From the NCBI GenBank assembly GCA_031458695.1, contig JAVKJW010000007.1, forward strand, positions 28,219 to 92,218: a stretch of 64,000 nt of DNA, given 5' to 3'. Made by a program: the position numbers and the translations under genes. This document shows positions 1-64,000 of the stretch, one piece after another. Numbering within the stretch: position 1 is the first letter of the stretch; every line of letters begins with the position of its first letter. The notes under the pieces are model-generated. The model was given only the letters and a program-made list of their open reading frames with translations, did not search any database and was not told the origin of the DNA. Source of the stretch: Candidatus Thermofontivivens primus. Its GTDB lineage: Bacteria > Sysuimicrobiota > Sysuimicrobiia > Sysuimicrobiales > Thermofontiviventaceae.

Positions 1-584
1 CCTCCCCCAGCGCCTCCACAGTGGCGTGATGGGACTCTATCAGCAGGTTCAGGTCTGGATAGAGGGATTGGAACTTGGCGCTGAGCGACCGGAGCTGGTC
101 CACGAGGTTCGACCACATCCCAAACAGGCGACGGGATCCCGACAGCCGCACCAAATACGCGTGGAACTCCAGATCGCGCTCCATGGCCGCTTCCACATTG
201 CCCACCCTCGCCGCGTCGCCCATGGCAGCTGTGAGCTCCTCCAGGTACACGAGATCTTTCGGCTGGATATGTGCCTGCGCCATGGAAAGGGCATGACCTT
301 CAAGCATTCGGCGTAAGCCAAAGATCTCCCGGATATCCTCGGGGGTAAGGCGGACCACAAACGTCCCCCGGTGCGCCCTGCTCACCACAAGCCCTCGTTG
401 CTCCAGCCTTGCCAAGGCCTCGCGCACCGGGGCCCTACTCACCCCAAGCTCGTGGGAGATCTTTGCCTCTACAAGACGCTCACCAGGTGCAAGCCGCCCG
501 CTGAGGATGGCGTCGCGGATTGCCCGTTCCACAGCGTCTGCGAGAGCTTCCCGGCCTATGGCAGCAAAGATATTCCCCCGCATT
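1..584 (-). CDS. GntR-family transcriptional regulator (FadR-like FCD domain), partial; 3' end runs off the window
   Basis: Reverse translation gives an N-terminal winged HTH (ELGVSRAPVREALARLEQRGLV) followed by an FCD-type ligand domain. The ATG is at 582-584 (MRGNIFAAIGREALADAVERAIRDAILSGRL). The ORF is open to base 1, so the ORF track does not list it. Confidence 0.7.
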
Positions 585-638
585 GGATTGAATTGCCGAT
601 TGTCGACAATATTTAGCCCCTCCTATTCGCCAGAGGTC

Positions 639-1559
639 TCATTTTTCCTGCCGGGCTGCCCAAGGTTTGAGGATGGCGTAAATGGCCTCACACATGGGAA
701 CTAAGATCCCGTGCTTGCGGGCTAGGCGGACCACCGTTCCATGGAGGGCCTCCAGCTCCATGCGTCTCCCGTGGGTGAGGTCGTGGTGGAGGGAAGAATA
801 CGCACCGGGATCCAGGGACCGGAACGTCGCGATGCAGCGGTCGACGAGGTCCTCAGAGAGAGGGATGCCCTCAGCCCTCCCTACACGCATCACCTCCTGG
901 ACGACCCTCCTGAACATCTCTAGGGTCTCTGGGATCTCTCGGATCTCCCCTGTCGGCAGGCGGGTCGTGGCGGTCACCCCGGCCTGGGCGCAGATGAAAG
1001 CGAACTTCTCCCACAGGACGACCTGGATGTCCTCCCGGATTTCCGCGGGGATCCCGGCCTCGCGGCAAAGCGCAAGGAACCTCTCCGCCCGCTCGCTGCG
1101 GGTCCCATCCATCTCCCCGAAGGCGATGCGTCCAGGTCCTGCGTTGTGCACGATCACGCCAGGCTCGGCGATGGTTGCGAAAATATAGGCTGCACCCCCC
1201 ATAACGTGACGCCAGCCAATGGCCTGGGCGATCTTCTCCTCGTTATCGATGCCATTTTGCAGGGAGAGCACAGCTGTGTTCTGATGGAGCAAGGGGTGGA
1301 GGTGGGCAGCGGCACTCTCGGTATCGTAGGACTTCACGCAGAAGAGCACGTAGTCGCAAGGCCCGATCGCGCGAGGATCATCCGTTGCCGGAAGACGGAT
1401 CTCGAAATCGCCTGCGATGCTGCGCACGCGGAGACCACCTTCCTGAAGGGCGGAAAGGTGGGCACCGCGTGCAATCAAGTGGACATCTGCTCCTGCCAAG
1501 GCAAGGCGCCCTCCAAAGTAGCCTCCTATACCCCCTGCCCCATACACGGCAATTTTCAT
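639..1559 (-). CDS. panE: 2-dehydropantoate 2-reductase (ketopantoate reductase, ApbA/PanE family)
   Basis: 306 aa. N-terminal Rossmann motif MKIAVYGAGGIGGYFGG and the C-terminal ApbA_C-like region are typical of PanE/ApbA. Confidence 0.8.
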   Translation of the reverse strand: MKIAVYGAGGIGGYFGGRLALAGADVHLIARGAHLSALQEGGLRVRSIAGDFEIRLPATDDPRAIGPCDYVLFCVKSYDTESAAAHLHPLLHQNTAVLSLQNGIDNEEKIAQAIGWRHVMGGAAYIFATIAEPGVIVHNAGPGRIAFGEMDGTRSERAERFLALCREAGIPAEIREDIQVVLWEKFAFICAQAGVTATTRLPTGEIREIPETLEMFRRVVQEVMRVGRAEGIPLSEDLVDRCIATFRSLDPGAYSSLHHDLTHGRRMELEALHGTVVRLARKHGILVPMCEAIYAILKPWAARQEK

Positions 1560-1616
1560 GGCCTACCTCCTGACCCAACAGGTTTGTGACCTCCCTAGCT
1601 TCTTCTCGCGATTCGC

Positions 1617-3875
1617 TTGATCCTTCTCATGGGGCCTGCTAAGGTGGGGATAGCGATGGGTGAGCGAAACCCGGCGGGAGAGCCCAAGGTGAGACCTAGC
1701 CCTGCAACCCTCCAGGGGACAGTGGAGCGGATCACCTACGTGAACGAAGAGACTGGCTACGTCGTGGCCCGCCTGGAGGTCCCAGGGCGGAAGGAGTTGG
1801 TGACGGTCGTGGGAAACCTGGCCTCCGTGAGCCCTGGGGAGACCCTCCGGCTCTACGGGCGATGGATCATCCACCCCCGGTACGGCGAGCAGTTCCAGGC
1901 CGAGCGCTATGAGTCGGTCGTCCCCGCCACCCTGACGGGGATCGAGAAGTATCTGGGCTCCGGCTTGATCAAAGGCATCGGCCCAATCTTCGCGAGGCGA
2001 CTTGTGGAGGCTTTCGGCCTCGACACATTCCGGGTCATCGAGGAAGAGCCGCACCAGCTCCTCAAGGTCGAAGGGATCGGCCCCATCCGCAAGGCCCGGA
2101 TCGTCCAAAGCTGGGCCGAGCAACGGGAGATCCGCGAGGTCATGGTCTTCCTCCAGAGCCACGGTGTTTCCACCGCCTACGCCGTGAAGATTTTCAAAGC
2201 CTATGGTTCTCGGGCCATCTCTATCGTCAAAGAGAACCCTTACCGCCTAGCCCAGGACATCCATGGGATCGGGTTTGTCACCGCCGATCGCATCGCCCAG
2301 GCCCTCGGCATCCCCAAGGACTCTCCCCTCCGCGTACAAGCGGGGATCCTCTATGTCCTCCACGAGCTGGCCGACGAAGGGCACGTCTACGCCCCTTATG
2401 GGGAGTTGATGAAACGGTGTCGTGTAGCGTTGGAGGTTGACGAGTCCCTCCTCGCCCAGGCTGTGGAGACCCTCCAACGGGAGGGTCGCATCATCGTGGA
2501 GGAACGGGAGGACGGGACAAAGGCCATCTATCTCGAACCGCTTCACGTCGCCGAGGTGAACGTCGCCCGCCGCCTCCTTGCCCTTGCCCAAACCCCCTTC
2601 CCCAAGATCTCCATCGATGTCGAGAGGGCCATCGCCTGGGCTGAGCAGCAACAAGGTTTCTCCTTTGCCGAGGCCCAGAAGGAGGCGATCCGAAAGGCCC
2701 TGACGACAAAGGTCCTGGTGATTACTGGAGGGCCTGGAACCGGCAAGACCACGATTCTCCGGGCGATCGTCGCCATCCTGGAAAAGAAGAAGCTCAACAT
2801 CGCCCTCGCTGCACCCACGGGGCGGGCAGCCAAGCGCATGAGCGAAGCTACTGGGAGGGAGGCCAAGACCCTCCACCGCCTCCTCGAATGGAGCCCGCAG
2901 GAGGGGCGGTTCCTCCGAAACCAAGAGCGTCCCCTCGAGGTAGATCTCGTTGCCGTGGATGAGTGTTCGATGATCGATATCCTCCTCATGAACAGCCTCC
3001 TTCGAGCCCTCCCGTTCCAGGCGATCTTGATTCTCGTTGGGGATGCCGATCAGCTCCCCTCCGTCGGCCCCGGAACCGTTTTCCGCGACATCATCGCCTC
3101 GGGCGCAATCCCTGTTGTGGCCCTCAGGGAGATTTTCCGGCAAGCCCGGGAGAGCCTCATCGTCGTCAATGCCCACAGGGTCAACAACGGCCTCATGCCC
3201 ATTCTTCCCGCGGAGGGCAAGAGTCCTTCGCGGGACTTCCTGTTCATTCCCAAGGAGACGCCCGAAGAGATTTTCCAGGAGATCCTCACCCTTGTCGGGC
3301 AAAGGCTTCCCAGGGAGTTTGGCCTGGATCCCCTGGAGGAGGTCCAGGTCCTTTCCCCCATGCACAAGGGGATCATTGGTGCTGCCCAGCTGAACCAGGC
3401 CCTGCAGAACCTCCTCAATCCCCATGGGCGGGATGTCCGCAAGGGAGCCTCACCTTTCCGCGTCGGCGATAAGGTGATGCAGATCCGCAACAACTACGAA
3501 AAGGAGGTGTTCAACGGGGACATCGGCCGGATCGTCGGGGTGGACTTGGAGGACCAGGAAGTGGTTGTCCGTTTTGAAGATCGCACCGTCTCTTACGACT
3601 TCACCGAGCTGGACGAGCTGGTCTTAGCCTATGCCATCAGCGTCCACAAGAGCCAGGGAAGCGAGTACCCCGCTGTCATCCTGCCCCTCCATCCTTCTCA
3701 CTACGTGATGCTCCAGCGGAACCTGCTTTACACCGCGATCACGCGGGGGAAGCGGCTGGTCGTCCTGGTGGGGACGAAGAAGGCGCTGGTCCTCGCCGTG
3801 AAGACCGTCAGGACCCAAAAGAGGTGGTCGCACCTGGAAGCCCGGCTCCGGAGCACATCCCTGTCCTTCCCATGA
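1617..3875 (+). CDS. recD2: RecD2-type ATP-dependent 5'-3' DNA helicase (RecD/TraA family)
   Basis: 752 aa. Walker A (VITGGPGTGKTT), DEAD-like VAVDECSMID, C-terminal SVHKSQGSEYPAVIL motif and an N-terminal HhH/OB region are typical of RecD2. The start may be the internal M at about 1656. Confidence 0.85.
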   Translation: MILLMGPAKVGIAMGERNPAGEPKVRPSPATLQGTVERITYVNEETGYVVARLEVPGRKELVTVVGNLASVSPGETLRLYGRWIIHPRYGEQFQAERYESVVPATLTGIEKYLGSGLIKGIGPIFARRLVEAFGLDTFRVIEEEPHQLLKVEGIGPIRKARIVQSWAEQREIREVMVFLQSHGVSTAYAVKIFKAYGSRAISIVKENPYRLAQDIHGIGFVTADRIAQALGIPKDSPLRVQAGILYVLHELADEGHVYAPYGELMKRCRVALEVDESLLAQAVETLQREGRIIVEEREDGTKAIYLEPLHVAEVNVARRLLALAQTPFPKISIDVERAIAWAEQQQGFSFAEAQKEAIRKALTTKVLVITGGPGTGKTTILRAIVAILEKKKLNIALAAPTGRAAKRMSEATGREAKTLHRLLEWSPQEGRFLRNQERPLEVDLVAVDECSMIDILLMNSLLRALPFQAILILVGDADQLPSVGPGTVFRDIIASGAIPVVALREIFRQARESLIVVNAHRVNNGLMPILPAEGKSPSRDFLFIPKETPEEIFQEILTLVGQRLPREFGLDPLEEVQVLSPMHKGIIGAAQLNQALQNLLNPHGRDVRKGASPFRVGDKVMQIRNNYEKEVFNGDIGRIVGVDLEDQEVVVRFEDRTVSYDFTELDELVLAYAISVHKSQGSEYPAVILPLHPSHYVMLQRNLLYTAITRGKRLVVLVGTKKALVLAVKTVRTQKRWSHLEARLRSTSLSFP

Positions 3876-3961
3876 ACACAGCGGTTTGGGAACACCTCGG
3901 AGATCACTAGCCAAACGTCCTTCGGATTGAGCCCGCGCCGAGGTGGAGTGGATGAAGATAT

Positions 3962-5047
3962 ATGGCGCGCAGTAAGTCGTCTTTAACCCAGGTCCTGCTC
4001 TCCTGGTATTCCCAGAATGGCCGCCAGCTTCCGTGGCGGAAAACAAAGGACCCATATGCCATCTGGATCTCTGAGATCATGCTCCAACAGACCCGGGCGG
4101 AGGTCGTGATCCCCTATTACGAGCGGTTCCTGCAGGCCTTCCCCACTGTCCAGGCGCTCGCCCAAGCGCCCCTGGATACCGTCCTGCGCTTGTGGGAGGG
4201 GCTGGGGTACTATTCCCGCGCGCGGAACCTCCACCGCGCGGCGAAACAGATCGTCCGCCACGGCGGGACGTTCCCCCGCGATGCGAAGGAGTGGAAGGAG
4301 CTGCCGGGCATCGGCCCCTACACAGCGGCTGCGTTGGCAGCTATCGTCAACGGCCAGGACGCCATTGCCCTCGACGCAAATCTGCTCCGGGTGGGAGCAA
4401 GGCTCTTTGGGGAACGAGGGATCGTGACCTCCCCAGTTGTGCGCAAGAGGATCGAGAGGCGATTCCTGGAACTCCTGCCGCCTGGCAAAGCCGGGACGTT
4501 CAACCAGGCCCTCATGGATTTGGGGGCAACGGTGTGCCTTCCTAGGAATCCCCGGTGCGAGGCCTGTCCACTCCGGAGGTTTTGTGTGGCGCAGGCAACA
4601 GGCCAGCAGGAGAAAATCCCCGTGCGCGCTCGACGCAGGGTCCGCCCGCACAAGCAGTTCATTGCTGCTGTGCTCCAGGATGAGCGCGGGCGGCTCCTCC
4701 TCGTTCGGCAAGCCGACCGCGGGATCTGGGGTGGCCTATGGACGCTTCCCTATGTGGAGGCAAGGTCGTGGAGGGAGGCCCGCCCCAAGCTTGAGGCAAT
4801 CACGGGAACCCGAATGAAGAGAACTGCCGGGAGGTCCCCCTATAGCATAACCCACACGTTTACCCACTTTACGGCAACCTACACGGCGATCCCAGCTATC
4901 CCTACGACCCGCGTCCGACACGGCCGCTGGGTCCGCCCTGAACAGCCCAACCTCGCTGTCCCGGTCCCTCACCGCAAGCTCCTGCAGGCCTTTTCCCGGG
5001 GAGGATTCGGAGCCATTCCTCATGCTCGAACGCCTTCAAATCCTTGA
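3962..5047 (+). CDS. mutY: A/G-specific adenine DNA glycosylase MutY (HhH-GPD plus 4Fe-4S Cys4, with C-terminal NUDIX-like domain)
   Basis: WYSQNGRQLPWR and ISEIMLQQTRAEVV motifs, the HhH-GPD loop (LPGIGPYTAAA) and the 4Fe-4S cluster loop C-x6-C-x2-C-x5-C (CLPRNPRCEACPLRRFC). Confidence 0.85.
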   Translation: MARSKSSLTQVLLSWYSQNGRQLPWRKTKDPYAIWISEIMLQQTRAEVVIPYYERFLQAFPTVQALAQAPLDTVLRLWEGLGYYSRARNLHRAAKQIVRHGGTFPRDAKEWKELPGIGPYTAAALAAIVNGQDAIALDANLLRVGARLFGERGIVTSPVVRKRIERRFLELLPPGKAGTFNQALMDLGATVCLPRNPRCEACPLRRFCVAQATGQQEKIPVRARRRVRPHKQFIAAVLQDERGRLLLVRQADRGIWGGLWTLPYVEARSWREARPKLEAITGTRMKRTAGRSPYSITHTFTHFTATYTAIPAIPTTRVRHGRWVRPEQPNLAVPVPHRKLLQAFSRGGFGAIPHARTPSNP

Positions 5048-5295
5048 AGAGACCATCAGCTTCTTCACGGAGTTCGAGTCCAGGTTTTCATTAGAGCAGG
5101 AACCTTTTGCGCCATGAGTACGCCCGCGTGGACTTGATAAAACTCTATGGGCTTCTGGACCACCTCGAGGATTTCCGGCATTTTGTGATGGCCGTGAAGG
5201 ACTTGCTATGATCCCCCCGGGCACCCACGAGGAACTTTGTCTCCTTGCATCGAATTCTAGAAAAACATTAAAAAAGTATCAAAGAGGGATCGGGT

Positions 5296-5973
5296 ATGGC
5301 TGAAGCAAAAGTGCATGGGTTCTTGTTCTTGCGCGTTCCCGCGGGATTGCGGAATCCCCAAGGGGCAAAGAGGACCAAAGAAGCCGTGGAAGCCGCAGAG
5401 CGAACGGAAGGCGTCTTGGCCATTTACCCGTATAGCCTCGTCGGCCTCCGCGCCGATGCTGATCTTGGCTTTTGGATCGCGGCCACAGATCTGGAAAAGT
5501 ACCAATCCGCTGCCAGGGAAATCCTGCATACAGGCCTGGAGGTGACCTGCACCCTGTGGGGATTCGTGCGGCCGTCGCAGTACACCGGTCGCTCTGGCAC
5601 AAGCGTCCAGGTCCCTGGAAAGCGCCTGCGCTACCTCATCGTCTACCCCTTCTCCAAGACCCACGCGTGGTACCAGCTCCCTGAAGAAGAACGGCGGAAT
5701 ATGATGAGGGAGCATGCCCGCGTAGGCCATGGCTTTAAGGGGATCGAGCAGCTCCTCCTGTACTCCACCGGGCTCGCCGACTGGGAGTTCGTGGTGGGCT
5801 ACGAGACCGACGACCCCGAGCGCTTCTCCGAACTCGTCATGGCCCTCCGGAGCACAGCGGCGCGGCCTTACACCCTCCGGGATACGCCCATCTTCACAGC
5901 ACGCTCGGGATCCCTAGAGGAGATCCTCGAAGAGGTCTTCGGCACAGGGATCAAAGCTGAAGTCGGGACCTAA
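5296..5973 (+). CDS. hemQ: Coproheme decarboxylase / chlorite-dismutase-family protein (HemQ/ChdC)
   Basis: 225 aa with chlorite-dismutase-like fold signatures (YSLVGLRADADLGFW, WYQLPEEERRNMMREHARVG, LLYSTGLADWEFVVGYETDD). The upstream AT-richer region carries TTGCAT and a TTAAAA -10-like element, with RBS AGAGGGA. Confidence 0.7.
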   Translation: MAEAKVHGFLFLRVPAGLRNPQGAKRTKEAVEAAERTEGVLAIYPYSLVGLRADADLGFWIAATDLEKYQSAAREILHTGLEVTCTLWGFVRPSQYTGRSGTSVQVPGKRLRYLIVYPFSKTHAWYQLPEEERRNMMREHARVGHGFKGIEQLLLYSTGLADWEFVVGYETDDPERFSELVMALRSTAARPYTLRDTPIFTARSGSLEEILEEVFGTGIKAEVGT

Positions 5974-5980
5974 ACCAAGG

Positions 5981-7039
5981 CTACCCCCTCCTTCGCGCAC
6001 GGAGAGTATTCCCCAGGAAGACCAAGAGGGCGAGCACGTTGAGCAATCCACCCCAACGCCTCCCGGGGATCCAAAGGAGGAGGTCCGAGGCGACCCGGAG
6101 GGCCAGCGAGAGGTGCAGGAGGATGAGGTGCGCGTAGAAGCTAGGCTGGAAGGAAAGGGGAAGGCCGAGGATGGCCGGGAAGATGATGGGGGCGTGCCCG
6201 AAGATCATGGCGAAGACGAAACCTAAGAAGAAGGTATGGAGAATGGCGTCGTAGCGCGGCCCTGCAGGCTCCCCAAAGAAGAAGAGGGTCGCAAGCCCGC
6301 TCAAGCCTAGCCAGGCATAGCCGGAGAGGAGGCAGATCGCCGTGAACCTCGGCAGACCCGGCTCCCGGACCGTACGGCGGGCGATGTCCTGCAGGAGGAA
6401 CCAGAGAGCAAGCGCCACCATAGCTACACCAGATATCCTGAGCCCTCCCATAAACCAGAAGGGGCTCACGACGATGCCGACCGAAAACAACCCTAAGGCG
6501 ATCACGAACGCGCTCCGGCTTCCCGCAGAGAGCCGGACGAGGCGCGAGAGCTCAAGCCTCTCCCCTGCAATGGTGAGGGTGAGGAAGGCGATCCACCACG
6601 GAACTGCCCGGAACAGGGGAGTGCCCGCCGCCCAGAGGAGGTTCCCGACAAACCAGGCCACCGCGCCACCGGCCATGGCGATGGTGAACACCGTTGTCTG
6701 GCGTCGCACGATGGCAAGGAAGACCGCCACAAACCCGAGGCTCCCGAGCACCATCAGCCACTGGCTGGGTAAACCCAGAATGAGGGCGACGGCGCCAAGC
6801 CCCGTGAGGAGCGGCGCGCTATAGGACCAGGCTTGCCCAAGCGCGACAGCCCTCTCTAGACCGATCAAGGTTCCCAGGAACCCGGAAACCATGAGAGGGC
6901 CGTGAGAAGCTGGAAATGCGCCCCTCAGGCGCGGGAGATCCCACCCGATCCTGAGGAGACCTGCCCACATCCCCAGAAGGAGCGCGAGGAACCCCAGCGC
7001 CAGGAGAGGGAAGCGAAGGCGTCGCAAACCCTGGTTCAT
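5981..7039 (-). CDS. Polytopic (about 12 TM) membrane protein, possibly NnrS-family (NO-response heme-copper membrane protein)
   Basis: Highly hydrophobic. His-containing motifs (SHGPLMVSGFLG, HTFFLGFVFAMIFGHAPIIFP) resemble the HAHEMLFGF-type NnrS signatures. It sits with hemerythrin/DUF2249/DUF1858/Crp genes. Start ATG 7037-7039 overlaps the DUF488 stop as ATGA. Confidence 0.35.
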   Translation of the reverse strand: MNQGLRRLRFPLLALGFLALLLGMWAGLLRIGWDLPRLRGAFPASHGPLMVSGFLGTLIGLERAVALGQAWSYSAPLLTGLGAVALILGLPSQWLMVLGSLGFVAVFLAIVRRQTTVFTIAMAGGAVAWFVGNLLWAAGTPLFRAVPWWIAFLTLTIAGERLELSRLVRLSAGSRSAFVIALGLFSVGIVVSPFWFMGGLRISGVAMVALALWFLLQDIARRTVREPGLPRFTAICLLSGYAWLGLSGLATLFFFGEPAGPRYDAILHTFFLGFVFAMIFGHAPIIFPAILGLPLSFQPSFYAHLILLHLSLALRVASDLLLWIPGRRWGGLLNVLALLVFLGNTLRARRRG

Positions 7040-7401
7040 CGCTTTGTCTTCATCCGCCGCTCGATGATCCTCTTGAGCACGCTGCGGTGGCAATATTCCT
7101 CGTCCTCGCAGGTACACAGGAGTGTGATGGTCTCGCTGCGGGCGCGGCGGGCGAGTTCTTCTACGCGAGCCTGTGCCTGTGGGTCAGCCTCAATCTGGGC
7201 TTCATACCGGCGTGCAAACTCCTCCCAGCGGAGCCGCTTCCCCTTCCATGCCTTAATCAGCTCAGGGGCTGTTCCGAGCTCCTTGTACCACGCGTGGAAA
7301 GCCTCCCGCTTGACCCCACGCGGGTACAGGCGCATGACGAGGATCCGTGTCCCGTCCTCGGGGGAAGGCGCGTCGTAGACGCGTTTGGTCTGCACCGGCA
7401 T
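7036..7401 (-). CDS. DUF488-family protein
   Basis: 121 aa. The N-terminal RVYDAPSPEDGTRILVMRLYPRGVKRE..HAWYKELGTAPEL pattern is characteristic of DUF488. Translationally coupled (ATGA) to the downstream membrane protein. Confidence 0.65.
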   Translation of the reverse strand: MPVQTKRVYDAPSPEDGTRILVMRLYPRGVKREAFHAWYKELGTAPELIKAWKGKRLRWEEFARRYEAQIEADPQAQARVEELARRARSETITLLCTCEDEEYCHRSVLKRIIERRMKTKR

Positions 7402-7417
7402 GGGATCCCCCTCCCCC

Positions 7418-7861
7418 CTACAGGACGCTGACGGACCTGCGCTCGGCCCACTGCGCTCCTAGCTGGGTCAGGGTTTCCTCTCCCAGGATCTGGCCCGCCA
7501 TGGGGAAGAGGACCTGTTCCTCCTTGGCGAAGTGCTGGCGCGCCACCTGGAGGGCGTGCACCAGGAGGCCGCGCGCCTCCACAAGGTCGTCCACGTTCGG
7601 GATCCTAGAAAGGGTCCCCTCGATCTCGTTGTGCTCCGCCCGCATCACGGCGAGCGGCCCCATGGGGCCCAGGTGAGGGTCTAAGGAGGGGAACAGGACA
7701 TCCTCCTCCAAGCGCGCATGCGTAGCGAGGGCCGCAGCGAGCAGCGCGGCCTGGGCATGGACCTCTCCCACCGTCTCTGTGTGGGGCAGGACCTGCTCCA
7801 GGTGAGTGAACTGAGCGTAGAACACGCCGTGCTCTCCAAGCAAGGCATCGGTGATCTTCAT
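7418..7861 (-). CDS. Hemerythrin HHE cation-binding domain protein
   Basis: HHE-type motifs (LLGEHG, ATHARLEEDVLFP, RAEHNEIEG, HFAKEEQVLFP). The likely start is MKITDALL, from the second in-frame M. Confidence 0.7.
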   Translation of the reverse strand: MKITDALLGEHGVFYAQFTHLEQVLPHTETVGEVHAQAALLAAALATHARLEEDVLFPSLDPHLGPMGPLAVMRAEHNEIEGTLSRIPNVDDLVEARGLLVHALQVARQHFAKEEQVLFPMAGQILGEETLTQLGAQWAERRSVSVL

Positions 7862-7960
7862 CCCTCTCCCCCCTTTGTTATCCATCCCTTTCCCACCAAG
7901 CAGGATGTTTTATCCGCACGGTTCCTCGTTTCCAGGCGAGCGGGGAACCCCCTTTCTGTA

Positions 7961-8176
7961 TCAGAACCTCTCCTGGCCGATAGCCTCTATGAGCTCGTCG
8001 AGGAAGCCCTCCAGGGGGAGCCCATAGATCCCGGCCACCTCGGCCACCGTCTCAAAGGGTGCCGCTGCGCAGCCTACGCAAGCCATCCGGTGTGAGAGGA
8101 AGACAGGGATGGCCTGAGGCCACCGGCCAAGCACCTCGGAAACCGTCAATCCCTCAAGATGGCGATCTTTTGCCAC
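7961..8176 (-). CDS. DUF1858 domain protein
   Basis: 71 aa: LTVSEVLGRWPQAIPVFLSHRMACVGCAAAPFETVAEVAGIYGL matches the DUF1858 pattern (CxGC). It is often co-encoded with hemerythrin/NO-stress genes. Confidence 0.6.
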   Translation of the reverse strand: MAKDRHLEGLTVSEVLGRWPQAIPVFLSHRMACVGCAAAPFETVAEVAGIYGLPLEGFLDELIEAIGQERF

Positions 8177-8195
8177 GGCAGCCTCCGCCTGGCGT

Positions 8196-8915
8196 TTATC
8201 TCCCTACCTTCCCAATGCGCACCCGCCACACCTCCGGCCCTTGCTCCATGTACTCCCAGGTGAACTCTCCTTCCCGCTCATACTTGAACTGGTAATACAA
8301 TGGCTTTGGATCGTGGTCGTTGATCAGGATGAACGCCTCCCCCGGCCTGAGCCCATCGAACGCCTGGAAGATGAGTGGGTGCCTCTGGGGCGGCGGGGTC
8401 CCCCGCACATCGAGGGCTTTGACCTCCCCTCCGGAGTTTCCGTGGAAGGCGGCGTGCATCCCCTTGAGGACTTGCTCCTGGTTCGCCTCGGAGAGGTAGC
8501 GCTCGAACAGCGGGAGGTAGACACGCTCCTCCTTCTCCAGGTGAACCCTCAAGAGGGCTTCTAGCTGGAGGGCTTGGTCGCGGAGCTTCCTTTCGAGAGC
8601 GGGTCGTACGCCCTCTCCCGCTTCCTGCAGGGCTTTTACCGTCTCCTCGATGCTATGGATGTAGCCTGCGATGAACTCGTGGTCGATACTCATCGTGGCC
8701 GTCGCCTGGCCATAGGACTTGACCAAAGGCTCCACTGCAGGATACAAGGAACGCTCCTCCCCCACGGCATGGGGAAGCAGATCCCCCTTCAGAAAGGCAA
8801 CGAGCCCTTCTGCATCCTCAAGCTCTCCACCGCGTTCGAGCGCGGAGAGCCTCTCTGTGAGCTCTTTCAGGAGCGCACGGTGGTGCGCGCGAATCGCCTC
8901 ACCAACCTTCCCCAT
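8196..8915 (-). CDS. Hemerythrin-like domain fused to DUF2249
   Basis: N-terminal HHE-type helix bundle (HHRALLKEL..HAVGEERSLYP..HEFIAGY..HLEKEERVYLPLFE). C-terminal DUF2249 signature (LDVRGTPPPQRHPLIFQAFDGLRPGEAFILINDHDPKPLYYQF). Strong RBS GGAGGGAG upstream. Confidence 0.7.
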   Translation of the reverse strand: MGKVGEAIRAHHRALLKELTERLSALERGGELEDAEGLVAFLKGDLLPHAVGEERSLYPAVEPLVKSYGQATATMSIDHEFIAGYIHSIEETVKALQEAGEGVRPALERKLRDQALQLEALLRVHLEKEERVYLPLFERYLSEANQEQVLKGMHAAFHGNSGGEVKALDVRGTPPPQRHPLIFQAFDGLRPGEAFILINDHDPKPLYYQFKYEREGEFTWEYMEQGPEVWRVRIGKVGR

Positions 8916-8987
8916 CGCTCTCCCTCCTCGTGGTGATCTCCCTTGGGTCGGACAGCATCGAGTATACTCAAGCGAGGCGGCAGGTCT

Positions 8988-9001
8988 TTGCGCTAGCGCA
9001 A
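8988..9001 (-). promoter_or_regulatory. FNR/Crp-family palindromic box TTGCG-N4-CGCAA (TTGCGCTAGCGCAA) in class-II position
   Basis: A perfect 14-bp palindrome lies 21 nt upstream of a TATACT -10-like hexamer on the minus strand. Its centre is about -41.5 relative to the predicted TSS of the hemerythrin-DUF2249 gene (start 8915). It overlaps the stop codon of the upstream crp/fnr-family gene. Confidence 0.5.
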
Positions 9002-9727
9002 ACGTTCACCGCCTCCCGAGGAGAGATCCTCTGCGATCGCCACAAGCCCGTGGGGGAACCGGATGAGGATGCGAGCTCGTCGGCTCTCGATCAGCCCTCG
9101 TTGCTCCCAGCGGGCAAGGATGCGGCTTGCGGTGTAGATGGTGGTTCCGGCCATCTCCGCGAGGTCCTGGCGGGAGAGGGGGAGGTCGATGAGAACTCCT
9201 CCTTCTACCTTCCGGCCGGACTGCCGAAGGAGGCGAAGGAGGGCGCGGGCGATCCTCTGCTCCACCCGTTCAGTGGCCATCTCCCTCAGCCGGTCCTGGA
9301 GCTCCTGGACGCGGTCTGCGAGGAGATGGAGGGCGTTTACCGCCAGACGGGGAAAGCTTTCCATGAGCCGGGACATCGTCTCCCCATCCCAGCACAGGGC
9401 CGTGCACTCCTCTACGGCCTGCGCCGAAACAGGGTAGGTCGCGTCCCCCAACGCCGCGATCCCCCCAAACATCTCTCCATCCCTGACAAAGCGCAGGAGC
9501 ACCTCCTGGCCCTCGGGCGTCGTCTGGGTCAATCGCACCCGGCCGCGGAGGAGGATGTAGAGGAACCTTGCTGGATCTCCTTGGTGGAAGAGGAACTCCC
9601 CTTTGGGGAAACGGCGGGTCCGCGCCCGATGGACGATCTCCTCGAGTTCCGGAAGGCTGAGGCCAGAGAACAGGGGAATCCCCTGGACAATGGAGAGATC
9701 GTGGGGAGGAATACCCGCAGTAGGCAT
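8993..9727 (-). CDS. Crp/Fnr-family transcriptional regulator (cNMP-binding fold plus C-terminal HTH)
   Basis: 244 aa: cNMP-binding-like domain (FHQGDPARFLYILLRGRVRL), then HTH (LSRQDLAEMAGTTIYTASRILARWEQRGLI). No N-terminal Cys cluster, so it is not an FNR-type Fe-S sensor; more like the Dnr/NnrR/CooA subgroup. Confidence 0.85.
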   Translation of the reverse strand: MPTAGIPPHDLSIVQGIPLFSGLSLPELEEIVHRARTRRFPKGEFLFHQGDPARFLYILLRGRVRLTQTTPEGQEVLLRFVRDGEMFGGIAALGDATYPVSAQAVEECTALCWDGETMSRLMESFPRLAVNALHLLADRVQELQDRLREMATERVEQRIARALLRLLRQSGRKVEGGVLIDLPLSRQDLAEMAGTTIYTASRILARWEQRGLIESRRARILIRFPHGLVAIAEDLSSGGGERLR

Positions 9728-9883
9728 GGGAACAGGCCTCTAGATTCCTTCTGTGCACATTATACCTAGCTGGGAGGAGGTTGCAAAGCAAGCCGGCAAG
9801 GAGAAATGCTCCACGGGCTCGTAATATAGGGTTATGTGCCCTGGCAAAAGCCTTTTTGCTGGGGTTACGGAGAGGTGAGGGGG

Positions 9884-10915
9884 ATGGAGGAGGTCGGTGA
9901 GGGGATCTTCCGCCTCCAGGTGGAGATGCCAGGCCCCCTTGGGTCTGTTAATTGCTTTCTTCTCGAGGGCGGAGGCGAAGTGGTGCTCGTGGACACAGGG
10001 CCGGATGTAGCCGTCTCCCGGCAAGCTCTCTTGCGGGAGCTGCGTGCCCTTGGGAAACGCCTCGAGGAGATCACCCGCATCCTCATCACCCATGGACACC
10101 CGGATCACTGCGGGTTCGCCAAGCGGGCCCGGCAGGACCACGGGATCCCCTTCTGGATCCACCCGCTGGATGCCGAGTATTACGCCAGGATGCACCGAGG
10201 AGAACTTACTCTCCAGGCCCAAACCTGGATCCGTCGCGAGGTACCTGAAGAAGCTGTCTCACAGATCGAGATGGGACTTTGGGGGATGATGGGGATCGTC
10301 CAAGAGGAGATCCCATGGGATTCCTGCGACATCCCAAGAGAGGTCCCCGATCAGAAACCCATGGTGTTCCATGTTGGCGAGATGGAGTGGAGAGTCTTCC
10401 ACACCCCCGGGCACTCCCCTGGGCACGTGTGCCTGTACGAGCCTCACCTTGGGATCCTCCTCAGCGGAGACCTTGTGCTCCCCCAGGAGACTCCCCACAT
10501 TGGGCTAGATGGGAGCAATTCAGGAGATCCCCTGGCCAACTACCTCGCCTCCCTTCACCTTCTGGAATCCCTCCCTGCGCGGCTCGTCCTGCCAGGCCAC
10601 GGGGAGCCTTTCCACGATTTGGGGGAGAGGATCCTCGAGCTCCGCGCCCATCATCAGGAGCGACTCCACCTGATCCTCGAGGCTGTGCGGGAAGGGGCTC
10701 AGGGGATCTACGAGGTAGCCCAGCGCATCCGCTGGACTCCAAAGAAAGTCTCCTTTGGAGAGTTGGATCCCATCAACCAGTTCCTGGCGCTCCAAGAGGC
10801 CGCAGCGCACCTGGAGCACCTCGTCGCAAGAAACTGCCTCCAGCGCATCCCCAGCGAGGGGCCCACGCGGTTCGTCTTCCTCACAGAGGAAGGTGTCCTG
10901 GGGAAAGGGCTGTGA
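9884..10915 (+). CDS. MBL-fold metallo-hydrolase
   Basis: HxHxDH motif (ITHGHPDHCGF), downstream His/Asp ligands (TPGHSPGHVC, LVLPGHGEPF) and a C-terminal helical domain. Start chosen at MEEVGEGIFRL. The 3' end overlaps convergent otsAB by about 35 nt. Confidence 0.75.
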   Translation: MEEVGEGIFRLQVEMPGPLGSVNCFLLEGGGEVVLVDTGPDVAVSRQALLRELRALGKRLEEITRILITHGHPDHCGFAKRARQDHGIPFWIHPLDAEYYARMHRGELTLQAQTWIRREVPEEAVSQIEMGLWGMMGIVQEEIPWDSCDIPREVPDQKPMVFHVGEMEWRVFHTPGHSPGHVCLYEPHLGILLSGDLVLPQETPHIGLDGSNSGDPLANYLASLHLLESLPARLVLPGHGEPFHDLGERILELRAHHQERLHLILEAVREGAQGIYEVAQRIRWTPKKVSFGELDPINQFLALQEAAAHLEHLVARNCLQRIPSEGPTRFVFLTEEGVLGKGL

Positions 10916-13106
10916 GGTGCGCAAGCAGATTCTGCGCTTCCGAGGGATCCCTCAAGGAGAATTTTGCCTGTGAAGGGGCAAGACCTACCCGGATCGTGAA
11001 GGCTTCCTGCGGGAGGCTAGCGAACAGGTCCTCGTCCGCCCGGTCATCCCCCATCGCCAGGATGAAATCGGACGGCGTCTTGTGGAGGAAGTACAGCGCA
11101 GCCCTCCCCTTGTCCACCCCAATGGGCCGGACCTCTACCACCTTGTTCCCGTGGAGTACCTGGACATCGACATGGGTGGTCGCACGGAGGAGGGTATCGA
11201 TCAACTCTTTCGCTCGCATCGAGGCCACCTCAGGATCCGCCAAGCGGTAGTGCCAGGCCAAAGCGTACTCTTTCTCCTCCACAAAGGCCCCGGGAACGTA
11301 TTCTGCGTAGCTGTGGAGGAGGGAGAGGAGGTGGGGTTTCCAATCGTTTGTCACGGGGCTCAGCAGGCGCCACCCCTCCCCGCGCTCTTTGATCCAAACC
11401 CCGTGCTCTGCAACGAGGGCGACATCGAGCGTGCCAAACCAGCGATCGAGGGTCTCCCTGTCCCGGCCGCTTGTCAGCACCACCTGATTGCGGGGATCTC
11501 TACTGAGCTCCTGGAGGAGCGCCAAAAGTTCTCCAGGAGGTCTCGCTTGAGAAGGATCGCCTGTGTAAGGGACGAGGGTGCCATCGTAATCCAGGAACAG
11601 GACCCTCCGCTGGGCACCATGGTAGGCCCGAACCACCTGCGCTTTCTCCTGGGGATCCAGGGAGCGAGCCTGGAATCGCGCTTGTTCTCTGTGGAAGGTG
11701 AGCAAGGAGTGCAGGAAGTCGCTGGCCCAGCGCACCACATCATACCGCTTCAGGCGCTCCTGCATCACCTGGATCCTCCGGATCTGCTCTTCTTCCGGCA
11801 TCTCCAGGGCTTCCCCGATAGCTGTAGCGATCTCCTCCACGTGGGTCGGGTTGATGAGGATCGCCTCGCGGAGCTCGTGGGCGGCGCCAGCTGTCTCACT
11901 GAGGATCAGCACCCCTCCCCCATCCCTCCTGCTCGCCACGTACTCCTTAGCGATGAGGTTCATCCCGTCCCTGAGTGGGGTCACCAGGGCGATGTCGCTG
12001 GCTGTATAAAGGGCAGCCAGGGAGTGGAAGGGCAGGTAGGTATACTGGTACATAATGGGTGCCCAGCCGATGGTCCCGAACCTGCCGTTGATTTTTCCCA
12101 CAAGCTCGTCGATCTGCCTCTTGGTCCGCCGGTAGTGCTCTACACCCACACGGGAGGGGACGACGACCATGAGCAACACAACCTTCCCATGCCACCTGGG
12201 GTTCCTCTCCAGGAACCGCTCGTAGCCCTGCAAGCGGTTGAGAACGCCCTTGGAGTAGTCCAGCCGATCCACGGAGAGGATCACCTTAAGACCACCAAGC
12301 CGCTCTTTGAGCTTCCCCCTCTCCATCTGGACCTCCGGGCGTTCCCCAGCTTCGAAGAACCTCTGGAAGTGGATCCCCATGGGGAAGGTGCCCGCCTGCA
12401 CAAGGCGGTCGCCCACAGCAATCCTACCCATGGTGTGCGTGTACCCCAAGAACCGGAGGACGCATCGGAGGAAGTCGTAGGTGTACTCGTGGGTGTGGAA
12501 TCCTATAAGGTCTGCACCGAGCAACCCTTCGAGGATCTCGCCCCGCCACCGGCTGGGGAGGAGGCGGAAGAGCTCGAAAGATGGGAAGGGGATGTGCAGG
12601 AAGAACCCAATGGGCACACCTGGCGCGCGCTCCCGCAAAAGCTTGGGAAGGAGCATGAGGTGATAGTCGTGGACCCACACCACGTCCTCTGGCCCGAGGA
12701 TCTCCACGACCGCCTCACAGAACTTCTCGTTGACGCGCTTGTAGTGGTTCCACAGCTCCTCTTCGTACACCGCATAGGAGGGGAAATAGTGGAAGAGCGG
12801 CCAGATGGTCCTGTTGCAAAAGCCCAGGTAAAACTTCTCCATCTCCTCCTCGGAGAGAAAGACGGGGTAGGCACGGGACCGCTCCAGGAGAGATGACCGC
12901 AACCACCCCCGGTCCCCCTCTGGAACAGCGATCCCCGGCCAGCCGACCCAGATGTACTCCTGCTGGGTAAATGGAGATTCCCTAAGTGAGTCCAGGTAGG
13001 CGCTCAGCCCGGAGACAAGGCCCCCAGCACTTGCCTGGAAACGGAGCTTCCCCTCCCTCTCGACGACGGTGACAGGGAGCCGGTTGGACACCACAAGGAG
13101 TCTCAT
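10881..13106 (-). CDS. otsAB: Bifunctional trehalose-6-phosphate synthase / trehalose-6-phosphate phosphatase (OtsA-OtsB fusion)
   Basis: N-terminal GT20 domain (MRLLVVSNRLPV, GGLVSGL, the HDYHLMLLP region). C-terminal HAD phosphatase (VLFLDYDGTLVP, AMGDDRADEDLF). The long 828-aa ORF is trimmed to the MRLLVVSNR start at 13106. Confidence 0.85.
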   Translation of the reverse strand: MRLLVVSNRLPVTVVEREGKLRFQASAGGLVSGLSAYLDSLRESPFTQQEYIWVGWPGIAVPEGDRGWLRSSLLERSRAYPVFLSEEEMEKFYLGFCNRTIWPLFHYFPSYAVYEEELWNHYKRVNEKFCEAVVEILGPEDVVWVHDYHLMLLPKLLRERAPGVPIGFFLHIPFPSFELFRLLPSRWRGEILEGLLGADLIGFHTHEYTYDFLRCVLRFLGYTHTMGRIAVGDRLVQAGTFPMGIHFQRFFEAGERPEVQMERGKLKERLGGLKVILSVDRLDYSKGVLNRLQGYERFLERNPRWHGKVVLLMVVVPSRVGVEHYRRTKRQIDELVGKINGRFGTIGWAPIMYQYTYLPFHSLAALYTASDIALVTPLRDGMNLIAKEYVASRRDGGGVLILSETAGAAHELREAILINPTHVEEIATAIGEALEMPEEEQIRRIQVMQERLKRYDVVRWASDFLHSLLTFHREQARFQARSLDPQEKAQVVRAYHGAQRRVLFLDYDGTLVPYTGDPSQARPPGELLALLQELSRDPRNQVVLTSGRDRETLDRWFGTLDVALVAEHGVWIKERGEGWRLLSPVTNDWKPHLLSLLHSYAEYVPGAFVEEKEYALAWHYRLADPEVASMRAKELIDTLLRATTHVDVQVLHGNKVVEVRPIGVDKGRAALYFLHKTPSDFILAMGDDRADEDLFASLPQEAFTIRVGLAPSQAKFSLRDPSEAQNLLAHLTALSPGHLPL

Positions 13107-13200
13107 CGTTCCCCTAAGATCTTCCCCGTTATGAGACCTTCTCCCTCTCCTCTCGCTAAGCCCCTCACCAAAGCCACTTCTGAGGATCTTGAACCCTCCT

Positions 13201-14334
13201 TCATACCGTGGCTGCCTCCTCGTCTGCGAAGATATTTCCCTCAAAGCGGCGGTTTTCGACAGAAGGAGGGCGGAGGAGCTCGATCCGGAAGAGGCTAGAG
13301 AAGTACCACGGCCTGTCCGGGCGCACGCGGATGGGGAGCCAGCTCCAGGCACGCATGGTCTCGACATAACCCCAAGTCACATAGCTGTTGAAGTCCTCGC
13401 GGATATCGGTGATCACCGCTCCGGATTCAAGGAGGAACCTTTGGATCTGCGCCCATTTCTCCAGACTGGATTCTGCGTGGGTGAGCCCGAAGTATCCTGC
13501 GCTCCCCACCCCCCGTACAGCCAGGAGCCCCCGCTCAATGAAGGCACAGAACCCGGCGAAGCTTTCCGTGGGATCGCAAAGGAAGGTATCAAACCTCCCC
13601 CGCCACTCGTGGGGGAGCGGGTCCCGGATGTCGTACCGGGTGGCCTCCAGCATATCAAGCCCTTCCACCCGCGCGACCTCCCGGATGAACCGGATCAGCC
13701 GGTCGTCGATGTCTACGACTAGCACCCTGGAAGGCGCGCCTGTCAGAGCGGCGGCCACGCTCACCAGATCATCGTCCCCGATGACCAGGATCTCCTTCCC
13801 AGAAAGGTCCCCCCGGGCCAACGCAAAGGCCACCCGGGCCAGCGTCGTCTCCTCAGTGACGTATCCCTGATCATAGACCTGAAGGGCTTCCGGGCGGCCG
13901 CGGCTGATCTCCCGGAACCGCTCGACGACCTCTCGGGGAAGCCTAGCGAAGTCCACCCCTCTTCCCTCACAGGAATCGCAAGAAGCCTCCCATGCTGGAG
14001 CAATGCAAAGGTTGGAGGCAAGCTCCCTCCCGGCCTCAGTGAGAGAGAGGCGACCGTCCTGGACCGCGAGGAGGTCTTTCTCCTCGAGACGAGACCAGAA
14101 GGCGCAGAGAAAGCGCATCGGGACGCGGCTGAGCCGGACAGCCTCCCACATTTCCTCCGTGCTCAGAAGAGCGGCAAGGGCCCTTTCGGCGTCCCTGTGG
14201 GTGAACGGGATGGGCGCATCGGATCTCACCGAATCCAGGATCTCTGCCAGCATCTCTCTCGCCTTTGGGGGAGTGAGAGGTTCTCCTTTTCCTACCCTCT
14301 GGAGAACAACCGTGCTCCTGCGCATTTCCCTCAC
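13201..14334 (-). CDS. bpsA: N4-bis(aminopropyl)spermidine synthase-like (branched-chain polyamine synthase, DUF43/BpsA family)
   Basis: 377 aa. Central methyltransferase-like fold (KEILVIGDDDLVSVAAAL, RVLVVDIDDRLI) and the overall length match the BpsA/DUF43 family known from Thermus/Thermococcus. Assignment by motif recall only. Confidence 0.55.
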   Translation of the reverse strand: MREMRRSTVVLQRVGKGEPLTPPKAREMLAEILDSVRSDAPIPFTHRDAERALAALLSTEEMWEAVRLSRVPMRFLCAFWSRLEEKDLLAVQDGRLSLTEAGRELASNLCIAPAWEASCDSCEGRGVDFARLPREVVERFREISRGRPEALQVYDQGYVTEETTLARVAFALARGDLSGKEILVIGDDDLVSVAAALTGAPSRVLVVDIDDRLIRFIREVARVEGLDMLEATRYDIRDPLPHEWRGRFDTFLCDPTESFAGFCAFIERGLLAVRGVGSAGYFGLTHAESSLEKWAQIQRFLLESGAVITDIREDFNSYVTWGYVETMRAWSWLPIRVRPDRPWYFSSLFRIELLRPPSVENRRFEGNIFADEEAATV

Positions 14335-14706
14335 CTCCTTGCTCCAACCTTTTTGCGGGCGAGCGCCTCAGAGAACCGCCCATAGAGGAACGGTTGAGGC
14401 CGGGACCAGGGAAGGTTTCTTCCGCCAAGCCTCCGGCCTAACCCTCCGGACCAATGTCGCCGGATTCCTCTCACATCAAGGGCCGATCCACGCTCGCCTA
14501 GGATGCCAAAGGGAGTAAGGGCCGCGCAGTGCGCGCCCCATAAATAGGCTAGGCGGATTCCCTCCCCAGGTCAAGGGTGAGCTCTGGGTGTTCACCGCAA
14601 GGCTTTTGGTGTCAAGATCCTCCTGACAACCTTTCTCGGGATCCAGGCCATAGGCCTCGAAGAGGAGACCTTTGCCTCTCCGGCTGGGTCCTGCCGTGCA
14701 CTCTCC

Positions 14707-16077
14707 TCAGGGGTCAACCCGCGCTCCTGTGTCCTGGAGGCGCAGCTGGATGAGACCGACGAGCTCCTTCCGCCGAATCAAGAAATGGGGTGTGAGCCGG
14801 TATTCCACTGCCACGGCCGCTGTCACACCGGCGGCCTCCCCCATCGCCATGGTCGTCGGCACGACCCGGGCGGAGCCAGCTGCCTGGTAGGTTGCAGAGA
14901 ACGCCCGGCTGGCCACAAGGAGGTTGTCGATCCCACGGACGATCAAGCTCCGCAGGGGGATGGTGTAGATCCTTCGCTTTGGGGCAAAGGGGGAACGTTC
15001 CCCCGGCTTATAAGGGTGCAAGTCGATGGGATAGGAGGCAACCGCGATCCTGTCCCAGAAGATCCTGTGGGTCAAGATGTCTCCCGCGCTGAGGACATAC
15101 AGCCCCTTGATGTGCCGCGTCTCCCGGATATACAACTCCGGCGCCACCTCGATGAGGTAGGCGCTCTCGAACCCCGGGGCATGGTCCCGCAGGTAGGAGA
15201 CGAAGGCTGGCACGAGGCGTTTGGCCCGGGTGTAGGCGTCCTTCCGGGAAGCGCGGCTCGTCCCGTCCACGCCAAAGAGTTGCAGGGAGTTCACCCAGAC
15301 GGTCCCGTCCGGCTGGCGGCCCAGGTTGAGGTCTACCGCCGCGATCTTGGGATCGGGCGAACGAAACCCCTTCACGACCTCGCGGTAGCCCCACGCGTAC
15401 CCGAAGCGGACCCCGCCGCGGCGGAACGGCTTGTCCTTCTTGCGGATGTAATCGGTCACCGCCGCCCAGTCCACGCCTCCAACGCGGAACACGAGCGTGG
15501 CGGCCTGCATCAACCGGTCAATCCCGGATTCCTCCCGTCCCAGGGTATATTCGGCCCCAGCGGCGGCCGCGAAGTCCCCATCGTCCGTTGCATCGATGGT
15601 CACAGGGGCCAGGATCATCCATCGCCTGCCCCGGTGTTGGACAATCGATCCCAGGACTGCATTCCCCTTCCGCACCGGATGGAGGAACTGGGTACTGAGG
15701 TAAACCCGGATCCTCCTTTCAGAAGCGACCTTGCGCGCAAAGAACTCTCGCGCGGCCCGGGGGTCGAAGGTCAACCCCAGCGCGCGGAACACTTCCGCGA
15801 AGATCCCCTCTACGAGGTTGCCTCCGTCGTCCCTGTGGTTGAGATCGAAGGTGTTGAGCATCGCACCTGTCAGGACCGTCCCGAGGAAAGGCCTGGGTTC
15901 GATGAGGACGACAGATCGCCCTTGCCGCGCTGCAGCGAGTGCAGCCGCGATCCCTCCCGGGCTCCCCCCAACGACCAGGACGTCTGCACGCTCCGGAACT
16001 TGGTAGACAGCGGGTTGGGCCAGGAGGGGGAGGGCGAGGGTGAATACCAGGATCAAGAGCAAAACCACCCTTCTCAT
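14707..16077 (-). CDS. Secreted FAD-dependent oxidoreductase (FAD_oxidored / GIDA-like fold)
   Basis: Signal-peptide-like N-terminus (MRRVVLLLILVFTLALPLLAQP) followed by an FAD Rossmann motif (VLVVGGSPGGIAAALAAARQG). Confidence 0.65.
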   Translation of the reverse strand: MRRVVLLLILVFTLALPLLAQPAVYQVPERADVLVVGGSPGGIAAALAAARQGRSVVLIEPRPFLGTVLTGAMLNTFDLNHRDDGGNLVEGIFAEVFRALGLTFDPRAAREFFARKVASERRIRVYLSTQFLHPVRKGNAVLGSIVQHRGRRWMILAPVTIDATDDGDFAAAAGAEYTLGREESGIDRLMQAATLVFRVGGVDWAAVTDYIRKKDKPFRRGGVRFGYAWGYREVVKGFRSPDPKIAAVDLNLGRQPDGTVWVNSLQLFGVDGTSRASRKDAYTRAKRLVPAFVSYLRDHAPGFESAYLIEVAPELYIRETRHIKGLYVLSAGDILTHRIFWDRIAVASYPIDLHPYKPGERSPFAPKRRIYTIPLRSLIVRGIDNLLVASRAFSATYQAAGSARVVPTTMAMGEAAGVTAAVAVEYRLTPHFLIRRKELVGLIQLRLQDTGARVDP

Positions 16078-16191
16078 CCTCGTTGCAAGTCCCCCCTGAG
16101 GTCTCTAGCGCCCATCTTGCTCGGGAGGTTCCAACCGCACTCCATCAGCCCACGGGTTCCCTGCCATCCAAGAAAGCGAGAGAACGCGATA

Positions 16192-16689
16192 TCAGATCTT
16201 CGGCGTGGGAAGTTCCCAGGTAGGCGCGTGCTCCCGCTTGTACACCATGATCGTGCGCTTGAACTCGATCACCACCACCCCATCCTGGTTGAACCCAATG
16301 GTCCTCACCTTTACGATGCCCATGTGTGGGCGAGATCTCGACTCCCGTTTTTCCAGTACCTCGCTCTGAGCATAAATGGTATCCCCCTCGAAGACAGGAT
16401 GCGGCAGGCGGACCTCCTCCCAACCCAGGTTGATGGCGTTTTGGGAGATATCGGCAACTGTAAGCCCCGTCACAATCGCAAGGGTGAGCGTAGAGTCCAC
16501 AAGCGGCCTTCCGAACTCCGTTCTGGAGGCGTACACTTGGTCGAAGTGGATGGGGTTGGTGTTCACCGTGAGCAGGGTGAACCAAATGTTGTCCGTCTGG
16601 GTGATGGTACGTCCAATGGGGTGGCGGTACACCTCGCCAACGACGAAGTCCTCGTAGAACCTTCCCTGCCTCATCTTCTGGCCCTGCAT
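16192..16689 (-). CDS. MaoC-like (R)-specific enoyl-CoA hydratase/dehydratase (hot-dog fold)
   Basis: About 165 aa. The hot-dog fold motifs (FTLLTVNTNPIHFD, PVFEGDTIYAQSEVLEKRES, GIVKVRT) are typical of MaoC dehydratases (mesaconyl-/itaconyl-CoA hydratase class). Confidence 0.75.
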   Translation of the reverse strand: MQGQKMRQGRFYEDFVVGEVYRHPIGRTITQTDNIWFTLLTVNTNPIHFDQVYASRTEFGRPLVDSTLTLAIVTGLTVADISQNAINLGWEEVRLPHPVFEGDTIYAQSEVLEKRESRSRPHMGIVKVRTIGFNQDGVVVIEFKRTIMVYKREHAPTWELPTPKI

Positions 16690-16853
16690 GCCCAGATCCC
16701 TTCCCTTCCAGGAGATCATGGATTTCCCGGGTGAACAGCTTGCCTCGCGTGCATTCTACAAAGCACCTCTTTTGAGGAAAGCATCTTTCGAGGGATTCAC
16801 GACCCTTTCCTGTCAGCACCGCGGAAATCCCACGGAGATCTTTGTGCGGTCCC

Positions 16854-18080
16854 TCAGGTGGATGCGCGTGCCTGCTCGCAAGATGCGCTCCCGAGAACAA
16901 TCCCTACCCCGACCAGCGCGACGAGGCCCAGGGAGCTGAACGCCCACCCCCACCCCCCGAAGGCATCCAGAAGGAAGCCAAAGAGGGCTGGGGAGATGGC
17001 GCTTGCGGCGAAACCCAGCGAGGATTGGATGGCTAGGGTGGTTCCAAGTGCCTCCGGGTCCGCGGATTCGGCGACGGCAGTAGAGAGGGTGCTAGACTCT
17101 GCAGTGACGAGGAGGCCGTAAAGGGTAGCGAGGGGCAAGATGACGCGCAGACCATACGGCAGGAGCCAACCGACGCTCAACGAACAGGCCGCTGAGGCGG
17201 TCAGGAAAAGGACGATAGTAGGCCGTCGCCCGAGGTGATCCGAAAGCCATCCTCCCGTGGCGTTGGAGATCGCGCTGGCCACGAGCACCAATCCGCCAAA
17301 GGCGGAGGCGCGTGCCGTCGCCTGGCCAAGAGGAACGTGGGCGGCCACCCAGCCCGCGGTGAGGAAACTGGGGAGCCAAGCCCGCATCCCAAAGAGCTCC
17401 CAGTTGTGCGCGGCGTAGGCAAGGGAGAAGCGGAGGGCGCGCGCGTTCTGGAGAGCCTGGCGGAAGGGAATCCGGCGGGCACGGAGGGGTCGGATATCGA
17501 ACACCACGGACCAAGCGATCACTGAGGCCGCCAAGGGCCCTAGACCACTTATCATGAACGCCATGCGCCATCCCCGTCGGAGCAACAGGGATGTCGCAAA
17601 CAGCGACGCCGCAGCTCCGAGGCTGAAAGCGCTGATATACATCCCCATGGCAGCTCCTCTCCGTCCTGGGGGAGCTCGCTCGACAACAAGGCGCATGCCA
17701 GGTACGTATGTCCCCGCTAACCCAATGCCGCACAGGATGCGAAAGAATGCAGCGGATCGAAAGTCGTTCGCCAGGAGTGCGAAAAGTAGACTCGCCAATC
17801 CGTTCAACACCGAGGAGAAGAGATAGATCCTCCGCACGCCGACGAGGTCTGTCAGGGAACTCAGGACGAGGACGGCCACCGTGTAACCGATCTGCTGCAT
17901 GGCGAAGACCCCTCCTGCCTGTGCACCCGTCATACGCCATTCCACGCGCAGGAGCGGGAGGGTCCCGGAGTACGTACCGAAGGTGAGCATCGTTCCTAGT
18001 TCCGCCAAGGAAAGCCACAAAAGCCAGGGAGTGAACCGCACCGTCTTGGAACCAGTACAGCCCGCCGTTCTCATGGCCAA
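16854..18080 (-). CDS. MFS transporter
   Basis: 408 aa with about 12 TM segments and an MFS motif (the GIGLAGTYVPGMRLVVERAPPGRRGAAMG region). Confidence 0.75.
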   Translation of the reverse strand: MAMRTAGCTGSKTVRFTPWLLWLSLAELGTMLTFGTYSGTLPLLRVEWRMTGAQAGGVFAMQQIGYTVAVLVLSSLTDLVGVRRIYLFSSVLNGLASLLFALLANDFRSAAFFRILCGIGLAGTYVPGMRLVVERAPPGRRGAAMGMYISAFSLGAAASLFATSLLLRRGWRMAFMISGLGPLAASVIAWSVVFDIRPLRARRIPFRQALQNARALRFSLAYAAHNWELFGMRAWLPSFLTAGWVAAHVPLGQATARASAFGGLVLVASAISNATGGWLSDHLGRRPTIVLFLTASAACSLSVGWLLPYGLRVILPLATLYGLLVTAESSTLSTAVAESADPEALGTTLAIQSSLGFAASAISPALFGFLLDAFGGWGWAFSSLGLVALVGVGIVLGSASCEQARAST

Positions 18081-18246
18081 ACCCTTATGCCTTCCTAGTC
18101 CCTGGGACCAATCCCAAGCGCCACGTACGCAGAGGATTACGACATGAAAAGACTTCTCTCCTGTGCCATTACCTCAAAGGCAAACGTTCCTGGTCAGCGA
18201 GCCGCCAGAAGCGCGCATTGTAACGGGTAGGAGCTCTTTCCTTGAG

Positions 18247-18293
18247 GCTATTAACAGGTGCTATTGACAGGTGCAGAGGTAGTGTTTTAGAAT
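18247..18293 (+). promoter_or_regulatory. Sigma70-like promoter (TTGACA-N18-TAGAAT) overlapped by a 13-bp tandem direct repeat GCTATT(A/G)ACAGGT x2
   Basis: -35 TTGACA at 18264-18269 and -10 TAGAAT at 18288-18293, with an 18-nt spacer. The direct repeats at 18247-18259 and 18260-18272 are a candidate operator for the adjacent IclR regulator. The region is divergent from the MFS gene. Confidence 0.5.
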
Positions 18294-18321
18294 GTTTCAC
18301 AAAGAAGACTACTATGCCACA

Positions 18322-19140
18322 ATGTGGAACGCCAGCCTCGGGGTATCTTCTAGAGTAACCCAGAAGGGTCCGAAGGAACACAAGGTCGTTTCCGCGGTTA
18401 CCCGTGCTGCGCGTATCCTCGTTGCGCTTGCAGAAAGCTCCTCTGCCCTCACCCTCTCGGATCTCACCAAGCGTGTCGGGATCCCCAAAAGTACTGTGCT
18501 TCGCATCTGCCTCACCTTATGCAAATCTGGGCTCCTCGTCCGGCTCCATGATGGGAGGTTCCGGCTTGGGCCGCTGTGTCTACGACTAGGGACCGCTTAC
18601 CAGAATACGTTCCGGCTATCCGATCATGTGATTCCCGTCCTGCAGACCCTCGTCCAGAAGACTGGTGAGAGCGCCTCGTTCTTCATTCGCGAGGGAGACA
18701 AACGCATCTGCCTGTTCCGGGTCGACTCACCAAAGATGGTTCGGGTGTTCTCCCAGGTTGGCGACCATTTCCCCCTGGACCGGGGGGCCGCTGGAAAGGT
18801 CTTGCTCGCGTTCTCTAACGCACAAACCGCGGATTCGCCTAGTTTCCAAGAGATCCGGGAGTCCCTGTACGCAGTCTCCTATGGAGAGCGCGACCCTGAG
18901 GTAGCGGCGGTAGCGTGCCCTGTGTTTGGCCGAGATCAGGTCCTTGTGGGCGCAATCAGCGTCGCAGGTCCGAAGGCAAGGTTTTCCCACGCAGAGATCC
19001 AAAGGGCCTCCAACCTCGTTCGGGCGGAGGCTGCTCGGCTCACGGCTGTGTTAGGGGGCGATCCCACGGTATTCGAGCGTGCAACGAAAAAACTGCGGGA
19101 TTCAAGAACAACCTCACAAGGGGGTGAGCATAATGGCTAA
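18322..19140 (+). CDS. IclR-family transcriptional regulator
   Basis: N-terminal HTH (VTRAARILVALAESSSALTLSDLTKRVGIPKSTVLRICLTLCKSGLL) and a C-terminal IclR effector domain. Start moved to 18322 because the ATG at 18292 overlaps the predicted -10. Confidence 0.7.
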   Translation: MWNASLGVSSRVTQKGPKEHKVVSAVTRAARILVALAESSSALTLSDLTKRVGIPKSTVLRICLTLCKSGLLVRLHDGRFRLGPLCLRLGTAYQNTFRLSDHVIPVLQTLVQKTGESASFFIREGDKRICLFRVDSPKMVRVFSQVGDHFPLDRGAAGKVLLAFSNAQTADSPSFQEIRESLYAVSYGERDPEVAAVACPVFGRDQVLVGAISVAGPKARFSHAEIQRASNLVRAEAARLTAVLGGDPTVFERATKKLRDSRTTSQGGEHNG

Positions 19141-20245
19141 TTGGGTTCGCATGAGTGTTGCAATCCTCGCCTTGGTGGCTCTTGTGCTGCCAGCGGGTGC
19201 GGCTCCAGCGACACCAGGACTTCCTGCATACTATCCTGCCGACTACAGCCGGATCATCGAAGCTTCCAAGGCCGAGGGCAAGCTGCTCATCTACTCGATC
19301 ATGTCCGCCCGGAACTGGGCGCCGGTGCTTGCAGAGTTCAAGAAGCTCTATCCCTGGCTAGAGGTGGAAACACTCGACCTCGGTTCGTATGAGGTGTTTG
19401 AGCGGTACTACGCGGAGTCGGCAAGCGGTGCACGGACCGCAGACATGATGATCTCCATCGCCCCGGACGCTTGGCAAGAGTTTGTCCAGAAAGGACAGGC
19501 CGTTGCCTACGAATCCCCGGAATCCCGCTTCATCCCCACCTGGGCCAAGTTTGGGAAAGAAATCTACATGGTCTCTGCGGACCCAATGGTGTTCATCTGG
19601 AACAAGCGCGCCCTGCGCCCCGAGCTGTGGCCAAAGGGAATGGCACAGCTTGCGGAACTCGTCCAGCAGAACCCACAAACCTTCCGCAACCGCCTGACCA
19701 CATACGATGCGGAGCGTGTGGCAACGGGGTTCGCCATCAACTGGTTCTGGATCAAACGCCATGGTGAGCGGGGGTGGCGCATTCTGGAGACGCTTGCGCG
19801 TGCGGGAGTGAGAGCCCAGAGCAGCGCAGGCCGCATGATCGATAGCGTGCTCGCTGGAGAGAGTGTGGTGGGCTATTTCGTTTCCACCATCTCTGTCTTC
19901 CCAAGGTTCCCCGCTGCCGAACCTGTGCTAGGGTGGGGGATGATCGAGGACGGCACTCCTGTGGCGAACCGCGGGATGGCCATCACCCGCGCGGCGCGGA
20001 GCCCGAATGCCGCCCGTCTCATGCTGGATTTCATCCTTTCCCAGGCCGGCCAGATCGCGTTTGCGGAGGGGGGCCTGACGGCATACCGTCCTGATGTGGC
20101 TGGAAAGGCCAAGTACCATTTGACCGATCTCGCCAAGGCCATCGGGGAGAAGAACCTGATCATCTTCTCCTATGACAAGGACCTGATGGACAAGGCCAAG
20201 CGGGAGGCCTTCCTGGCCCGCTGGAAGAAGATCTACCAGCGCTAG
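19133..20245 (+). CDS. ABC transporter substrate-binding protein (SBP family 1, FbpA/iron(III)-like)
   Basis: Signal peptide (MANWVRMSVAILALVALVLPAGAAP) then a type-II periplasmic binding fold. Operon with a fused two-domain FbpB-type permease and a TOBE-containing ATPase. Confidence 0.75.
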   Translation: MANWVRMSVAILALVALVLPAGAAPATPGLPAYYPADYSRIIEASKAEGKLLIYSIMSARNWAPVLAEFKKLYPWLEVETLDLGSYEVFERYYAESASGARTADMMISIAPDAWQEFVQKGQAVAYESPESRFIPTWAKFGKEIYMVSADPMVFIWNKRALRPELWPKGMAQLAELVQQNPQTFRNRLTTYDAERVATGFAINWFWIKRHGERGWRILETLARAGVRAQSSAGRMIDSVLAGESVVGYFVSTISVFPRFPAAEPVLGWGMIEDGTPVANRGMAITRAARSPNAARLMLDFILSQAGQIAFAEGGLTAYRPDVAGKAKYHLTDLAKAIGEKNLIIFSYDKDLMDKAKREAFLARWKKIYQR

Positions 20246-20248
20246 TAC

Positions 20249-21964
20249 ATGGAAGTTGCGGCGATCATCCACAGGGCTGAGCGAGCGGGAGTGGTGGACC
20301 GGCTCGTGCAGGGGCTCGTCGCCCTCGTAACCATCTTCCTCGTGGCGTTGCCCCTTGTGCCCATCCTCTACCAGAGCTTCCTCTCCAGTCCATTGTACGA
20401 GCCGAGCCGGGCCCTAACGCTCTCCAACTACATCCGGCTCCTAGAGAATCCGGAGTTCCGGAAGGTCCTCTCCAACACTCTGGTGTTCGCTATCGCTACA
20501 ACTGCCCTTGGCGTGGTATTGGGCACCATCCTGGCTATCCTCATTATGCGCACAGACATGCCAGGACGGACTTACCTATCGGGGTTGGTCATCTCTCCTC
20601 TGTTCCTGAGCCCACTCGTCATCGCCTTTGCCTGGACGGTGATCTTTGGGCCGCAGGGATACCTGACCCAGCTCTTCCGAAGCCTCGCTGGTAGGGACCC
20701 GTGGAACCTGTACTCTCTTGGAGGGATGGCTATCCTGGGCGGGGTCTACTACGCGCCCTATACCTACCTCTATGCCTCGGGAAGCCTCGCGCTCTCGGAT
20801 CCTTCGGTGGAAGATGCGGCACGTATCGCTGGTGCTGGACCCCTGCGGACGTTATGGCGGGTAACGCTCCCTCTCCTCCGGCCGGCACTCCTGTATAGTG
20901 GCCTGTTGACGTTCATCGCTGCCGCAGAGGTTCTCAGCATCCCCCTTGTCCTGGGGACGCCTGTAGGGATTGAGCTTTTCTCCTCCTTCCTCTATAAGCT
21001 TGGGATCGTAGGCGGAACGACAGAATACGGGATGATCGCCGCAGCTTCAGTGCTGGTGCTCGTTTTCCTGACACTCCTCATCGCGCTCCAGGAGCGGCTG
21101 CTCGGAGGGCGGCGTCGGTTCGTCACGGTGACAGGGCGGGCGACACGTGCGCGCCTCCTTTCGCTGGGTCGGATCCGGTGGGCTGCGGCCGCATGGTGCT
21201 GGCTTTACGTCTTCCTGGCGATCATCCTCCCGCTTGTCGGGATCGTCGCCCAGTCCTTCACGGCCTTCCTAAGCCCCTTCATGAACCCTTTGGAGGTCAT
21301 GACCCTGGATCATTACCGGTTGATCTTTGGCCATAGCGCCTACGCACGGTCCATCCTCAACAGCTTCCTCATCGCCTTCGCAGGAGGTGCTGTAGGGATC
21401 CTGTTCATGGCCCTTGTGACCCTTGTGGCGTTCCGTTCCGACTTCCCGCTTCGGAGACTTTTGATTTACGTTGCCCTTTACCCCCGGGCAATCCCTGGGA
21501 TCATCGTGGGCATCGGGTTCCTGTGGACATTCCTCCTCCTCCCAGGGCTGGGGGCGTTGCGCAACACGATCCTTGGTCTCACCCTTGCGTTCATCACACG
21601 ATACATCCCCTATGGCTTCGGTGCGGTGAGCCCTGCGGTCTTCCGAGTTAGCGAGGAGATGGACCGAGCCGCTCGCGTTGTGGGTGCGAGCTGGATCACA
21701 ACCATCCGCAAGGTCCTCCTGCCACTTCTCCGGGAGGCTCTCTTCGGAGGATACGCCCTCTTGTTCATCACGTTCCTGAAGGAGTACGCCTCAGCGGTCT
21801 TTCTCTTCGCCCGCGGGAGTGAAGTCATGGGGACAACCATGATCGAGCTGTGGCGCCAGGGAGACAGCGGCCCCGTGTCGGCCCTGGCTGTCGTGCAGGT
21901 TGTGCTCACGCTTCTCTGGCTTGGGATCGCCCGGGGGGTGCTTGGGGTGAAGGTCTATGGCTGA
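20249..21964 (+). CDS. ABC transporter permease, fused two-domain FbpB-type
   Basis: 571 aa with two tandem BPD_transp_1 domains and two EAA-like loops (EDAARIAGAGPLRTLWRVTLP and DRAARVVGASWITTIRKVLLP). Confidence 0.8.
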   Translation: MEVAAIIHRAERAGVVDRLVQGLVALVTIFLVALPLVPILYQSFLSSPLYEPSRALTLSNYIRLLENPEFRKVLSNTLVFAIATTALGVVLGTILAILIMRTDMPGRTYLSGLVISPLFLSPLVIAFAWTVIFGPQGYLTQLFRSLAGRDPWNLYSLGGMAILGGVYYAPYTYLYASGSLALSDPSVEDAARIAGAGPLRTLWRVTLPLLRPALLYSGLLTFIAAAEVLSIPLVLGTPVGIELFSSFLYKLGIVGGTTEYGMIAAASVLVLVFLTLLIALQERLLGGRRRFVTVTGRATRARLLSLGRIRWAAAAWCWLYVFLAIILPLVGIVAQSFTAFLSPFMNPLEVMTLDHYRLIFGHSAYARSILNSFLIAFAGGAVGILFMALVTLVAFRSDFPLRRLLIYVALYPRAIPGIIVGIGFLWTFLLLPGLGALRNTILGLTLAFITRYIPYGFGAVSPAVFRVSEEMDRAARVVGASWITTIRKVLLPLLREALFGGYALLFITFLKEYASAVFLFARGSEVMGTTMIELWRQGDSGPVSALAVVQVVLTLLWLGIARGVLGVKVYG

Positions 21965-23072
21965 GCTGGTGGTGGAGGGGCTTCGCAAGCGCTTCGATGG
22001 CGTCCTGGCTGTGGACGGGGTGAGCTTTACCGTCCGCGACGGGGAGATGGTGACTCTCTTAGGGCCATCAGGGTGCGGGAAATCCACGACCCTCAATTGT
22101 ATCGCCGGGTTGGAGGTTCCAGACGAAGGAGTCATCAAGTTTGGGGACCGCATCCTCACCGACACACGGCGGGGGATCTTCCTGCGTCCCGAGGCGCGCA
22201 ACGTCGGCATGGTATTTCAGTCCTATGCGCTCTGGCCCCACATGACGGTGTTCGAAAACTTAGCCTTCGGGCTCCGCATGCGCAGGGTCCCCCAGGCGGA
22301 GATCCGGCGGCGCATCGAATGGATCCTGTCCTTGTTACAGCTTGAAGGCTTTGAGCATCGATACCCACACCAGCTGTCCGGTGGGCAACAGCAGCGCATT
22401 GCTCTTGCGAGGGCCCTCGTCTATGAACCGAGTATCCTGTTGCTCGATGAACCGTTGTCCAACTTGGATGCCAAGCTCCGGGAGCAGGCACGGTTCTGGT
22501 TGCGGGAGTTGCAGCAGCGGCTCCGCATCACAGCGATCTATGTGACCCACGACCAAGCAGAGGCCCTGGCGCTTTCAGACCGCGTGGTGGTGATGAACCG
22601 TGGTCGCATTATGGCCATCGGAACCCCACGGGAGATCTATGAGCTCCCTCCAAACCCCTTCGTGGCCGATTTTATCGGCTCCTGTAACTTCCTCCATGGT
22701 CATATCGAGACCATCGGGGAAGCGAACCGGATTACTGTGAAGTTGGAGAAGGGAATTCCGTTGCAGGCCTCCGCCCTGTACCGGTTTTCCCCTGGGCAGC
22801 CGGTGATCGTGGCAGTGCGGCCACAACGAATCCGCATCCATACTGATGGTCCTAAGGAGACGAACACCCTCCCCGGGAAGGTAGAGTCAGGCTTATACTT
22901 GGGAGCGTCGTTCCAGTATGTCCTCGAAACCCCCGTGGGAACGCTGCGTGTAGAAGCAACAGAGCCTGTGCAGGGGGAGGTCACCCTCTACCTGCCGCCG
23001 GAGTGGTGCATTGTGCTTCCCGCATCGGATTCTGGAGACGAGGGAGGGAGCCCTGCGGATGCTGCCACTTGA
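21957..23072 (+). CDS. ABC transporter ATP-binding protein with C-terminal TOBE domain (FbpC/PotA class)
   Basis: Walker A GPSGCGKST, signature LSGGQQQRIALARAL, Walker B LLLDEPLSNLD. Confidence 0.85.
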   Translation: MAELVVEGLRKRFDGVLAVDGVSFTVRDGEMVTLLGPSGCGKSTTLNCIAGLEVPDEGVIKFGDRILTDTRRGIFLRPEARNVGMVFQSYALWPHMTVFENLAFGLRMRRVPQAEIRRRIEWILSLLQLEGFEHRYPHQLSGGQQQRIALARALVYEPSILLLDEPLSNLDAKLREQARFWLRELQQRLRITAIYVTHDQAEALALSDRVVVMNRGRIMAIGTPREIYELPPNPFVADFIGSCNFLHGHIETIGEANRITVKLEKGIPLQASALYRFSPGQPVIVAVRPQRIRIHTDGPKETNTLPGKVESGLYLGASFQYVLETPVGTLRVEATEPVQGEVTLYLPPEWCIVLPASDSGDEGGSPADAAT

Positions 23073-24240
23073 GGATCTCCGTGTGCTGGATCTGTCCCGC
23101 CTTGTGGCAGGGAACATGCTGACCCTTGTCCTTGCGGATTTCGGCGCAGATGTGGTCAAAGTGGAGCAGCCCGGAGTCGGGGACCCGCTACGAACCTGGA
23201 AGACGAACAACCTGGACCTGTGGTGGAAGGTCTATGCGCGGAACAAACGGAGCATCACACTGAACCTGGCGCACCCGCAAGGACGCTCCCTCCTGTTGCA
23301 GATGGTCGACCACTTCGATGTGCTCGTGGAGAATTTCGTCCCTGGCACGCTCGAGCGATGGGGGATCGCCCCGGATGTCTTGCTCGCCCGGAATCCACGG
23401 CTCGTCGTGGTCCGGATCTCCGGATGGGGGCAGACAGGGCCATACCGGGAGAGGCCAGGGCTTGGAACGTTGATCGAGGCCATGAGCGGGTTTGCGGCCA
23501 TGACAGGATTTCCTGATCGACCGCCGACCCTGCCGCCATTTCCCCTCGCCGATATGGTTGCAGCTCTGTGGGGCGTTGCGGCAACGGTCATCGCCGTCTC
23601 CCATGCGCGGCGGTCGGGAAACGGGCAGGTCATCGACCTCGCCATTCTTGAACCGCTTTTTGCCATCCTGGGACCTGTCGCTGCCGAGTATCGGTTGGCA
23701 GGGAAAGTGCGGGAACGGATCGGCAACCGATCGTACAATGCCGCGCCCCGAAATACCTACAAGACCGCGGACGGCCAGTGGGTGGCCATCTCTGCATCCA
23801 CTCCCCATACTGCCGCCCGCCTGTTCGAGGCCCTTGGGCTGTCTGAGCTTCTTTCTGACCCTCGGTTTGCGACAAACGAGGCCCGGGTCCAGCACGCAGA
23901 AGCGCTCGACGAGATCCTCGGGGAAGCGATCGGGAGGTATACGCTCCAGGAATTGATGGAACTGTTCACACGCCACGAAGTAACTGCCGCACCGGTGTAT
24001 AATGTTGCACAACTCCTCGCAGATCCGCACGTCCAAGCGCGTGCGCTGGTGATCGAGGTAGAGGACCCCCAGTTGGGAAGAATTCCCATGCATCTCCCCC
24101 TCCCCCGTCTTACGGGCACACCGGGTGCAATCCGTTGGCCCGGCCCTCCCCTTGGGGCCCACAACGAGGAGTTCTATCGAGGGGAACTTGGACTTACGAC
24201 TGCAGAACTAGAACGATTGAAGGCAGAAGGTGTGATTTAG
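23059..24240 (+). CDS. Family III CoA-transferase (CaiB/BaiF family)
   Basis: N-terminal LRVLDLSRLVAGNMLTLVLADFGADVVKVE and interlocked-dimer family motifs (GWGQTGPYRERPGLGTLIEAMSGF). Start at MLPLEDLRV. Confidence 0.8.
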   Translation: MLPLEDLRVLDLSRLVAGNMLTLVLADFGADVVKVEQPGVGDPLRTWKTNNLDLWWKVYARNKRSITLNLAHPQGRSLLLQMVDHFDVLVENFVPGTLERWGIAPDVLLARNPRLVVVRISGWGQTGPYRERPGLGTLIEAMSGFAAMTGFPDRPPTLPPFPLADMVAALWGVAATVIAVSHARRSGNGQVIDLAILEPLFAILGPVAAEYRLAGKVRERIGNRSYNAAPRNTYKTADGQWVAISASTPHTAARLFEALGLSELLSDPRFATNEARVQHAEALDEILGEAIGRYTLQELMELFTRHEVTAAPVYNVAQLLADPHVQARALVIEVEDPQLGRIPMHLPLPRLTGTPGAIRWPGPPLGAHNEEFYRGELGLTTAELERLKAEGVI

Positions 24241-24315
24241 GTAGCTCAGTGTTCAGAAGGAGACTGAGCAAAACTCCTGGGCCTCTTGCGAGGTGCCTGG
24301 AAGAGGAGGATGCCT

Positions 24316-25077
24316 ATGGAAGCGTGGAGGACGTCGATTTCTACCTATGATCGCGACCGCATCATCCTGCGGGGATACCGCGTGGAGGATCTCATGCATC
24401 GCGGGAACTTTGGGGATGTGGCATTCTTGCTTCTCCGCGGCCGCATGCCCTCCCCTGCCGAGTCCAGACTGTGGAATGCGATCCTCATCGCCTCCTCAGA
24501 CCATGGACCCACTCCCCCTTCCACCATGGCCGCGCGTGTCATCGCCAGCGGAAACCGGAAGGCGGTGGAGGCTGCTGTTGCAGGAGGCTTGCTCGCAATA
24601 GGGGATGCGCATGGCGGGGCGGGAGAGGAAGCGATGCGGATGTTGCAGGAAGGGATCGAGTTGATCTCTCGCGAGGGGATCTCTGTGGAGGAAGCTGGAA
24701 GACAGCTCGTGCAGCGATACCGGATGGAGGGCAAGAGGATCCCAGGTGTGGGACACAGGGTGCACGAGCGAGATCCGAGAACCGTGGCCCTGTGGGCGAT
24801 GGCCAAGGAGGAAGGAATTGCCGAACTTCCCATTGCCCTGATGCAAGCCATTGCCGATGCCCTCTCCATGCAGGTCGGTCGAACGCTCCCGGTGAACGTG
24901 GACGGAGCGCTTGCGGCCGTCTTGCTGGGCCTGGAATTCCCTCCTGAAGTCGGGAAACTCGTGTTCATCCTCGGCCGGTGCGCAGGCATCGCGGCACATG
25001 TGGTGGAGGAACTGACGCGGGAGGCGCCTATGAGGATCCACGTGCCGTTCACTTACGATGGCCCACAACCGGAATAG
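24316..25077 (+). CDS. Short citrate-synthase-fold protein (citryl-CoA lyase-like / citrate synthase small-domain homolog)
   Basis: About 253 aa, carrying the citrate-synthase catalytic signature GHRVHERDPR, the DHG/HGGA region (SSDHGPTPPSTMAARV, GDAHGGAGEEA) and the C-terminal D-x-containing helix. Length and motifs resemble Ccl-type citryl-CoA lyase rather than full-length citrate synthase. Confidence 0.55.
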   Translation: MEAWRTSISTYDRDRIILRGYRVEDLMHRGNFGDVAFLLLRGRMPSPAESRLWNAILIASSDHGPTPPSTMAARVIASGNRKAVEAAVAGGLLAIGDAHGGAGEEAMRMLQEGIELISREGISVEEAGRQLVQRYRMEGKRIPGVGHRVHERDPRTVALWAMAKEEGIAELPIALMQAIADALSMQVGRTLPVNVDGALAAVLLGLEFPPEVGKLVFILGRCAGIAAHVVEELTREAPMRIHVPFTYDGPQPE

Positions 25078-25106
25078 GTTGCGAGCAAGCGCACAGGATT
25101 TCGAAG

Positions 25107-26483
25107 ATGCGTGACCCGTACCTCGAAGTGTTCGCAGCATATGCACGGAGCATCCAGTGGAAGGATCTCCCGCAGGAAACGGTCCATGAAGTGAAACGCC
25201 GTATCCTCGACTCCCTCGGAGTGGCACTGCTAGCTTTAGGAGCAGAGGCCGTTGCTGCAGCACGGAACCTTGCCTATGAAGTTGCTTCCCCACGAGGCGC
25301 GAGCATCTGGGGAACGCGAGTCAGGGCATCTCCAGACCTCGCTGCCTTTGTCAATGGGATCATGGTCCGCACGCTCGACTACAACGATACTTACCTGTCT
25401 CGGGAGCCACTCCACCCAAGCGATATGATCGCCCCCCTGATGGCAGTCGCAGAATATCGGGACTGCCCGACCACGGAGCTGGTCACCGCAATCGCGGTGG
25501 CATACGAGATTGGTGTCTCCCTGTGCGATGCCGGGAGTCTACGCAAACACGGGTGGGACCATGTCAATTATCTGGGAGTTGCGACTGCCTCCGCAGCAGG
25601 GCGTCTTTTCGGCTTAGAACCGGAGGCCTTGGAGCATGCGATCTCCCTGACAGTTGTGCCGCACGCCGCCATGCGCCAGACGCGTTCGGGGGAGCTCTCC
25701 ATGTGGAAGGGAGCTGCGGCTGCCAATGCCTGTCGCAACGCCATTTTCTCCTGTCTTTTAGCGGCAAAGGGGATGAGGGGCCCATTCCAACCATTTGTGG
25801 GGGAGATGGGGTTTATCCGCCAGCTCCTCAAGGGTGAGGAGTTCGATCAGGAGGCCTTCAGGTCTCTCCAGGAACGGCGGCCGCCGCGGAGGATCCTGGA
25901 CACATCCCTAAAGTATTGGCCGGTAGAATACCATGCCCAGACTGCGGTAGACGCGGCTCTTCAGGTGCGCGGAGAGATTGAAGATCCGAGTCGTATCTCC
26001 CACATCGAGATCCATACTTTCAAGGCCGCCTATGAGATCATTGCCAAAGACCCCGAGAAATGGGCGCCTCAGACACGGGAGACGGCGGATCATTCCCTGC
26101 CCTATACCGTGGTCGTTGCCCTTCTCGATGGGGAGCTCACATGGCGATCGTTCGACCCAGAGCGCTTCTCGGATCCTCTGATCCGGAAGATGCTTGCAGA
26201 GCATACCACACTGTGGGAGGACCCTGCACTCACAGCGGCTTACCCGCAGGCGGTCCCTAACCGCATTGTCGTGCGGACCAGGGATGGGTCCGAGGTCGTA
26301 CGGGAGGTATGGTATCCGCGCGGCCACGTGCGCAATCCCATGACCGACGAGGAGGTCGTGGAGAAGTTCCGGAAAAACGTCAGCGGGGTGCTCCCAACAG
26401 CCAAGGCTGAGCGACTTGTAGAGTGCGTGATGGGGATCGAGCGATCTTCGATCCATGAGATTGTGGACCTCATGGTGGTTTGA
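25107..26483 (+). CDS. MmgE/PrpD-family protein (2-methylcitrate dehydratase / cis-aconitate decarboxylase family)
   Basis: 459 aa with family-wide motifs (TLDYNDTYLSREPLHPSDMIAPLMAVAE and the KHGWDHVNYLGVATASAAGRL region). Confidence 0.8.
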   Translation: MRDPYLEVFAAYARSIQWKDLPQETVHEVKRRILDSLGVALLALGAEAVAAARNLAYEVASPRGASIWGTRVRASPDLAAFVNGIMVRTLDYNDTYLSREPLHPSDMIAPLMAVAEYRDCPTTELVTAIAVAYEIGVSLCDAGSLRKHGWDHVNYLGVATASAAGRLFGLEPEALEHAISLTVVPHAAMRQTRSGELSMWKGAAAANACRNAIFSCLLAAKGMRGPFQPFVGEMGFIRQLLKGEEFDQEAFRSLQERRPPRRILDTSLKYWPVEYHAQTAVDAALQVRGEIEDPSRISHIEIHTFKAAYEIIAKDPEKWAPQTRETADHSLPYTVVVALLDGELTWRSFDPERFSDPLIRKMLAEHTTLWEDPALTAAYPQAVPNRIVVRTRDGSEVVREVWYPRGHVRNPMTDEEVVEKFRKNVSGVLPTAKAERLVECVMGIERSSIHEIVDLMVV

Positions 26484-26641
26484 GTGGAAGCTCACCCAGC
26501 AACGCCTCCGTCCGTCGGCACTCAACCGTACTCTCCTGTATTCCTGTCAAACCATCTTCTCGGTTCCAAGACCTTGTCTTGGGGTAGCAGCCCTGCTATA
26601 CTGGTTGTAACGTTTGTATACTCTGTAAACAAAAGAGACAG

Positions 26642-27064
26642 GTGATCGGTGTGTCCCGGGTCGTCAGTATGCGGTTGAAGGATGCGGAAGCGGAAAAGCT
26701 GAAGCGTCTCGCACAGCGCCTTCGGAGATCCGTTTCTGAGACGGCCTCTCTCCTTCTCTCAGAAAAGCTGCGTGAGGAAGAGTTTCCTCTCATCGAGTTC
26801 CGCGCCTCCGGCCTCGGGAGACAACCTTATATCAAGGGTACCGGCCTGGCGGTATGGGAGGTCGCCCTCGTAGCAAAGCAGCTGGGCATGGACGCGCGAA
26901 AGGTTGCGGAACATCTCGGCTGGCCGGAGGAGCGCGTCCAGGCCGCCCTCAGATATGCGGAGGTCTACCCGGACGAAGTCTGGCCGCTTGTGGAAGAGGC
27001 CGAATCCACAACTCTCCAGCAGCTCCGGCGGAAGCTTCCCTGGCTTGAAGAGGTTGCACCGTAG
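26642..27064 (+). CDS. DUF433-domain antitoxin-like protein with N-terminal ribbon-helix-helix
   Basis: RHH-like N-terminus (SRVVSMRLKDAEAEKLKRLAQRL) and a DUF433 core (GRQPYIKGTGLAVWEVALVAKQLGMDARKVAEHLGWPEERVQAALRYA). GTG start. The upstream AT-richer region has TATACT elements. Confidence 0.6.
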   Translation: MIGVSRVVSMRLKDAEAEKLKRLAQRLRRSVSETASLLLSEKLREEEFPLIEFRASGLGRQPYIKGTGLAVWEVALVAKQLGMDARKVAEHLGWPEERVQAALRYAEVYPDEVWPLVEEAESTTLQQLRRKLPWLEEVAP

Positions 27065-27427
27065 GTGAGCTACCTCCTCGACGAGCACTTCTCCCCTGCA
27101 GTGGCACATGGGTTGCGCGCGCGGGACATACAGGCAAGCACCTTGAGGGAATTTGCCGGAGGCCGATATGTGGCGGCGGACGATGCCGAGATCCTGATCG
27201 CCGCTCGCGACGCTGGCCTGGTCTTTGTTACCTTCGACGTCCACACCATCCCCGAAGTCCTGCGGTCCTTTGCAGAAGCGGGGACAGAGCACGGTGGGGT
27301 GGTGCTCGTGAGTACCCGGTCGTTCAGACAGGACGACATCGGGGGATTGATTGCCAGCCTGGAGCGTCTGCACCACAAGCTCCAACGGGAAGGAAGCCGC
27401 AACCGCGTCCTCTACCTGGTGGGTTGA
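27065..27427 (+). CDS. DUF5615-family PIN-like protein (putative toxin partner of DUF433)
   Basis: 120 aa. Its start abuts the DUF433 stop. The acidic PIN-like pattern (LLDEHFSP, the FVTFDVHTIPE region) and the conserved DUF433-DUF5615 gene order support the call. Confidence 0.5.
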   Translation: MSYLLDEHFSPAVAHGLRARDIQASTLREFAGGRYVAADDAEILIAARDAGLVFVTFDVHTIPEVLRSFAEAGTEHGGVVLVSTRSFRQDDIGGLIASLERLHHKLQREGSRNRVLYLVG

Positions 27428-27663
27428 ACAGCAACCTCTCGGTCTCAGCGCAAGCGAGAGGCTCAGGCTCTCTGCCCACCTCTCCACAGTGTCCTCCGAA
27501 AAATCGGCGCGCCGTGGAACAGGCAGAGGAGACTGTAAGCGATCCGGCAACCGGTGTCGAGAAGGCTTGACAAACGTAGTCCCTCCACATCGATGCTTTC
27601 TGCCAATTGGATGGAGGTGCGCTAGGGGTCAACCGCCAAAGTCGCGTCTGAGCGATCTTCGAA

Positions 27664-28035
27664 TCATCGCAGCACTTCAATGCGTTGTGCCTCGATCTCG
27701 TTGTAGAACGTGTACTGCCCCACCCGCTTCATCTTGTCGAACCGGCCTACCACACGCACGCGCAGGCCATTCCGGAGGCCCTGGTGACGCCAAGCGAAAA
27801 CTGCCACAGATGCTCCGCCCTCTTCCAGCCGGAAGGTCGTATAAGGGTTGCCACGAGCGGAGATGCGTTCGCGGTAGGCAGCAATGGTTCCCGTCACGCT
27901 GACGATCTGACCGTCGTATCGGTCGGGGTTCTGGACAATATCTCGGACAGTAACCGTTAGTTGGGCGAGAGCTGAGGGAAGCAGTAGGGTGACAAGGAGG
28001 AAGACAAGAAAAACTTTCACACGAAGGGGCTTCAT
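27664..28035 (-). CDS. Secreted small protein, OB-fold-like, function unknown
   Basis: Signal peptide (MKPLRVKVFLVFLLVTLLLPSALAQ) then a beta-rich about 95-aa domain. Downstream of a 100-aa hypothetical in the same orientation. Confidence 0.45.
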   Translation of the reverse strand: MKPLRVKVFLVFLLVTLLLPSALAQLTVTVRDIVQNPDRYDGQIVSVTGTIAAYRERISARGNPYTTFRLEEGGASVAVFAWRHQGLRNGLRVRVVGRFDKMKRVGQYTFYNEIEAQRIEVLR

Positions 28036-28041
28036 CTTCTC

Positions 28042-28344
28042 TCACCCCTTGGTCTTTTTTCGCTCTTCCGGTACAACCAGGGTGAAGCGTTCCCGGCTAG
28101 GTACTGCACCCGTATTCCTTGCCACAGGCTCATTATACGGCACCTCTCGTCGGATGCGAAGGGTACACATGCGGATTCCAGGTTCCTTCCGGTCCGAAGC
28201 AGCATAATCACAACGATTGGTTTCCCCTTCGGTGAGCACTACTTCCCCTCCGCCCCGTACGACCTTCGTATTCTTCGAAAAGGGGTGGTTTGCTTCGCGC
28301 AAACCAAGTTTCATAGCGTCCTTCGAGATTGTCGTATCTGTCAC
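28042..28344 (-). CDS. Hypothetical protein
   Basis: 100-aa ORF with no recognisable motif. Coding status uncertain. Placed at the left edge of the lower-GC island. Confidence 0.25.
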   Translation of the reverse strand: MTDTTISKDAMKLGLREANHPFSKNTKVVRGGGEVVLTEGETNRCDYAASDRKEPGIRMCTLRIRREVPYNEPVARNTGAVPSRERFTLVVPEERKKTKG

Positions 28345-28430
28345 TACGTTCTACCCCCTGAGAGATGAAGGGGCAAGTCATCCAAGAGCTCTTGACAAGG
28401 CTAAGGTCTTGAGGTACCATATTCCACAAA

Positions 28431-29252
28431 ATGGAATTAATTTCCAGAAATAACAGACGCCGGGGGAATCCCCAGAATAAGGCAAAAGCAGCAGGGACTC
28501 TCGAGAAGGGTCTTGCTCTCCTCGAGTGGCTATCTCGGGGGAAAGGCGAGTTCACCCTTATGCATCTCGCAAACGCTGTGAGTCTTCCTCCTAGCACCAC
28601 ACATCGTATTCTTGCTGCGCTCGGCAGATTGGGTTACGTTGAGCAGGATCAAGAGACAAGGCACTATCGGTTGGGACACAAGGCAGTAGGATTCGCCGCC
28701 TCCATCCTTCAGCAAATAGACATGCTCCGGGAGGCTCGCTCTCTACTGCAGAACTTCGTATCAAAAACAGGGGAAAGTATTACATTGGCGACTTTGGAGG
28801 ATAAAGAAGTCCTCGTCATTGAGAAGGTCGAAGTATTTGACCGTCCGCGGCTGTTCCTGCACATCGGGAGACGCGCACCTGTGCATTCTACAGCCCTTGG
28901 GAAAGTTCTCCTTGCAGGTCTCCCAGACCGTGAGGTTCTCAACATTCTCAGGCGTACAGGAATGCCACGCCTGACGCCAAATACCATAGTTTCCCCCAAG
29001 CAGTTCCTTCATCACCTCCGCCGAGTCCGCCAGTTAGGATATGCCATAGACGACGAGGAGACTGTCTTAGGCGCAAGGTGCCTCGCTGTCCCGGTTTATA
29101 ACCATCTTGGTCGTGTAATTGGCGCACTGAGCTCATCTGGCCCGACGAGCATATGGACTGATAGATATATGAAAACGGTTCTTAGGCCCCTTCGAAATGT
29201 AGCTCATGAATTGTCGGTTCGCCTTGGATATTCGCCGTGGGTCAATCAATAA
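28431..29252 (+). CDS. IclR-family transcriptional regulator
   Basis: HTH (LEKGLALLEWLSRGKGEFTLMHLANAVSLPPSTTHRILAALGRLGYV) plus an IclR effector domain. The coding sequence has clearly lower GC than the flanks. Confidence 0.8.
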   Translation: MELISRNNRRRGNPQNKAKAAGTLEKGLALLEWLSRGKGEFTLMHLANAVSLPPSTTHRILAALGRLGYVEQDQETRHYRLGHKAVGFAASILQQIDMLREARSLLQNFVSKTGESITLATLEDKEVLVIEKVEVFDRPRLFLHIGRRAPVHSTALGKVLLAGLPDREVLNILRRTGMPRLTPNTIVSPKQFLHHLRRVRQLGYAIDDEETVLGARCLAVPVYNHLGRVIGALSSSGPTSIWTDRYMKTVLRPLRNVAHELSVRLGYSPWVNQ

Positions 29253-29285
29253 AGCGTGTGGCCTATAGAAAGGAGGGAAAAAACA

Positions 29286-30338
29286 ATGCGTGGGAAAAGA
29301 CGAATGAGTTACGTTCTGACCGTTCTGATGCTCGGCCTCTTTGTGCTCCCTGTGTTTTCCGCGCCACCAAAGGTGAAGCTCACAATGTTCATTTGGGCAG
29401 GCGCAAACCAAGGGGTAGTTCCACGGGAGGTTGTTCGACAGTATTTGCGCACCCATCCAAACGTAGAAATTGAATTCTGGGAATCTAACAATACCATTAC
29501 TTATCCCAAGATGGTAGCGGCTAAACAAGCGAATCCGAACAATCCCCTCATCCATTTTGGGTTCTTCAACATCGATGCAAGCAACCGTGGTGACGTAGAC
29601 GACATGTGGCTTCCTCTCGACGAGAAGAAGATCCCGAATATGCGTTTTGTACATCCGAGTCTACGTCGTCCCGGGAATCATGGAATAGGCTATGGTATCA
29701 GCGCCATGGGTTTAATGTATAATAAGAACTTAGTGCAAGAGCCACCAAACTCCTGGAGTGCACTTTGGGATCCGAAGTGGCGAGGAAAAGTTACCTTCTT
29801 CGATAACAACTTCATCCCTCTTGTCCTGGCGGCTCGCTTAAATGGAGGGAGCGAAAAGAACATCGATCCAGGATTTAAGGTCTGGTCAGAGAATGCCAAG
29901 AACATTCGGGCCCTTGTGACGAGCAACGATCAACTTAAGAACCTTCTCGTGAGTGGAGAGGCACTCATAGCGCCTTGGTTTACGAGTATATGGAAGTTCT
30001 GGGAGCTGGAGGGAGCACCGCTTGGCTTCATCAATCCTAAAGAAGGTGTAGTCGCGTTTCCTATCTACCTCCAAATCGTGAAAGGTAGCACTCCAGAGCA
30101 GATCCGGATCGCAGAGGAGATTATCAACGAACTGCTGGCTCCCGAGAATAACGCGCGATACGCTCGCCTGACATTCGGAATTCCTTCTGTGAAAGGAGCG
30201 CAAATTGCAGAAAGTGTCCGGCAGATTCTTAACCCAAAGCTTCTGGATACTGCCATATGGCTGGATTGGGCAACGATGGCCCAAAGGGCCAGCGAGTGGC
30301 GCCAACGGTGGGAGCGCGAAGTAAAATCCAGAATGTAG
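29286..30338 (+). CDS. ABC transporter substrate-binding protein, PotD/PotF (spermidine/putrescine)-type
   Basis: Signal peptide (MSYVLTVLMLGLFVLPVFSA) and a PotD-like fold. RBS GGAGGG lies 9 nt before the ATG at 29286. Confidence 0.7.
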   Translation: MRGKRRMSYVLTVLMLGLFVLPVFSAPPKVKLTMFIWAGANQGVVPREVVRQYLRTHPNVEIEFWESNNTITYPKMVAAKQANPNNPLIHFGFFNIDASNRGDVDDMWLPLDEKKIPNMRFVHPSLRRPGNHGIGYGISAMGLMYNKNLVQEPPNSWSALWDPKWRGKVTFFDNNFIPLVLAARLNGGSEKNIDPGFKVWSENAKNIRALVTSNDQLKNLLVSGEALIAPWFTSIWKFWELEGAPLGFINPKEGVVAFPIYLQIVKGSTPEQIRIAEEIINELLAPENNARYARLTFGIPSVKGAQIAESVRQILNPKLLDTAIWLDWATMAQRASEWRQRWEREVKSRM

Positions 30339-30357
30339 AGGAGCTTCTGAGGGATTC

Positions 30358-31521
30358 ATGCTGGCCACATCAAACCAAGAAGTCGAAGTCCAACTCGTCG
30401 AGGTTACAAAACGCTTCGGAGATGTGACAGCGGTAGAATCTGTCTCATTCACGGTACACAAGGGAGAATTCTTCTCTCTTCTGGGGCCGTCAGGATGCGG
30501 AAAGACCACTACTCTCCGACTCATCGGAGGATTTGAGTTTCCCGATACGGGAGAAGTATACTTGAACGGCCGCCCGATGGGGAGGATTCCTCCAAACCGG
30601 CGTGAGACAAATATGGTGTTCCAGCGTCTTGCGCTTTTTCCTCACTACTCTGTGTTCGAGAATGTCGCGTTCGGGCTACGAATGAAAAGAGTCCCTGAGG
30701 CAGAGATACGCCGTCGGGTCACAACTGTATTAGAGATGGTCCAGATGAGCGGTTTCGAAACCCGACGAATTACAGAGCTCTCGGGTGGCCAACAACAGCG
30801 CGTTGCGCTTGCGCGCGCGCTGGTGAATAATCCCCGGGTTCTCCTCCTGGATGAGCCCCTTAGCTCGTTGGACCTCAAGCTCCGGCTTCAGATGCAAGAG
30901 GAATTAAAACGCTTGCAGCGGGATCTCGGAACCACCTTTATCTACGTCACGCACGACCAGGGGGAAGCTCTTGCCATGAGTGACCGAATCGGCATCATGA
31001 ATAACGGCCGGCTCCTCCAGGTTGGCAGTCCTATGGAGATTTACGAGCATCCAAGTACCCCGTTTGTTGCAAGTTTCATCGGAGACACAAATCTGATTCA
31101 AGGATCCGTCGATTTTGTAGATGAAGAGGTGACAGCCATCACCGCTTCGGGATTACACCTCCTGGTCAAGCGTGCTGGCTGGGAGACCCCAGGGGATCAA
31201 GTTTATGTGTGCATACGTCCAGAGAGGATCCTGATGAACAGCGACCGTGAAACCGGCAATGTCCTCCACGGAAAAATCCAGGAACGTCTTTTTAAAGGGC
31301 ACTTCGTGCAGTACCGCATTCACGTGGGGCCTTTCACCCTACAAACCACAATTCCCTATGGAGGCAGTAACCGCATCTTCGGAATGGGCGAAGAAGTTAC
31401 AATCTCTTGGGATCCGCACCAAGCAGTTCTCCTTCAAGCTGATGAAGAGGGGAGGAACTTTGATGGATACTCTCCAAGTCGCAGGGATGAGCGTGCCGAG
31501 AGGACAGCGAGCACTCGGTGA
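30358..31521 (+). CDS. ABC transporter ATP-binding protein, PotA-like with C-terminal TOBE
   Basis: Walker A GPSGCGKTT, signature LSGGQQQRVALARAL, Walker B LLLDEPLSSLD. Confidence 0.85.
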   Translation: MLATSNQEVEVQLVEVTKRFGDVTAVESVSFTVHKGEFFSLLGPSGCGKTTTLRLIGGFEFPDTGEVYLNGRPMGRIPPNRRETNMVFQRLALFPHYSVFENVAFGLRMKRVPEAEIRRRVTTVLEMVQMSGFETRRITELSGGQQQRVALARALVNNPRVLLLDEPLSSLDLKLRLQMQEELKRLQRDLGTTFIYVTHDQGEALAMSDRIGIMNNGRLLQVGSPMEIYEHPSTPFVASFIGDTNLIQGSVDFVDEEVTAITASGLHLLVKRAGWETPGDQVYVCIRPERILMNSDRETGNVLHGKIQERLFKGHFVQYRIHVGPFTLQTTIPYGGSNRIFGMGEEVTISWDPHQAVLLQADEEGRNFDGYSPSRRDERAERTASTR

Positions 31522-32449
31522 GGTTCTCGCCGGAGAGCTCCCGGATGGAAGTCCCATTAAGATTCCGCTCATCGTGCTCAATGGCAGGCAGGAGGGACCA
31601 GTCCTCTGGCTGGGGGCTGGTCTCCATGGTACAGAAATTCCAGGTATGGAGGTTATCCGGCGAGTCTGCCGAGAGATTGTTGACCCACAAAGCCTCCGAG
31701 GGTCCATCATTGCCTCACCCCTCCTGAATCCTTTTAGTTTCCACCAACACCATATGCTGACTCCCCAGGATGGCTATAATCTGAACCGAGTCTTTCCAGG
31801 CGATCCTACTATGCTTCTGAGTCACCGGCTGGCATCCCTCATAACTCGACTGGCCGAATCATGCGACGTTTACATCGATTTTCACGCCAATCCTTCACCT
31901 GCCCTTCAATTCACGATCATCAAGCACCCAGGGGATGATGATCTCTGGAGGAAGTGCCAGTTGCTTGCGGAAGCTTTCGGGATCACGACAATCGAAATGA
32001 AACAAATGCATGAGCGCCACAGGACAGGGACCTTCACGGATTACGTCCAACTAGACCGTCGTAAACCATGTCTCGTGGTAGAACTCATCGCATGGAGGCG
32101 GTTCGATCCTCTCTCGATCCGCACAGGGATACGAGGAACTCTCAACGTTCTTAAGCACTTAGGGATGATCGATGGGGAAATTGAACCTCAGGAGGATGTC
32201 CCTATCATCCCCGGGAGGCTCTCCAGGATTGAGCTCACTGCTAACCGGGGTGGACTTGTCCATCCTCTACGGCTTCCAGGAGATCCGGTGCGGAAAGGGG
32301 AGACGATAGCGTTGATCCGCAATCCATGGGGCGACGTGGTAGAGGAAGTTCTCGCACCCATCCATGGATGGATCCTTGCTTGGCCGCTCCTTGGTAACCA
32401 AGCTGTCGCCACTGGGGACATTCTTGTGTTCATAGCCTTCCCTCAATGA
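31463..32449 (+). CDS. Succinylglutamate desuccinylase / aspartoacylase family (AstE/AspA; M14-like zinc deacylase, DoeB-like)
   Basis: Zn-ligand-like motifs (GLHGTEIPG, YNLNRVFPG, DFHAN) characteristic of the AstE_AspA family. Embedded between the ATPase and permease genes of the Pot-like operon. GGAGG lies 8 nt upstream of the ATG at 31463. The start overlaps the ATPase 3' end by about 59 nt. Confidence 0.7.
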   Translation: MDTLQVAGMSVPRGQRALGEVLAGELPDGSPIKIPLIVLNGRQEGPVLWLGAGLHGTEIPGMEVIRRVCREIVDPQSLRGSIIASPLLNPFSFHQHHMLTPQDGYNLNRVFPGDPTMLLSHRLASLITRLAESCDVYIDFHANPSPALQFTIIKHPGDDDLWRKCQLLAEAFGITTIEMKQMHERHRTGTFTDYVQLDRRKPCLVVELIAWRRFDPLSIRTGIRGTLNVLKHLGMIDGEIEPQEDVPIIPGRLSRIELTANRGGLVHPLRLPGDPVRKGETIALIRNPWGDVVEEVLAPIHGWILAWPLLGNQAVATGDILVFIAFPQ

Positions 32450-33294
32450 GAATCCAAGGTCTTCTCGCAGTTTGGTTTCTAGCCCCCGCATTGGGAATTA
32501 TGACGATCTTTTACTTGATCCCCCTGGGTGTTTATCTTCTGAATGGTTTCCATTTGTTTCAGAGCGGGAAAATCGTCCCAATATGGACTCTCCGTACGTT
32601 TGGTTCCTTCTTTCAAGATCCCTTTTCCTACCGCGTGATTGGCACATCCCTCAGCCTCTCCACCGTCGTTACGCTCCTGGATGTTGCTTTGGGTTACCCA
32701 ATTGCATACGCGCTACATACGAGGGTCAAGTCTCCCGGTATACGTGCGTTGATCGGGTTGCTGCTCTTCTCTCCCCTTCTGGTTAGCGTCGTAGTCCGGA
32801 CTTATGGATGGTTCATCCTCCTTGCCAACCAAGGTCTCATTAACGCGTTACTTAAAAATGCCGGGATTATATCACAACCTCTCCCCCTTCTGTTCAATAC
32901 GTGGGGAGTCATCATCAGTTTGGCCCATATTCTCCTACCGTTTTCTATTTTCCCGATTTACAGCATCATGACACGCATGGACCCTACCCTCAAAGAGGCG
33001 GCGAGAGATCTTGGGGCTAACTGGTGGAAAGCTTTCACCCAAATTACCCTCCCCTTAACTATGCCAGGAGTTATAACTGCAATACTCATTTGCTTTACGT
33101 TAGCCTTAAGTGCTTTCGTGACTCCACAACTCCTGGGGGGAGGCCGCATTCAAGTCCTCCCATTGACTGTCTATAACAACACAGTAGAAATTAATTGGCC
33201 GACAGGTGCCGTAGCCGGATTTACACTCCTTCTCCTTTCGATCACGGCTATCTGGATCATTAACGCGATCCTTCGGCGATTACCTAGCATATGA
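32446..33294 (+). CDS. ABC transporter permease (PotB-like)
   Basis: 6 TM with BPD_transp_1 EAA loop (EAARDLGANWWKAFTQITLP). Confidence 0.8.
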   Translation: MRIQGLLAVWFLAPALGIMTIFYLIPLGVYLLNGFHLFQSGKIVPIWTLRTFGSFFQDPFSYRVIGTSLSLSTVVTLLDVALGYPIAYALHTRVKSPGIRALIGLLLFSPLLVSVVVRTYGWFILLANQGLINALLKNAGIISQPLPLLFNTWGVIISLAHILLPFSIFPIYSIMTRMDPTLKEAARDLGANWWKAFTQITLPLTMPGVITAILICFTLALSAFVTPQLLGGGRIQVLPLTVYNNTVEINWPTGAVAGFTLLLLSITAIWIINAILRRLPSI

Positions 33295-34163
33295 ATACCA
33301 TACGACGTGAAAGATACCTGGAGAGCTACGAAGAAAGGAGCGAGATTTTTAGAACCGCGCTCCTCAGAGCAACTCTTGCATTTGGAACAGGGTTCATCCT
33401 TCTTCCTTTGATGATCGTCGCTATCTACTCCTTCAGCGAAGTAGCATATGGGATCTTTCCCCCTCCGGGGTTCTCGACGAAATGGTACGCTCACCTTTTC
33501 GCTCAGGCGACATTCCGAGGAGCGTTTTTCCGGAGTGTGGGCATTGGAATTTCGGCCACGACGATCGCGTTGTTGGTAGGTTTCCCCACATCCCTCGCAC
33601 TTGCTCGCACTCGCCTCGCAGCTGGGAATTTTCTCCGGGCCTTCATTCTCTCACCAATCGTGATTCCAAAAATTGTTCTCGGGGTGGGATGGTTTATTTT
33701 CTTTGCTCGGATCAGCCTCATTGGAGGGTGGATTCCGCTCATTCTTGCTCATACGGTCATCGTGCTCCCATTCGTTGTAGCCATTCTTACTGCTAATCTC
33801 TCCGGCCTTGACCCTACGATCGAAGAAGCAGCCCAGGACCTCGGAGCAGGCTTCGTAAAGGTTCTTTGGTACGTTATCCTCCCCCAGATCAAATCTGGAG
33901 TGATAATCAGTGCTCTCCTGGCTTTCATCGTCTCCTTCGACCAGGTCGAGAGTTCGATTTTCCTCGTTCGTGGTGAAAACAACACCCTTCCGATTGAGAT
34001 GTTCCTGTATATGGAAAAATGGCAAGATCCTACGATCGCAGCCCTGTCGACACTCCTCATAGGATTTGCAGCGGTTATAACATGCGCTACCGTTGCAATC
34101 AGCCGTGGGATTGACCTTTCAAATCTTCTCCCGACGTTGGGAGGGAAGAAATCCACCAGGTAA
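33291..34163 (+). CDS. ABC transporter permease (PotC-like)
   Basis: EAA loop EEAAQDLGAGFVKVLWYVILP and 6 TM. Confidence 0.8.
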   Translation: MNTIRRERYLESYEERSEIFRTALLRATLAFGTGFILLPLMIVAIYSFSEVAYGIFPPPGFSTKWYAHLFAQATFRGAFFRSVGIGISATTIALLVGFPTSLALARTRLAAGNFLRAFILSPIVIPKIVLGVGWFIFFARISLIGGWIPLILAHTVIVLPFVVAILTANLSGLDPTIEEAAQDLGAGFVKVLWYVILPQIKSGVIISALLAFIVSFDQVESSIFLVRGENNTLPIEMFLYMEKWQDPTIAALSTLLIGFAAVITCATVAISRGIDLSNLLPTLGGKKSTR

Positions 34164-34277
34164 CAGAAGGTACGCACGATCGAGAATGGCAGATGACACT
34201 TGCTAGCTTGACAAGGAATAAGCCTAACATATACGATTGACATCGGGTATATACTTCCTCTCCAGGAGGTGCCGCCA

Positions 34278-35861
34278 ATGGCCCGTTGGTTCGTTGTGGT
34301 GGTCGTCCTTCTTCTGTTGTCCACCCTGATCCCAGCTTCAGTGATGCATGCTCAACCCAAGCCAGGTGGCGAGCTCGTATTCGCGGCGACAGAAGAACCC
34401 GATACGCTAGATCCACAGAAGACCGGAACCGCGATTACGGGTCTTCTGATGCGCTACCTGGGTGATACCCTAGTCACCAAAGACCTCAAAGGGAACTACA
34501 TCCCGCACCTTGCGAAGTCGTGGACTATCTCCGGCGATGGACTTACGTGGACCTTCCAACTACGAAGCGGGGTAAAGTTCCATGACGGAACGCCTTTTAA
34601 TGCACGCGCTGTGAAATTCACCATCGAGCGCGCTCTTGCTCCAGAGACCAAGTCTCCGATCGCGGGAGCGTTGTTCGGCCCAGTGGCTAGTGTGGAGGCA
34701 GTTGGTGATCTGACGGTTGTGATCAAGCTGAAAGAGCCCTTTTCACCTTTCCTGGATAACTTAACCGATCCCCGGGCTATGATCATCAGCCCTCAAGCTG
34801 TACAGAGGCTCGGAGATCAGTTCGGAAGGGCACCTGTGGGGACAGGTCCTTTCAAGTTCCAGGAGTGGCGCAGCGCAGATCGTATCATATTCGTTCGCAA
34901 CCCTGATTACCAATGGGCACCTAGTTATGCCCACCAGGGCCCACCGTTCGTCGATCGCATCGTGGTTAGGATTATGCCGGAATCTGCGGCGCAGGTCGCG
35001 GCGTTCGAGCGTGGTGAACTTTCCGTCTTGCTTGCCGTACCCCCTACCGACGTACGTCGCCTCCAAGCGACGCAGAAGTATACTTTCTTCTCGTTCCTCC
35101 GCAAAGGCGTAGGATTATTTATGGAGTTCAATATAACAAAGGAACCCTTCTCTGATCTGAGAGTTCGCCGTGCTTTCAACTATGCCGTTGAGAAGAAACT
35201 TGTTCTGAACATCGCACTCGAAGGCCTTGGTGAGGTTGCGTACGGCCCGCTTCCACCCTCGATCTGGGGTTACTGGGACGGAGTCAAAGACTATGCACCT
35301 CGTTTCGACCCCGGAGAGGCAAGGCGGTTGCTTGCTGAAGCAGGCTGGCAGAGGGGTCAGAGCGGTTTCCTGGAAAAAGATGGCAAACCCTTCAAGTTTG
35401 TCCTTTACATAGCTCCTATCGACACCTGGCGGCGTTCGGCTCAAGTAGTCCAGGCCCAACTCAAGACATACGGCATCCAAATGGAGATCCAAACGTTTGA
35501 GTTCGGTACCCTGCTCAGCAAGCTCAGGGCCGGTGAGCATCAGGCCGAGTTCATGGGATATACATACACGTCCCCAGACATCTTCTACCTCTGGTTCCAC
35601 TCCTCCAATATTGGGAAGGGCCTCAACTTCAGCCATTTCAAAGACACAAAACTGGATGAGTTGATCGAGGCATCGCGCAAGGAAATGAACCAAACCCGCC
35701 GTCTGCGGATCTACAGGGATATCCAAAAGTACATCATAGACAAAGCGCTTTGGGTACCTCTGTGGATTAACCATTTCTATATTGCCGTTCAACCCAACGT
35801 GAAGGGAGCGAAGATACATCCTGATGGTTTTCTCGCCCTGAACGATGTCTATATCCAGTAG
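34278..35861 (+). CDS. ABC transporter substrate-binding protein, family 5 (DppA/OppA peptide/nickel type)
   Basis: Signal peptide (MARWFVVVVVLLLLSTLIPASVMHA) and an SBP_bac_5 fold. GGAGG lies 8 nt before the ATG. Confidence 0.8.
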   Translation: MARWFVVVVVLLLLSTLIPASVMHAQPKPGGELVFAATEEPDTLDPQKTGTAITGLLMRYLGDTLVTKDLKGNYIPHLAKSWTISGDGLTWTFQLRSGVKFHDGTPFNARAVKFTIERALAPETKSPIAGALFGPVASVEAVGDLTVVIKLKEPFSPFLDNLTDPRAMIISPQAVQRLGDQFGRAPVGTGPFKFQEWRSADRIIFVRNPDYQWAPSYAHQGPPFVDRIVVRIMPESAAQVAAFERGELSVLLAVPPTDVRRLQATQKYTFFSFLRKGVGLFMEFNITKEPFSDLRVRRAFNYAVEKKLVLNIALEGLGEVAYGPLPPSIWGYWDGVKDYAPRFDPGEARRLLAEAGWQRGQSGFLEKDGKPFKFVLYIAPIDTWRRSAQVVQAQLKTYGIQMEIQTFEFGTLLSKLRAGEHQAEFMGYTYTSPDIFYLWFHSSNIGKGLNFSHFKDTKLDELIEASRKEMNQTRRLRIYRDIQKYIIDKALWVPLWINHFYIAVQPNVKGAKIHPDGFLALNDVYIQ

Positions 35862-35864
35862 GCG

Positions 35865-36794
35865 GTGCTCGGCATGACTGTCTTTATCATCCGACGGCTA
35901 GTCATGCTCGTCCCGACCCTAGCCGGAGTTACCCTTGCTGTGTTCCTCATGCTTCATTTGACGCCCGGTGATCCTATCACGCTGATGCTCGGGGAGTTCG
36001 CCTCGGCCACGGAGGTCGCTCGCCTACGGAACGAGCTCGGACTGGATCGGCCACTGCTCGTCCAGTACCTGAAGTACATGGAGCGGACGTTCCATGGGGA
36101 TCTCGGTACTTCGATCCGGAGCCAGCGAGCTGTTCTTGACGAAATTGCTGATCGGCTTCCCTGGACTCTCCAGCTTGCCTTTGCAGCCATGACACTTGCG
36201 ATCTTCGTTGGCATCCCCATGGGAGTGATCGCCGCGACGACGAGAAACCCCGCGATTGATTCAGTCGTCACGGTGTTCTCACTACTGGGTCTCTCGATGC
36301 CCACGTTTTGGTCCGGTTTGCTGCTCATCCTGCTCTTCTCCCTCACTCTAGGGTGGTTTCCCATCACCGAATCGCATGGGCTCCGGGCGCTGGTCCTACC
36401 CGCAGTAACCCTCGCTGCGCCTGCCGCTGCGGTTCTTGCCAGGATGACTCGATCCAGCGTGCTGGAGGTGCTGCGCCAGGAATATATTCGGACAGCGAGG
36501 GCAAAGGGACTACTCGAGCGCGTGGTAGTATATAAACATGCGCTGCGGAACGCGATGATCCCCATCCTGACAGTCGCGGGGCTCCAATTTGGTGGCCTTC
36601 TGGCTGGTGCGGTGATTGTGGAATCGGTGTTCGCGCGTCCTGGGCTTGGTCGCCTTACCGTTAATGCTGTCCTGTCCCGTGATTTCCCTCTTGCCCAAGG
36701 TGTCGTCCTGGTAATCGCTGCTATGTATGTCTTCGTTAACTTAGCAGTCGATGTCCTATACGGATTATTGGATCCACGCATCCGTTACCACTGA
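35865..36794 (+). CDS. Peptide ABC transporter permease (DppB-like)
   Basis: N-terminal IIRRLVMLVPTLAGVTLAVFLMLHLTPGDP is typical of DppB/OppB. Confidence 0.85.
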   Translation: MLGMTVFIIRRLVMLVPTLAGVTLAVFLMLHLTPGDPITLMLGEFASATEVARLRNELGLDRPLLVQYLKYMERTFHGDLGTSIRSQRAVLDEIADRLPWTLQLAFAAMTLAIFVGIPMGVIAATTRNPAIDSVVTVFSLLGLSMPTFWSGLLLILLFSLTLGWFPITESHGLRALVLPAVTLAAPAAAVLARMTRSSVLEVLRQEYIRTARAKGLLERVVVYKHALRNAMIPILTVAGLQFGGLLAGAVIVESVFARPGLGRLTVNAVLSRDFPLAQGVVLVIAAMYVFVNLAVDVLYGLLDPRIRYH

Positions 36795-37651
36795 TGGCGA
36801 TAGCTCTCCCTGTACGAAGACAAAATCGCGTATTGCAACGATTAAAACAGCGGCCTGTGGTTCTAGCGGCCTTCGCGGTGCTTGGACTCTTCGTCATTCT
36901 GGCGGTGGCTGGACCTCTGTTCTCACCTTACGATCCGTATACTCTTATCCCTGGGGCGGTAATGCAGCCACCCTCATGGGAGTTCCCCTTTGGAACGGAT
37001 GAACTGGGACGCGATGTCTTCAGCAGGGTGATCCACGGTTCCCGAATTTCCATACGGATCGCTCTCGTCACAGTCTCGATCCCACTGGTACTGGGAGGTA
37101 CCGTGGGACTAGTAGCTGGCTTCTATGGAGGTCTCCTGGATGTTGTCCTCATGGCGGTCATGGAGGTTATGCTTGCGTTCCCGCAGATCCTGCTTGCGAT
37201 TGCAATCCTGGCCATGCTTGGCCCTAGCCTCGTCAACGCGATGATTGCGGTCGGTCTCTCTGCGGTGCCAGTATATGCCAGAACCGCGCGAGGTACCACA
37301 CTCAGTGTGAAAAGCATGGGCTATGTAGAGGCAGCGAAAGCTCTGGGGGCTGGAGATATCCGGATTCTCCTGAAGCATATCCTACCCAATATATTCCCCC
37401 CCTTGATAGTCCTCGCCACTGCGGGAGTAGGGATCTCCCTACTCATCGCCGCAGGCTTGAGTTACCTAGGCCTAGGTGCGCAACCTCCGACACCGGAGTG
37501 GGGAGCAATGCTCAGTGAAGCGAGAGCCTATCTCCGAAATGCGTGGTGGATGGCAACATTCCCGGGGCTGGCGATCACTCTGGTTGTGCTCAGCCTCAAC
37601 GTGTGTGGGGATTGGCTACGGGACTTCCTAGACCCAAGACTCCGTGTATGA
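36794..37651 (+). CDS. Peptide ABC transporter permease (DppC-like)
   Basis: DppC/OppC-type N-terminus and EAA loop (EAAKALGAGDIRILLKHILPN). Confidence 0.85.
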   Translation: MAIALPVRRQNRVLQRLKQRPVVLAAFAVLGLFVILAVAGPLFSPYDPYTLIPGAVMQPPSWEFPFGTDELGRDVFSRVIHGSRISIRIALVTVSIPLVLGGTVGLVAGFYGGLLDVVLMAVMEVMLAFPQILLAIAILAMLGPSLVNAMIAVGLSAVPVYARTARGTTLSVKSMGYVEAAKALGAGDIRILLKHILPNIFPPLIVLATAGVGISLLIAAGLSYLGLGAQPPTPEWGAMLSEARAYLRNAWWMATFPGLAITLVVLSLNVCGDWLRDFLDPRLRV

Positions 37652-38496
37652 CCGAGCAAAGGTCTTTGGTATCCATGATTCGGCGATTGGCCGCGAGGTT
37701 CAGCGGTGAATTGGGAGTGTGGGCACATTGCCTCGATACCGGTGAAAGCGTGGAGTGGAATGCCTACGAGATTTTCCCTGCGGCCTCAGCAATCAAGCTC
37801 GGGATTCTCTATGAGGTTTACCACCAAGTCTTTCAAGGCCTGGTCAGACTTGATGACATGCTCACCGTTCAGGCAGAGGATCTCGTCCCAGGATCAGGGA
37901 TCCTGAAGGACCTCACTCCAGGGATGAGGCTTTCCGTCAAGGATCTTGCGACCCTCATGATCGTGGTCAGCGACAACACAGCAGCGAACCTCCTCATCGA
38001 TCTACTCGGACGCGAAGCTATCAATCAGAGCTTCGCGGAGCTCGGTCTCAACAGCACGCGCTTGGAGCACAAGTTCTTCCGGGCTCCCAAGGAATCTCCG
38101 CCGAACCGATCCACCCCGGCTGATCTTGGGAAACTGATGCTTAGGATCGCAACCCATACTGTACTCACCCCGCAACTATGCACGGAAATGTTGGATATCC
38201 TGGGAAGACAGCATCTGACCGATAACCTGACCCGGTACATCCCCGACTTTGACGGCTTTATCGAGCCAGGACGAGAACCTGTTGTTCGGGTAGCCTCAAA
38301 GAGCGGTGCCATACGAGGCACCAGGAACGAGGTTGGTTTGGTGTCCACAAGGAGCTGCAGTTACGTCATTGCCGTGATGAGCAAGGGTTGTAAGGATACA
38401 CGTTTTTACCCCGATAATGAGGCTTCCCGTTTCGTTGCGAAGATCTCTGCGATGTTTTACGAATATTTTCAGACGAGGGCGATCCAAGGCGGATGA
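37648..38496 (+). CDS. Class A beta-lactamase-related serine hydrolase
   Basis: S-x-x-K motif (AASAIKLGILYEV), SDN (VVSDNTAANLL) and KSG (SKSGA) triads in the class A order. ATGA overlap with dppC. Confidence 0.65.
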   Translation: MTEQRSLVSMIRRLAARFSGELGVWAHCLDTGESVEWNAYEIFPAASAIKLGILYEVYHQVFQGLVRLDDMLTVQAEDLVPGSGILKDLTPGMRLSVKDLATLMIVVSDNTAANLLIDLLGREAINQSFAELGLNSTRLEHKFFRAPKESPPNRSTPADLGKLMLRIATHTVLTPQLCTEMLDILGRQHLTDNLTRYIPDFDGFIEPGREPVVRVASKSGAIRGTRNEVGLVSTRSCSYVIAVMSKGCKDTRFYPDNEASRFVAKISAMFYEYFQTRAIQGG

Positions 38497-38547
38497 TAAC
38501 AGCTGGGCGATCCCGTCGACAGGAATCTGAACCACAGGAGGCGAGGA

Positions 38548-39387
38548 ATGCGCGTCTATATTTCTGTCGATATGGAAGGGATTTCTGGCGTTGTCGCAGG
38601 GAAGCAAGTTCAGAGTGGTGAGAAGGACTATGAGCGATTCCGACGGCTCATGACCTTGGAGGCGAATGCAGCGGTTGAAGGTGCGCTGGATGCAGGTGCT
38701 TCCGAAGTCGTTGTGAGCGACGGTCATGGCCCGATGACCAATCTCCTAGTAGAAGAGTTGGACCCTGCGGCTCGTTTAATCAGTGGGAGCAATAGGTTGC
38801 TCGGCCAGATGGAGGGAATCGATAGAGGTTTCGATGTCGCCTTCTTCGTGGGGTACCACCAGAGGGAGGGAGGAAATGACGGCGTTCTTAATCATACGCT
38901 TTTGGGGAAGATCGTATATGAGGTTCGTGTGAATGGAGAACCCGCGGATGAAGCGATGATCAATGCGGGTTTGGCGGGAGCTTTCGGCGTGCCTATTGGT
39001 CTCGTCACGGGCGATCGAGGTGTGTGTGAAGAGGCACAGAAACGTTTTAGGGGTGTGGTTATTGCACCGGTCAAAGAAGGGCTCGATCGCTTCACGGGAA
39101 TAACGTTGACCCCGGAGAAAGCACGTGTGCTGATCCGTGAGAAAGCAGTTCAGGCTATTCACGCTACCCGTGCTGGCTTATTGTCGCCATACCGGGTTGA
39201 GGAGCCTGTAACGTTCGAGGTAGATTTCAAGCGGACATCTCCAGCACACATGTGTACCCTGTTTCCGGGAGTCGAACGCGTAAGCCCCAGGACAATCCGG
39301 ATCATCGAACACGACTATGTCCGCGGCTTTAAACTGTTTTGGGGTTGCCTCATTGTCGGTGCGGCGTCTTTTGAAGGCATTTTGTAG
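38548..39387 (+). CDS. M55-family D-aminopeptidase (DppA-type)
   Basis: MRVYISVDMEGISGV...VVSDGHG...FFVGYH are hallmark Peptidase_M55 motifs. Confidence 0.8.
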   Translation: MRVYISVDMEGISGVVAGKQVQSGEKDYERFRRLMTLEANAAVEGALDAGASEVVVSDGHGPMTNLLVEELDPAARLISGSNRLLGQMEGIDRGFDVAFFVGYHQREGGNDGVLNHTLLGKIVYEVRVNGEPADEAMINAGLAGAFGVPIGLVTGDRGVCEEAQKRFRGVVIAPVKEGLDRFTGITLTPEKARVLIREKAVQAIHATRAGLLSPYRVEEPVTFEVDFKRTSPAHMCTLFPGVERVSPRTIRIIEHDYVRGFKLFWGCLIVGAASFEGIL

Positions 39388-39978
39388 CGGTTCAACAGGA
39401 CTTCTGCAGCGACCATAAGTTCATCTCTTAGAGCTGTAGCGATGGAAGACATAGGTGACGGAGATCCTCCATTGATCGCTTTCGAGCTGCAGGCAGCTTT
39501 TCCCCTCACCCGCCGTTTTTCATAGATCATCGCTCGTCCTGAGCACAGCAAAGGATGTAGCCCAAACCTCCCGCCCGTTTTTGGCCATGACGAGGCGGAC
39601 AGTCCTGAGGCGCGGGAGGGGCACGATGCCTACCCAGGCCCAGGTGCGGCTCGCGATACGGCGGGGGAGCCATCTAGCCAATACGCCTACTGGCTGGGCG
39701 TGCCCCCTATAGGAGACCAGGACACAGCTCTTCTCCACCACATCGTCCAGGCACAGATAGCCAAGCTTCCCCAGGCGCTCCATGACCTGGACAAGGCTTG
39801 GCAGAACTTCTCTAAGGGAGCGGCTTCTTCATCCTCGAAGATTGGTGGCACGAGTGCCGCAGAGGAGCTTCATAATCTTTCCATCTCACCTTCAAACGTT
39901 CTTCATGCACTTCGGGTACTGTTTGGGCGTGGAGGGTTCAAACTCCGAGACAAAAATCTTCGAGAGGAGCGTGAGGTC

Positions 39979-40713
39979 ATGAGCAAAAAGGTTGCATGGA
40001 TCTTAGCCATCGCCGGTGTGCTGGCCATCGCCATTCCCGTGCTGGCACAGCCCTACTGGTTCGGACCCGGTATGATGGGGGGATATGGACCAGGAAGCCG
40101 TCCTGGTTACGGGTATGGGCCGGCGGTCCCTCCGACCGCCCAGCCTATCAGCATGGACCGTGCCATAGGGATCGCGAGATCGGCTGTCATCGCATACGGC
40201 AATCCGGACCTGGTACTCGATGAGATTATGGAGTTCACCCGCAACTTCTACGTTGTCGTCAAGGAGAAGAGCACCGGCATTGGGGCGTTTGAGCTTCTCG
40301 TCGACCGCTTCACTGGCGCAGTCTATCCTGAACCCGGTCCCAACATGATGTGGAATACCAAGTACGGCCACATGGGTGCATGGCACGGTGGATACGGCAT
40401 GATGGGCGGATACGGCATGATGGGTGGATACGGCTGGGGGCCCCGGTGGGGCTACCAGGCTCCCGCGCAGACGACACCCCAAACAGCTTTGCCCGTGACC
40501 AAGGAGCAGGCCATGCAGATCGCCAATCGCTACCTTGCAACAGTCATGCCCGGGGCCAAGGCTGAGGACGTCCATACATTCTACGGCTACTACACCGTCC
40601 ACGTTGCCCGCGGGGGCAAGATCGTGGGGATGCTGAGTGTCAACGGCTACACCGGTCAGGTTTGGTACCACAACTGGCACGGAGACTTCATCCGGGAGAA
40701 GGAACTCTCATGA
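39979..40713 (+). CDS. Secreted tandem PepSY-domain protein with Gly/Tyr/Met-rich linker
   Basis: Signal peptide (MSKKVAWILAIAGVLAIAIPVLAQP). Two PepSY-like modules (ISMDRAIGIARSAVIAYGNPD..FYVVVKEKSTG and VTKEQAMQIANRYL..YTVHVARGGKIVGMLSVNGYTGQVWY). They are separated by GYGMMGGYGMMGGYGWG repeats. RBS GAGGAG upstream. Confidence 0.55.
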   Translation: MSKKVAWILAIAGVLAIAIPVLAQPYWFGPGMMGGYGPGSRPGYGYGPAVPPTAQPISMDRAIGIARSAVIAYGNPDLVLDEIMEFTRNFYVVVKEKSTGIGAFELLVDRFTGAVYPEPGPNMMWNTKYGHMGAWHGGYGMMGGYGMMGGYGWGPRWGYQAPAQTTPQTALPVTKEQAMQIANRYLATVMPGAKAEDVHTFYGYYTVHVARGGKIVGMLSVNGYTGQVWYHNWHGDFIREKELS

Positions 40714-41072
40714 ACGAGCAGACGCTCCTGTGGATTGTGGTTGCAATCCTCGCCCTCTTCCTCCTCGGCCCGATCTTGAGTGGGCTTGGTTGGATGGGGG
40801 GATGGGGGCATGGATGGATGATGGGCCCCTGGATGATGGGGAGATGGTGTGGATGGGGCGGGCAGGCTCCTTGGGGTGCTCCATGGATCTTCTGGCTGCC
40901 CCCCTTAATTCAGCTCCTGCTCCTCATCGGCCTCGGGGTGGTCGTGATCGTGCTTTTGGCAAGATCACGACCCGCAGAAGGATCCCCCCTGGAGATCCTG
41001 CGGAAACGCTACGCAGCGGGCGAGATTTCCAAGGAGGAGTTCGAGGAAGCTCGTCGCATCCTGGGGGTATAG
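40710..41072 (+). CDS. SHOCT-domain membrane protein with Trp/Met/Gly-rich periplasmic-side tract
   Basis: ATGA-coupled to the PepSY gene. One or two TM segments, a GWMGGWGHGWMMGPWMMGRWCGWGG tract, and the C-terminal SHOCT signature ILRKRYAAGEISKEEFEEARRIL. Confidence 0.6.
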   Translation: MNEQTLLWIVVAILALFLLGPILSGLGWMGGWGHGWMMGPWMMGRWCGWGGQAPWGAPWIFWLPPLIQLLLLIGLGVVVIVLLARSRPAEGSPLEILRKRYAAGEISKEEFEEARRILGV

Positions 41073-41080
41073 CGGTATAG

Positions 41081-41116
41081 CCGTGTAGGGGCGACCCATG
41101 GGCCGCCCCTACACGG
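41081..41116 (+). terminator. Perfect 13-bp stem hairpin (CCGTGTAGGGGCG...CGCCCCTACACGG) after the SHOCT gene
   Basis: Seen directly in sequence 9 nt after the stop codon. No U-tract, as is common in GC-rich genomes. Confidence 0.4.
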
Positions 41117-41472
41117 CTGGCGCCTGTTCTCCAGGTTCGAGGAAGATCGCCTCGCCAGGACATCCCCTGACCACCGCCTCCTTCGACGCCAAGATTTTGT
41201 GCAAGGCGAATTGACTCTTGGAGTAGGGTCAGGCAGGGTATCCTCTCCCCGGGCAGGAGTTTGATGGTGTATAGTGAATCACCTCATAGAGGGGCTCCCT
41301 GCTGGTCTGGGCGGTCGTGTCTGTCCGAACCAGCAGCTCAGCTCGTCAGAGGAGGGAGAACTCCTGTTATTTTGCCGGCGGACGGAGGACACGATCTTGA
41401 ATTGGATCCCATTTGCTGTCCTATTTTTCACCAATATTGCCATAAGTCAGAAGGCAGGAAGGAGGGAGTGTG

Positions 41473-42690
41473 ATGGGAACGATGAGGCAGCGAATTCTGT
41501 TCCTGCTTCTGCCAGTTGTGATACTTCCCCTTCTCAGCATGGGACCCGTCTTCGCGCAAAACCCTATCGTGATCGGATCGTTCGGCCCATTCTCTCCTCC
41601 CGGGTCTATTGCCCAGTGGAGCGAGGCTGTGGATGGGATCAAGCTGGCCGTGGAGATGATCAACGAACGAGGAGGAGTTCTTGGCCGGCCTATTCGAGTC
41701 CAGTTTGAGGATAGTGCAGGGATTCCTGAGAGGGGGAGGGCTGCCGTTGAGAGATTGATCACCCAGCATAAAGTCCCGGCCATCGTGGGCGGGAACCACA
41801 GTTCGGTTTGCCTGGCCGTGACCGAGATCGTTCATGCGCGTCGCATCCCCTTCATCAATGTGAACTGCTGGGCAAACGCTATTCGGGAAAAGGGATACCC
41901 GGAGGTTTTTAACACAGCCGTCGTAAATGCCAGGATCGCTGTTGCTGGAGCCTACTTCATCAGGCATCTGGGGAGCAAGACCGTGGTCGCCTTTGCAGAG
42001 AATACGGACTTCGGGATAGGCTTAGCACAGGCGCTTGGTAGCCGGCTGAAGGCGATCGCCCCCGATGTACGATACACTTATACCGTATTGGATCGCGAAG
42101 CGAAAGATTTTGCCCCTGCCATCCTTGGTTTTGCCCAGAGGCCCCCAGATGTTGTCGTGACGATTATGGACCCGCCTGCGGGCTACATTATTATTAACCA
42201 ACTCAAGGAGTTCGGTGTGGCACCGACTCCACGAACATGGCTGCTTGATTTGGATGCCCTAGCAGAACTTCCAGACTTTTGGGACAACGTTGAGGAAGCA
42301 GGCAAATTCCTGACAGGAATCGCTCTTTTCCACCCCGCGATGAAGCTCACGGACCTTGGGCAAAGCGTTCGAGAGCGTCATAAGAAACGGACAGGTCGCG
42401 AGGCTAGCAGGCTGGTTTTCCAAGGATTTGATGCGATGTGGGTTATGGCCGATGCAATCAAGCGCGCAGGCTCGCTGGAGGCGGGAGCAATAATCAAAGC
42501 ACTAAGGGCAACAAACCTTGTGGGCACACGAGGGCGTATCTCGTTCAGCCTTGAACGGGGTCCCTTCTTCCAGCAATGGGTTGAGGTTCCCTTCGCAATC
42601 ATCCAGTTTACGGAGGTCAAACAGCCGCTTGAGCGATCAACAATCGTCTTCCCATTAGCTCAGGCGACCGGTACCCTCCGAAGACCTTAA
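41473..42690 (+). CDS. Branched-chain amino acid ABC transporter substrate-binding protein (LivK/Peripla_BP_6)
   Basis: Signal peptide and a type I periplasmic binding fold. GGAGGG lies 6 nt upstream of the ATG. Confidence 0.8.
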   Translation: MGTMRQRILFLLLPVVILPLLSMGPVFAQNPIVIGSFGPFSPPGSIAQWSEAVDGIKLAVEMINERGGVLGRPIRVQFEDSAGIPERGRAAVERLITQHKVPAIVGGNHSSVCLAVTEIVHARRIPFINVNCWANAIREKGYPEVFNTAVVNARIAVAGAYFIRHLGSKTVVAFAENTDFGIGLAQALGSRLKAIAPDVRYTYTVLDREAKDFAPAILGFAQRPPDVVVTIMDPPAGYIIINQLKEFGVAPTPRTWLLDLDALAELPDFWDNVEEAGKFLTGIALFHPAMKLTDLGQSVRERHKKRTGREASRLVFQGFDAMWVMADAIKRAGSLEAGAIIKALRATNLVGTRGRISFSLERGPFFQQWVEVPFAIIQFTEVKQPLERSTIVFPLAQATGTLRRP

Positions 42691-42727
42691 AAAGTTTTCA
42701 TCGCGGGAGGAATCAAAGGTTTGAACG

Positions 42728-43615
42728 ATGATGGAGATCCTTGTTACAGGGGCCATCATGGGAACTTTTTATGCCATGCTGGCCCTCGGTCTTTCCCTGA
42801 TTTTTGGAATTCTCAAGGTTGTCAATTTCGCTCATGGCGAATTCTTTATGATCGGTGCGTACACGTACGCTATTCTCACTCGTACTTTCGGAGTGACCTC
42901 TTTCTTGGCAGTCCTCCCTGCAGCGCTCATGGGAATCGCTGCAGGCCTGATCGTTGAGCGCCTGCTCATGCGACCGCTCTATCAAAGATACATGGAGTGG
43001 GCAACGCTACGCGATGAGTATGCCGTGATTGTCACATTCGGGCTTTCTCTCTTCCTGATCAACCTTGCAAACCAAGTCTTTGGCCCCTACCAGATCAGTG
43101 GTGCGGGGTTGGTCCCGTTGCGGGAGAGAATGCAGGTAGGAGGAGTAACCCTTAGTACCCATCGCGTGCTCGCTTCGATCCTTGGCGCAAGCATCCTCCT
43201 TGCTGCCTATCTCCTCATCAAATACACCTACTGGGGAAAGGCAGTCCAGGCTGTTGCACAAAACCGCTTTGGCGCAGCTATCGCTGGGATTGATTCCACT
43301 CGAGTCAGCCTCATTGTGTTCGGGATTTCCGGAGGCTTGGCTGCTGTCGCAGGAGCGTTGCTCTCTCCCATATTTCCTGCAGAACCCTTCGCGGGAGCGT
43401 TCCCTGCTGTGAAGTCCTTCGTTGTAGTAGTGCTGGGGGGAATGGGCTCTCTTCCTGGAAGCATTATAGGAGCCTATCTCCTTGGCATTCTTGAGCAGGT
43501 GGGTGCAGTGTATGTTTCCTATACATACCGAGATACCTTCGCATTTCTCGTTCTCATCCTTACACTGCTCTTGAGGCCACAGGGGATCCTGGGAGAGCGT
43601 GTTCGCGAGGTCTAA
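42728..43615 (+). CDS. Branched-chain amino acid ABC permease LivH-like
   Basis: LivH-type N-terminus (MMEILVTGAIMGTFYAMLALGLSLIFGILKVVNFAHGEF). Confidence 0.85.
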   Translation: MMEILVTGAIMGTFYAMLALGLSLIFGILKVVNFAHGEFFMIGAYTYAILTRTFGVTSFLAVLPAALMGIAAGLIVERLLMRPLYQRYMEWATLRDEYAVIVTFGLSLFLINLANQVFGPYQISGAGLVPLRERMQVGGVTLSTHRVLASILGASILLAAYLLIKYTYWGKAVQAVAQNRFGAAIAGIDSTRVSLIVFGISGGLAAVAGALLSPIFPAEPFAGAFPAVKSFVVVVLGGMGSLPGSIIGAYLLGILEQVGAVYVSYTYRDTFAFLVLILTLLLRPQGILGERVREV

Positions 43616-43617
43616 GT

Positions 43618-44658
43618 ATGCGAGCGGATTGGCGTATCTTCAACGCAAGAGACATTGGAATGGTCTTGCGGATATCCTTCGGTGCATGGCGGAGGCAGTG
43701 GTTGGACCTCGCCCTCACGTTTGGGATGCTCATACTTGCAGCAATCCTCCCTTTGGGTATTCCATCGATCTACTGGCAAGGCGTGCTCACCGTTACTCTT
43801 GTATACGCCCTTGCCTCCACTGGCTGGAACATCCTGGGAGGTTTTACAGGCCAATTCTCCCTTGCGCCGGCGACTTTCCTGATGCTCGGAATGTATACTT
43901 CTGCCCTGCTCGTACACTACCGTGGGTGGCCTCCGGTGGCAGGAATCCTGGCAACGCTTCCAGTCACGAGCGTGATCGGTATGGTTCTCGGTCTCCTTTG
44001 CCTTCGCCTTAGGGGACCGTACCTGGCGCTTACCACTGTCGCATTCTCAGAGATCACAAGAAACCTCATCAGGTTTTCCTACAACTTTACTCGGGGAGAT
44101 CTTGGGCTCAGTGTTCCTACACTCTATGGGATGGAAGGTAATCGCCTTTACTATTACTACACCATCTACCTCCTGAACATCGCTGTGATCCTGGCCGTCC
44201 ATCTCTTGATGAGCTCTAGGGTGGGCCTTTACCTGCGGAGCATCCGTGATGATGAAGTAGCCGCTGCGGGACGAGGGGTAAACACAGTTCTTTGGAAGAC
44301 CATGGCATTTACCATCAGCAGCTCTATCTGTGGACTGGCTGGTGGCTATTATGTGCACTTCATCGGTCTCGCGAGCCCGGAAATGGGACTGTTGCTTCAA
44401 GCTGGGTTCATCATCAGTATGGCCGTGATCGGAGGGATGGGTACGTTAGGGGGGCCACTCGCAGGCGCCATGCTGCTCTACCCGCTTTCCGAGTACGTTC
44501 GGAGGTTTGGGATCCAGTATATGGTCATCTTCAGTTTTCTCATGATTCTCATGATCAGATTCTGGAAGGCAGGGATTTATGGAACGATCTTGAACATCAT
44601 GGATCGCTGGGTGACTTCAAGTGGAAGTGCCCCTGCTTTGGGTTCAAAATATCTCTAA
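43618..44658 (+). CDS. Branched-chain amino acid ABC permease LivM-like
   Basis: BPD_transp_2-type TM pattern; position in the liv operon. Confidence 0.8.
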   Translation: MRADWRIFNARDIGMVLRISFGAWRRQWLDLALTFGMLILAAILPLGIPSIYWQGVLTVTLVYALASTGWNILGGFTGQFSLAPATFLMLGMYTSALLVHYRGWPPVAGILATLPVTSVIGMVLGLLCLRLRGPYLALTTVAFSEITRNLIRFSYNFTRGDLGLSVPTLYGMEGNRLYYYYTIYLLNIAVILAVHLLMSSRVGLYLRSIRDDEVAAAGRGVNTVLWKTMAFTISSSICGLAGGYYVHFIGLASPEMGLLLQAGFIISMAVIGGMGTLGGPLAGAMLLYPLSEYVRRFGIQYMVIFSFLMILMIRFWKAGIYGTILNIMDRWVTSSGSAPALGSKYL

Positions 44659-45358
44659 ACGCTTCGGAGGCCTCCAAGCGCTCTCGGGCGTCTCTTTTAA
44701 GCTTGAAGAGGGAGAATTGGTAGGACTCATTGGTCCGAATGCTTCAGGTAAGACGACGCTCTTGAATGTGATCAACGGTTACCACACGCCTGACTCCGGG
44801 TGGATCCGATTGCGAGGGGAACGTATCAATGGACTGAGCCCCTTCCAAATTGCCAGGAAAGGTGTTGCCAGGATGTTTCAAATCACCCATATTTTCCCCC
44901 GCATGTCGGTCCTTGAGAACATGCTCACCGTGGGTTATGCGATCGGTCGCATCCCCGCCAAAAGTCTTGTACATCGTGCCCACGAGATTTTAGATCAGCT
45001 CTCTCTCCGGGATTGGATCTATGAACCGGCAGCAAGCCTCTCCGGAGGTCAACGGAAACTCCTGGAATTTGGAGCTTGTTTTATGGCAGCCCCTAGGTTG
45101 GCCTTATTGGATGAGCCCTTTGCGGGTGTCCATCCCGAGCTGAAGGCGGTCATGGAAAGGTTCATTCAATCGTACCATGCAGAGGGAGGGACGGTCTTCA
45201 TTGTGAGCCATGATATACCTGCCCTCGTTTCCATCTGCCCCCGCTTGATTGCCCTGCATGCAGGTGTCCTTCTCGCAGATGGACCTACAGAGCAAGTCAT
45301 CCGAGATGAAGCTGTGCTTGAATCCTACCTCGGGAGTTATACCCCCTCAGAGGTGTAA
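44621..45358 (+). CDS. Branched-chain amino acid ABC ATPase LivG-like
   Basis: Walker A GPNASGKTT, signature LSGGQRKLLEF, Walker B LLDEP. GTG start. Confidence 0.85.
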   Translation: MEVPLLWVQNISKRFGGLQALSGVSFKLEEGELVGLIGPNASGKTTLLNVINGYHTPDSGWIRLRGERINGLSPFQIARKGVARMFQITHIFPRMSVLENMLTVGYAIGRIPAKSLVHRAHEILDQLSLRDWIYEPAASLSGGQRKLLEFGACFMAAPRLALLDEPFAGVHPELKAVMERFIQSYHAEGGTVFIVSHDIPALVSICPRLIALHAGVLLADGPTEQVIRDEAVLESYLGSYTPSEV

Positions 45359-45362
45359 CGCC

Positions 45363-46085
45363 ATGGAGTACCTCCTGGAGGCGGAGCATATAACTGCAGG
45401 CTATATTGAGGACGTCGATGTATTGCAAGAAGTTTCTGTCCGTGTGATACAAGGTTCTATTACAGGAATGATTGGGCTCAATGGGGCAGGGAAGAGTACG
45501 TTCGTGAAAACGGTCTTCGGATTTCTTAAACCCAAAAAAGGGCGGATCCTTCTTGAAAAGGATGATATCACAGGAATAGAACCGCATATATTGATCCGAA
45601 AAGGCCTATGGTACCTCCCCCAGGAATCGAGTCTGTTTCCCCACCTTACCATTGAGGACAACCTCCTTATCCCAACCCGGGTGATAGGCCTGAGTTCGTA
45701 CGAGATCAGAGATCGATTGGAGCACGTCTACACGAGGTTCCCTGAGCTAAAGGCAAATCGAAAGAGGCATGCTGGAGATCTTAGCGGGGGGCAGCAAAAG
45801 ATACTGGAGTTCGCCAAGGTCCTTATGGTGAAACCTCGTTTGCTCTTTATCGATGAACCAACCGTTGGCATCTCCCCGAAGATCGCAGCAGAAATCTATA
45901 CCATGATCCAACAATTTTTAGGCGAGGGAACATCGGTATTTCTCATCGACCATAACCTCCGCAAACTTGTAGATTTGACGGATTATGTGTATGTGATGAG
46001 CCTAGGGCGGATCGTCGCCGAGGGGCCATCTTCCCAGTTTCAAGACAGTCTCAAAGAACAAGTCCAACGATGGTTAGGCCTCTGA
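45363..46085 (+). CDS. Branched-chain amino acid ABC ATPase LivF-like
   Basis: Walker A GLNGAGKST, signature LSGGQQKILEF, Walker B LFIDEP. Confidence 0.85.
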   Translation: MEYLLEAEHITAGYIEDVDVLQEVSVRVIQGSITGMIGLNGAGKSTFVKTVFGFLKPKKGRILLEKDDITGIEPHILIRKGLWYLPQESSLFPHLTIEDNLLIPTRVIGLSSYEIRDRLEHVYTRFPELKANRKRHAGDLSGGQQKILEFAKVLMVKPRLLFIDEPTVGISPKIAAEIYTMIQQFLGEGTSVFLIDHNLRKLVDLTDYVYVMSLGRIVAEGPSSQFQDSLKEQVQRWLGL

Positions 46086-46251
46086 GACTCACCGACATTT
46101 CCACGGTTCGGCACCCTTCCCTACGACTCTTCCGAGACTTTGACATCGTATTTCCGGGAAACCGCTAATTACAAGTATTTTAGGCATGGAAGGCCGAAAC
46201 AGGGGTCGATGGTTATGTATGCGTGGGGAAGAATTAAGGGATTCGCCAGTT

Positions 46252-46794
46252 TCAAGGGCTGGACCGAATCCGAACGAGATGCCAGATCACATACCCGTAG
46301 ATCGCCCAGATTGTGCCAAGGACCAAACCGAGGACGAGCGGCAAGACCGAATCAGGGTAAGGGCTGATGAACCCTGGCTGGGGACTTAGATGGCGAAGGA
46401 TGGCACGGCCGGGCCGGACGGCAGGCTCGAAAACATGGGCTTCCCTTAGCTTGATCGCAGCCTGGACCGTTCCTGTCTCCCCGGAGGCCTCGGCGACGAC
46501 CTCTTGGGGGCGCAGGGAGGATGGCAGAGAGATCCTCGCCCTGCCCTCTTCATCGGTCGAAGCCTCGGAAAGCTGCAGCCAGCCAAAGGTCATCCGGGCT
46601 TTGAAATTGATCATCACCTCCGGAATGGGATTCCCCAGATCGTCTACAACCTTCGCCACCACCTGGGTTGCCCCATCTGGAGCGGTCTGCACTTCCAGGA
46701 TCACCTTGGCAGGCTCCGCTGCAGATGCAGCGAGGACGTATCCCATCAACGCGACCAATACCCCAAAGGCTACGATGTTACGCCCCAGGCGCAT
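46252..46794 (-). CDS. Exported protein with C-terminal TM anchor, unknown function (last gene of the NrfCD-like operon)
   Basis: Signal peptide (MRLGRNIVAFGVLVALMGYVLAASAA), a beta-rich about 110-aa domain and a C-terminal hydrophobic helix (LPLVLGLVLGTIWAIYGYVIW). Overlaps the NrfD-like gene end by 17 nt. Confidence 0.4.
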   Translation of the reverse strand: MRLGRNIVAFGVLVALMGYVLAASAAEPAKVILEVQTAPDGATQVVAKVVDDLGNPIPEVMINFKARMTFGWLQLSEASTDEEGRARISLPSSLRPQEVVAEASGETGTVQAAIKLREAHVFEPAVRPGRAILRHLSPQPGFISPYPDSVLPLVLGLVLGTIWAIYGYVIWHLVRIRSSP

Positions 46795-48352
46795 CGGATA
46801 CCTCCTTTCGGATCACCGTATGAGGCTCCATGACCGCCTCCCGCGTCTCCCAGATGGAGACGATGGGGAAGAGCTTGCTGAAGAGGAGGTAGATCAACAC
46901 GAACCCCGCAAGCGCCGCTGCGGTGATGGACCACTCCACCCAGGTGGGCTTGTAAATCGCCCAGATCACCGGGACGTTCTGGATGGGGAGGAAGGGGTTC
47001 TCTAGCGTCGGTACAATGATCACAAAGCGCTTCATCCACGCCCCAATGTTGACGAGGAGGGACGCCACGACCGCAGCGGTGATGGGCCAGGTGTGGAAGA
47101 TCGGGAGCAGCCCCAAAAACGACCACCCACCCAGGGCGAAAACGACCCACAACGCTACAGTACGGATGGTATCCACGTTCTCAACCGCAGCGACCGGCGA
47201 TCTGGAGATCAACAGGAAGAAGGAGATCCCTGTCGCCGTGGCAAGCGCAGCCAGGATTGGCCGGGGCTGGAACAGCGGGAGATCTCCGAGCCGCCGGACC
47301 CAGGAGATGCGCGGCAGGGTCAGCAACAGCACGGGAAGGAGCACCCCAACGATTTGAGTGAACCAGAACAGTCGGGCGTATGGCCCGCTGAACACGGCAG
47401 TGAGGTACCCCCGCTCGTGTGTGGCCATCTTGTAGGCTGGGGTGAGGTATTCGGCGAAAGTGAAGTAGGCGTAGATCAGCCCGAGCGCGATCACGAGATA
47501 CCCCATGCGCCGAAAGTGGGACTCGGTGATGTAATCCTCCAGGTGGTACGCCCAGCGAAAGGCCGCCATCGCCGTCACCACCGCCGCTGCCCCGCTGAAC
47601 AGCGCCCCGGAGACGAAGTACGGACCGAAAATCGTGCTGTTCCACCCCGCGCGCAGGGTCATACCGAAGATCCAAGAGACCACAGTGTGTACCGAGACGG
47701 CGATGGGAATGATCAGGACCGCCATCACCGCCATGATCGTCTCCAGGCGATGACGCTGCTCTTCGGTCCCCTTCCACCCTAGCGCCAGGACGGTGTAGAG
47801 GCGTCTCCGCCAGGCCGGGCCTTGGGCGAACCGGTCCCGTAGCAAGGCGATGTCGGGGATCATGGGCACGTACAGGAAGAGCGTGCTGCCCGTCAAGTAC
47901 GTGGTGATGGAGAGGATGTCCCAAAGGATAGGAGACGGGAGGCGCCCGTGGAGCAGCACGTTGAGAATCCGATCTGGGCGGCCCATGTCCACGACGGGCA
48001 TCAGCGCACCCATGAGGAGCGAGGCGAACGTGATCGCCTCGGCCATGCGGGTAATCGGCCGCCGCCACTCGGCCCCTGTGATCCGGAGGATCGCCGACAT
48101 AAGGGCACCCACATGGCTCACCCCGATGAAGAAGACGAAGTTGGTGATATACACGCCCCACATAACATAGTCGCGAAGACCGGTCACACCCAGCCCGTAT
48201 CGGAGTTGTATGGAATAGGCGATGATGCCCCAGGCGATGACCGCGAGCAGGAAGCCCACCAAGCCATAGAAGCCTGGCCCGCTCTCCGTCAGGGAGGAGA
48301 GGAGCTGTACCTCGCGATCCGAGAACTGTTCGCGTAACTGAGGCGATCTCAT
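46778..48352 (-). CDS. NrfD/PsrC-family polytopic membrane subunit (quinone/quinol-interacting)
   Basis: 524 aa, about 10-12 TM, with NrfD-family features (the HGRLPSPILWDILSITTYL region). ATGA-coupled to the upstream Fe-S subunit gene. Confidence 0.75.
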   Translation of the reverse strand: MRSPQLREQFSDREVQLLSSLTESGPGFYGLVGFLLAVIAWGIIAYSIQLRYGLGVTGLRDYVMWGVYITNFVFFIGVSHVGALMSAILRITGAEWRRPITRMAEAITFASLLMGALMPVVDMGRPDRILNVLLHGRLPSPILWDILSITTYLTGSTLFLYVPMIPDIALLRDRFAQGPAWRRRLYTVLALGWKGTEEQRHRLETIMAVMAVLIIPIAVSVHTVVSWIFGMTLRAGWNSTIFGPYFVSGALFSGAAAVVTAMAAFRWAYHLEDYITESHFRRMGYLVIALGLIYAYFTFAEYLTPAYKMATHERGYLTAVFSGPYARLFWFTQIVGVLLPVLLLTLPRISWVRRLGDLPLFQPRPILAALATATGISFFLLISRSPVAAVENVDTIRTVALWVVFALGGWSFLGLLPIFHTWPITAAVVASLLVNIGAWMKRFVIIVPTLENPFLPIQNVPVIWAIYKPTWVEWSITAAALAGFVLIYLLFSKLFPIVSIWETREAVMEPHTVIRKEVSDAPGA

Positions 48353-49272
48353 GGGTGGTTCCCTCCTGTGGCTGCAGGTTCAGACTCGGCAGGCGGAGCG
48401 GGGTAAATGCGCTTTCTCGGTGGGAGGTAGTAGACGCGCGGCTCCGTGCCCAACTCCTCCATGAACCGGTAGCCAGCGTTGTTGCTGACCAGCTCAGAGA
48501 AACGCACCGTCTCTCCCTGGGAGTTGGTCACGGCGTCCTCAACCTGATCCCCAAAATAGATCGCCCCCATGGGGCAAGCCTGGACACAAGCGGGGAGCTT
48601 GCCCTCCTTGACGAGCCCCGGGCAGAAGATGCACTTCTCGGTAACCCCCTTGACGTGCGGGTAATTCCAATCGGTGGAGTACGGGCGGCTCAGCTCCTCA
48701 GGGGTATGCGGCGGCTCCACCCAGTTGAAGTACCGTGCCGAGTACGGGCAGGCAGCTATGCAAAAGCGGCAGCCGATGCAGCGGGAGGTATCCTGGATCA
48801 CGATCCCGTCCTCGCGCTTCCAGGTGGCGCTCACCGGGCAGACCTTGACGCACGGGGGATTGTCGCACTGCATGCACGGCCTGGGGAACCAGTAGGGTGC
48901 CGCCGCCGGGTTGTCCTGCATCTTGTAGACCTTGATCCATTCCTGCCCGGGCGGAACGAAGTGCATCGCAGTGCAGGCCTCGGTGCAAGCCCGGCATCCA
49001 TCGCACCGGCTTAGATCGATGACCATCACCCAGCGGCGCTGGGAGGTCTCCAAGGCAGGCTGGGCCGGCAGAGGAGCTGCGGAGGCTAGGGCGACGCCAT
49101 CCGGCCCATCGGGCAGGTGATCAAGATGGATAAGACGCCCTGGAGAGGAGGCGTCTGCCACCAGCGCAGGAACCCCCTTCCGGCGGATCAGGCGATTGAG
49201 GCCCGCGGGGAGGCTCGCTGTCCCGCCGAGCACGGCAATCCACTTGAGGAAAGCTCTCCGCGAGAGTCTCAT
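48349..49272 (-). CDS. Tat-exported 4x[4Fe-4S] ferredoxin-type subunit (NrfC/HybA/PsrB-like)
   Basis: Twin-arginine signal (MRLSRRAFLKWIAVLGG) and four Cys4 clusters (CDGCRACTEAC, CMQCDNPPCVKVCP, CIGCRFCIAACP, CIFCPG..CVQACP). Confidence 0.8.
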   Translation of the reverse strand: MRLSRRAFLKWIAVLGGTASLPAGLNRLIRRKGVPALVADASSPGRLIHLDHLPDGPDGVALASAAPLPAQPALETSQRRWVMVIDLSRCDGCRACTEACTAMHFVPPGQEWIKVYKMQDNPAAAPYWFPRPCMQCDNPPCVKVCPVSATWKREDGIVIQDTSRCIGCRFCIAACPYSARYFNWVEPPHTPEELSRPYSTDWNYPHVKGVTEKCIFCPGLVKEGKLPACVQACPMGAIYFGDQVEDAVTNSQGETVRFSELVSNNAGYRFMEELGTEPRVYYLPPRKRIYPAPPAESEPAATGGNHP

Positions 49273-49282
49273 CGTGGCCCCC

Positions 49283-49726
49283 TCAAGGAGTCCCCAGCAC
49301 AATGAGTTGACCCTTCTGGCCGGCGTGATCCGGGGCACATCCAACTTTGGTACACGCGAACATGTAAATCCCCGGCCTTCTTGCCACGAACCGCACCGTT
49401 ACGGTCTGGCCTGGCGGGATCTCCTGGATCGAGACGTTGGCCTCGGGGAGGACAAACCCATGAGCACCCTCGGGGTCGGCGTTGGTAATCTTAAGGATCA
49501 CTGTGTCGCCAGCGTTGGCCACAATGGTCCCAGGGACCCACTTGCGGAGCTGCACCGCCTCCTCTGCCCCGAGCGGAACGAGAACCACGTTGAACTCCCT
49601 TTCCTGGGGGACTACAGGCCGGGAGGCGGACAGCGGGAGGGTATACGCCTGCCAGACTAAGTACCCCACGGTCAGGCTTCCCAGTACCACGAAGAAAACG
49701 ATCAACAGCCACCCACGCCCATTCAT
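49283..49726 (-). CDS. Membrane-anchored cupredoxin-like protein, CuA-motif variant (C-x4-C-x3-H-x2-Q)
   Basis: N-terminal TM anchor (GWLLIVFFVVLGSLTVGYLV) and a cupredoxin fold, with upstream His (GAHGF) and FACTKVGCAPDHAGQ. GGAGGG lies 7 nt before the ATG at 49726. Confidence 0.55.
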   Translation of the reverse strand: MNGRGWLLIVFFVVLGSLTVGYLVWQAYTLPLSASRPVVPQEREFNVVLVPLGAEEAVQLRKWVPGTIVANAGDTVILKITNADPEGAHGFVLPEANVSIQEIPPGQTVTVRFVARRPGIYMFACTKVGCAPDHAGQKGQLIVLGTP

Positions 49727-49759
49727 CTGTGCACCCTCCAATGGATGTTCATCCCCTGT

Positions 49760-50302
49760 TCATGGGGTCATCGCCCTCGATTGTTCTTCCCGGATGGCCT
49801 GAAGGAGAAGGTTCACCAGAAGGCCGTCTCGAACGGCATACTCCCTGGCGATCCTCACCAACCGACGGTCCAACGAAGAAGTCGTCTCATCCTTGCGCTC
49901 AAGGAGGGATCGGAGGTATCCCAGGGTTTTGTGCTGTTCCCATAACCATGCCTCCACGCCCTCCATCTCCGCGGTCTTCCATGCCAGGGCTTCCTGGTGA
50001 CACAAGAAGGCCATCCTTTCCACTACCCGGATGAGATCGCGTTTATCGCGTTTATTGCGTTCATTGCGTTTGTTGCGTTCATTGGGTTCATCGGGTTGAT
50101 CGAGTTTGAGCTGGAGCTGCCGGAGATCTTCTGTGAGATCTGTCAACTCCAGCCACTCCAAAACGTCCCGTAACGCTTGAAATCCGTATTTTTTGAAGTG
50201 CTCTAAGACCATCTCCCGGGTAGGATCTCCAATCAGCTCGGCCAGAACCGTATACGCCTGTGCACGTCGAAATGCCACGGTTCGGGTGTATGGGACGCTC
50301 AT
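49760..50302 (-). CDS. Hypothetical all-helical protein with in-frame (NERNKR)n charged repeat; possibly a TorD-like redox-enzyme chaperone
   Basis: About 180 aa, no Cys/His metal motifs. ATGA-coupled to the upstream cupredoxin gene. Chaperone assignment is speculative. Confidence 0.3.
   Translation of the reverse strand: MSVPYTRTVAFRRAQAYTVLAELIGDPTREMVLEHFKKYGFQALRDVLEWLELTDLTEDLRQLQLKLDQPDEPNERNKRNERNKRDKRDLIRVVERMAFLCHQEALAWKTAEMEGVEAWLWEQHKTLGYLRSLLERKDETTSSLDRRLVRIAREYAVRDGLLVNLLLQAIREEQSRAMTP
50037..50095 (-). repeat. Tandem 18-nt/9-nt in-frame repeat (AATGAACGCAA(C/T)AAACGC x2 plus GATAAACGC) encoding NERNKR-NERNKR-DKR
   Basis: Directly visible as CGTTTATTGCGTTCATTGCGTTTGTTGCGTTCATT on the plus strand. 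Confidence 0.6.
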
Positions 50303-50757
50303 GGTCGGTCCACAGAACCCCGGGGAGCGACGACCAACCATCCCGCCATCTTGCGTGCCGAGGGGGTCGAACGATCATGATCGCAAGGGATTGGGCAATA
50401 AAAAGGGAAACGTCCGGCACGCGTGGCCAGGAACTCTGTGGTCCTTTCTTCTCCCTCTGGGACGATCAGCGTGATCCCATAGTCAGGGATAGTGAACCCG
50501 TGGGTTCCTTCGACTGCCTGAAGACGCAGGCGAACCCGCTGCCCCACGACCGCATGGATCACCTCAGGCCTCCACTTCCCATCTCCGGCGATCAAGGAAA
50601 TGCCAGAAGCAGGGGAGATTTCCCCCCACCCGAGGAACCTCGCCAAAACGACCAGCGCCGGAAGGCCGACGACCACGGCCAGGACAAGGATCCACGCCAC
50701 CGCTTCACTGCGCCGCCGGTCCCGCCAGGTCTCCATTAGACTGTAGAAAGCGGCCAT
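50299..50757 (-). CDS. Membrane-anchored cupredoxin-like protein, degenerate CuA-like motif (C-x3-C-x-H ... M)
   Basis: TM anchor (AVAWILVLAVVVGLPALVVLARF), upstream His (GTHGF) and FYCPIPCDHD...KMAG. RBS GGAGGAGGG. Confidence 0.5.
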   Translation of the reverse strand: MAAFYSLMETWRDRRRSEAVAWILVLAVVVGLPALVVLARFLGWGEISPASGISLIAGDGKWRPEVIHAVVGQRVRLRLQAVEGTHGFTIPDYGITLIVPEGEERTTEFLATRAGRFPFYCPIPCDHDRSTPSARKMAGWLVVAPRGSVDRP

Positions 50758-51048
50758 CCCTCCTCCCCCTCCAGCCTTATCCCTTCAGTCGCTCCGGCAT
50801 GGCGAATATGCCTCATCGTTTCTGGCTTGCTCTTTCCTCCACGATCGTGGCACATTCTCCCTAACGAGGGAATTCGTAAAAGGGGGGATTTTGCGGTACC
50901 GCGAGATGCGGAGAAGGGAGTTACCGGATCCCGACATGAAGACTACTGAGAGACACGGAGGGGATGTGGAGGGGTACGAAGGCGCGCTACGATACGATGT
51001 GGGGGGGCACGGCGGCGCCGTGCCCCCCCACAGGCGGGGACGCTGATG

Positions 51049-51708
51049 TTATGGCTTGATGAGGCCCTTGCGGATGGCGTACCGGACGAGGTCAGCAGAG
51101 GTGTGGAGGCCGAGCTTCTCCATAATGTTTTTGCGGTGGGTCTCCACGGTGCGCACGCTCAAATACAACCGCTGGGCGATCTCCTGGTTGGTCAACCCTT
51201 CGGCGATGAGCCGCAATACCTCCTGTTCACGTTCCGTTAGCCCATCCTCCTCTCCTGCAGGCACCCGCCGCCGGTATTCCTCGAGAAGGGCTTTGGCCAC
51301 CGAGGGATAGAGGTAGGATTCATCTTTATAGACCGAGCGGATCGCCTGCACCAGCTCGCTGGCCGCTGCTCGCTTCACCACGTATCCCGAGGCCCCAAAA
51401 CCCAGCATGGGAAGGACATATTCCTTGTGGTCGTGCATGGTCAGGGCTAAGATGCGCACCTCGGGATGCGCGGCCTTGATCCTCCGTGTTGCTTCCAGAC
51501 CGCCAATGCCGGGCATGGCGATATCCATGATCACGACATCCGGACGTACCTCCTCCACCAGGGCAAGGGCCTGTTCCCCGTCTTCCGCCTCCCCGACCAC
51601 TTCGATGTCCGGTTGCGCCTCCAGGATCATCCTGATCCCTTCTCGGAACAGCGCATGGTCGTCCACGATGAGGATACGGATTGCGCGCTCAGACTGCGAC
51701 GCGAGCAT
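51049..51708 (-). CDS. Response regulator, NarL/FixJ (LuxR-type HTH) family
   Basis: REC domain (ILIVDDHALFREG...DVVIMDIAMPG) plus a LuxR HTH (LTEREQEVLRLIAEGLTNQEIAQRLYLSVRTVETHRKNIMEKLG). Confidence 0.85.
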   Translation of the reverse strand: MLASQSERAIRILIVDDHALFREGIRMILEAQPDIEVVGEAEDGEQALALVEEVRPDVVIMDIAMPGIGGLEATRRIKAAHPEVRILALTMHDHKEYVLPMLGFGASGYVVKRAAASELVQAIRSVYKDESYLYPSVAKALLEEYRRRVPAGEEDGLTEREQEVLRLIAEGLTNQEIAQRLYLSVRTVETHRKNIMEKLGLHTSADLVRYAIRKGLIKP

Positions 51709-53200
51709 CGGTCTCGACCTCCGCAGGAACAGGAATCTCCACGTACAGCCTGGTCCCACCCCCCGGCCTGGAGTGGATGTTGAACGTGCCACCCAGGAGG
51801 GTTGCCCGTTCCCTGATCCCAACAAGGCCCATCCCCCTCCGGGAGGCCCCTGGCCCTAGAACCTCAGCCAGCTCAAACCCTCTTCCATTGTCCTCGACGA
51901 AGATCACCAGGAGGGTCCCATCGAAGTCCAGGAGCACCCGGACGTGGCTGGCCTGGGCATGTTTGATCACATTGGTGATGGCCTCCTGGACGATCCGAAA
52001 CGTCGCCGTCTCCACCGTGCTGGGGAGCCTGCGTTCTAGGCCGTGCGCATGCAAGTCGTAGGTGATGCCGAGGGGGACGAGGTGGCTCTCCAGATATCCG
52101 GATACCGCTGGCACGAGCCCTAGGTCGTCGAGGACCCTGGGGCGGAGGTCGAAGATGATCTTGTGGATCTCCTCGAGGGTTTGGGTGGCGATCTCCCTGA
52201 GCCTCCGGAGCCGCTCGGCCACCTGGACCTCCTTCTTGGGGAGGGTATTCTCCAGGAACTCCAGGTTGACCACCAAGGTGGCGATGGCCTGGCTGGCTTC
52301 ATCGTGCAGTTCCCGGGCGATGCGCCGGCGCTCCTCCTCCTGAGCGGAGATGACCTTCGCGAGCAGCTCCTGCCGTTCCCGGTGATGCAATTCCAGCTCG
52401 CGGTTGGCCCGGGCCAGATCCCTCGTTCGCTCCGCAACCCTCTGCTCCAGGGTAGCGTAGGAATCCTGCAGGCGTTCGGCCATGCGGTTAAATGCCTCTG
52501 CGAGGCGTCCAACTTCGTCATTGGTGGCCACCTGCAACCGGACACCCAGGTTTCCGGAACCAATCGCCTCGGCCCCCTGTTGTAATTGCGCAATCGGCCT
52601 GGTGATCGCGCGGGTGAGGAGCAGCGCAAAGATCAAGCCCAGCAAAGCTGCAGAAGCGGCGGAAAGGAGGAGTTCGCGCTTAGCCTGGGCTTTGCTCTTC
52701 CTGGCGAGCTCCAACACACCGGCGGCCCGCTCGGCATGGAGCTGGTGGAACTGGTCCATCTGGGAGAAGATGGCATGGGTAGCCAGGGTCGTCTCCTCGC
52801 TCCTCCTTCCCCCCAGGACCCCGAGGTCAGAGGGACGATCCGCCCGCCCCTGAACCGCCTTATTCCAGGAGGCGAGAGCCTCCAGAAGGTCTGTCTCCCT
52901 GGAGTCGAGGCCATCGCGTTGAAGGGAACGTGCCAGGGCTCCGCTCAGGCTGTGGATCTCCCCCATCACAGCGTCCTGGTGCTTTCTCGCAGGTCCCCCC
53001 GAGAGCGAGGGCTCAAGGGCCCGGCTCATGGCCAGTTGGAGTTCCAGGAACAAGTCGTGTTCCTCGAAGATCCTGGCGACCGCATCTACCTGTCTCGCGA
53101 CGGCCTCCAGGCTGCGGATGGAGATGACCGCCACTGAGACCAGCAACCCTACCAGGACCAGGAACGCCGCGATGAGCTTGGTGCCTAAGGAAAGCCTCAT
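51689..53200 (-). CDS. Sensor histidine kinase, NarX-like topology (TM, periplasmic helical sensor, TM, HAMP, HisKA_3, HATPase)
   Basis: Two TM segments flank an about 150-aa helical domain. HAMP (AEAIGSGNLGVRLQVATNDEVGRLAEAFNRMAERL), H-box (ELHDEASQAIATL) and the HATPase G-boxes are present. Confidence 0.85.
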   Translation of the reverse strand: MRLSLGTKLIAAFLVLVGLLVSVAVISIRSLEAVARQVDAVARIFEEHDLFLELQLAMSRALEPSLSGGPARKHQDAVMGEIHSLSGALARSLQRDGLDSRETDLLEALASWNKAVQGRADRPSDLGVLGGRRSEETTLATHAIFSQMDQFHQLHAERAAGVLELARKSKAQAKRELLLSAASAALLGLIFALLLTRAITRPIAQLQQGAEAIGSGNLGVRLQVATNDEVGRLAEAFNRMAERLQDSYATLEQRVAERTRDLARANRELELHHRERQELLAKVISAQEEERRRIARELHDEASQAIATLVVNLEFLENTLPKKEVQVAERLRRLREIATQTLEEIHKIIFDLRPRVLDDLGLVPAVSGYLESHLVPLGITYDLHAHGLERRLPSTVETATFRIVQEAITNVIKHAQASHVRVLLDFDGTLLVIFVEDNGRGFELAEVLGPGASRRGMGLVGIRERATLLGGTFNIHSRPGGGTRLYVEIPVPAEVETDARVAV

Positions 53201-53206
53201 CCCCTT

Positions 53207-53671
53207 CTACTTCACCACCAGGGTCCCCTTCATCCCTCGCTCGTAGTGGTCCGGCAGGAGGCAACCGATCTCAAAGGTCCCCTTCTTCCGGGGGGTGAAC
53301 TTCACCTCCGCCTTCTTCCCCGCTTTTACCTCCACTTCAAAAATCCCCATGCCCTCTACCTCGGCTTCAGAGGTTTCTACCTTCACTTCCAGATCCTTGA
53401 AGTAAGACTGCTCCTCTGCCCACTCGTGGAGCTCGTCCATGTCGATACCCGGCTTTGGAAGCGCGTACACCATGAACTCGTGGGTGACCTTCCCTTTGTT
53501 GACCAGGACGATCTCGGCAGGAACCCCTGCGGTCAATGTGACCTGCTTCGGGCGGAAGTAATACTCACCCATCTCCAGGGTCACTTTCTGGGCCTTCGGT
53601 GCAGCCGACCCTCCTTGCATCAGAGCAAGGGCGATCACCATAGCGATAGCTAGGATGGTTACTTTTCGCAT
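53207..53671 (-). CDS. Secreted type-1 (blue) copper cupredoxin, plastocyanin/auracyanin-like
   Basis: Signal peptide (MRKVTILAIAMVIALALMQGGSAA). T1 Cu ligands H (THEF), C-x4-H-x4-M (GCLLPDHYERGM). Confidence 0.7.
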   Translation of the reverse strand: MRKVTILAIAMVIALALMQGGSAAPKAQKVTLEMGEYYFRPKQVTLTAGVPAEIVLVNKGKVTHEFMVYALPKPGIDMDELHEWAEEQSYFKDLEVKVETSEAEVEGMGIFEVEVKAGKKAEVKFTPRKKGTFEIGCLLPDHYERGMKGTLVVK

Positions 53672-53732
53672 CTCCCTTCCCTCCTTTTTGTTTGGATTTC
53701 TTGCGCAGGCACCGCAGATGCTTTGTCCTCCC

Positions 53733-54140
53733 TTAGGGTTCCACGATCACCTCCCCTTGCATCTCCGTATGCTCTGGGCTGCATATCACTGTGCAATAGA
53801 AAGGAAAGGTCCCGGTCTTTTGAGGGACAAATTCGATGATCTGGTAGCTCCCGGGGGTGATCGGCCCGCTCTTTACCTTTAACCCCCGGATACGCAGCCC
53901 GTGGGTAACGTCGGCGCTTGTCACCTTCAACCGGACCTTCTCCCCCCTCCTCACCACGATCTCTGAGGGGAGCCATCCCCCTGCCTCATGGGTCCTAGCG
54001 ATGATGGTGATCTCTCCAGAGGCAGAAGCCACGGCCGGATAATAGATGAACTGATAGGCCAGGATGACCACAGGTATCCCCACTACCGTGAGGAGGACAA
54101 GAAGGAACGCAGTCCACTCAAGACGCCGCATCCTCATCAC
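53733..54140 (-). CDS. Membrane-anchored CuA-motif cupredoxin (C-x3-C-S-x2-H-x2-M)
   Basis: TM anchor (WTAFLLVLLTVVGIPVVILAY), upstream His (VTHGL) and YCTVICSPEHTEM, a canonical binuclear CuA ligand spacing as in COX II/NosZ. Confidence 0.65.
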   Translation of the reverse strand: MMRMRRLEWTAFLLVLLTVVGIPVVILAYQFIYYPAVASASGEITIIARTHEAGGWLPSEIVVRRGEKVRLKVTSADVTHGLRIRGLKVKSGPITPGSYQIIEFVPQKTGTFPFYCTVICSPEHTEMQGEVIVEP

Positions 54141-54141
54141 C

Positions 54142-55599
54142 TCACCCGAGATAGAGCCACAGGAAGAGCACCGTCACACCTGCCAGGTATGCAGAGAGGG
54201 GGACGAGCGCCCGCCTGGCCTTGGTGGATGGGGAGAAGTTTTGCCTGGCAATGGTATCCCCCACCTTGATGGAGAGAACAAGGCCCAGAAGGAGCGTGGG
54301 AACCTGGATGTAGGGCAACAGGTGCGGTGCATAAGGCGTCCAGGGATACCCTTTAGTCCCGAAGAGGTCCCATCCCCAGCCGAATGGATCAGAGAGGACC
54401 GAGAGCGCATAGGAGATGTTGGGGAGCACGAACGAGAAGCTGAAGGCGATCCATCCCGCGAGCCCTAGGGGAACCAGGGTGTAGGCGTAGTCCACGAACA
54501 GCTTCTTCAGGTCAGGGCGGCTTCCACCGGCGAAGACGCGGGAGAGCCAGGTAAATACAAGGTGAAGGGCTGGGGCCGCGACTAGGATGGATCCCAGGAA
54601 GATCGCAGCATACAGGAGAAGGCCAGAGAACGAGGTGAAGTTGGCCCAATCCTTGATCCTTCCCCAAGGCCCCAGCATGACGATGGAGTACATGATCGCC
54701 GCCCCTAACATGATGAAGGCCTTGTAGGCCTCATCCAGCTTGCGTCCCTTCTCCACTTGGAGGTCCTGAAAGAAGGGACGAGTGCGGATGGTGATGTTCT
54801 CGTAAGGACAGGCCTTGATGCACTCGGTGCACAAGAGACAATAGGTGTTCCGCTCCATGGGCGCTCCGGGGAACTCGAAGTTGGGGCAACCGTACCCTCC
54901 CACGCCCCCGACCCGAAGGCTTGCCTCGGTGCTCCCCCGGAAGCAGGCCTTGAACTGGCACTGCCGGCAGACCTCTGCATCCACCCGCCGCACCTCCACG
55001 GGAGCCGCCATGGAGTAAAGCCCCAGGAACCCTCCCACCGGGCAGAGGTAGCGGCAGAAGGTCCTTCGCTCAAACACCAGGTGGGTGACCGCGGCGATGA
55101 TTACGAGCCCCAGGAGAACGGCTCCAGTGACGATGGGACGGGTGGTGAGGACAGCGCTGGTGAGAGCGATGGATGCGAATCCGAAATTGGCTACCCACAG
55201 GTTCCGCAGCCCCTTGGGCCACTTTCGTGCCAGGCCAAAGGTTTTCGGCTTCCAGAGGATGAACGCCCGGCGCTGCATCCACTCCCCGACGGCGGGGATC
55301 GGACACATGGCACACCAGATCCTCGCCCCGAAGGGCACGAGGACCAGGATCAGCAGGGCCCACCAGACGATCCAGACGAAGATGATGGCGAAGTTCTTGG
55401 CCCCAATCGGGGTCCCCAAGAACCCAGCCATGATCACGATGGTGAAGACGAACAGGTTGGGGAGGATCAGGGCGAACTGCAGCCACCGCTGGCGAACGAG
55501 CCATCGCACAGGACGATATCCCAGGAGGTCTTTGCGCCAGGCAACCTCCTGGGGCGGACGCAGGATAGGACGCGCAATCGCAGTGCTACGCTGTGCCAT
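54142..55599 (-). CDS. NapH/MauN-type membrane polyferredoxin (2 x CxxCP plus 2 x [4Fe-4S] ferredoxin motifs) with extra C-terminal TM domain
   Basis: WCAMCP and FCRYLCP motifs on TM-flanking loops. Ferredoxin clusters CRQCQFKAC and CLLCTECIKACP. About 5 additional C-terminal TM helices. Confidence 0.65.
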   Translation of the reverse strand: MAQRSTAIARPILRPPQEVAWRKDLLGYRPVRWLVRQRWLQFALILPNLFVFTIVIMAGFLGTPIGAKNFAIIFVWIVWWALLILVLVPFGARIWCAMCPIPAVGEWMQRRAFILWKPKTFGLARKWPKGLRNLWVANFGFASIALTSAVLTTRPIVTGAVLLGLVIIAAVTHLVFERRTFCRYLCPVGGFLGLYSMAAPVEVRRVDAEVCRQCQFKACFRGSTEASLRVGGVGGYGCPNFEFPGAPMERNTYCLLCTECIKACPYENITIRTRPFFQDLQVEKGRKLDEAYKAFIMLGAAIMYSIVMLGPWGRIKDWANFTSFSGLLLYAAIFLGSILVAAPALHLVFTWLSRVFAGGSRPDLKKLFVDYAYTLVPLGLAGWIAFSFSFVLPNISYALSVLSDPFGWGWDLFGTKGYPWTPYAPHLLPYIQVPTLLLGLVLSIKVGDTIARQNFSPSTKARRALVPLSAYLAGVTVLFLWLYLG

Positions 55600-56146
55600 C
55601 GGTAGCCTCCTCGCTTCGATCTCGGATTTCCTCTCCACGGCGCCACAGCATCAAGACCGTCCCACCCGCCGCGAGCACGGTCAGGGCGAGCGCTCCCCAC
55701 AGGGTGTAGTTGGGGCCTACAACCACCTCGCCGATCATGAACGGGTGCAGGTTCCCGCAGATCACCGAGCAACGGTACCGGATCTTTCCAGGGCGATTGG
55801 CCACAAAGGAGACCACCGTCTCCTGCCCCGGGTAGACCTTCGCGTTGATGCCGTACCCATCGATGTAGAGACCGTGGACGACATCCTCGCTCGTGACCCG
55901 CAGCGTCACGCGGTCACCCAGCCTTACCCGGATGCGCGGGGGGCTGTAGGCAAACTGCCTGGCGGTGATGGTGAATTCTCGCTCCCGCCCGCCCGCCGGT
56001 CCGGCCGCTTGCGACACATTGCTGACCACAAGGATGTCGAGAAGCAACAGAAAGAAGACAAAGGAGAGAACCAGCGAGAGGCCCGTCAAGAACCTTGCCC
56101 TCCCACCGTGAGATCTTAACCCCATACGCCGTGTGTGTCGGAACAC
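55586..56146 (-). CDS. Membrane-anchored CuA-motif cupredoxin (C-x3-C-G-x2-H-x2-M, identical spacing to COX II)
   Basis: TM anchor (FLTGLSLVLSFVFFLLLLDILVV), upstream His (VVHGL) and RCSVICGNLHPFM. A second hydrophobic helix at the C-terminus. Confidence 0.65.
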   Translation of the reverse strand: MFRHTRRMGLRSHGGRARFLTGLSLVLSFVFFLLLLDILVVSNVSQAAGPAGGREREFTITARQFAYSPPRIRVRLGDRVTLRVTSEDVVHGLYIDGYGINAKVYPGQETVVSFVANRPGKIRYRCSVICGNLHPFMIGEVVVGPNYTLWGALALTVLAAGGTVLMLWRRGEEIRDRSEEATDGTA

Positions 56147-56329
56147 TTCCTCGCCTCCTCACGTTGTGTCGTGAGAGTCGGGCTCAGCCTTGCCCTACGC
56201 TCACGCTACCATGAGGTTCTGGAAGGGCACAACACACGATGGGGTAGGCGTTTTCACAAGTTTGCCCTCTTCCGTTGAGCGGGGGAATGTATAGGGGAAA
56301 ACCGCATCGGGAATCGGGTGGGGACTGTA

Positions 56330-56983
56330 TCAGGAATCAGGTGGACGCAGGAGGCCTTTGCGGGCGGCGTAGGCGACCGCCTCCGCCCTGTTGCGCAGGT
56401 GGAGCTTATCGAGGATGTTCTTCATATGGAACTTGACGGTGTTCTCGCTGATCCCAAGGGAGGTGGCGATCTCCCTGTTCGTTGCACCCCCGGCAACGAG
56501 CTGTAGCACTTCCTTCTCCCGCTCGGTCAGTTCCTCTTCCAGGACCTCTCGGGGCCGCTGACCCCCGTGCGTCCTGGCGAACTCCTCCAAGATCTTGCCG
56601 GCCAGCTCCCGGGAGATGACCGCTTCCCCCCGGGCGGCGCTCGTGAGGAGATCGAAGAACTCCTCGGCCTTCAGGTTCTTCAGGAGGTAACCCTGGGCTC
56701 CGCTTTTGATGGCGTCAAAAAGGTCGCGGTCGTCGTCGGAGACAGTAAGAATCACGATCTTCACCTGGGGGAATTCGGCCTTGATGAGGCGGGTTGCCTC
56801 CAGGCCGCTGCATCGAGGCATCCGGATGTCCATGAGAACGACATCCGGTTGGAGCTGGCGCGTCTTCTCCAGGGCCTCCAGGCCGTCGTTGGCCTCCCCG
56901 ACCACCTCCATCCCCCTCGCCTGGAGGAGGCTTTTGATCCCGTCCCTGAACAAGGGATGGTCGTCGGCAAGCAGGATCCTCAT
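56330..56983 (-). CDS. Response regulator, NarL/FixJ (LuxR-type HTH) family
   Basis: REC (ILLADDHPLFRDG...DVVLMDIRMP) plus LuxR HTH (LTEREKEVLQLVAGGATNREIATSLGISENTVKFHMKNILDKL). ATGA-coupled to the kinase. Confidence 0.85.
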   Translation of the reverse strand: MRILLADDHPLFRDGIKSLLQARGMEVVGEANDGLEALEKTRQLQPDVVLMDIRMPRCSGLEATRLIKAEFPQVKIVILTVSDDDRDLFDAIKSGAQGYLLKNLKAEEFFDLLTSAARGEAVISRELAGKILEEFARTHGGQRPREVLEEELTEREKEVLQLVAGGATNREIATSLGISENTVKFHMKNILDKLHLRNRAEAVAYAARKGLLRPPDS

Positions 56984-58356
56984 ACTTCGGCACCCTCCCT
57001 CCTTGCCGTCCTTACAGGGACAGAGACGATCACCTTGGTCCCCCGAAATGGAGCCGTTTCGAGACGGAACGTGCCACCCACAGCTTCGGCACGCTCCCGC
57101 ATGCTCTGGAGGCCAAACCTTGGCCAGGGGCTCGGAGGAAGGTGCTGGGGGTCAAAGCCTCTTCCGTTATCCTCGATGATGATCTGGACCTCCTCTGCTC
57201 CCTCGAGAAAGCGTACCTTGACGGCGGTGGCCTGGGCGTGCTTGCGGACGTTGGTTAGGGCCTCCTGCACAATGCGCAGGAGCTGCACCTCCACCTCCGG
57301 GGGAAACGGAAGAGACCCCGGCTCGCCCTCTATCTCCACGGCGATCCCATAAAGCTGTCTGTAGTGATAGAAGTACTCCTTGAGGACAGACATCAGGGTC
57401 CGATCCGGGCTCAGGGAGGTCCGCAACCCGAGGATTGCCTCCCGGATGTCGGCATACACCTCACGGGCCATGGACTCAAGCTGGGCGAGCTGGGATGAAG
57501 CTTCTTCTATCCGCCCCGCGTTGAGAAGCTCGCGGACCGCCTGGGCCTTGGTGTTCACGTACCCGAGAACCTGTGCCAGTCCATCGTGCATCTCCCTGGC
57601 GATGCGCTCACGTTCTTCCAGAATCGCCAGGCTCTGCACCTGGGCGTGGAGCCGGGCGTTCTCAATGGCGATCGCTGCCTGGTTGGCCAAGCTGCTCAGG
57701 ACTGTCTCCGCCTCCCGGTCAAAGCCATTCGGGCGGCGGCTCCCTGCCATGAGGATCCCTATCACCTTGGATCCAGTACACAGGGGGATGGCGAAAATCT
57801 CCTTCATCTCAGGAGCGGGAAACATTTTCCAAACGTCCGCATGGGGATCGGTGAACCTCAGAACCTGGCCGTCCCCCCCAAAGCAGGGGATCCATGAAGG
57901 TTCTATGGGAAGACGGACGTACGAAAGATTACGGGAATTGTCGACCAGAAGTCGCCAGGTGATCTCTTGGTGCTCATCAAGAAGCCCGAGAGCAGTGACG
58001 TCGCTGTTGAGAAGCCGGTGCGTGCTGACCACCACGGTCCGGATCACGTGATCCAGGTCCAGCTTGGCGGAAATCTCCGTGCCAATCTGGTAGAGGGCCT
58101 GGGTGAGCGCATTTCGAGCTGCCAGCTCCTTGTTGCGGGCAACGAGCTCTTCCTCCATGCGATCGATGATCCCAAAGACAAGGGAAGAAAATATGTGGGC
58201 CCCCACAAGCATGGCAAACAGGACCATCAGGCTAGAAGCCCAGACAGGAAGGTAGTGATCCACTGGAGAGCTGTGCCGGATATATTCAAAGATAGCAATG
58301 AACAGCGCCGGCCCCCAGGTTGTCAGGAGACGCAGGTTTCGCTTGTTCGTAAACAT
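56980..58356 (-). CDS. GAF-domain sensor histidine kinase (TM x2, GAF, HisKA_3, HATPase)
   Basis: N-terminal TM helices, a GAF-like region (the VTALGLLDE..AIPLCTGSKVIGILMAG region), H-box (REMHDGLAQVLG) and HATPase (EDNGRGF). The start is uncertain (58356 or 58395). Confidence 0.8.
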   Translation of the reverse strand: MFTNKRNLRLLTTWGPALFIAIFEYIRHSSPVDHYLPVWASSLMVLFAMLVGAHIFSSLVFGIIDRMEEELVARNKELAARNALTQALYQIGTEISAKLDLDHVIRTVVVSTHRLLNSDVTALGLLDEHQEITWRLLVDNSRNLSYVRLPIEPSWIPCFGGDGQVLRFTDPHADVWKMFPAPEMKEIFAIPLCTGSKVIGILMAGSRRPNGFDREAETVLSSLANQAAIAIENARLHAQVQSLAILEERERIAREMHDGLAQVLGYVNTKAQAVRELLNAGRIEEASSQLAQLESMAREVYADIREAILGLRTSLSPDRTLMSVLKEYFYHYRQLYGIAVEIEGEPGSLPFPPEVEVQLLRIVQEALTNVRKHAQATAVKVRFLEGAEEVQIIIEDNGRGFDPQHLPPSPWPRFGLQSMRERAEAVGGTFRLETAPFRGTKVIVSVPVRTARREGAEV

Positions 58357-58486
58357 ACACGGACAGAGGGTTCGGTTCTGCCTATATTGTGGCATGGATT
58401 CGCCCACCCGTCCATCCGCCCTTCGCCGGATGGGGCATCCGCTGGAGATCTGATGGTTTAACGAACCCCGGTATTTCAAGAGGGAC

Positions 58487-58517
58487 CCCCGGCAAAAGTC
58501 CAAGACTTTTGCCGGGG
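58487..58517. other. Near-perfect 13-bp stem hairpin (CCCGGCAAAAGTC-CAA-GACTTTTGCCGGG)
   Basis: Seen in sequence between the permease remnant and the kinase gene. Possible terminator or insulator. Confidence 0.35.
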
Positions 58518-58622
58518 TGCATAGGTCTCAGGGATCAGGCCTCGGTTGGCTACTCCCTGGGACCTGTGACCTTTCCCCTGGAACCCGTGTATGGCGTCTG
58601 CGGGCAAGGAGATCCCTGAGAC

Positions 58623-59101
58623 TCACGGGTTCCTTTTGGTGCTGTGCGGGTTTCCACCGGAAGATCCGCCGCTCCAGGCGTTCGAACGCCGCAAAGATCC
58701 CCAGCATGACCGCGACACGAGGACGATCAGGGCGATGGTCAGGGCAGCGTTGTAGGTGCTGTGGGCAAAGGAGAGCAGGTAACCCAACCCGCGGCTCGAC
58801 GCCACGAACTCACCCACGATGGCTCCGGTAAAAGCAAAGCCGGTAGCCCCCTTGAGACCTCCCAGTAGCCAGGCGGCCAAGGAGGGAATGGAAACCTCGC
58901 GGAGAAGATCAACCCTCCCTCCACCAAGTGCGCGAACCCGATCTATCAGCCGGGATCGATCTCCCGGATCCCGGAGTACACAGCAAAGAATATAAACCAC
59001 CGTCACCAGGAGGAAGCTGAGGGCGATCTTGGAAGCGATGCCGATCCCGAACCAGATTACGAACAGGGGTGCGAGGATGATCCTGGGCCCGGCGTTAAGT
59101 G
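58623..59101 (-). pseudogene. C-terminal remnant of an SsuC/TauC/NrtB-type ABC transporter permease, truncated by IS insertion
   Basis: The minus-strand translation (LNAGPRIILAPLFVIWFGIGIASKIALSFLLV...REVSIPSLAAWLLGGLKGATGFAFTGAIVGEF) is a BPD_transp_1 C-terminal half. The reading frame continues into the IS inverted repeat. No N-terminal half is present on either side. Confidence 0.6.
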
Positions 59102-60779
59102 GTTCTCGGTGAAAAATGGAGCCGGAAACCGGCATCAATTCATGATCGCATCTCCAATTCGCCGGCAAAATAGCAGGAGTTCCCATTCCCGTGGCGAATC
59201 GAACTGGTGTGTGCACAAGCACATCTATCCGAACCGCCAGGGAGGGAACTCCGATGCAAGTGATTCGCCATACACATTCAAACTCCTGCGGAGGGGTGAG
59301 AGGATGCTCCGCCTGAGGGATCCGCAGGAGTCGTTGTGGTACGAGATCCTTCCCCCTGAGGTGCGCACCCTCCCTGAGGACCTGGCCACTGTCGATTCCC
59401 TGTTGGATGATGAGCGGTTCTTTGCCCCCTTTCGGGAGCAGTTCTCTACATCGGTGGGCCGCCCAACGATTCCTGTGCAGACCTATATCCGGATGATGTA
59501 TTTGAAGCACAGCCGCAAGCTGAGCTACGAGACCCTGGTCAAGGAGGTCTCTAGTAGCATCGCCTGGCGTATCTTCTGCCGCATCCCCCTGGACAGGGAA
59601 GTGCCAGATCGATCGACCCTGATCAAGCTGACGCGCAGATTTGGACCTGAGGTCATAAAAGCATTGCTTGACCTGTTGGTTCAAAAGGGCATAGAGGAGA
59701 AGCTGATCCGGGGTCGCAAGGTACGGGTAGATGCCACCGTGGTCCAATCCCCCATCAAACATCCCACGGACATCGGGCTGCTTGCAGATGGCGTACGCAT
59801 GGTCACGCGGATTACAAAGCGCCTGCAGGAAGTAGGGGTGGCTGCGCAAACGAAGTTCCGGGATCGGACACGTACAATCAAGAAGGTGGTGCGGGCAGTA
59901 GGGTATGCGCTGCGAGGGAAGGCCAGGGAGGCTCGGGAAGCCCTCCGACAGCAGACTATGCGCGCACTGGACATCACCAAGCAGGTCGTCTACCAGGCCG
60001 AGCGCATCCTTCTGGAGAGCAGGGCCAGGGTAGAAAAGATACGGGGATGTGCTGCGGATGCGGGGAAGCAACTGTGGCAGGAACTGCACCATACTTTGAA
60101 CTTGGTCACCCGCGTCATGGCCCAGACGGTGCTCAGCCTGAAGGGGGTCCGGTCGATCCCTGACAGGATCGTTAGCCTGTTTGATCCCCAGAGCGAGGCC
60201 CATCTGCCGGGGCAAGGCCAACCGGAAGACAGAATTTGGCTACAAAGCGGTGCTCACCGAGACCGAGGAGCGGATCATCACCTATTTCGAGGTCTATCAA
60301 GGCAACCCCGCCGATAGCACCCTGCTCATTCCGGCATTTGAAGAGCATGTGCGGGTGATTGGGAAGGTCCCCTGGGCAGTGGCTACCGATCGCGGATTGA
60401 CCAGCAAGGCCAACGAGGCCTACCTGGAGGAACGGGCAGTCCAAAGGATCAGCCTTCCCTATCGAGGTCGTCGCAGCCCTCCCCGCAGGGACTACGAGTA
60501 CCAAAGGTGGTTCAGGAGGCTGCAGCGCTGGAGGGCAGGACAGGAAGCTACCATCAGCCTGGGAAGCCGCAAGTACGCGTGGCTGCACAGCCAGATGAGG
60601 GGACATGATGGTGCACGCATCCACTTCGGGTGGGGGATCTTCGCCTACGACATCAACCGGCTGGCTGCCCTCAGTAGGTCCGCAGCATAAAGGAAGGTGA
60701 TGGAGAGATCCCCTGCTCATCATAGAACCTGACCTGCCCACATACGGATTGTAAAAAATCGGACTTTTTCACCGAGAAC
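59102..60779 (+). mobile_element. IS5/IS1182-like insertion sequence (about 1.68 kb) with 15-bp terminal inverted repeats GTTCTCGGTGAAAAA
   Basis: Left inverted repeat at 59102-59116, right inverted repeat (reverse complement) at 60765-60779. Encodes a DDE transposase. No clean target-site duplication is visible. Confidence 0.7.
59304..60690 (+). CDS. IS5/IS1182-family DDE transposase, split by a +1/-1 frameshift near 60200-60230
   Basis: N-terminal part in frame 0 (DDE_Tnp_1-like: PTIPVQTYIRMMYLKH...VDATVVQSPIKHPTD) continues in another frame (GKANRKTEFGYKAVLTETEERIITYFEVYQGNPADS...ATDRGLTS), matching the conserved RKGKAxKxTEFGYK transposase motif. RBS GGAGGGG before the ATG at 59304. Confidence 0.7.
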
Positions 60780-60924
60780 TACTTTACCAAAACCTCCCTA
60801 CTGGTCCTCGACCCCTGAGGACTAAGCAGGGTCGAATTTTGTGCGCCAGCATGGGCGCTGGCTTGGAGGTGCAAGTCCTCTCTGGGGGTGGTCGCCCCTT
60901 CAGTAGCCTAAGGCAAGGGCGCCG

Positions 60925-60959
<35 letters not shown>

Positions 60960-61219
60960 AGGGGGAGGAGGGGTGAACCCTCCTCCCTACCCGATCCCTC
61001 GATTCAGTGTCAAACTACAGCCATACCTGGCGCTCTTCGGCAGGTAGGAGCTGCGACGGGCGGGTATGGGGCTGGAGTTCGCCAGGCCCGCCGAGTACCT
61101 GCTCGTGGCATCTGATGTCAGGATGATGATCCCCTCCCGGCGGGCCAGTAACTTGACACCCAGCAGGTGGCGGATTACGATGAAGTAGGTCAAAATAAAC
61201 GGACCAAGATGGAGGGGCC

Positions 61220-61450
61220 ATGACTAAGGTCATCAACGTCCATGAGGCAAAGGCGCACCTTTCAGAGATCCTCGAGCGGGTGCGCCGCGGAGAAGAGATC
61301 ATCCTGGGGAAGTACGGCAAACCGTATGCCAGGCTCATCCCCGTCCAGCGCGAACGCGTACCGCTGGGCTTTTTGAACATCAGGGTGCCGGAGAGCTTTT
61401 TTGAGCCGCTGCCGGAGGAAGAGCTGAAGGCATGGGAGGGAAGCCCGTGA
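61220..61450 (+). CDS. Phd/YefM-family type II antitoxin
   Basis: MTKVINVHEAKAHLSEILERVRRGEEIILGKYGKPYARLIP is the classic Phd/YefM N-terminus. Confidence 0.75.
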   Translation: MTKVINVHEAKAHLSEILERVRRGEEIILGKYGKPYARLIPVQRERVPLGFLNIRVPESFFEPLPEEELKAWEGSP

Positions 61451-61836
61451 CGAAACTCCTCCTGGACACCCATGCCCTGCTGTGGGCCCTCGGCGAGCCC
61501 GAGAAGCTGAGCGCACGCGCACGGGAGGCCGTCGAGGATCCTGCAAGTCTGCGTCTTGTCTCCAGCGCGTCGGCGTGGGAGATTGCGACCAAATACCGCT
61601 TGGGGCGACTTCCAGGGGCCGAGGTACTTCTCAGCGCGTATTCCCGGCACCTGCGAACTCTGCATGCGGTGGAACTGACCATCACCTCTGAACACGCCAT
61701 CCTTGCTGGGATGATTCGCCACGTGCATCGGGATCCGTTCGACCGTGTGCTGGCAGCCCAGGCCAGGATCGAAGGAGCCTATATCGTTTCGAGGGACGAA
61801 GTATTTGACGCCTTAGGGGCCCCGCGCCTGTGGTGA
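61447..61836 (+). CDS. PIN-domain VapC-type toxin
   Basis: LLLDTHALLWAL ... DPFDRVLAAQA: PIN acidic residues. GTG start overlaps the antitoxin stop. Confidence 0.75.
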   Translation: MTKLLLDTHALLWALGEPEKLSARAREAVEDPASLRLVSSASAWEIATKYRLGRLPGAEVLLSAYSRHLRTLHAVELTITSEHAILAGMIRHVHRDPFDRVLAAQARIEGAYIVSRDEVFDALGAPRLW

Positions 61837-61991
61837 GTCTCCGGCTTGCGACGGACAGGGGGTCTGAGCCTCCCCAGGGTTAGAGCGGGGGGTTGCAGGG
61901 GGAATCGTCGACTGCGCCCCGGCCGGGAGTTCTGCTAGTTCACCTGTCTGTCCCAGGCAAGGAAGGGCTGCCTGCCGCGTCGAGGAAACGC

Positions 61992-63001
61992 TCAGGTTGG
62001 CTGATCCTTCACCTTCGACCATTCCAGTCGGCGGCCACCCGCGCTTACCACCGCGATGGCAAAGCCGTCCTCGTCTCTGGTGACGAACCCCTCCTGCGGC
62101 TCCCTCTCTCGGCTCACTGGTGCCTTGAGCGCGACCGACTGAAGCACCTCCGGCCCCAGTTGCGCCAGCGACTCCACCGGCGCCCTGGCTTGGCCTAAGC
62201 GCCGGGCCAGGTCGAGCACGTCATCCGGCGATGGGAGCACGAGGGAGAAGTGCAGCAGTTGAACTGTGTTGGAGGGCGGCGGAGGCACGTCCTGACCGAT
62301 CCAAGTTCCGCATGTTGGCCCCATGTGATGGTGGTAGCCGCCCGCGGAAAAGAAAAGCGCGCCAGAGCCGAAGCGAAGCACCAGATCCAACCCCAAGGCC
62401 TCCCGGTAGAAGCGCTCGGCCCGTTCCAGGCGGGAGACGTGCAGGTGGATGTGACCGAGCCGCTAGGCATGCCGTTCAGCTTGGAGTCAGACCCAGCGTG
62501 ATCGTCGTGTATCCCCGGGCCTCGCTCTCCGGGCGGGAGTTCAGTCATGAGGCCATCCCAGTCGAGGGGCTCGGTGGTCATCAAGATCCTCTCGCCGCGC
62601 CGCGGCCACTGATCTCTCGGTCGGTCCGCGTACAGCTCGATGCCGTGGCCGTTGGGATCCGAAAGGTATATCGCCTCACTCACCCAGTGGTTGGCGGCGC
62701 CATCGATGGACCACCCCCTCCGGACAAGCCTTATAGCGGCGCGTGCTAGGTCTCTCCGTGTGGGAAGGCGTAGGGCCAAGTGGTACAACCCCCGGCAGTG
62801 CGCGGGTTTGGGGTGCGCCCCAGGCCAGTGGGTGAGTAGGACGAGCGGCACTGGCTGCGAACCTGCCGCACCGTCCTCCTGCACGCCCATGACGATGAAC
62901 CTTGGGGAGCGCCTCAGCATCCGCAGTCCCACGGCACTCTCGTAGAAAGCCGCTGAACGCTCCACGTCTGCCACGCTGAGGTGCACCCAGCCGAGTTCCA
63001 T
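61992..63001 (-). pseudogene. Two-domain VOC-family (extradiol dioxygenase/glyoxalase-like) gene interrupted by a frameshift
   Basis: Domain 1 is in the 62195-63085 frame (MELGWVHLSVADVERSAAFYESAVGL...HLALRL...SEAIYLSDPNGHGIELYADRP, with a typical inter-domain linker). Domain 2 is in a different frame (LGHIHLHVSRLERAERFYREALGLDLVLRFGSGALFFSAGGYHHHMG...). There is an in-frame TAG at 62463-62465. Confidence 0.55.
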
Positions 63002-63089
63002 GTCTGGATATATACAACGAGCCTCCTCTCCTCGTTGACGTTTCGTGAACACGCTGACGTTCACTATTATACTGTACTTTGGCAAAATT

Positions 63090-64000
63090 TCACGCTGCTT
63101 CGGCTAGGAAGCGCGTAAACATTGGTGGAACAGACTTATGGCGCAATGCTTGACGGATCACCTCCTTGAAGAACTGGTGCAGATGCCATTGGCGATGAGC
63201 AGCCAAGGCATCGCTGAGGGTACGATAGCCTCCTTTTTCCTTTCGAACCTGCAGGAAGGCCAGGGCCAGGAAGACCACTGCCCAGTATTTGGTGATGGCC
63301 TCCACCGAGCGGAGGCGGAAGTCCTCCAAGCCCAACCGGGTCTTCAAGTACAGGTAATCCACTTCACAGCCCCAGCGCAGCGCATAATAGGTCAGAATCT
63401 CCCGTGGACTGAGCGTGGGGTCTGTGCACAGGAGATACTTCGGGCGGCGATCCGCAGGTGACCGACGCGACTGGAGCACGGTGGCAAGCATAGGTACCCC
63501 ATTCAGATATCCTTGGAGGCACCGGGTGTAATAGGTTCGCTTGCCATCCGTAGCGCTGATCGTGACACGATCATAGTGCTGGTGCCGCAGGGTCTGCGCA
63601 AGGGCATGGAGGGGTTTCCCGTCAAGGCGACGGTTAGGCTTGAGATCGCAGATCACGTGCCAGCCCTGGTGCAGGCAAAACCGGATCAGCTTCTTAGAGG
63701 CATACCAACTATCGAAGACGATATAAATGCGGCAATCTGGGGGAAGCAAGGGTGCGATCTCAGCGAGCATCTCCCGTGCCAGGGAGAACTTGCTCCGGAA
63801 GTGCAACCGGGCATGAGGGGGGCGCTTGCGGTTCAGCCTGCGCACGGTGCGCTCCCGCAGGTAAGGACGCCAGTTGACCGTGTAGGCCTGGCCGGCGACG
63901 TGCACACGACAGGTGACGACAGGCAGTCCATAGGCGTAGCGCTGTCCTGTGGTTCCGACCCCGGCTGTGTGCTCCGTATGGTCCGCATGCCAGTCGACTG
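63090..64000 (-). CDS. IS701/IS4-like DDE transposase, partial (5' end beyond the window)
   Basis: The C-terminal transposase region (IYIVFDSWYASKKLIRF...YLLCTDPTLSPREILTYYALRWGCEVDY) is typical of IS701/IS4-type DDE transposases. Reverse translation stays open up to base 64000. Confidence 0.65.
   Translation of the reverse strand, partial: VDWHADHTEHTAGVGTTGQRYAYGLPVVTCRVHVAGQAYTVNWRPYLRERTVRRLNRKRPPHARLHFRSKFSLAREMLAEIAPLLPPDCRIYIVFDSWYASKKLIRFCLHQGWHVICDLKPNRRLDGKPLHALAQTLRHQHYDRVTISATDGKRTYYTRCLQGYLNGVPMLATVLQSRRSPADRRPKYLLCTDPTLSPREILTYYALRWGCEVDYLYLKTRLGLEDFRLRSVEAITKYWAVVFLALAFLQVRKEKGGYRTLSDALAAHRQWHLHQFFKEVIRQALRHKSVPPMFTRFLAEAA

Follow-up and report, generated by a model that had tools for sequence, protein, structure and literature searches.

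A putative NnrR-type class II promoter in front of a hemerythrin-DUF2249 operon in an Armatimonadota genome

Which regulator reads a perfect palindrome that lies across the end of one gene and just in front of the next, and what does it switch? In the 64-kb stretch of DNA analysed here (the window), the minus strand carries a gene for a Crp/Fnr-family regulator and, behind it, a gene for a hemerythrin-DUF2249 fusion, and the box TTGCG-N4-CGCAA falls at their junction. The initial annotation had described this arrangement as a class II promoter of the FNR/Crp type. Our results suggest that the box is probably the operator of the adjacent regulator, an NnrR-like activator, and a class II switch for the operon behind it, likely triggered by NO. 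The parts of this reading that we infer are that the adjacent regulator binds the box, that it activates and does not repress, where transcription starts and what the signal is. The coordinates of all features are listed in Table 1.

We found the palindrome as it had been described, and found that it extends to 16 bp. Its exact form occurs once in the 64-kb window compared with 0.03 expected, and the window motif gtTTGCGCTAGCGCAAag agrees with the NnrR box consensus ctTTGcgnnnncgCAAag published for alphaproteobacteria (Rodionov et al. 2005, PMC1274295). When a scoring matrix trained on related loci only was applied to the window, the operator scored 27.3 bits, compared with a top score of 18.9 across 100 shuffles. 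The runner-up (17.5 bits, 29392..29407) lies within a coding ORF and scores within the shuffle range; it was rejected as a second operator, and the matrix scan of the 64-kb window gave no second significant box. A looser pattern with 1-2 mismatches was barely enriched (39 versus 25 expected). As had been noted, the box also covers the stop codon of the regulator gene. The TAG (8995..8993) forms the box centre, and the left half-site consists of the regulator's last two codons, TTG CGC.

The -10 hexamer behind the box matches TATAAT at 5/6 positions and is separated from the box by 21 nt (8987..8967), the distance that had been claimed. AAGACC, which matches TTGACA at 3/6 positions, may serve as a partial -35 element. 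Class II Crp/Fnr-dependent promoters require a two-fold symmetric site, which the operator provides, and a recognisable -10 with a partial -35 is likewise characteristic of them. This promoter was not called in a standard promoter scan of the window, which is what one would expect of a weak -35. The box centre is at 8994.5, which corresponds to -40.5 when the hexamer is set at -12..-7, and it falls at -41.5 only if transcription starts 8 nt past TATACT. The predicted start would place the centre at about -40.5 to -41.5. An extended -10 (TGn) was rejected, as the TG sits 2 nt, not 1 nt, 5' of TATACT. The ribosome-binding site claimed for the first gene is present, and its GAGGAGGGAG string recurs in two related loci, L083 and L086.

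Table 1. Positions in the window of the regulator gene, the candidate promoter and the genes of the proposed operon
Feature	Position	Strand	Remarks
Crp/Fnr-family regulator, NnrR-like, 244 aa	8993..9727	(-)	Pfam cNMP_binding + HTH_Crp_2
Candidate sigma-70-like promoter of the regulator, TTGCAA-16-TATAAT	9759..9787	(-)	without NnrR box
Putative NnrR-type operator	8987..9002	(-)	16-bp perfect palindrome TTTGCGCTAGCGCAAA
Core box TTGCG-N4-CGCAA = TTGCGCTAGCGCAA	8988..9001	(-)	inside the 16-bp palindrome
Partial -35-like AAGACC	8983..8988	(-)	overlaps promoter-proximal end of box; 16 nt from -10
-10 hexamer TATACT	8961..8966	(-)	21 nt after box
Predicted transcription start	8953..8955	(-)	inferred from -10 position
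Ribosome-binding site GGAGGGAG	8920..8927	(-)	4 nt 5' of ATG (8915..8913)
Hemerythrin-DUF2249 fusion, 239 aa, first gene under the proposed control	8196..8915	(-)	Pfam Hemerythrin + DUF2249
DUF1858 protein, 71 aa	7961..8176	(-)	Pfam; starts 19 nt past the hemerythrin-DUF2249 gene
Single-domain hemerythrin, 155 aa	7418..7885	(-)	Pfam
DUF488 protein, 121 aa	7036..7401	(-)	Pfam
12-TM membrane protein, 352 aa from ATG at 7039	5981..7039	(-)	without Pfam family

The box was also searched for in 80 genome loci chosen by regulator homology alone, which together with the window make 81. Within a zone of -20..+900 nt from the regulator stop, a box with at most one mismatch was found 3' of the regulator gene in 59/81 loci (42 of the 59 exact), compared with about 5 expected from the background elsewhere in those loci (0.064 per kb). 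In favour of a chance palindrome without function, one exact match does appear in 3/100 shuffles of the window. However, the box keeps its position, its spacing and its gene context across the 59/81 independently selected loci, by which this explanation is effectively refuted.

Furthermore, a TAnnnT hexamer stands exactly 22 nt past the box in 41/54 non-redundant loci, and the same gap is seen at the Azospirillum box and at Ensifer nnrS. Such a 22-nt gap corresponds to class II geometry, with a predicted box centre of -41.5. The family consensus derived from the loci is tTTGCGCyrGCGCAAAGAC. In its downstream flank, the bases A-G-A-C recur in 46, 50, 52 and 37 of the 54 loci, respectively, with much weaker conservation of the mirror-image flank upstream, and at the modal spacing the flank reads aaGACa, 17 nt 5' of the -10. 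The gap in the window is 1 nt below the family norm, while two close relatives have 22 nt (TATCCT in L083 and TATCTT in L086); either a genuine deletion or a mistake in assembling the MAG could account for this. The spacing had been called exactly that of FNR/Dnr/NnrR class II sites; at 21 nt versus a norm of 22 nt, it is 1 bp away from the conserved optimum.

This geometry bears on whether the bound regulator would activate or repress. Repression, with the bound regulator either occluding the -35 or forming a roadblock against transcription that reads through from the promoter of its own gene, would suit a box that covers the -35 position and is situated within the transcription unit upstream, on the stop codon of the regulator, with no terminator between the regulator and operon units. 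We nevertheless regard it as quite unlikely. Occlusion needs no strict 22-nt gap, whereas a face-specific contact with polymerase does, and a partial -35 is to be expected where a promoter depends on an activator. The NnrR proteins that have been characterised switch on nir, nor and nnrS via such boxes, and the NnrR site of R. sphaeroides nnrS has been validated by mutagenesis (PMC1274295). In B. diazoefficiens, where TTGCGC..GCGCAA-type boxes occur near nnrR, expression of the adjoining DUF1858 gene is lowered 29-fold, and not raised, by mutation of nnrR (PMC6710368).

An activator of the NnrR type is also what the adjacent gene appears to encode. Its product is 43-54% identical to Azospirillum and Ensifer regulators at nnrS/nirK/DUF1858/DUF2249 loci: the Azospirillum regulators (51-54%) adjoin nnrS, DUF1858 and DUF2249, and the Ensifer regulator (44%) is sited after nirK and a nirV-like gene and adjoins nnrS. 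Homologues of the regulator are labelled 'nitrogen oxide reductase regulator' by JGI, and the DNR structure (PDB 3dkw) is among its PDB relatives (E 2.9e-17). An NCBIfam search with the regulator gave no model above its cut-off, with the CRP model reaching 70.9 bits compared with a cut-off of 266.

The recognition helix of the regulator is TTIYTASR. We compared I-Y-T-A-S-R in the window with L-H-T-V-S-R in Ensifer and Azospirillum, and with V-E-T-I-S-R and R-E-T-V-G-R, which we take to be the E. coli sequences of FNR and CRP, respectively. The position of CRP R180 is occupied by Ile, fitting T at motif position 3. Where CRP has E181, the window has Tyr, Ensifer and Azospirillum have His and FNR has Glu, and this Tyr fits C, not A, at motif position 6. 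With no Arg at 180, no Glu at 181 and S-R kept, the helix has the residues that go with TTGCG; the rule tying helix residues to motif bases is a published one (PMC1274295). FNR was rejected as the identity of the regulator: the Cys cluster is absent (the only two Cys are residues 108 and 112, and the protein lacks an N-terminal extension), the helix has Y--SR and not E--SR, and the half-site is TTGCG, not the TTGAT of TTGAT-N4-ATCAA. CRP was rejected as well, as I/Y replace R180/E181, the NCBIfam CRP score is below the cut-off, and TTGCG half-sites with N4 spacing stand in place of TGTGA-N6-TCACA. Judged by its sequence, the regulator is NnrR-like, and neither FNR nor CRP. The class II part of the initial annotation is supported by the 41/54 loci at 22 nt, and its FNR or CRP part has given way to an NnrR type.

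The helix also bears on the possibility that the box is read mainly by another Crp/Fnr paralogue, such as a FixK-like or Dnr-like protein, with its adjacency to this regulator being incidental. Our view of the genome is 64 kb, and the box sequences of FixK2 and NnrR overlap in B. diazoefficiens, where the two regulators have several targets in common (PMC6710368). Such a paralogue is unlikely, however, to be the main reader: the box accompanies the adjacent regulator family in 59/81 loci from several phyla, the helix residues match TTGCG specificity, and the half-site is TTGCG and not the TTGA[TC] of FNR/FixK. Control of the hemerythrin-DUF2249 and DUF1858 genes by the adjacent regulator, which the initial annotation had proposed, thus appears supported by the recurrence of the box, by the fixed gaps and by the like gene families at these loci.

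The palindrome might instead act in RNA, giving the regulator mRNA a hairpin at its 3' end or a terminator. It would form the inner stem of a structure in which an outer GAGGCGG (9015..9009) pairs with CCGCCTC (8980..8974), with an energy of -31.2 kcal/mol (z = -2.07). This z-score is modest, with 8/200 shuffles folding equally well, and conservation across loci extends to the -10 at its fixed distance but not to the outer stem. In addition, no U-tract follows the hairpin, and the terminator scan was empty at the box. A glyoxalase gene and IS remnants lie between regulator and target in three loci (L083-L085), where the box is found >1 kb from the regulator end, yet directly 5' of the hemerythrin-DUF2249 gene. 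We consider a role in RNA very improbable; an intrinsic terminator in particular was rejected, as the hairpin is without a U-run and the box moves together with the promoter of the target.

The operon that the NnrR-like activator would serve was examined gene by gene. Pfam bore out the claimed identities of the regulator and of the hemerythrin-DUF2249 and DUF1858 genes. The hemerythrin-DUF2249 protein has 2381 homologues of identical two-domain architecture, the DUF1858 protein is a hybrid-cluster-protein-associated redox disulfide domain, and the single-domain hemerythrin shows weak similarity to YtfE/RIC/DnrN models. The gene order, including DUF488, is repeated in L083-L085. The last gene, the ATG of which overlaps the DUF488 stop (ATGA), had been called NnrS-like, and this assignment did not survive. 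Its product has no match in Pfam even at E = 10, is not significantly similar in BLASTP to two annotated NnrS proteins, and aligns with NnrS in hhalign at a probability of 0.8%; for contrast, a true NnrS in locus L051 scores 386 bits. NnrS (PF05940) was thereby ruled out on sequence. The predicted model of the membrane protein has a fold like heme-copper-oxidase subunit I; in 2014, Pei et al. reportedly placed NnrS in the superfamily of heme-copper oxidases as well. The family of this membrane protein comprises at least 8000 protein clusters. In Nitrospira and Bipolaricaulia, its members likewise adjoin hemerythrin or nirS, and no NnrR box was found in the membrane-protein loci of Nitrospira, NC10 and Bipolaricaulia.

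In the related loci, DUF1858 is the commonest first gene past the box, at 31/62 box-plus-(-10) promoters, a count that comes from a crude ORF caller and in which several of the first genes marked '?' are probably short ORFs called spuriously. Promoters of this type, with the 22-nt gap, also precede genes for nirS (cytochrome cd1), nirK-like multicopper protein, nosZ, RIC (ScdA_N + hemerythrin) and NnrS, denitrification and NO-stress genes as known from NnrR regulons. In the window, genes of this kind are limited to hemerythrin/RIC-like, DUF1858 and DUF2249 ones. No nir or nor gene adjoins the operon there, and its physiological trigger could therefore be other than NO.

We propose that a dimer of the regulator would bind TTGCG-N4-CGCAA over the -35 region, centred near -41, and that the bound dimer would recruit RNA polymerase to the good -10 (TATACT) and partial -35 (AAGACC). 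This would switch on the genes for hemerythrin-DUF2249, DUF1858, hemerythrin, DUF488 and the membrane protein of heme-copper-oxidase fold, with nitric oxide or nitrosative stress as the likely trigger. Autoregulation through an NnrR box was rejected, since there is none 5' of the regulator gene, just TTGCAA-16-TATAAT. The regulator has this promoter candidate of its own and no terminator precedes the box; therefore, read-through probably gives the operon a basal expression. More speculatively, in the lineage of the window, where the box lies over the stop codon, the bound activator and polymerase might act back on how the regulator mRNA is completed.

The promoter type is well known and textbook; what is unusual is the bacterial phylum in which it stands. 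The box and its class II geometry were seen in Armatimonadota, Chloroflexota, Acidobacteriota, Latescibacterota and Limnochordia, a conservation reaching far beyond the Alphaproteobacteria, and a literature search on NnrR site positions and on NnrR in Chloroflexi returned nothing specific. Given this conservation across phyla, the matrix (tTTGCGCyrGCGCAAAGAC, 22 nt, TAnnnT) can be used to predict NO-responsive genes in uncultured denitrifier MAGs, with targets including nirS, nirK and nosZ. A likely signal, regulator and promoter mechanism can also be assigned to widespread genes of unknown function, those for DUF1858, hemerythrin-DUF2249, DUF488 and the membrane protein. As the promoter itself is textbook, the value of these findings lies in annotation and regulon prediction, not in a new mechanism. 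A bolder suggestion, which we make tentatively and with considerable doubt, is that the box marks a conserved NnrR-type regulon outside the Proteobacteria with a core of DUF1858, hemerythrin-DUF2249 and the membrane protein, not nir/nor. These three uncharacterised proteins could form an undescribed membrane-associated machine that senses or detoxifies NO.

Compared with NnrR of alphaproteobacteria (Rhodobacter sphaeroides, Bradyrhizobium, Ensifer/Sinorhizobium), the window has equal half-sites and spacing, and the AGA flank of its box is also found at Ensifer nnrS and Azospirillum DUF1858. The differences lie in the regulator, which has Tyr where the alphaproteobacterial proteins have His at the CRP-E181 position; in the operon, which carries hemerythrin-DUF2249, DUF1858, hemerythrin, DUF488 and membrane protein genes without nir/nor; in the box, which overlaps the regulator's stop codon and has a gap of 21 nt; and in the host, an Armatimonadota MAG, the relatives being mostly Chloroflexota. 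Class II promoters of E. coli FNR and CRP (site at -41.5) have in common with the window a dimer site over a weak -35 and a fixed -10, but none of the TTGAT/TGTGA half-sites, the FNR Cys cluster or CRP R180/E181 is found here. The DNR proteins of Pseudomonas and betaproteobacteria, which are NO-responsive and heme-based, are alike as NO-linked Crp/Fnr activators with class II architecture. DNR and NnrR form separate clades, with an FNR-like site for DNR (PMC1274295), and the window regulator is nearer to the rhizobial proteins in NnrR position than to DNR. In Thermus thermophilus, drpAB encode a DUF2249 protein and a protein of DUF1858 plus two DUF2249 domains, and depend on DnrT (PMC6282519). 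The Thermus proteins, proposed as nitrate sensors with a periplasmic and membrane location, differ from those of the window in regulator and in domain architecture; likewise, however, DUF2249 and DUF1858 proteins stand there under a Crp-family regulator of denitrification.

The sequence bears out the promoter layout described in the initial annotation. A TTGCG-N4-CGCAA palindrome (the box) lies exactly 21 nt upstream of TATACT, and the RBS-like GGAGGGAG stands ahead of the ATG of the hemerythrin-DUF2249 gene. The reported overlap with the stop codon of the Crp/Fnr-family regulator gene was also correct: the 3' end of this ORF reads ...GAA CGT TTG CGC TAG, and its TAG (8995..8993, -) forms the centre of the palindrome. 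The left half-site and operator centre (8993..9001, -) coincide with the regulator's final two codons, TTG CGC (Leu-Arg), and TAG. The core widens to a perfect 16-bp palindrome (9002..8987, -), followed directly on the same strand by AAGACC, which shares the final A of the box. The -10 region GAGTATACTC (8960..8969) is a perfect 10-bp palindrome as well, so that TATACT is readable on the plus strand too; this symmetry is probably coincidental.

Positions of the box, promoter elements and genes in the window
Feature	Position	Strand	Basis or detail
Palindrome core TTGCGCTAGCGCAA	9001..8988	-	sequence read
-10-like TATACT	8966..8961	-	21-nt gap after box
GGAGGGAG	8927..8920	-	between TATACT and ATG
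Start codon ATG of 239-aa ORF	8915	-	
Hemerythrin-DUF2249 gene	8196-8915	-	Pfam Hemerythrin + DUF2249
DUF1858 gene	7961-8176	-	Pfam
Hemerythrin gene	7418-7885	-	Pfam Hemerythrin
DUF488 gene	7036-7401	-	Pfam
Membrane protein gene	5981-7039	-	no Pfam match
Regulator gene	8993-9727	-	Pfam cNMP_binding + HTH_Crp_2
Regulator's own sigma-70-like promoter TTGCAA-16-TATAAT	9759..9787	-	near-consensus

The 64-kb window holds a single exact TTGCG-N4-CGCAA, where 0.03 would be expected. With a matrix trained on related loci only, the window being left out, the box scored 27.3 bits and 100 shuffles reached at most 18.9. The runner-up, TTTGGGCAGGCGCAAA (29392..29407, 17.5 bits), falls within the shuffle range inside a coding ORF of 360 aa and is likely a chance match. 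Decisive evidence against a chance origin of the box itself came from loci selected by the regulator protein alone, with the DNA motif playing no part. Through an alignment of regulator homologues, 80 loci were fetched, one genome per species, mostly from Chloroflexota but also from Acidobacteriota, Latescibacterota, Limnochordia and Azospirillum (Alphaproteobacteria). Allowing at most one mismatch between -20 and +900 nt from the regulator stop codon, we found a box in 59 of 81 loci (the 80 plus the window; 42 exact), mostly 8-60 nt past the stop codon. The remaining parts of the same loci held 0.064 such sites per kb, a background that by chance would put a box in about 5 loci. That the box is an accidental palindrome thus has next to no probability.

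Four close relatives, L083-L086, whose proteins are 76-81% identical, carry an identical box. In L086, an 81%-identical relative, the box (1912..1925) is likewise centred on the regulator TAG, an overlap common to this locus and the window. In L083-L085 the regulator and the box are separated by an inserted glyoxalase gene and IS110-type remnants, and the box still lies directly upstream of the hemerythrin-DUF2249 gene, indicating that it is part of the target promoter and not of the regulator gene's 3' end. The region could instead act as an RNA hairpin or terminator: it folds to -31.2 kcal/mol (z = -2.07), and an outer 7-bp inverted repeat, GAGGCGG/CCGCCTC (9009..9015, 8974..8980), brackets the box and would give the regulator mRNA a two-tier hairpin at its 3' end. 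However, no U-tract follows, the outer stem lacks conservation in the broad set (although in L086, too, GC-rich pairing is possible) and the box stays with its target gene, which together make this reading very improbable. All four relatives carry a gene for an Mrp/ApbC-like P-loop ATPase (FeS_assembly_P + ParA) between hemerythrin-DUF2249 and DUF1858; the window operon is without it.

Alignment of 54 non-redundant contexts on the box gave the consensus tTTGCGCyrGCGCAAAGAC. A TAnnnT hexamer starts exactly 22 nt past the box in 41 of these contexts, and any other offset occurs in at most 4. With the hexamer at -12..-7, this gap centres the box on -41.5, where class II sites of Crp/Fnr-family activators lie. 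The window gap of 21 nt, the sole such case in the set, is one base shorter and leaves 16 nt between the -35-like element and the -10. L083-L085 and L086 have 22 nt from box to TATCCT or TATCTT. A 1-bp deletion could account for the window spacer (8967..8987, -), as could an assembly error or a variant that is tolerated. The A-G-A-C right after the box is kept in 46, 50, 52 and 37 of the 54 loci, respectively, and its upstream mirror image is much less conserved, making the flanks asymmetric (window 8983..8987, -). We infer that AGAC mainly represents a residual -35 (aaGACa, with 17 nt to the -10), probably fused to the box half-site, and not a site of regulator contact. Binding of the box for repression or as a roadblock is unlikely, as both the face-specific spacing and the known role of NnrR as an activator count against it.

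The operon runs hemerythrin-DUF2249, DUF1858, hemerythrin, DUF488 and membrane protein, with gaps of 19, 75 and 16 nt and then an overlap of the last pair. In the 75-nt gap lies a hairpin that lacks a U-run on the transcribed strand. The DUF488 stop overlaps the likely membrane-protein ATG as ATGA (7036..7039, -), which suggests translational coupling; homologues align from the ATG at 7039, and the GTG at 7117, which opens a longer ORF, is probably not where translation begins. Neither flanking gene has a box: a chlorite-dismutase/HemQ-like gene is convergent (5296..5973, +), and an MBL-fold hydrolase gene, syntenic with the regulator in L083-L085, is divergent (9836..10915, +). Among box-plus-(-10) promoters in related loci, DUF1858 is the commonest first gene (31/62), often preceding hemerythrin-DUF2249 and a homologue of the window membrane protein. 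Other such promoters precede genes for cytochrome cd1 nitrite reductase, a nirK-like multicopper protein, nosZ, a RIC protein (ScdA_N + hemerythrin) and a bona fide NnrS (386 bits). These targets are the repertoire of NO-responsive regulons.

The membrane protein (352 aa, 12 TM), earlier labelled 'NnrS-like', had no Pfam match even at E = 10, nothing significant against annotated NnrS proteins by BLASTP and an hhalign probability of 0.8% against NnrS, which rules out an NnrS identity at the sequence level. Its family is very large (at least 7,900 protein clusters with a significant score); among the matches listed, members bearing a source name are 'hypothetical protein' and almost none has a Pfam domain. 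H46, H268 and H282 are among its invariant residues. A confident AlphaFold model (pLDDT 92.7) resembles heme-copper-oxidase subunit I (cbb3 CcoN, TM 0.73-0.76; cNOR NorB, TM 0.67). Pei et al. are said to have defined in 2014 'HCO homology' families that include NnrS, so the label may perhaps hold at the superfamily level only. Elsewhere the gene adjoins hemerythrin in Nitrospira, and nirS and hemerythrin in Bipolaricaulia; no NnrR box was found at these loci.

A class II promoter is the best-supported model. In it, the adjacent NnrR-like protein, probably activated by NO or nitrosative stress, would bind the box as a dimer and bring RNA polymerase to a promoter whose -10 is good and whose -35 is partial. 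Comparative conservation supports, with these refinements, the proposal that the adjacent regulator may control the hemerythrin-DUF2249 operon; binding by another Crp/Fnr paralogue has a small probability, about one chance in ten. No NnrR box was found at the regulator's own promoter, which suggests that the regulator does not activate itself and is expressed constitutively or under some other control. The operon has no terminator ahead of it, which makes basal read-through likely.

The regulator is not FNR proper: it lacks the cysteine cluster and has just two Cys (positions 108 and 112). Among solved structures none is closer to it than generic Crp/Fnr proteins, with DNR at E = 2.9e-17. Its recognition helix reads I-Y-T-A-S-R and that of the Azospirillum and Ensifer regulators L-H-T-V-S-R, compared with V-E-T-I-S-R in E. 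coli FNR and R-E-T-V-G-R in E. coli CRP. The window helix fits a published covariation rule, by which T, not G, stands at motif position 3 when Arg is absent at the CRP-180 position, and C, not A, at position 6 when Glu is absent at CRP-181 (PMC1274295). The window motif is the NnrR consensus ctTTGcgnnnncgCAAag, derived from alphaproteobacterial nir, nor and nnrS promoters, and mutagenesis has confirmed the nnrS site of R. sphaeroides (PMC1274295). In B. diazoefficiens, nnrR, with box TTGCGCTATCGCAA, adjoins a DUF1858 gene whose expression falls 29-fold in the nnrR mutant; the nearby hemN2 has TTGCGCGAGCGCAA (PMC6710368).

The window comes from an Armatimonadota MAG: its regulator has a 98% identical counterpart, and its membrane protein a 100% identical one, with that annotation. 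Our literature search found no description of an NnrR-type regulon in Chloroflexota or Armatimonadota. The promoter type and motif are already known; the host phylum and the composition of the local regulon are new, as is the breadth of box and 22-nt geometry conservation outside Proteobacteria. Proteins with DUF2249 and DUF1858 are tied to denitrification in Thermus (DnrT-dependent drpAB) and likewise in Haloferax. Azospirillum regulators (51-54% identity to that of the window) have nnrS on one flank and DUF1858 and DUF2249 genes on the other. Those of Ensifer and Mesorhizobium are 43-44% identical; at the one Ensifer canadensis locus examined (L082), nirK and a nirV-like gene precede the regulator, and nnrS lies upstream. 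Both the DUF1858 box of Azospirillum and the nnrS box of Ensifer carry the AGA flank as well, and each has TAnnn[T/C] at 22 nt.

What the first reader, a model, noticed from the sequence alone, without database searches (positions are those of the whole stretch)
16192..26483. CoA-dependent branched C5/C6-dicarboxylate catabolic cluster using a citrate-synthase-fold lyase
The cluster holds a MaoC hydratase, an MFS transporter, an IclR regulator, an FbpABC-type importer, a family-III CoA transferase, a short citrate-synthase-fold (Ccl-like) protein and an MmgE/PrpD protein. This resembles itaconate, mesaconate or citramalate degradation, which runs CoA transferase, then MaoC hydratase, then acyl-CoA lyase. 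In known pathways the lyase is HpcH/CitE-type. Here the only lyase candidate has the citrate-synthase fold. The PrpD-family enzyme and the Fe(III)-type ABC importer could instead point to a methylcitrate-like or aconitate-like substrate. The pathway is not one I can assign.
Basis: inference. Interest (0 to 1): 0.6.

Follow-up and report, generated by a model that had tools for sequence, protein, structure and literature searches.

The report
CoA-transferase-fed citryl-CoA lyase uptake operon
A hot-spring Armatimonadota bacterium carries a tight operon that probably imports a citrate-like acid, loads it onto coenzyme A without spending ATP and splits it with a short citrate-synthase-like lyase, a pairing that is widespread, that I found described in no paper, and that sits beside methylcitrate-cycle genes.

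Summary
The short citrate-synthase-like protein is a full-length citryl-CoA lyase (CCL) homologue, not a truncated pseudogene. The "cluster" is two units.

**Conserved unit.** This is a plus-strand operon: IclR, ABC importer, family III CoA-transferase, CCL-like lyase, PrpD (18292-26483). In ~80%-identical relatives it continues into a bona fide methylisocitrate lyase (PrpB).

**Non-conserved unit.** The divergent MFS, MaoC hydratase and FAD-oxidoreductase genes occur only in 99%-identical strains. No hydratase homologue lies near the lyase in about 100 other loci, so the itaconate-style route (transferase, then hydratase, then lyase) is poorly supported.

**Evidence on function:**
- The lyase subfamily is almost always paired with a CoA-transferase, where classical CCLs are paired with ATP-dependent citryl-CoA synthetase.
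- It keeps every citrate-synthase catalytic and oxaloacetate-binding residue.
- The binding protein's closest solved structure is the Thermus metal-citrate binder MctA.
- This PrpD clade sits in canonical prpD-prpB-prpC operons elsewhere.

**Best reading.** The operon takes up a citrate or 2-methylcitrate-type acid and cleaves it, without ATP, to acyl-CoA plus oxaloacetate. The substrate is not identified. I rate it a new variant of a known kind, of moderate interest.

The parts
18292..19140 (+). IclR-family regulator, first gene of the conserved operon. Its stop overlaps the next gene's start by 8 bp.
   Evidence: The protein matches PF09339 and PF01614. It is 81% identical in L093/L094, and DNA homology with those relatives begins inside this gene at 18392.
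18264..18293 (+). Best sigma-70-like promoter match (TTGACA-18-TAGAAT, 11 of 12), in the divergent intergenic region between the MFS and IclR genes.
   Evidence: The match comes from the consensus scan. It is a pattern match only, not evidence of function.
19133..20245 (+). Substrate-binding protein of the ABC importer, an MctA-like fold.
   Evidence: - It matches PF13531, PF01547 and PF13343.
- The PDB sequence search puts the 7F6E series first at 1e-45.
- The AlphaFold model has pLDDT 92.
- Foldseek's top hits are MctA, the metal-citrate-binding protein, at TM 0.82-0.92.
- Three Arg (R91, R280, R319) are invariant in 29 homologues.
- The MctA residues that were mutated in that PDB series are not conserved here.
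20249..21964 (+). Fused double permease of the ABC importer (571 aa).
   Evidence: It has two PF00528 stretches. It is conserved at 52-91% identity in L006, L021, L026, L040, L042, L044, L047, L093 and L094.
21957..23072 (+). ABC ATPase with a TOBE domain.
   Evidence: It matches PF00005 and PF08402 and is conserved together with the permease.
23059..24240 (+). Family III CoA-transferase, proposed to form the CoA ester of the imported acid.
   Evidence: - It matches PF02515 at 402 bits.
- Its nearest characterised relatives are succinate-glutarate and succinate-hydroxymethylglutarate CoA-transferases.
- An orthologue lies immediately upstream of the lyase in 26 of 44 species-level loci whose lyase is at least 48% identical.
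- It is 52% identical to the Aureimonas transferase, which instead precedes a CitE-type lyase.
24316..25077 (+). Citryl-CoA-lyase-like protein (short citrate-synthase fold, 253 aa), proposed to cleave the CoA ester by a retro-Claisen reaction.
   Evidence: - It scores 245 bits on NF004869, above the cut-off of 212.
- It aligns end to end with the 268-aa CCL chain 6hxp at E 1e-46.
- More than 1000 homologues are known, and those listed are mostly 247-271 aa.
- H63, H99, H147, R155, D196, R221 and R240 are conserved in 86-87 of 87 family members.
- The subfamily signature N80-R81 occurs only in the subfamily that holds the CoA-transferase-linked loci.
25107..26483 (+). PrpD-clade MmgE/PrpD protein (458 aa), probably a 2-methylcitrate dehydratase; last gene of the operon in this strain.
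   Evidence: - It matches PF03972 and PF19305.
- It is 100% identical to P0121 from an Armatimonadota MAG.
- It is 56-66% identical to PrpD proteins in acs-prpD-prpC, prpD-prpB-prpC, prpD-prpC and prpD-prpB operons.
- It scores the same on the PrpD models as the canonical-operon protein from L096.
26484..26485 (.). Synteny breakpoint directly after the prpD stop codon. Relatives have prpB here, and the near-identical strains have a PucR regulator.
   Evidence: Homology with L104-L106 (99.3%) ends at 26485, and homology with L093/L094 ends at 26480. No PrpB-like sequence occurs anywhere in the window.
16854..18074 (-). MFS transporter, first gene of the divergent neighbouring unit; not part of the conserved operon.
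   Evidence: It matches PF07690. It is absent near the operon in L093/L094 and in all other loci.
16192..16689 (-). MaoC-type (R)-hydratase of the half-size mesaconyl-/itaconyl-CoA hydratase type; a neighbour not conserved with the operon.
   Evidence: - It matches PF01575 and PF19315.
- It scores 204 bits on the RipB/Ich model, below the cut-off of 340.
- Its best PDB match is the beta-methylmalyl-CoA dehydratase 8hgn.
- No homologue occurs in any locus outside the 99%-identical strain copies.
14707..16077 (-). PF12831 FAD-dependent oxidoreductase, last gene of the divergent unit; function unknown.
   Evidence: It scores 318 bits on PF12831. It has no informative PDB relative and is not conserved with the operon.

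Best explanation
**The functional unit.** It is the plus-strand operon IclR, MctA-like ABC importer, family III CoA-transferase, CCL-type lyase and PrpD. In relatives it continues into PrpB.

**Proposed mechanism, with each step marked as shown or inferred:**
1. The importer takes up a citrate-type hydroxy-tricarboxylate. This is inferred from the binding protein's fold and from the alternative TctCBA transporters found in other lineages.
2. The CoA-transferase moves CoA from an acyl-CoA donor (succinyl-CoA, or the acyl-CoA product itself) onto the carboxymethyl arm, without ATP. This is inferred: in this lyase subfamily the transferase occupies the position that ATP-dependent citryl-CoA synthetase holds next to classical CCL.
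3. The CCL-like enzyme splits the (methyl)citryl-CoA into acetyl- or propionyl-CoA plus oxaloacetate. This is inferred from the complete conservation of the citrate-synthase catalytic and oxaloacetate-binding residues.
4. PrpD, with housekeeping aconitase and, in relatives, PrpB, links the operon to 2-methylcitrate. It either degrades the PrpD-competent isomer directly to pyruvate plus succinate, or it disposes of propionyl-CoA released by the lyase.

**Net effect.** The system would be a free-CoA analogue of citrate lyase.

**What is left out and left open.** The MFS, MaoC and FAD-oxidoreductase genes are a strain-specific neighbouring unit and not part of the pathway. The exact substrate (citrate, a 2-methylcitrate isomer or a close analogue) is not established.
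For: **Operon conservation**
- The genes are tightly spaced.
- The block IclR through PrpD is conserved exactly in L093/L094.

**The lyase**
- It is full-length relative to solved CCL and above the NCBIfam cut-off.
- The catalytic and oxaloacetate-binding residues are conserved in 86-87 of 87 members.

**Pairing with the activating enzyme**
- Among loci with at least 48% lyase identity, 26 of 44 have an orthologous CoA-transferase immediately upstream and 7 of 44 have a paralogous one immediately downstream.
- Among loci with 47% identity or less, 34 of 36 have none.
- The one such locus I annotated (L063) carries both CCS subunits plus aconitases.
- The N80-R81 signature separates the two subfamilies cleanly.

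**Transporter always adjacent**
- ABC importers accompany the pair in L001, L006, L021, L026, L040, L042, L044, L047, L093 and L094.
- TctCBA transporters accompany it in L004, L009, L013, L014 and L049.

**Binding protein.** Its closest solved relative is the citrate-binding MctA.

**Non-orthologous lyase swap**
- Aureimonas has IclR, ABC, an orthologous CoA-transferase (52%), a CitE-type lyase and RraA.
- From my own knowledge, citryl thioester cleavage is the activity that the CCL and CitE families have in common.

**Link to methylcitrate**
- Three separate PrpD lineages and PrpB lie beside ABC, CoA-transferase and Ccl.

**Transferase relatives.** The nearest characterised ones act on glutarate-backbone acids.
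Against: - There is no biochemical evidence.
- The six MctA residues that were mutated in the PDB series (four of those mutants are apo) are all replaced in the window protein by I, S, I, V, A and I. The ligand is therefore not bound as Mg-citrate is in MctA.
- Binding proteins at 36-42% identity occur in unrelated contexts with hydrolases and nitrilases.
- If 2-methylcitrate were cleaved to propionyl-CoA plus oxaloacetate and then re-made by PrpC, the result would be a futile loop. If the substrate is plain citrate, the recurrent PrpD/PrpB linkage is unexplained.
- The extra subfamily-specific Arg (R81) suggests a substrate that is not identical to that of classical CCL.
- The same transferase-lyase pair also sits next to PEP-mutase-type and ADP-ribosylglycohydrolase genes, so its substrate may differ between contexts.
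Confidence: 0.45

Rival explanations
1. **Thioester-conserving (or reversed) methylcitrate pathway.**
- The lyase condenses propionyl-CoA with oxaloacetate to 2-methylcitryl-CoA.
- The transferase then passes the CoA to succinate or propionate, replacing PrpC and PrpE.
- With PrpD, aconitase and PrpB the net reaction is propionyl-CoA + oxaloacetate = pyruvate + succinyl-CoA.
- The pathway could run in either direction.
For: - The operons contain prpD and prpB but never a full-length prpC, whereas the same PrpD/PrpB clades elsewhere sit in prpD-prpB-prpC operons.
- Three PrpD lineages were recruited independently.
- A reverse methylcitrate cycle has been proposed for M. tuberculosis (PMC6851703).
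- By my own estimate from textbook equilibrium data, the net reaction equals that of the methylmalonyl-CoA route and lies near equilibrium.
Against: - A high-affinity importer always accompanies the pair, and the minimal unit in L001, L006 and L044 is importer, transferase and lyase without PrpD or PrpB.
- L001 has a prpD about 10 kb away, at the position where L096 has prpD-prpB-prpC, so the pair appears to be added to the canonical operon and not to replace it.
- The citrate-lyase equilibrium (K about 0.3-0.9 M, own knowledge) would hold free methylcitrate at nanomolar to low micromolar levels in the condensing direction.
- In the sister subfamily the lyase's partner is an ATP-dependent ligase that activates the free acid, which points to cleavage.
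Confidence: 0.2
2. **The first reader's pathway.** A branched C5 dicarboxylate (itaconate or mesaconate) is activated by the CoA-transferase and hydrated by the MaoC enzyme. The citrate-synthase-fold protein then cleaves it as a citramalyl-CoA or beta-methylmalyl-CoA lyase. In the beta-methylmalyl case propionyl-CoA would be released and passed to PrpD.
For: - MaoC matches the mesaconyl-CoA hydratase family, its best PDB hit is a beta-methylmalyl-CoA dehydratase, and it scores 204 bits on the RipB/Ich model.
- It is transcribed divergently from the IclR gene, so the two units could share one regulatory region.
- The transferase scores 180 bits on the succinyl-CoA:mesaconate CoA-transferase model.
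- A lyase that produces propionyl-CoA would explain the PrpD/PrpB linkage.
Against: - The MaoC unit is absent from the ~80% relatives that keep the whole operon.
- No MaoC homologue occurs in any other locus.
- RipB/Ich scores below its cut-off.
- The oxaloacetate-binding Arg and His residues are invariant.
- No acyl-CoA dehydrogenase is present, and PrpD is not in the methylsuccinate isomerase context (PMC12290011).
Confidence: 0.1
3. **A generic 2-substituted malate cleavage module.** The transferase-lyase pair would act on citramalate, malate, homocitrate or phosphonomethylmalate. Its substrate here would be unrelated to methylcitrate, and prpD would lie beside it only through shared regulation or chance.
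For: - The pair occurs in at least three other contexts.
  - One is TctCBA with a PEP-mutase or phosphonopyruvate-hydrolase-type protein carrying the EDKxFPKxTS motif.
  - One is sugar ABC transporters with ADP-ribosylglycohydrolases.
  - One is Acidobacteriota loci with a paralogous transferase.
- This subfamily carries an extra Arg at position 81.
- The binding pocket differs from that of MctA.
Against: PrpD and/or PrpB adjoin the pair in 9 loci from several phyla, involving three different PrpD lineages and two transporter types. That is hard to ascribe to chance.
Confidence: 0.15
4. The short citrate-synthase-like ORF is a truncated, inactive remnant of a normal citrate synthase.
For: It lacks the N-terminal roughly 100-150 residues of citrate synthase; the Pfam match covers profile positions 162-353 only.
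Against: - It aligns end to end with the solved 268-aa CCL.
- More than 1000 homologues of similar length exist.
- All catalytic residues are intact.
- Only 75 bp separate it from the upstream gene.
- It is 90-91% identical in relatives whose DNA has diverged to about 79% identity, which is consistent with purifying selection.
Confidence: 0.01

Closest known systems
Citryl-CoA synthetase / citryl-CoA lyase (CCS/CCL) of Hydrogenobacter thermophilus, the two-step citrate cleavage of the reductive TCA cycle; solved CCL chain 6HXP
   Same: - The lyase has the same short citrate-synthase fold and length, with an end-to-end alignment (E 1e-46).
- It passes the NCBIfam citryl-CoA lyase subfamily model.
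- All catalytic and oxaloacetate-binding residues are the same.
- The gene for the activating enzyme lies immediately upstream of the lyase gene.
   Different: - Activation is by a family III CoA-transferase instead of the ATP-dependent two-subunit CCS. I verified CCS in L063.
- The lyases belong to a separate subfamily (N80-R81 versus G-V; about 45% identity).
- The pair is linked to a high-affinity importer, an IclR regulator and PrpD/PrpB, which indicates catabolism and not CO2 fixation.
Bacterial citrate lyase CitDEF (citrate:acetyl-ACP transferase CitF, citryl-ACP lyase CitE, ACP CitD)
   Same: The proposed chemistry is the same: acyl transfer onto citrate, then cleavage to oxaloacetate with regeneration of the acetyl thioester, and no ATP used. 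In the Aureimonas locus the equivalent position is held by a CitE-family lyase.
   Different: - No ACP or holo-ACP maturation genes are present.
- Free CoA esters are used.
- The transferase is family III, not CitF-type.
- The lyase has the citrate-synthase fold, not the CitE TIM-barrel.
Methylcitrate cycle operons (prpBCDE; prpD-prpB-prpC in Armatimonadota, Chloroflexota and Bacillota relatives)
   Same: The PrpD is 56-66% identical to those in canonical operons. The PrpB of relatives passes TIGR02317 (393 bits, cut-off 354).
   Different: - There is no full-length 2-methylcitrate synthase and no propionate-CoA ligase.
- A CoA-transferase, a CCL-like lyase and an importer are present instead.
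- PrpB is missing in this window.
Itaconate / methylsuccinate degradation clusters (Ict-Ich-Ccl of Yersinia pestis and Pseudomonas aeruginosa; Msi and Mcd of saprophytes; PMC12290011, PMC13491972)
   Same: Both have a family III CoA-transferase, an MmgE/PrpD-family protein and a MaoC-type hydratase nearby. The overall logic of CoA transfer followed by C-C cleavage is shared.
   Different: - The lyase fold differs (citrate synthase versus HpcH/CitE).
- The hydratase is not conserved with the operon.
- No acyl-CoA dehydrogenase is present.
- The PrpD protein belongs to the methylcitrate dehydratase clade.
MctA metal-citrate ABC importer of Thermus thermophilus HB8 (PDB 7F6E, 7F6F, 7F6K)
   Same: It is the best structural and sequence match of the binding protein (TM 0.82-0.92, about 30-34% identity). 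The gene order is the same: binding protein, fused permease, ATPase.
   Different: - The residues S26, D28, S79, S164, T199 and Y221 of MctA are I, S, I, V, A and I here.
- The Thermus locus has no CoA-transferase or lyase.

Membership tests
Citryl-CoA lyase (CCL, short citrate-synthase-fold lyases) | A protein of about 250-270 aa matching only the C-terminal two-thirds of citrate synthase, full-length relative to the solved CCL | tested here: met
   It is 253 aa. Its Pfam match covers PF00285 profile positions 162-353. Residues 13-250 align to residues 4-233 of the 268-aa chain 6hxp at E 1e-46.
Citryl-CoA lyase (CCL, short citrate-synthase-fold lyases) | Score above the curated NCBIfam cut-off for a citryl-CoA lyase model | tested here: met
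   NF004869 scores 245.1 bits against a cut-off of 212, and NF004868 scores 210.3 against 193. The equivalog model NF004864 scores 195 against 261 and is not met.
Citryl-CoA lyase (CCL, short citrate-synthase-fold lyases) | Catalytic His/His/Asp and the oxaloacetate-binding His and Arg residues of citrate synthase | tested here: met
   H63, H99, H147, R155, D196, R221 and R240 are present and conserved in 86-87 of 87 members. The mapping to pig citrate synthase H238, H274, H320, R329, D375, R401 and R421 rests on motifs and my own knowledge.
Citryl-CoA lyase (CCL, short citrate-synthase-fold lyases) | Partnered with ATP-dependent citryl-CoA synthetase (CCS) | tested here: not met
   The upstream gene is a family III CoA-transferase. 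CCS is found next to a sister-subfamily lyase in L063.
Citryl-CoA lyase (CCL, short citrate-synthase-fold lyases) | Cleaves (3S)-citryl-CoA to acetyl-CoA plus oxaloacetate | not testable with these tools
   This needs an enzyme assay.
Itaconate degradation cluster (Ict, Ich, Ccl) | Itaconyl-CoA hydratase (RipB/Ich or PA0878 type) encoded with the transferase and lyase | tested here: not met
   MaoC scores 204 bits on RipB/Ich, below the cut-off of 340. It lies in a divergent unit absent from L093/L094 and from all other loci.
Itaconate degradation cluster (Ict, Ich, Ccl) | (S)-citramalyl-CoA lyase of the HpcH/CitE type | tested here: not met
   No such gene lies between 14.7 and 27.5 kb. The only lyase has the citrate-synthase fold.
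Itaconate degradation cluster (Ict, Ich, Ccl) | MmgE/PrpD member acting as methylsuccinate isomerase, always adjacent to methylsuccinyl-CoA dehydrogenase (PMC12290011) | tested here: not met
   No acyl-CoA dehydrogenase is in the cluster. The PrpD clade sits in prp operons.
Methylcitrate cycle operon (prp) | 2-methylcitrate dehydratase PrpD | tested here: inconclusive
   It scores below all three NCBIfam PrpD cut-offs: 232 against 950, 187 against 575 and 156 against 458. However, it is 56-66% identical to, and scores the same as, PrpD proteins in five canonical prp contexts.
Methylcitrate cycle operon (prp) | Methylisocitrate lyase PrpB | tested here: not met
   It is absent from the whole window. 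It is present in relatives L093/L094, where it scores 393 bits on TIGR02317 against a cut-off of 354.
Methylcitrate cycle operon (prp) | Full-length 2-methylcitrate synthase PrpC | tested here: not met
   Only the 253-aa CCL-like protein is present. The canonical operons have citrate synthases of 376-386 aa.
MctA-type metal-citrate ABC importer | Binding-protein fold and the operon order binding protein, fused permease, ATPase | tested here: met
   
MctA-type metal-citrate ABC importer | The residues probed by mutation in the MctA PDB series (S79A, S164A, T199A, Y221A and Y221F crystallised apo; S26A and D28A still bound ligand) | tested here: not met
   The aligned residues are I109, V, A and I, with I56 and S58 at the S26 and D28 positions.

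The most novel reading that the evidence does not exclude
The transferase and the CCL-like lyase replace 2-methylcitrate synthase (and propionate-CoA ligase), so that the methylcitrate pathway keeps its thioester. The net reaction would be propionyl-CoA + oxaloacetate = pyruvate + succinyl-CoA. That would be a reversible route, independent of B12 and biotin, equivalent to the methylmalonyl-CoA (Wood-Werkman) route. It could save ATP during propionate oxidation, or it could make propionyl-CoA from pyruvate and succinate.
Probability: 0.15. Interest if true: 0.85.

Novelty: new variant of a known kind. Interest (0 to 1): 0.55.

Why it matters
**If confirmed**
- The transferase-lyase pair would be a third way to split citrate-type acids. 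The known ways are ATP-citrate lyase or CCS/CCL, and the ACP-dependent citrate lyase. This one needs neither ATP nor an acyl carrier protein.

**Distribution**
- The pair is found across Armatimonadota, Chloroflexota, Acidobacteriota and Proteobacteria.
- It is routinely annotated 'citryl-CoA lyase'. Where such annotations are taken as markers of the reductive TCA cycle, autotrophy could be wrongly inferred for heterotrophs that carry this subfamily. The N80-R81 signature and the neighbouring gene (CoA-transferase versus CCS) give a simple way to tell the two apart.

**Open question**
- The repeated fusion with prpD and prpB raises a testable question: is 2-methylcitrate, a toxic by-product of propionyl-CoA metabolism, scavenged as a nutrient in hot-spring mats, or does a thioester-conserving methylcitrate pathway exist?

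Tried and rejected
**Literature.** Nine full-text searches found no description of a CoA-transferase and citryl-CoA-lyase system. No paper contains the word 'methylcitryl-CoA'. The MctA paper is not in the library; the identity of the 7F6E series came from the PDB entry titles.

**Ligand of the binding protein from context.**
- The Thermus mctA locus has no transferase or lyase.
- Binding proteins at 36-42% identity sit in unrelated hydrolase contexts.
- The Klebsiella plasmid copy has only a two-component system next to it.
- The S. meliloti homologues are only 27% identical, so published transportome data could not be used.
- The metagenome scan with the binding protein returned only two loci. 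They turned out to be the most informative relatives.

**Readings considered and rejected.**
- Truncated pseudogene.
- PrpD as methylsuccinate isomerase, cis-aconitate decarboxylase or IDS epimerase. The PDB scores are lower than for PrpD, and all contexts are prp-type.
- The FAD oxidoreductase as a TcuA-like tricarballylate dehydrogenase. Only the N-terminal FAD-binding motif matches.

**Method caveat.** Greedy longest-ORF gene calling in the GC-rich loci produced antisense artefacts (clusters c6 and c15). I worked around this with tblastn and the listed ORFs.

Full report
**1. What is in the sequence**

Between 14.7 and 26.5 kb the window holds ten intact genes in two divergent units (gene starts follow the calls on the near-identical public contig).

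Minus strand:
- MFS transporter, 16854-18074.
- MaoC-type hydratase, 16192-16689.
- PF12831 FAD-dependent oxidoreductase, 14707-16077.
- These three are separated by 134 and 114 bp.

Plus strand:
- IclR regulator, 18292-19140.
- Substrate-binding protein, 19133-20245.
- Fused double permease, 20249-21964.
- ATPase, 21957-23072.
- Family III CoA-transferase, 23059-24240.
- 253-aa citrate-synthase-fold protein, 24316-25077.
- MmgE/PrpD protein, 25107-26483.
- These genes overlap by 8-14 bp or are separated by 3, 75 and 29 bp, which is operon spacing.

The best promoter-like match lies in the divergent intergenic region (18264-18293). Terminator-like matches are no more frequent than in shuffled sequence.

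The PrpD protein is 100% identical to a protein from an Armatimonadota MAG. Three public contigs are 99.3% identical to window 15107-26485. The left flank encodes a branched-chain polyamine synthase and a trehalose-phosphate synthase/phosphatase fusion. Many relatives come from hot-spring MAGs.

**2. The short citrate-synthase-like protein is not a pseudogene**

- It aligns over its whole length with the solved 268-aa citryl-CoA lyase 6HXP (E 1e-46).
- It exceeds the curated cut-off of an NCBIfam citryl-CoA lyase subfamily model (245 bits against 212).
- It has more than 1000 homologues; those listed are mostly 247-271 aa.
- In an alignment of 87 family members, H63, H99, H147, R155, D196, R221 and R240 are conserved in 86-87 sequences.
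- By their motifs (DHG, GDAHGGA, GHRVH...DPR, NVDG, GR, PMR) these residues correspond to pig citrate synthase H238, H274, H320, R329, D375, R401 and R421. That set is the full catalytic triad plus the oxaloacetate-binding residues. The mapping rests on my own knowledge of citrate synthase.

**3. The conserved unit**

Two metagenome contigs, L093 and L094, carry proteins 79-95% identical to the window's. They share DNA homology with the window exactly from 18392 (inside IclR) to 26480 (the end of prpD) and nowhere else.

- They have the same order: IclR, binding protein, permease, ATPase, CoA-transferase, lyase, PrpD.
- They continue into a PrpB that passes the methylisocitrate lyase equivalog model (393 bits against 354) and then a two-domain glyoxalase-family protein.
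- They have no MFS, MaoC or FAD-oxidoreductase gene nearby; a leucyl aminopeptidase lies upstream instead.

A tblastn at E < 1e-4 against all the loci fetched up to that point (just over 100) found no MaoC or FAD-oxidoreductase homologue. The only exceptions were the 99%-identical strain copies.

The window has no PrpB-like sequence anywhere. Its similarity to both sets of relatives stops within 2 bp of the prpD stop codon.

**4. The lyase always travels with an activating enzyme and a transporter**

I fetched 80 species-representative loci encoding relatives of the lyase and compared them with the window's proteins.

| Lyase identity to window | Loci | CoA-transferase orthologue immediately upstream | Paralogous family III transferase immediately downstream | None found |
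|---|---|---|---|---|
| 48% or more | 44 | 26 (52-68% identical) | 7 | 10 |
| 47% or less | 36 | 1 | 0 | 34 |

Each row also has one locus with a transferase elsewhere within 10 kb. Of the 10 in the first row with none found, two are too close to a contig end to tell, and two are Sodalis copies whose transferase is probably truncated, as it is in the closely related locus L010.

The one low-identity locus I annotated (L063, WOR-3) has aconitase, CCS-beta, CCS-alpha, lyase and aconitase. That is the classical ATP-dependent citryl-CoA synthetase/lyase pair.

A four-position signature splits the family (N80-R81, G103 and L203 against G-V, I and I). Of the R81-type loci, 41 of 54 have a transferase within 10 kb. 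Of the V81-type loci, 0 of 31 do.

So, in this subfamily, a CoA-transferase stands where CCS stands in the classical system. I take this as the strongest argument that the transferase makes the CoA ester of a free acid and that the lyase cleaves it.

A high-affinity importer is adjacent in every context I examined:
- The same ABC system occurs in L001, L006, L021, L026, L040, L042, L044, L047, L093 and L094.
- TctCBA occurs in the Proteobacteria and in L049.

**5. Clues to the substrate**

(a) The lyase residues above argue for an oxaloacetate-like product.

(b) The binding protein models confidently (pLDDT 92).
- Its best structural matches are the MctA structures, described in the entry titles as a metal-citrate-binding protein bound to Mg2+-citrate or citrate (TM 0.82-0.92; sequence E 1e-45).
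- Three Arg (R91, R280, R319) are invariant among 29 homologues and are shared with MctA.
- The six MctA residues probed by mutation are I, S, I, V, A and I in the window protein. They are S26, D28, S79, S164, T199 and Y221, and four of the mutants crystallised apo.
- The ligand is therefore probably a polycarboxylate, but it is bound in a less polar pocket and probably without a hydrated metal.

(c) The transferase's nearest characterised relatives act on glutarate-backbone acids. They are succinate-glutarate CoA-transferase (254 bits) and the human succinate-hydroxymethylglutarate CoA-transferase structure. Citrate and methylcitrate have that backbone.

(d) An Aureimonas plasmid has a parallel locus.
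- It carries IclR, a binding protein (42% identical), permease, ATPase and a transferase (52% identical).
- These are followed by a CitE-family 'CoA ester lyase', a 2-hydroxyacid dehydrogenase and an RraA-family protein.
- Cleavage of a citryl thioester is the activity the CCL and CitE families share. RraA-type proteins, and the HpaI-type aldolase found in L026/L047, belong to families known for oxaloacetate decarboxylase activity. Both statements rest on my own knowledge.

(e) PrpD.
- Homologues 56-66% identical to the window's lie in acs-prpD-prpC, prpD-prpB-prpC (twice), prpD-prpC and prpD-prpB arrangements, with full-length citrate synthases of 376-386 aa in four of the five.
- The canonical-operon protein scores the same on the PrpD models as the window's does (228 against 232 bits).
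- The window's PrpD is therefore best read as the 2-methylcitrate dehydratase of these phyla, although it fails the NCBIfam equivalog cut-offs.
- Three different PrpD lineages adjoin the importer-transferase-lyase set: the window type, the L021/L040/L042 type, and an E. coli-type protein in L026/L047 that scores 836 bits against a cut-off of 575. PrpB-type lyases with the K(K/Q)CGH motif occur in seven of these loci.

**6. Most likely mechanism**

- A citrate-type hydroxy-tricarboxylate is imported.
- CoA is transferred onto it from succinyl-CoA, or from the product acyl-CoA as in citrate lyase.
- The ester is cleaved to acetyl- or propionyl-CoA plus oxaloacetate.

Only the cleavage direction is comfortable thermodynamically. 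With the citrate-lyase equilibrium constant near 0.3-0.9 M (own knowledge), condensation without thioester hydrolysis would hold the free tricarboxylate at nanomolar to low micromolar levels.

PrpD and PrpB tie the system to 2-methylcitrate. [quoted passage not shown]

The weak point is the substrate. Plain citrate leaves PrpD and PrpB unexplained. Ordinary (2S,3S)-2-methylcitrate would not need the lyase. A PrpD-inert isomer, or a mixture of isomers, is my best guess, and it is inference only.

**7. Rivals**

- **Thioester-conserving or reversed methylcitrate pathway.** This reading takes the absence of prpC at face value, and it has a precedent in the reverse methylcitrate cycle proposed for M. 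tuberculosis (PMC6851703). Against it stand the ever-present importer and the existence of importer-transferase-lyase units without prpD or prpB. L001 also has a prpD about 10 kb from its transferase-lyase pair, at the position where L096 has prpD-prpB-prpC.
This is possible for this strain only, and it conflicts with the residue conservation.
- **A generic 2-substituted-malate module.** The other contexts of the pair suggest this. In Proteobacteria the third gene is of the PEP-mutase or phosphonopyruvate-hydrolase type (EDKxFPKxTS motif; 288 bits against a cut-off of 319.6 on the PEP mutase model).

**8. Comparison with what is known, and verdict**

In known itaconate and methylsuccinate clusters the lyase is of the HpcH/CitE type and the MmgE/PrpD member is a methylsuccinate isomerase next to an acyl-CoA dehydrogenase (PMC12290011, PMC13491972). 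Neither holds here. The closest known system is CCS/CCL.

The difference is the ATP-independent activation, a distinct lyase subfamily, and the catabolic wiring to an importer and to prpD/prpB. I found no description of this arrangement in the searchable literature.

I rate it a new variant of a known kind, of moderate interest. Its practical consequence is that 'citryl-CoA lyase' annotations of the R81 type should not be read as evidence for a reductive TCA cycle.

Noticed in passing
window 26484-46000: Similarity to the 99.3%-identical public contigs (L104, L105) ends 2 bp after the prpD stop codon. Their right flank holds a PucR regulator, a Liv-type ABC system, an aldehyde dehydrogenase and an aminotransferase. 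The window's right flank has a DUF433 ORF and then a stretch of 50-55% GC against about 61% elsewhere. This is either a strain-specific island or a MAG assembly joint.
   Followed up: partly
window 28431-46085: The low-GC stretch is packed with uptake systems:
- a second IclR gene with a binding protein, an ATPase, an AstE/AspA-like deacylase and two permeases;
- a Dpp/Opp-type peptide ABC system followed by a class A beta-lactamase-like protein (37543-38496) and a D-aminopeptidase of family M55 (38548-39387);
- a Liv-type ABC system.
   Followed up: partly
L093 17379-19413 and L094 (metagenome relatives): After prpD, the ~80% relatives carry a bona fide prpB (393 bits on TIGR02317, cut-off 354) and a two-domain glyoxalase/VOC protein. 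The window has neither. The VOC protein recalls the 'ring-cleaving dioxygenase' gene of the P. aeruginosa itaconate cluster.
   Followed up: partly
L004 (Agrobacterium vitis plasmid CP056044), 528-12433: Two sets of genes lie side by side. The first is LysR, a PEP-mutase-like protein, a full-length citrate synthase and TauE. The second is TctC, TctC, TctB and TctA, then a CoA-transferase, the CCL-like lyase, a PEP-mutase-like protein (EDKVFPKRTS motif, just below the PEP mutase cut-off) and GntR. This may be making and breaking of a phosphonate analogue of citrate (phosphonomethylmalate, via phosphonopyruvate). That is speculation and was not tested.
   Followed up: partly
L092 (Aureimonas sp. 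AU20 plasmid pAU20b), 8135-16674: The architecture is the same (IclR, ABC importer, CoA-transferase), but it is followed by a CitE-type CoA ester lyase, a 2-hydroxyacid dehydrogenase and an RraA-family protein. This looks like a non-orthologous replacement of the lyase.
   Followed up: partly
87-sequence alignment of lyase homologues from the window and loci L001-L090, at window lyase residues 80, 81, 103 and 203: A clean subfamily signature separates the subfamily that holds the CoA-transferase-linked lyases (N-R, G, L) from the V81 subfamily, which includes the CCS-linked L063 (G-V, I, I). The role of the extra arginine R81 is unexplained.
   Followed up: partly
L002, L003, L011, L012, L022, L024, L053: A third context for the transferase-lyase pair. 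L002 and L003 (annotated) have a LacI regulator, a PfkB kinase, a 2-hydroxyacid dehydrogenase, a sugar-type ABC system and two ADP-ribosylglycohydrolase-family genes. The other loci share some of these gene clusters and are listed on that basis. The substrate is unknown.
   Followed up: no
L010 (Sodalis sp. chromosome), 9372-11382: The CoA-transferase is cut to 209 aa and the PEP-mutase-like gene to 131 aa, while the lyase is intact. The locus appears to be decaying.
   Followed up: no
L026 and L047, 10771-13000; L049, 11932-13422: An orphan lipoprotein-type family 1 solute-binding protein is conserved just downstream of the lyase in three Chloroflexota-type loci. In L026/L047 it is preceded by a BioC/Tam-like carboxyl methyltransferase. 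No adjacent permease genes were seen in L026, the only locus checked for this.
   Followed up: no
window 10881-14334: This region encodes a trehalose-6-phosphate synthase/phosphatase fusion (828 aa) and a BpsA-type branched-chain polyamine synthase. Both are consistent with a thermophilic host.
   Followed up: no

Follow-up and report, generated by a model that had tools for sequence, protein, structure and literature searches.

A low-GC interval of uptake operons in a CSP1-3 (Sysuimicrobiota) chromosome: a candidate mosaic of horizontally acquired cassettes

Described systems and the present locus

Classical genomic islands are tRNA-linked and integrase-bearing. The locus described here shares with them a discrete block of deviant GC content and codon usage, an accessory cargo of uptake genes and a patchy distribution; it differs in that it lacks a tRNA target, an integrase or recombinase, direct repeats and transfer genes, that it is composite instead of a single element, and that much of what it carries is typical of the lineage to which the host belongs. 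In kind it is an ordinary genomic island, of a sort already known.

Each of its three uptake modules has a described counterpart. Module 1 has in common with the PotABCD-type polyamine importers an SBP_bac_6/8 solute-binding protein, a PotA-like TOBE ATPase and two permeases, and departs from them by an IclR regulator and by a deacylase gene inside the operon. In the dpp (dciA) operon of Bacillus subtilis, dppABCDE, the M55 D-aminopeptidase DppA is encoded alongside the binding protein and the two permeases of a Dpp-type importer. Module 2 shares this combination, but it is without a DppD-type ATPase, here and in any relative examined, and has an extra cytoplasmic hydrolase of the class-A-beta-lactamase fold. 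Module 3 has the same five components and Pfam families as the LivJ/K-HMGF (HAAT-family) importer of Escherichia coli (Peripla_BP_6, two BPD_transp_2 and two ABC_tran proteins with BCA_ABC_TP_C); unlike that importer, it behaves like a movable cassette of low GC. Finally, DUF433 and DUF5615 (PIN-like) proteins form candidate type II toxin-antitoxin pairs; the pair near the left border of the locus consists of abutting small genes of these same Pfam families, with scores just above the cut-offs.

Composition and borders

The source genome is a metagenome-assembled genome (MAG) deposited at NCBI as 'Armatimonadota' and belonging to the CSP1-3 / Sysuimicrobiota lineage, an uncultured bacterium of hot-spring type. 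"The window" designates the whole 64-kb stretch of its DNA that was analyzed. Between positions 27650 and 46100 the GC content is 0.536, against 0.612 in the left flank and 0.608 in the right; taken by 1-kb windows, the means are 0.535 (sd 0.029) for the island and 0.611 (sd 0.022) for 44 flank windows (Mann-Whitney p = 6e-9). When the full 64 kb is segmented by maximum likelihood with two breakpoints, the best positions are 27,900 and 46,300 (log-likelihood gain 155), nearly where the first-pass annotation had put them: the drop that it noticed is real and sharp. The flanks, which it took to be 65-70 % GC, are at about 0.61 (0.57-0.66 per kb). GC3 per gene is 0.581 for 18 island genes and 0.730 for 39 flank genes (p = 2.5e-8), and in synonymous codon fractions island and flank are 0.10 apart, the two flanks 0.027 from each other (codon usage chi-square 586 and 60, respectively, df 41). 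The analysis of GC, GC3 and codon usage that had been proposed as a check thus yields a significant deviation, with discrete borders lying at gene boundaries, the "host" in this comparison being the 64-kb window only. The interval is not uniform: from 39.45 to 41.25 kb its GC is 0.597, like that of the flanks.

At the left border stands a minus-strand gene for a secreted OB-fold protein (27664..28035; weak match to tRNA_anti_2, E = 1.4e-4), whose GC3 of 0.64 is toward the bottom of native values. GC falls below 0.54 immediately beyond it, in the left end of the low-GC DNA (28036..28430). A minus-strand orphan ORF (28042-28344) within this segment has no homologue but itself among 1.84 billion representatives and no Pfam match, and is probably non-coding. 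The right border is a minus-strand gene for a Big_1-like protein (46252..46794), the last gene of a native cupredoxin/Fer4/NrfD/Big_1 cluster.

Left of the OB-fold gene lies the DUF433/DUF5615 pair, which the first-pass annotation had correctly recognized. The antitoxin-like DUF433 protein (26642..27064, plus strand; Pfam DUF433 E = 4e-6, 26.9 bits, cut-off 23.6) has an N-terminal RHH-like stretch; the gene for the toxin-like DUF5615 / PIN-like protein (27065..27427, plus strand; Pfam DUF5615 35.8 bits, cut-off 23.8; PIN_10 22.8 bits, below cut-off; no NCBIfam match) begins right after the DUF433 stop codon. Two small, adjoining, co-directional genes with antitoxin and toxin domains are what a toxin-antitoxin gene pair is expected to look like. 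Stabilization of the island by this module, which had also been suggested, finds no tested link: the pair is a neighbor of native GC (0.617) and not a part of the island, from which it is separated by about 0.6 kb and the OB-fold gene.

Gene content of the uptake modules

The island comprises 18 genes, all on the plus strand and all of transport, hydrolase or regulator families. An earlier count of 19 was right about co-orientation and wrong about the number, the only further candidate being the minus-strand orphan ORF; the family names given at that time mostly hold by Pfam (IclR, Pot-like, Dpp-like, SHOCT, Liv-like), with PepSY the exception.

Module 1 is preceded by a promoter-like site (TTGACA-17-TACCAT, 28392-28420) and begins with an IclR-family regulator (28431..29252; IclR_C 157 bits, HTH_IclR 56 bits; GC3 0.51), for which the top NCBIfam match, BhcR, scores 196 bits, under its 350-bit cut-off. 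There follow a Pot-like SBP_bac_6/8 solute-binding protein (29286..30338, by Pfam; GC3 0.54; start as in the gene call of NCBI contig L051), an ABC ATPase with a TOBE_2 domain (PotA-like; 30358..31521; GC3 0.56), an AstE/AspA-family zinc deacylase (31463..32449; AstE_AspA_cat 79.5 bits; GC3 0.55) and two BPD_transp_1 permeases (32446-33294 and 33291-34163; GC3 0.53 and 0.54). With its binding protein, one ATPase and two permeases, this is a complete ABC importer. Its homologues are named 'putative spermidine/putrescine transport' by JGI, and the top non-self homologues of the binding protein, 76-83 % identical, are labelled 'Armatimonadota'. The deacylase scores 67 bits against DoeB (cut-off 403), so that an ectoine-pathway substrate would not follow from family membership.

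Module 2 also has a promoter-like site (TTGACA-18-TACGAT, 34208-34237), upstream of the gene for its family-5 (Dpp/Opp-type) solute-binding protein (34278..35861; SBP_bac_5 324 bits; GC3 0.60). DppB-like (35874-36794) and DppC-like (36794-37651) permeases, both identified by Pfam, come next. The module falls short of a complete ABC importer: genes for DppD/F ATPases are absent here and likewise in five relatives (L054, L057, L060, L061, L147). The product of the following gene (37648..38496; Beta-lactamase2 208 bits) is predicted to be a cytoplasmic serine hydrolase of class-A beta-lactamase fold, because SxxK, SDN and KSG motifs can be read from its translation, in which no signal peptide is visible. 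A bona fide class A beta-lactamase was considered and rejected (bla_class_A 106 bits, below the 200-bit cut-off; no signal peptide). The last gene specifies a DppA-like M55 D-aminopeptidase (38548..39387; Peptidase_M55 318 bits; GC3 0.55; 204 bits against NCBIfam DppA, whose equivalog cut-off is 430). Its conjunction with a Dpp-type importer would imply import and hydrolysis of D-amino-acid peptides.

Module 3 consists of a LivK-like binding protein (41473..42690; Peripla_BP_6 170 bits; GC3 0.59), LivH-like (42728-43615) and LivM-like (43618-44658) permeases, both BPD_transp_2, and LivG-like (44621-45358) and LivF-like (45363-46085) ATPases, both with ABC_tran and BCA_ABC_TP_C and with gene calls taken from L145. 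It, too, is a complete ABC importer, with one binding protein, two permeases and two ATPases.

The gene pair between the low-GC blocks

Modules 2 and 3 are separated by two genes of native-like composition, which divide the low-GC DNA into two blocks. One (39979..40713, plus strand; GC3 0.73) encodes a secreted protein rich in Gly and Met, PepSY-like only to the eye, with no Pfam match at E <= 0.01 and no NCBIfam match; the other (40707..41072, plus strand; GC3 0.67) encodes a SHOCT-domain membrane protein (SHOCT 38 bits) and is followed by a palindrome of 20+20 nt (41079-41118). In one relative, L002, a PepSY-like homologue (43 % identical) stands directly after Big_1, in the same pair order with SHOCT. 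Strain SNP density is high at the PepSY-like gene. Composition, SNP density and this single relative suggest that the pair is native and belongs with the NrfD/cupredoxin cluster.

Relatives and other loci

The cupredoxin/Fer4/NrfD/Big_1 cluster is conserved in at least eight relatives (L002-L011; NrfD 74-79 % aa identity), none of which has the island operons beside it. The comparison of synteny called for by the first-pass annotation thus comes out as it anticipated, with the island absent at this locus in all relatives examined; a true empty site was not found in any close relative. Cassettes do occur elsewhere, in L141, L142, L147 and L148, making for a patchy distribution. In the genus-level relative L142 the Liv cassette has rng on one side and brkB-rplU on the other and is 84 % (aa) and 76 % (nt) identical to that of the window (LivK-like protein, 92.5 % aa); there, too, it is a low-GC insert, with GC3 of 0.60-0.65 against 0.70-0.87 for rng and brkB-rplU. 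In L141 the Dpp-like module (88-90 % aa identity to the window, GC 0.565) abuts a flank of 0.715 GC, of which 270 nt are available, and has a different neighbor, tentatively the C-terminal part of a gene for an S24 (LexA-like) peptidase.

In high-GC relatives, modules 1 and 2 have GC3 values of 0.81-0.99, that is, at host level; their low GC in the window is consequently not intrinsic to these genes. In a tree of SBP5 proteins, those of the window and L141 pair as sisters and fall inside high-GC homologues; in amino-acid composition, the SBP5 and SBP6 proteins of the window are more AT-shifted than any other member of their families. The supposition that the cargo of modules 1 and 2 is alien was rejected: their proteins are 57-83 % identical to those of CSP1-3 / 'Armatimonadota' MAGs (40-79 % for native proteins) and match their own lineage as native genes do. 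The proposed taxonomic comparison hints at a foreign affinity only for module 3, whose next-best homologues (62-71 % identical) include partial sequences from Nitrospinota / Deltaproteobacteria; the outgroup homologues of the Liv cassette look more foreign than those of modules 1 and 2. No genome was found that carries the cassettes at ~53 % GC in a 53 % GC background, and the donor was not found.

Origin of the interval

On balance we favor, as moderately probable, the reading that the low-GC interval is a mosaic, made up of operon cassettes that a CSP1-3 chromosome of ~61 % GC acquired horizontally. Block A (~28.04-39.5 kb, GC 0.51-0.55) would consist of the IclR/Pot-like/deacylase operon and the Dpp-like/serine-hydrolase/D-aminopeptidase operon, and block B (~41.3-46.25 kb, GC 0.53) of the complete Liv-type amino-acid importer, the two flanking the PepSY-like/SHOCT pair. 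At least two events probably brought in the three uptake operons, with relatives of lower GC as the source. The donor or donors would have had lower GC and, since modules 1 and 2 are typical of the lineage and nest among high-GC homologues, the donor of these two probably came from within that broad lineage. The 64 kb contain neither tRNA nor tmRNA; the two borders are not spanned by any meaningful direct repeats; integrase and transposase genes are absent from the island and its edges (the nearest transposase genes, at 59.1-60.7 kb and 63.1-63.9 kb, are at least 12.8 kb away); and no plasmid match was found. The lack of integrase, tRNA or repeat scars suggests that the DNA may have entered by recombination or by illegitimate insertion. 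Judged by its gene families, the island would serve for scavenging polyamine / N-acyl-amino compounds, peptides (perhaps with D-amino acids) and amino acids.

Might the interval instead have been inherited vertically, its weakly expressed accessory operons drifting AT-ward under relaxed codon/GC selection as the GC content of the genome fell below that of its relatives? Lineage-typical modules 1 and 2, no further from relatives than native genes, would fit, as would flanks (0.61) that are already below those of relatives (0.65-0.74), the lack of mobility genes, a dinucleotide signature differing no more between island and flank than between flank and flank (delta* 33-37), and a divergence of Liv from the genus-level relative (84 % aa) similar to that of a housekeeping protein (Rng, 91 %). 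Such drift, however, should hardly produce sharp borders at gene boundaries, place the same cassettes at different loci in different hosts, or spare the PepSY-like/SHOCT pair in mid-interval and an IclR/ABC/catabolic operon of similar function just to the left (18.3-26.5 kb), which keeps a native GC3 of 0.64-0.74. When two strains are compared, moreover, the low-GC blocks show 4 differences in 16.5 kb and native segments 24 in 15.3 kb, a ~5-fold deficit (P = 4e-5; P = 0.004 with clusters merged) that is the opposite of what relaxed constraint predicts. We regard vertical drift as unlikely for the interval as a whole. For the Liv cassette, ~1.2 substitutions per four-fold site separate the copies of the window and L142, so that an old, vertically inherited cassette, relocated later, is possible.

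Horizontal acquisition was also the view of the first-pass annotation. Sharp borders in composition and codon usage, absence beside the cluster in eight relatives and low-GC cassettes at other sites bear it out, but its single island, alien genes and toxin-antitoxin link do not survive. That one event brought in 18.5 kb, subsequently stabilized by the adjacent DUF433/DUF5615 module, would agree with the co-orientation of 18/18 genes, with similar GC3 in the three transport modules (0.51-0.63), with a toxin-antitoxin pair so close to the left border and with an island intact in all assemblies of the species; we nonetheless hold it to be improbable. The native-composition pair splits the interval into at least two low-GC blocks; the modules occur apart elsewhere (Liv alone in L142, modules 1 and 2 without Liv in L147); only parts of the interval are present in L142, L147 and L148, an outcome that tells against a single acquisition; and the DUF433/DUF5615 pair, native in GC and beyond the OB-fold gene, is never seen with the cassettes at their loci in other genomes. 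An artifact of assembly or binning, joining organisms of 61 % and 53 % GC, comes to mind with any metagenome-assembled sequence, and Logan contigs do break inside the interval, at ~39.7 and ~41.0 kb. Yet the left junction is also found in Logan contig L052 and NCBI contig L051, and the right one in Logan contig L053; both lie inside contigs in the window, in GCA_030550015.1 and in Logan SRR27730029 (there a contig seen in 3 samples), separate assemblies distinguished by SNPs, and the order of accessions suggests that three NCBI MAGs have this gene order too. To make a chimera, two (or four) exact joins between genes would be required, without a shared repeat. The recurrence of the junctions in independent assemblies makes it extremely improbable.

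Possible operon exchange in the lineage

The mosaic reading can be carried one step further, to a speculation that we rate as a long shot: that the CSP1-3 / Sysuimicrobiota exchange whole uptake operons as precisely delimited, integrase-free "operon cassettes", which move between sites and hosts and stay markedly AT-shifted for long periods (Ks ~1.2 between copies). If so, there would have to be a hidden reservoir lineage of lower GC or a mechanism that maintains the low GC of the cassettes, and the ~5-fold lower SNP density would reflect recent sweeps of cassettes through the population.

Base composition of the interval

In a 1-kb profile, GC content falls to 0.49-0.57 in a trough between about 28 and 46 kb, the flanks lying at about 0.58-0.66; when the whole window is segmented by likelihood with two breakpoints, the breaks come at 27,900 and 46,300. 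For 27650-46100, the island as delimited by the first-pass annotation, GC is 0.536, compared with 0.612 in the left flank and 0.608 in the right (the flanks had been put at 65-70 %, but measure about 61 %). Mean GC3 is 0.581 for the 18 island genes (19 had been claimed, all on the plus strand) and 0.730 for 39 flank genes (Mann-Whitney p = 2.5e-8); GC1 is likewise lower (0.598 vs 0.650, p = 5e-4). The distance between synonymous codon fractions is 0.10 from island to flank and 0.027 from flank to flank; the dinucleotide signature does not tell the island from its flanks. The drop in GC is real and far above chance, and the deviation in GC and codon usage that had been anticipated is borne out.

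The trough is not uniform. Modules 1, 2 and 3 have GC contents of 0.514, 0.546 and 0.527, respectively; the region of the gene pair between modules 2 and 3 (the middle pair) stands at 0.597, and the GC3 of its two genes (0.73 and 0.67) is like that of the flanks. Unconstrained segmentation within the island chose 35.9-42.1 kb and did not cleanly isolate the middle pair. Reading the interval as composite, that is, as two low-GC blocks flanking a native gene pair, consequently rests on gene-level composition (GC3), on synteny with one relative (L002) and on the density of strain SNPs.

Gene content

Gene families were assigned from Pfam and NCBIfam profiles. Module 1 (28431-34163) comprises an IclR regulator, an SBP_bac_6/8 binding protein (SBP6), a PotA-like ATPase with TOBE_2, an AstE/AspA-family deacylase (67 bits against DoeB, for which the cut-off is 403 bits) and two permeases. 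Module 2 (34278-39387) comprises an SBP_bac_5 binding protein (SBP5; its ORF has 530 aa, and the database gene call begins 3 codons downstream), DppB-like and DppC-like permeases, a serine hydrolase of the class-A-beta-lactamase fold and an M55 D-aminopeptidase; ATPase genes are absent. The hydrolase has SxxK, SDN and KSG motifs, lacks a signal peptide, and scores under the beta-lactamase cut-off. Module 3 (41473-46085) is a LivK/H/M/G/F-like importer. Judged from these families only, the three modules would serve import and intracellular hydrolysis of amino compounds, of peptides perhaps containing D-amino acids, and of amino acids.

The middle pair (39979-41072) consists of a Gly/Met-rich secreted protein without a family match, for which the name "PepSY" finds no support in Pfam or NCBIfam, and a SHOCT membrane protein; a 40-nt palindrome follows. 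The PepSY-like protein contains Gly/Tyr/Met-rich tandem codon repeats (GGYGMM-type, 18-nt period, 40069-40440), the SHOCT protein has a similar Gly/Trp/Met-rich stretch (40788-40814), and the L002 homologues have comparable GPGMM repeats.

At the left edge, an ORF of 100 codons at 28042-28344 (-) is annotated as a gene in public records; a search of 1.84 billion representative proteins brought back only the ORF itself, which is therefore treated as probably non-coding. (A technical note: counts in a promoter and terminator scan were not above those in shuffled sequence, and nothing but the location of two perfect -35 boxes was kept from it.)

The left flank, of native GC, carries panE, recD2, mutY, an otsAB fusion, an IclR/ABC/CoA-transferase/PrpD operon, the DUF433/DUF5615 pair (26642-27427) and a secreted OB-fold gene (27664-28035). 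The operon (18292-26483), just left of that pair, is a second one of comparable logic: IclR, binding protein, fused double permease, PotA-like ATPase, family III CoA-transferase, a short citrate-synthase-like protein and MmgE/PrpD. Its ATPase is 47 % identical to that of the island, its remaining components are only distantly related, and its 571-aa permease is annotated in the NCBI strain as two genes (385 + 174 aa), close to a SNP cluster at 20773-20776. Elsewhere in this flank two long ORFs overlap on opposite strands: 14707-16077 (-) matches FAD_oxidored strongly (318 bits), and the 649-aa ORF at 14785-16734 (+) is probably spurious, of the shadow kind that is typical of high-GC DNA. The right flank holds a Big_1/NrfD/4Fe-4S/cupredoxin cluster and two-component regulators.

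Modules 1 and 2 in related genomes

Many homologues of SBP5 are 70-90 % identical in amino acid sequence, several of them named Armatimonadota, and the best matches of SBP6 (76-83 %) are "Armatimonadota". The five-gene, ATPase-less module 2 recurs at host-typical GC (GC3 0.81-0.97) in five related loci: L054 (10001-15085), L061 (5677-10685), L147 (10001-14269), L060 (10001-14263) and L057. It is a conserved cassette of the lineage, usually including the M55 D-aminopeptidase and never DppD/F-type ATPase genes, so that the genes for its ATPases must lie at another site or serve other systems as well. A metagenome-contig scan with SBP5 found a single close locus (L061), the others being distant paralogues. 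Module 1 is found again in L147, there divergent from module 2, and in Ca. Geohabitans (L148; GC3 0.89-0.99). Since both modules exist at host-level GC in relatives, low GC is not intrinsic to their genes, which are typical of the lineage; the best taxonomic hits of modules 1 and 2 lie in this same lineage.

A small tree pairs the window's SBP5 with that of L141 as its sister and nests it among high-GC homologues; in amino acid composition the window's SBP5 and SBP6 are the most AT-shifted of their families. L141 shows a low-GC copy of module 2 in another host context: the copy is 88-90 % identical (aa), has a gene GC of 0.565, and adjoins a flank of 0.715 GC with a different neighbor, which weakly matches the C-terminal part of an S24 (LexA-like) peptidase. 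Upstream of the module (1-300) there is only this reading-frame fragment (E = 0.009, weak), preceded by in-frame stops; its end coincides with the fall in GC from 0.71 to 0.56, and a gene may have been cut short at the junction. Another transporter cassette of lower GC than its surroundings is the ZnuA/ABC-3/ABC ATPase metal-uptake operon of L054 (16312-18822; GC 0.62-0.63 in a 69-72 % GC relative).

The Liv cassette

The closest copies of module 3, in L142, L143 and L144, are 92.5 % identical in LivK and 84 % aa (76 % nt) over the whole cassette. There the five Liv genes lie between rng and brkB-rplU-rpmA-obg, with GC3 of 0.60-0.65 against 0.70-0.87 for their housekeeping neighbors. The L142 organism is a genus-level relative, its Rng being 91 % identical to that of the window's species. 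Identity at four-fold sites between the two cassettes is 0.41 (0.26 by chance), or ~1.2 substitutions per site, and they are accordingly not recent duplicates of one transfer. Similarity starts and stops with the coding sequences, so that the operon itself appears to be the unit of transfer or relocation. A possible empty site at rng|brkB in the window's species was approached through accession order, which puts the two sides on different contigs. Next-best LivK homologues (62-71 %), which look more foreign, include Nitrospinota and Deltaproteobacteria partial sequences; their composition is AT-shifted.

The locus in relatives and strains

The best relatives of the window's NrfD (74-79 % aa) are MAGs labelled Armatimonadota or CSP1-3, including Ca. 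Geohabitans and Ca. Calidihabitans tengchongensis, which places the organism in the CSP1-3/Sysuimicrobiota lineage (PMC11604079); GC of their loci is 0.65-0.74. The order cupredoxin-Fer4-NrfD-Big_1 is kept in at least 8 relatives, gene content past Big_1 differs in each, and none of those compared has the island operons there. In L002 alone is Big_1 followed directly by a PepSY-like homologue (43 % aa) and a SHOCT gene, with cupredoxins after them.

Might the junctions be artefacts of assembly? NrfD has an exact match in the NCBI MAG GCA_030550015.1, whose contig is 99.9 % identical to the window; the handful of SNPs shows the two to have been assembled separately, from close strains. Both junctions, left and right, lie inside Logan contigs (L052 and L053, both of SRR27730029), and accession order in three NCBI MAGs agrees with the window's gene order (NrfD to LivK offset of 6). 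Chimeric junctions are consequently very unlikely, and an assembly artefact can hardly be credited.

Compared with GCA_030550015.1, the window shows 4 differences in 16.5 kb of low-GC blocks and 24 in 15.3 kb of native segments, including the middle pair (P = 4e-5, or 0.004 once clustered SNPs are merged; the numbers are small). Over the compared stretch (17664-49406), the left flank has 16 differences, several tightly clustered (e.g., 20773-20776 and 23610-23612), and the 1.8-kb PepSY-like/SHOCT region has 5 and one 3-nt indel.

How the interval may have arisen

The explanation that we favor, with moderate confidence, is a composite interval, built from operon cassettes of lower GC that were acquired horizontally: modules 1 and 2 would form one block (28.0-39.5 kb) and the Liv cassette another (41.3-46.25 kb). 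The host's own lineage would have been the main source of these cassettes, which would have entered to the left and right of a native gene pair where synteny breaks. The hallmarks of mobility are missing: there is no tRNA or tmRNA in the window, no border repeat (a search of 26-48 kb gave only short, chance-level matches), no integrase or transposase in or beside the island, no megablast match to PLSDB plasmids, no Rfam element within the island, and no donor genome was identified. IS genes come no closer than two remnants in the right flank: a DUF772 + DDE_Tnp_1 transposase split into two overlapping ORFs (59109-60690, +; frameshift or pseudogene possible) and a second DDE transposase (63090-63905, -). 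Between them Rfam gives a borderline hit to a group II intron domain (60923-60995, +; 40.9 bits against a gathering score of 40). An unlikely alternative is that the genes descended vertically and drifted locally toward AT, so that lineage-typical genes would have become AT-shifted in place: relaxed constraint predicts the opposite of the low SNP density in the low-GC blocks, which fits their more recent sharing among strains.

Less likely still is the single island, stabilized by an adjacent toxin-antitoxin module, of the first-pass annotation. Horizontal acquisition survives from that proposal as the best explanation; singleness probably does not, the interval reading as two blocks with a native pair between them. 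The DUF433 and DUF5615/PIN-like genes exist, as described, and adjoin each other, but they lie ~0.6 kb outside the island border, beyond the OB-fold gene, at native GC (0.617), and never accompany the cassettes at the other loci examined. A stabilizing role for this candidate pair is unsupported.

The interval is an ordinary kind of feature, and leaves the current understanding of genomic islands unchanged. It does counsel caution in calling islands by composition: a low-GC block may be composite, its genes typical of the lineage and its toxin-antitoxin neighbor a coincidence. Low-GC, integrase-free operon cassettes recurring at different sites in related genomes are a modest lead, and so, for peptide or D-amino-acid salvage in the phylum, is the ATPase-less combination of Dpp-like importer, beta-lactamase-fold hydrolase and D-aminopeptidase. 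For this uncultured, mostly hot-spring and subsurface phylum, the locus offers a well documented example of how accessory transport capacity may be assembled, with operon-sized cassettes from related lower-GC genomes gathering at a synteny break by a respiratory gene cluster.
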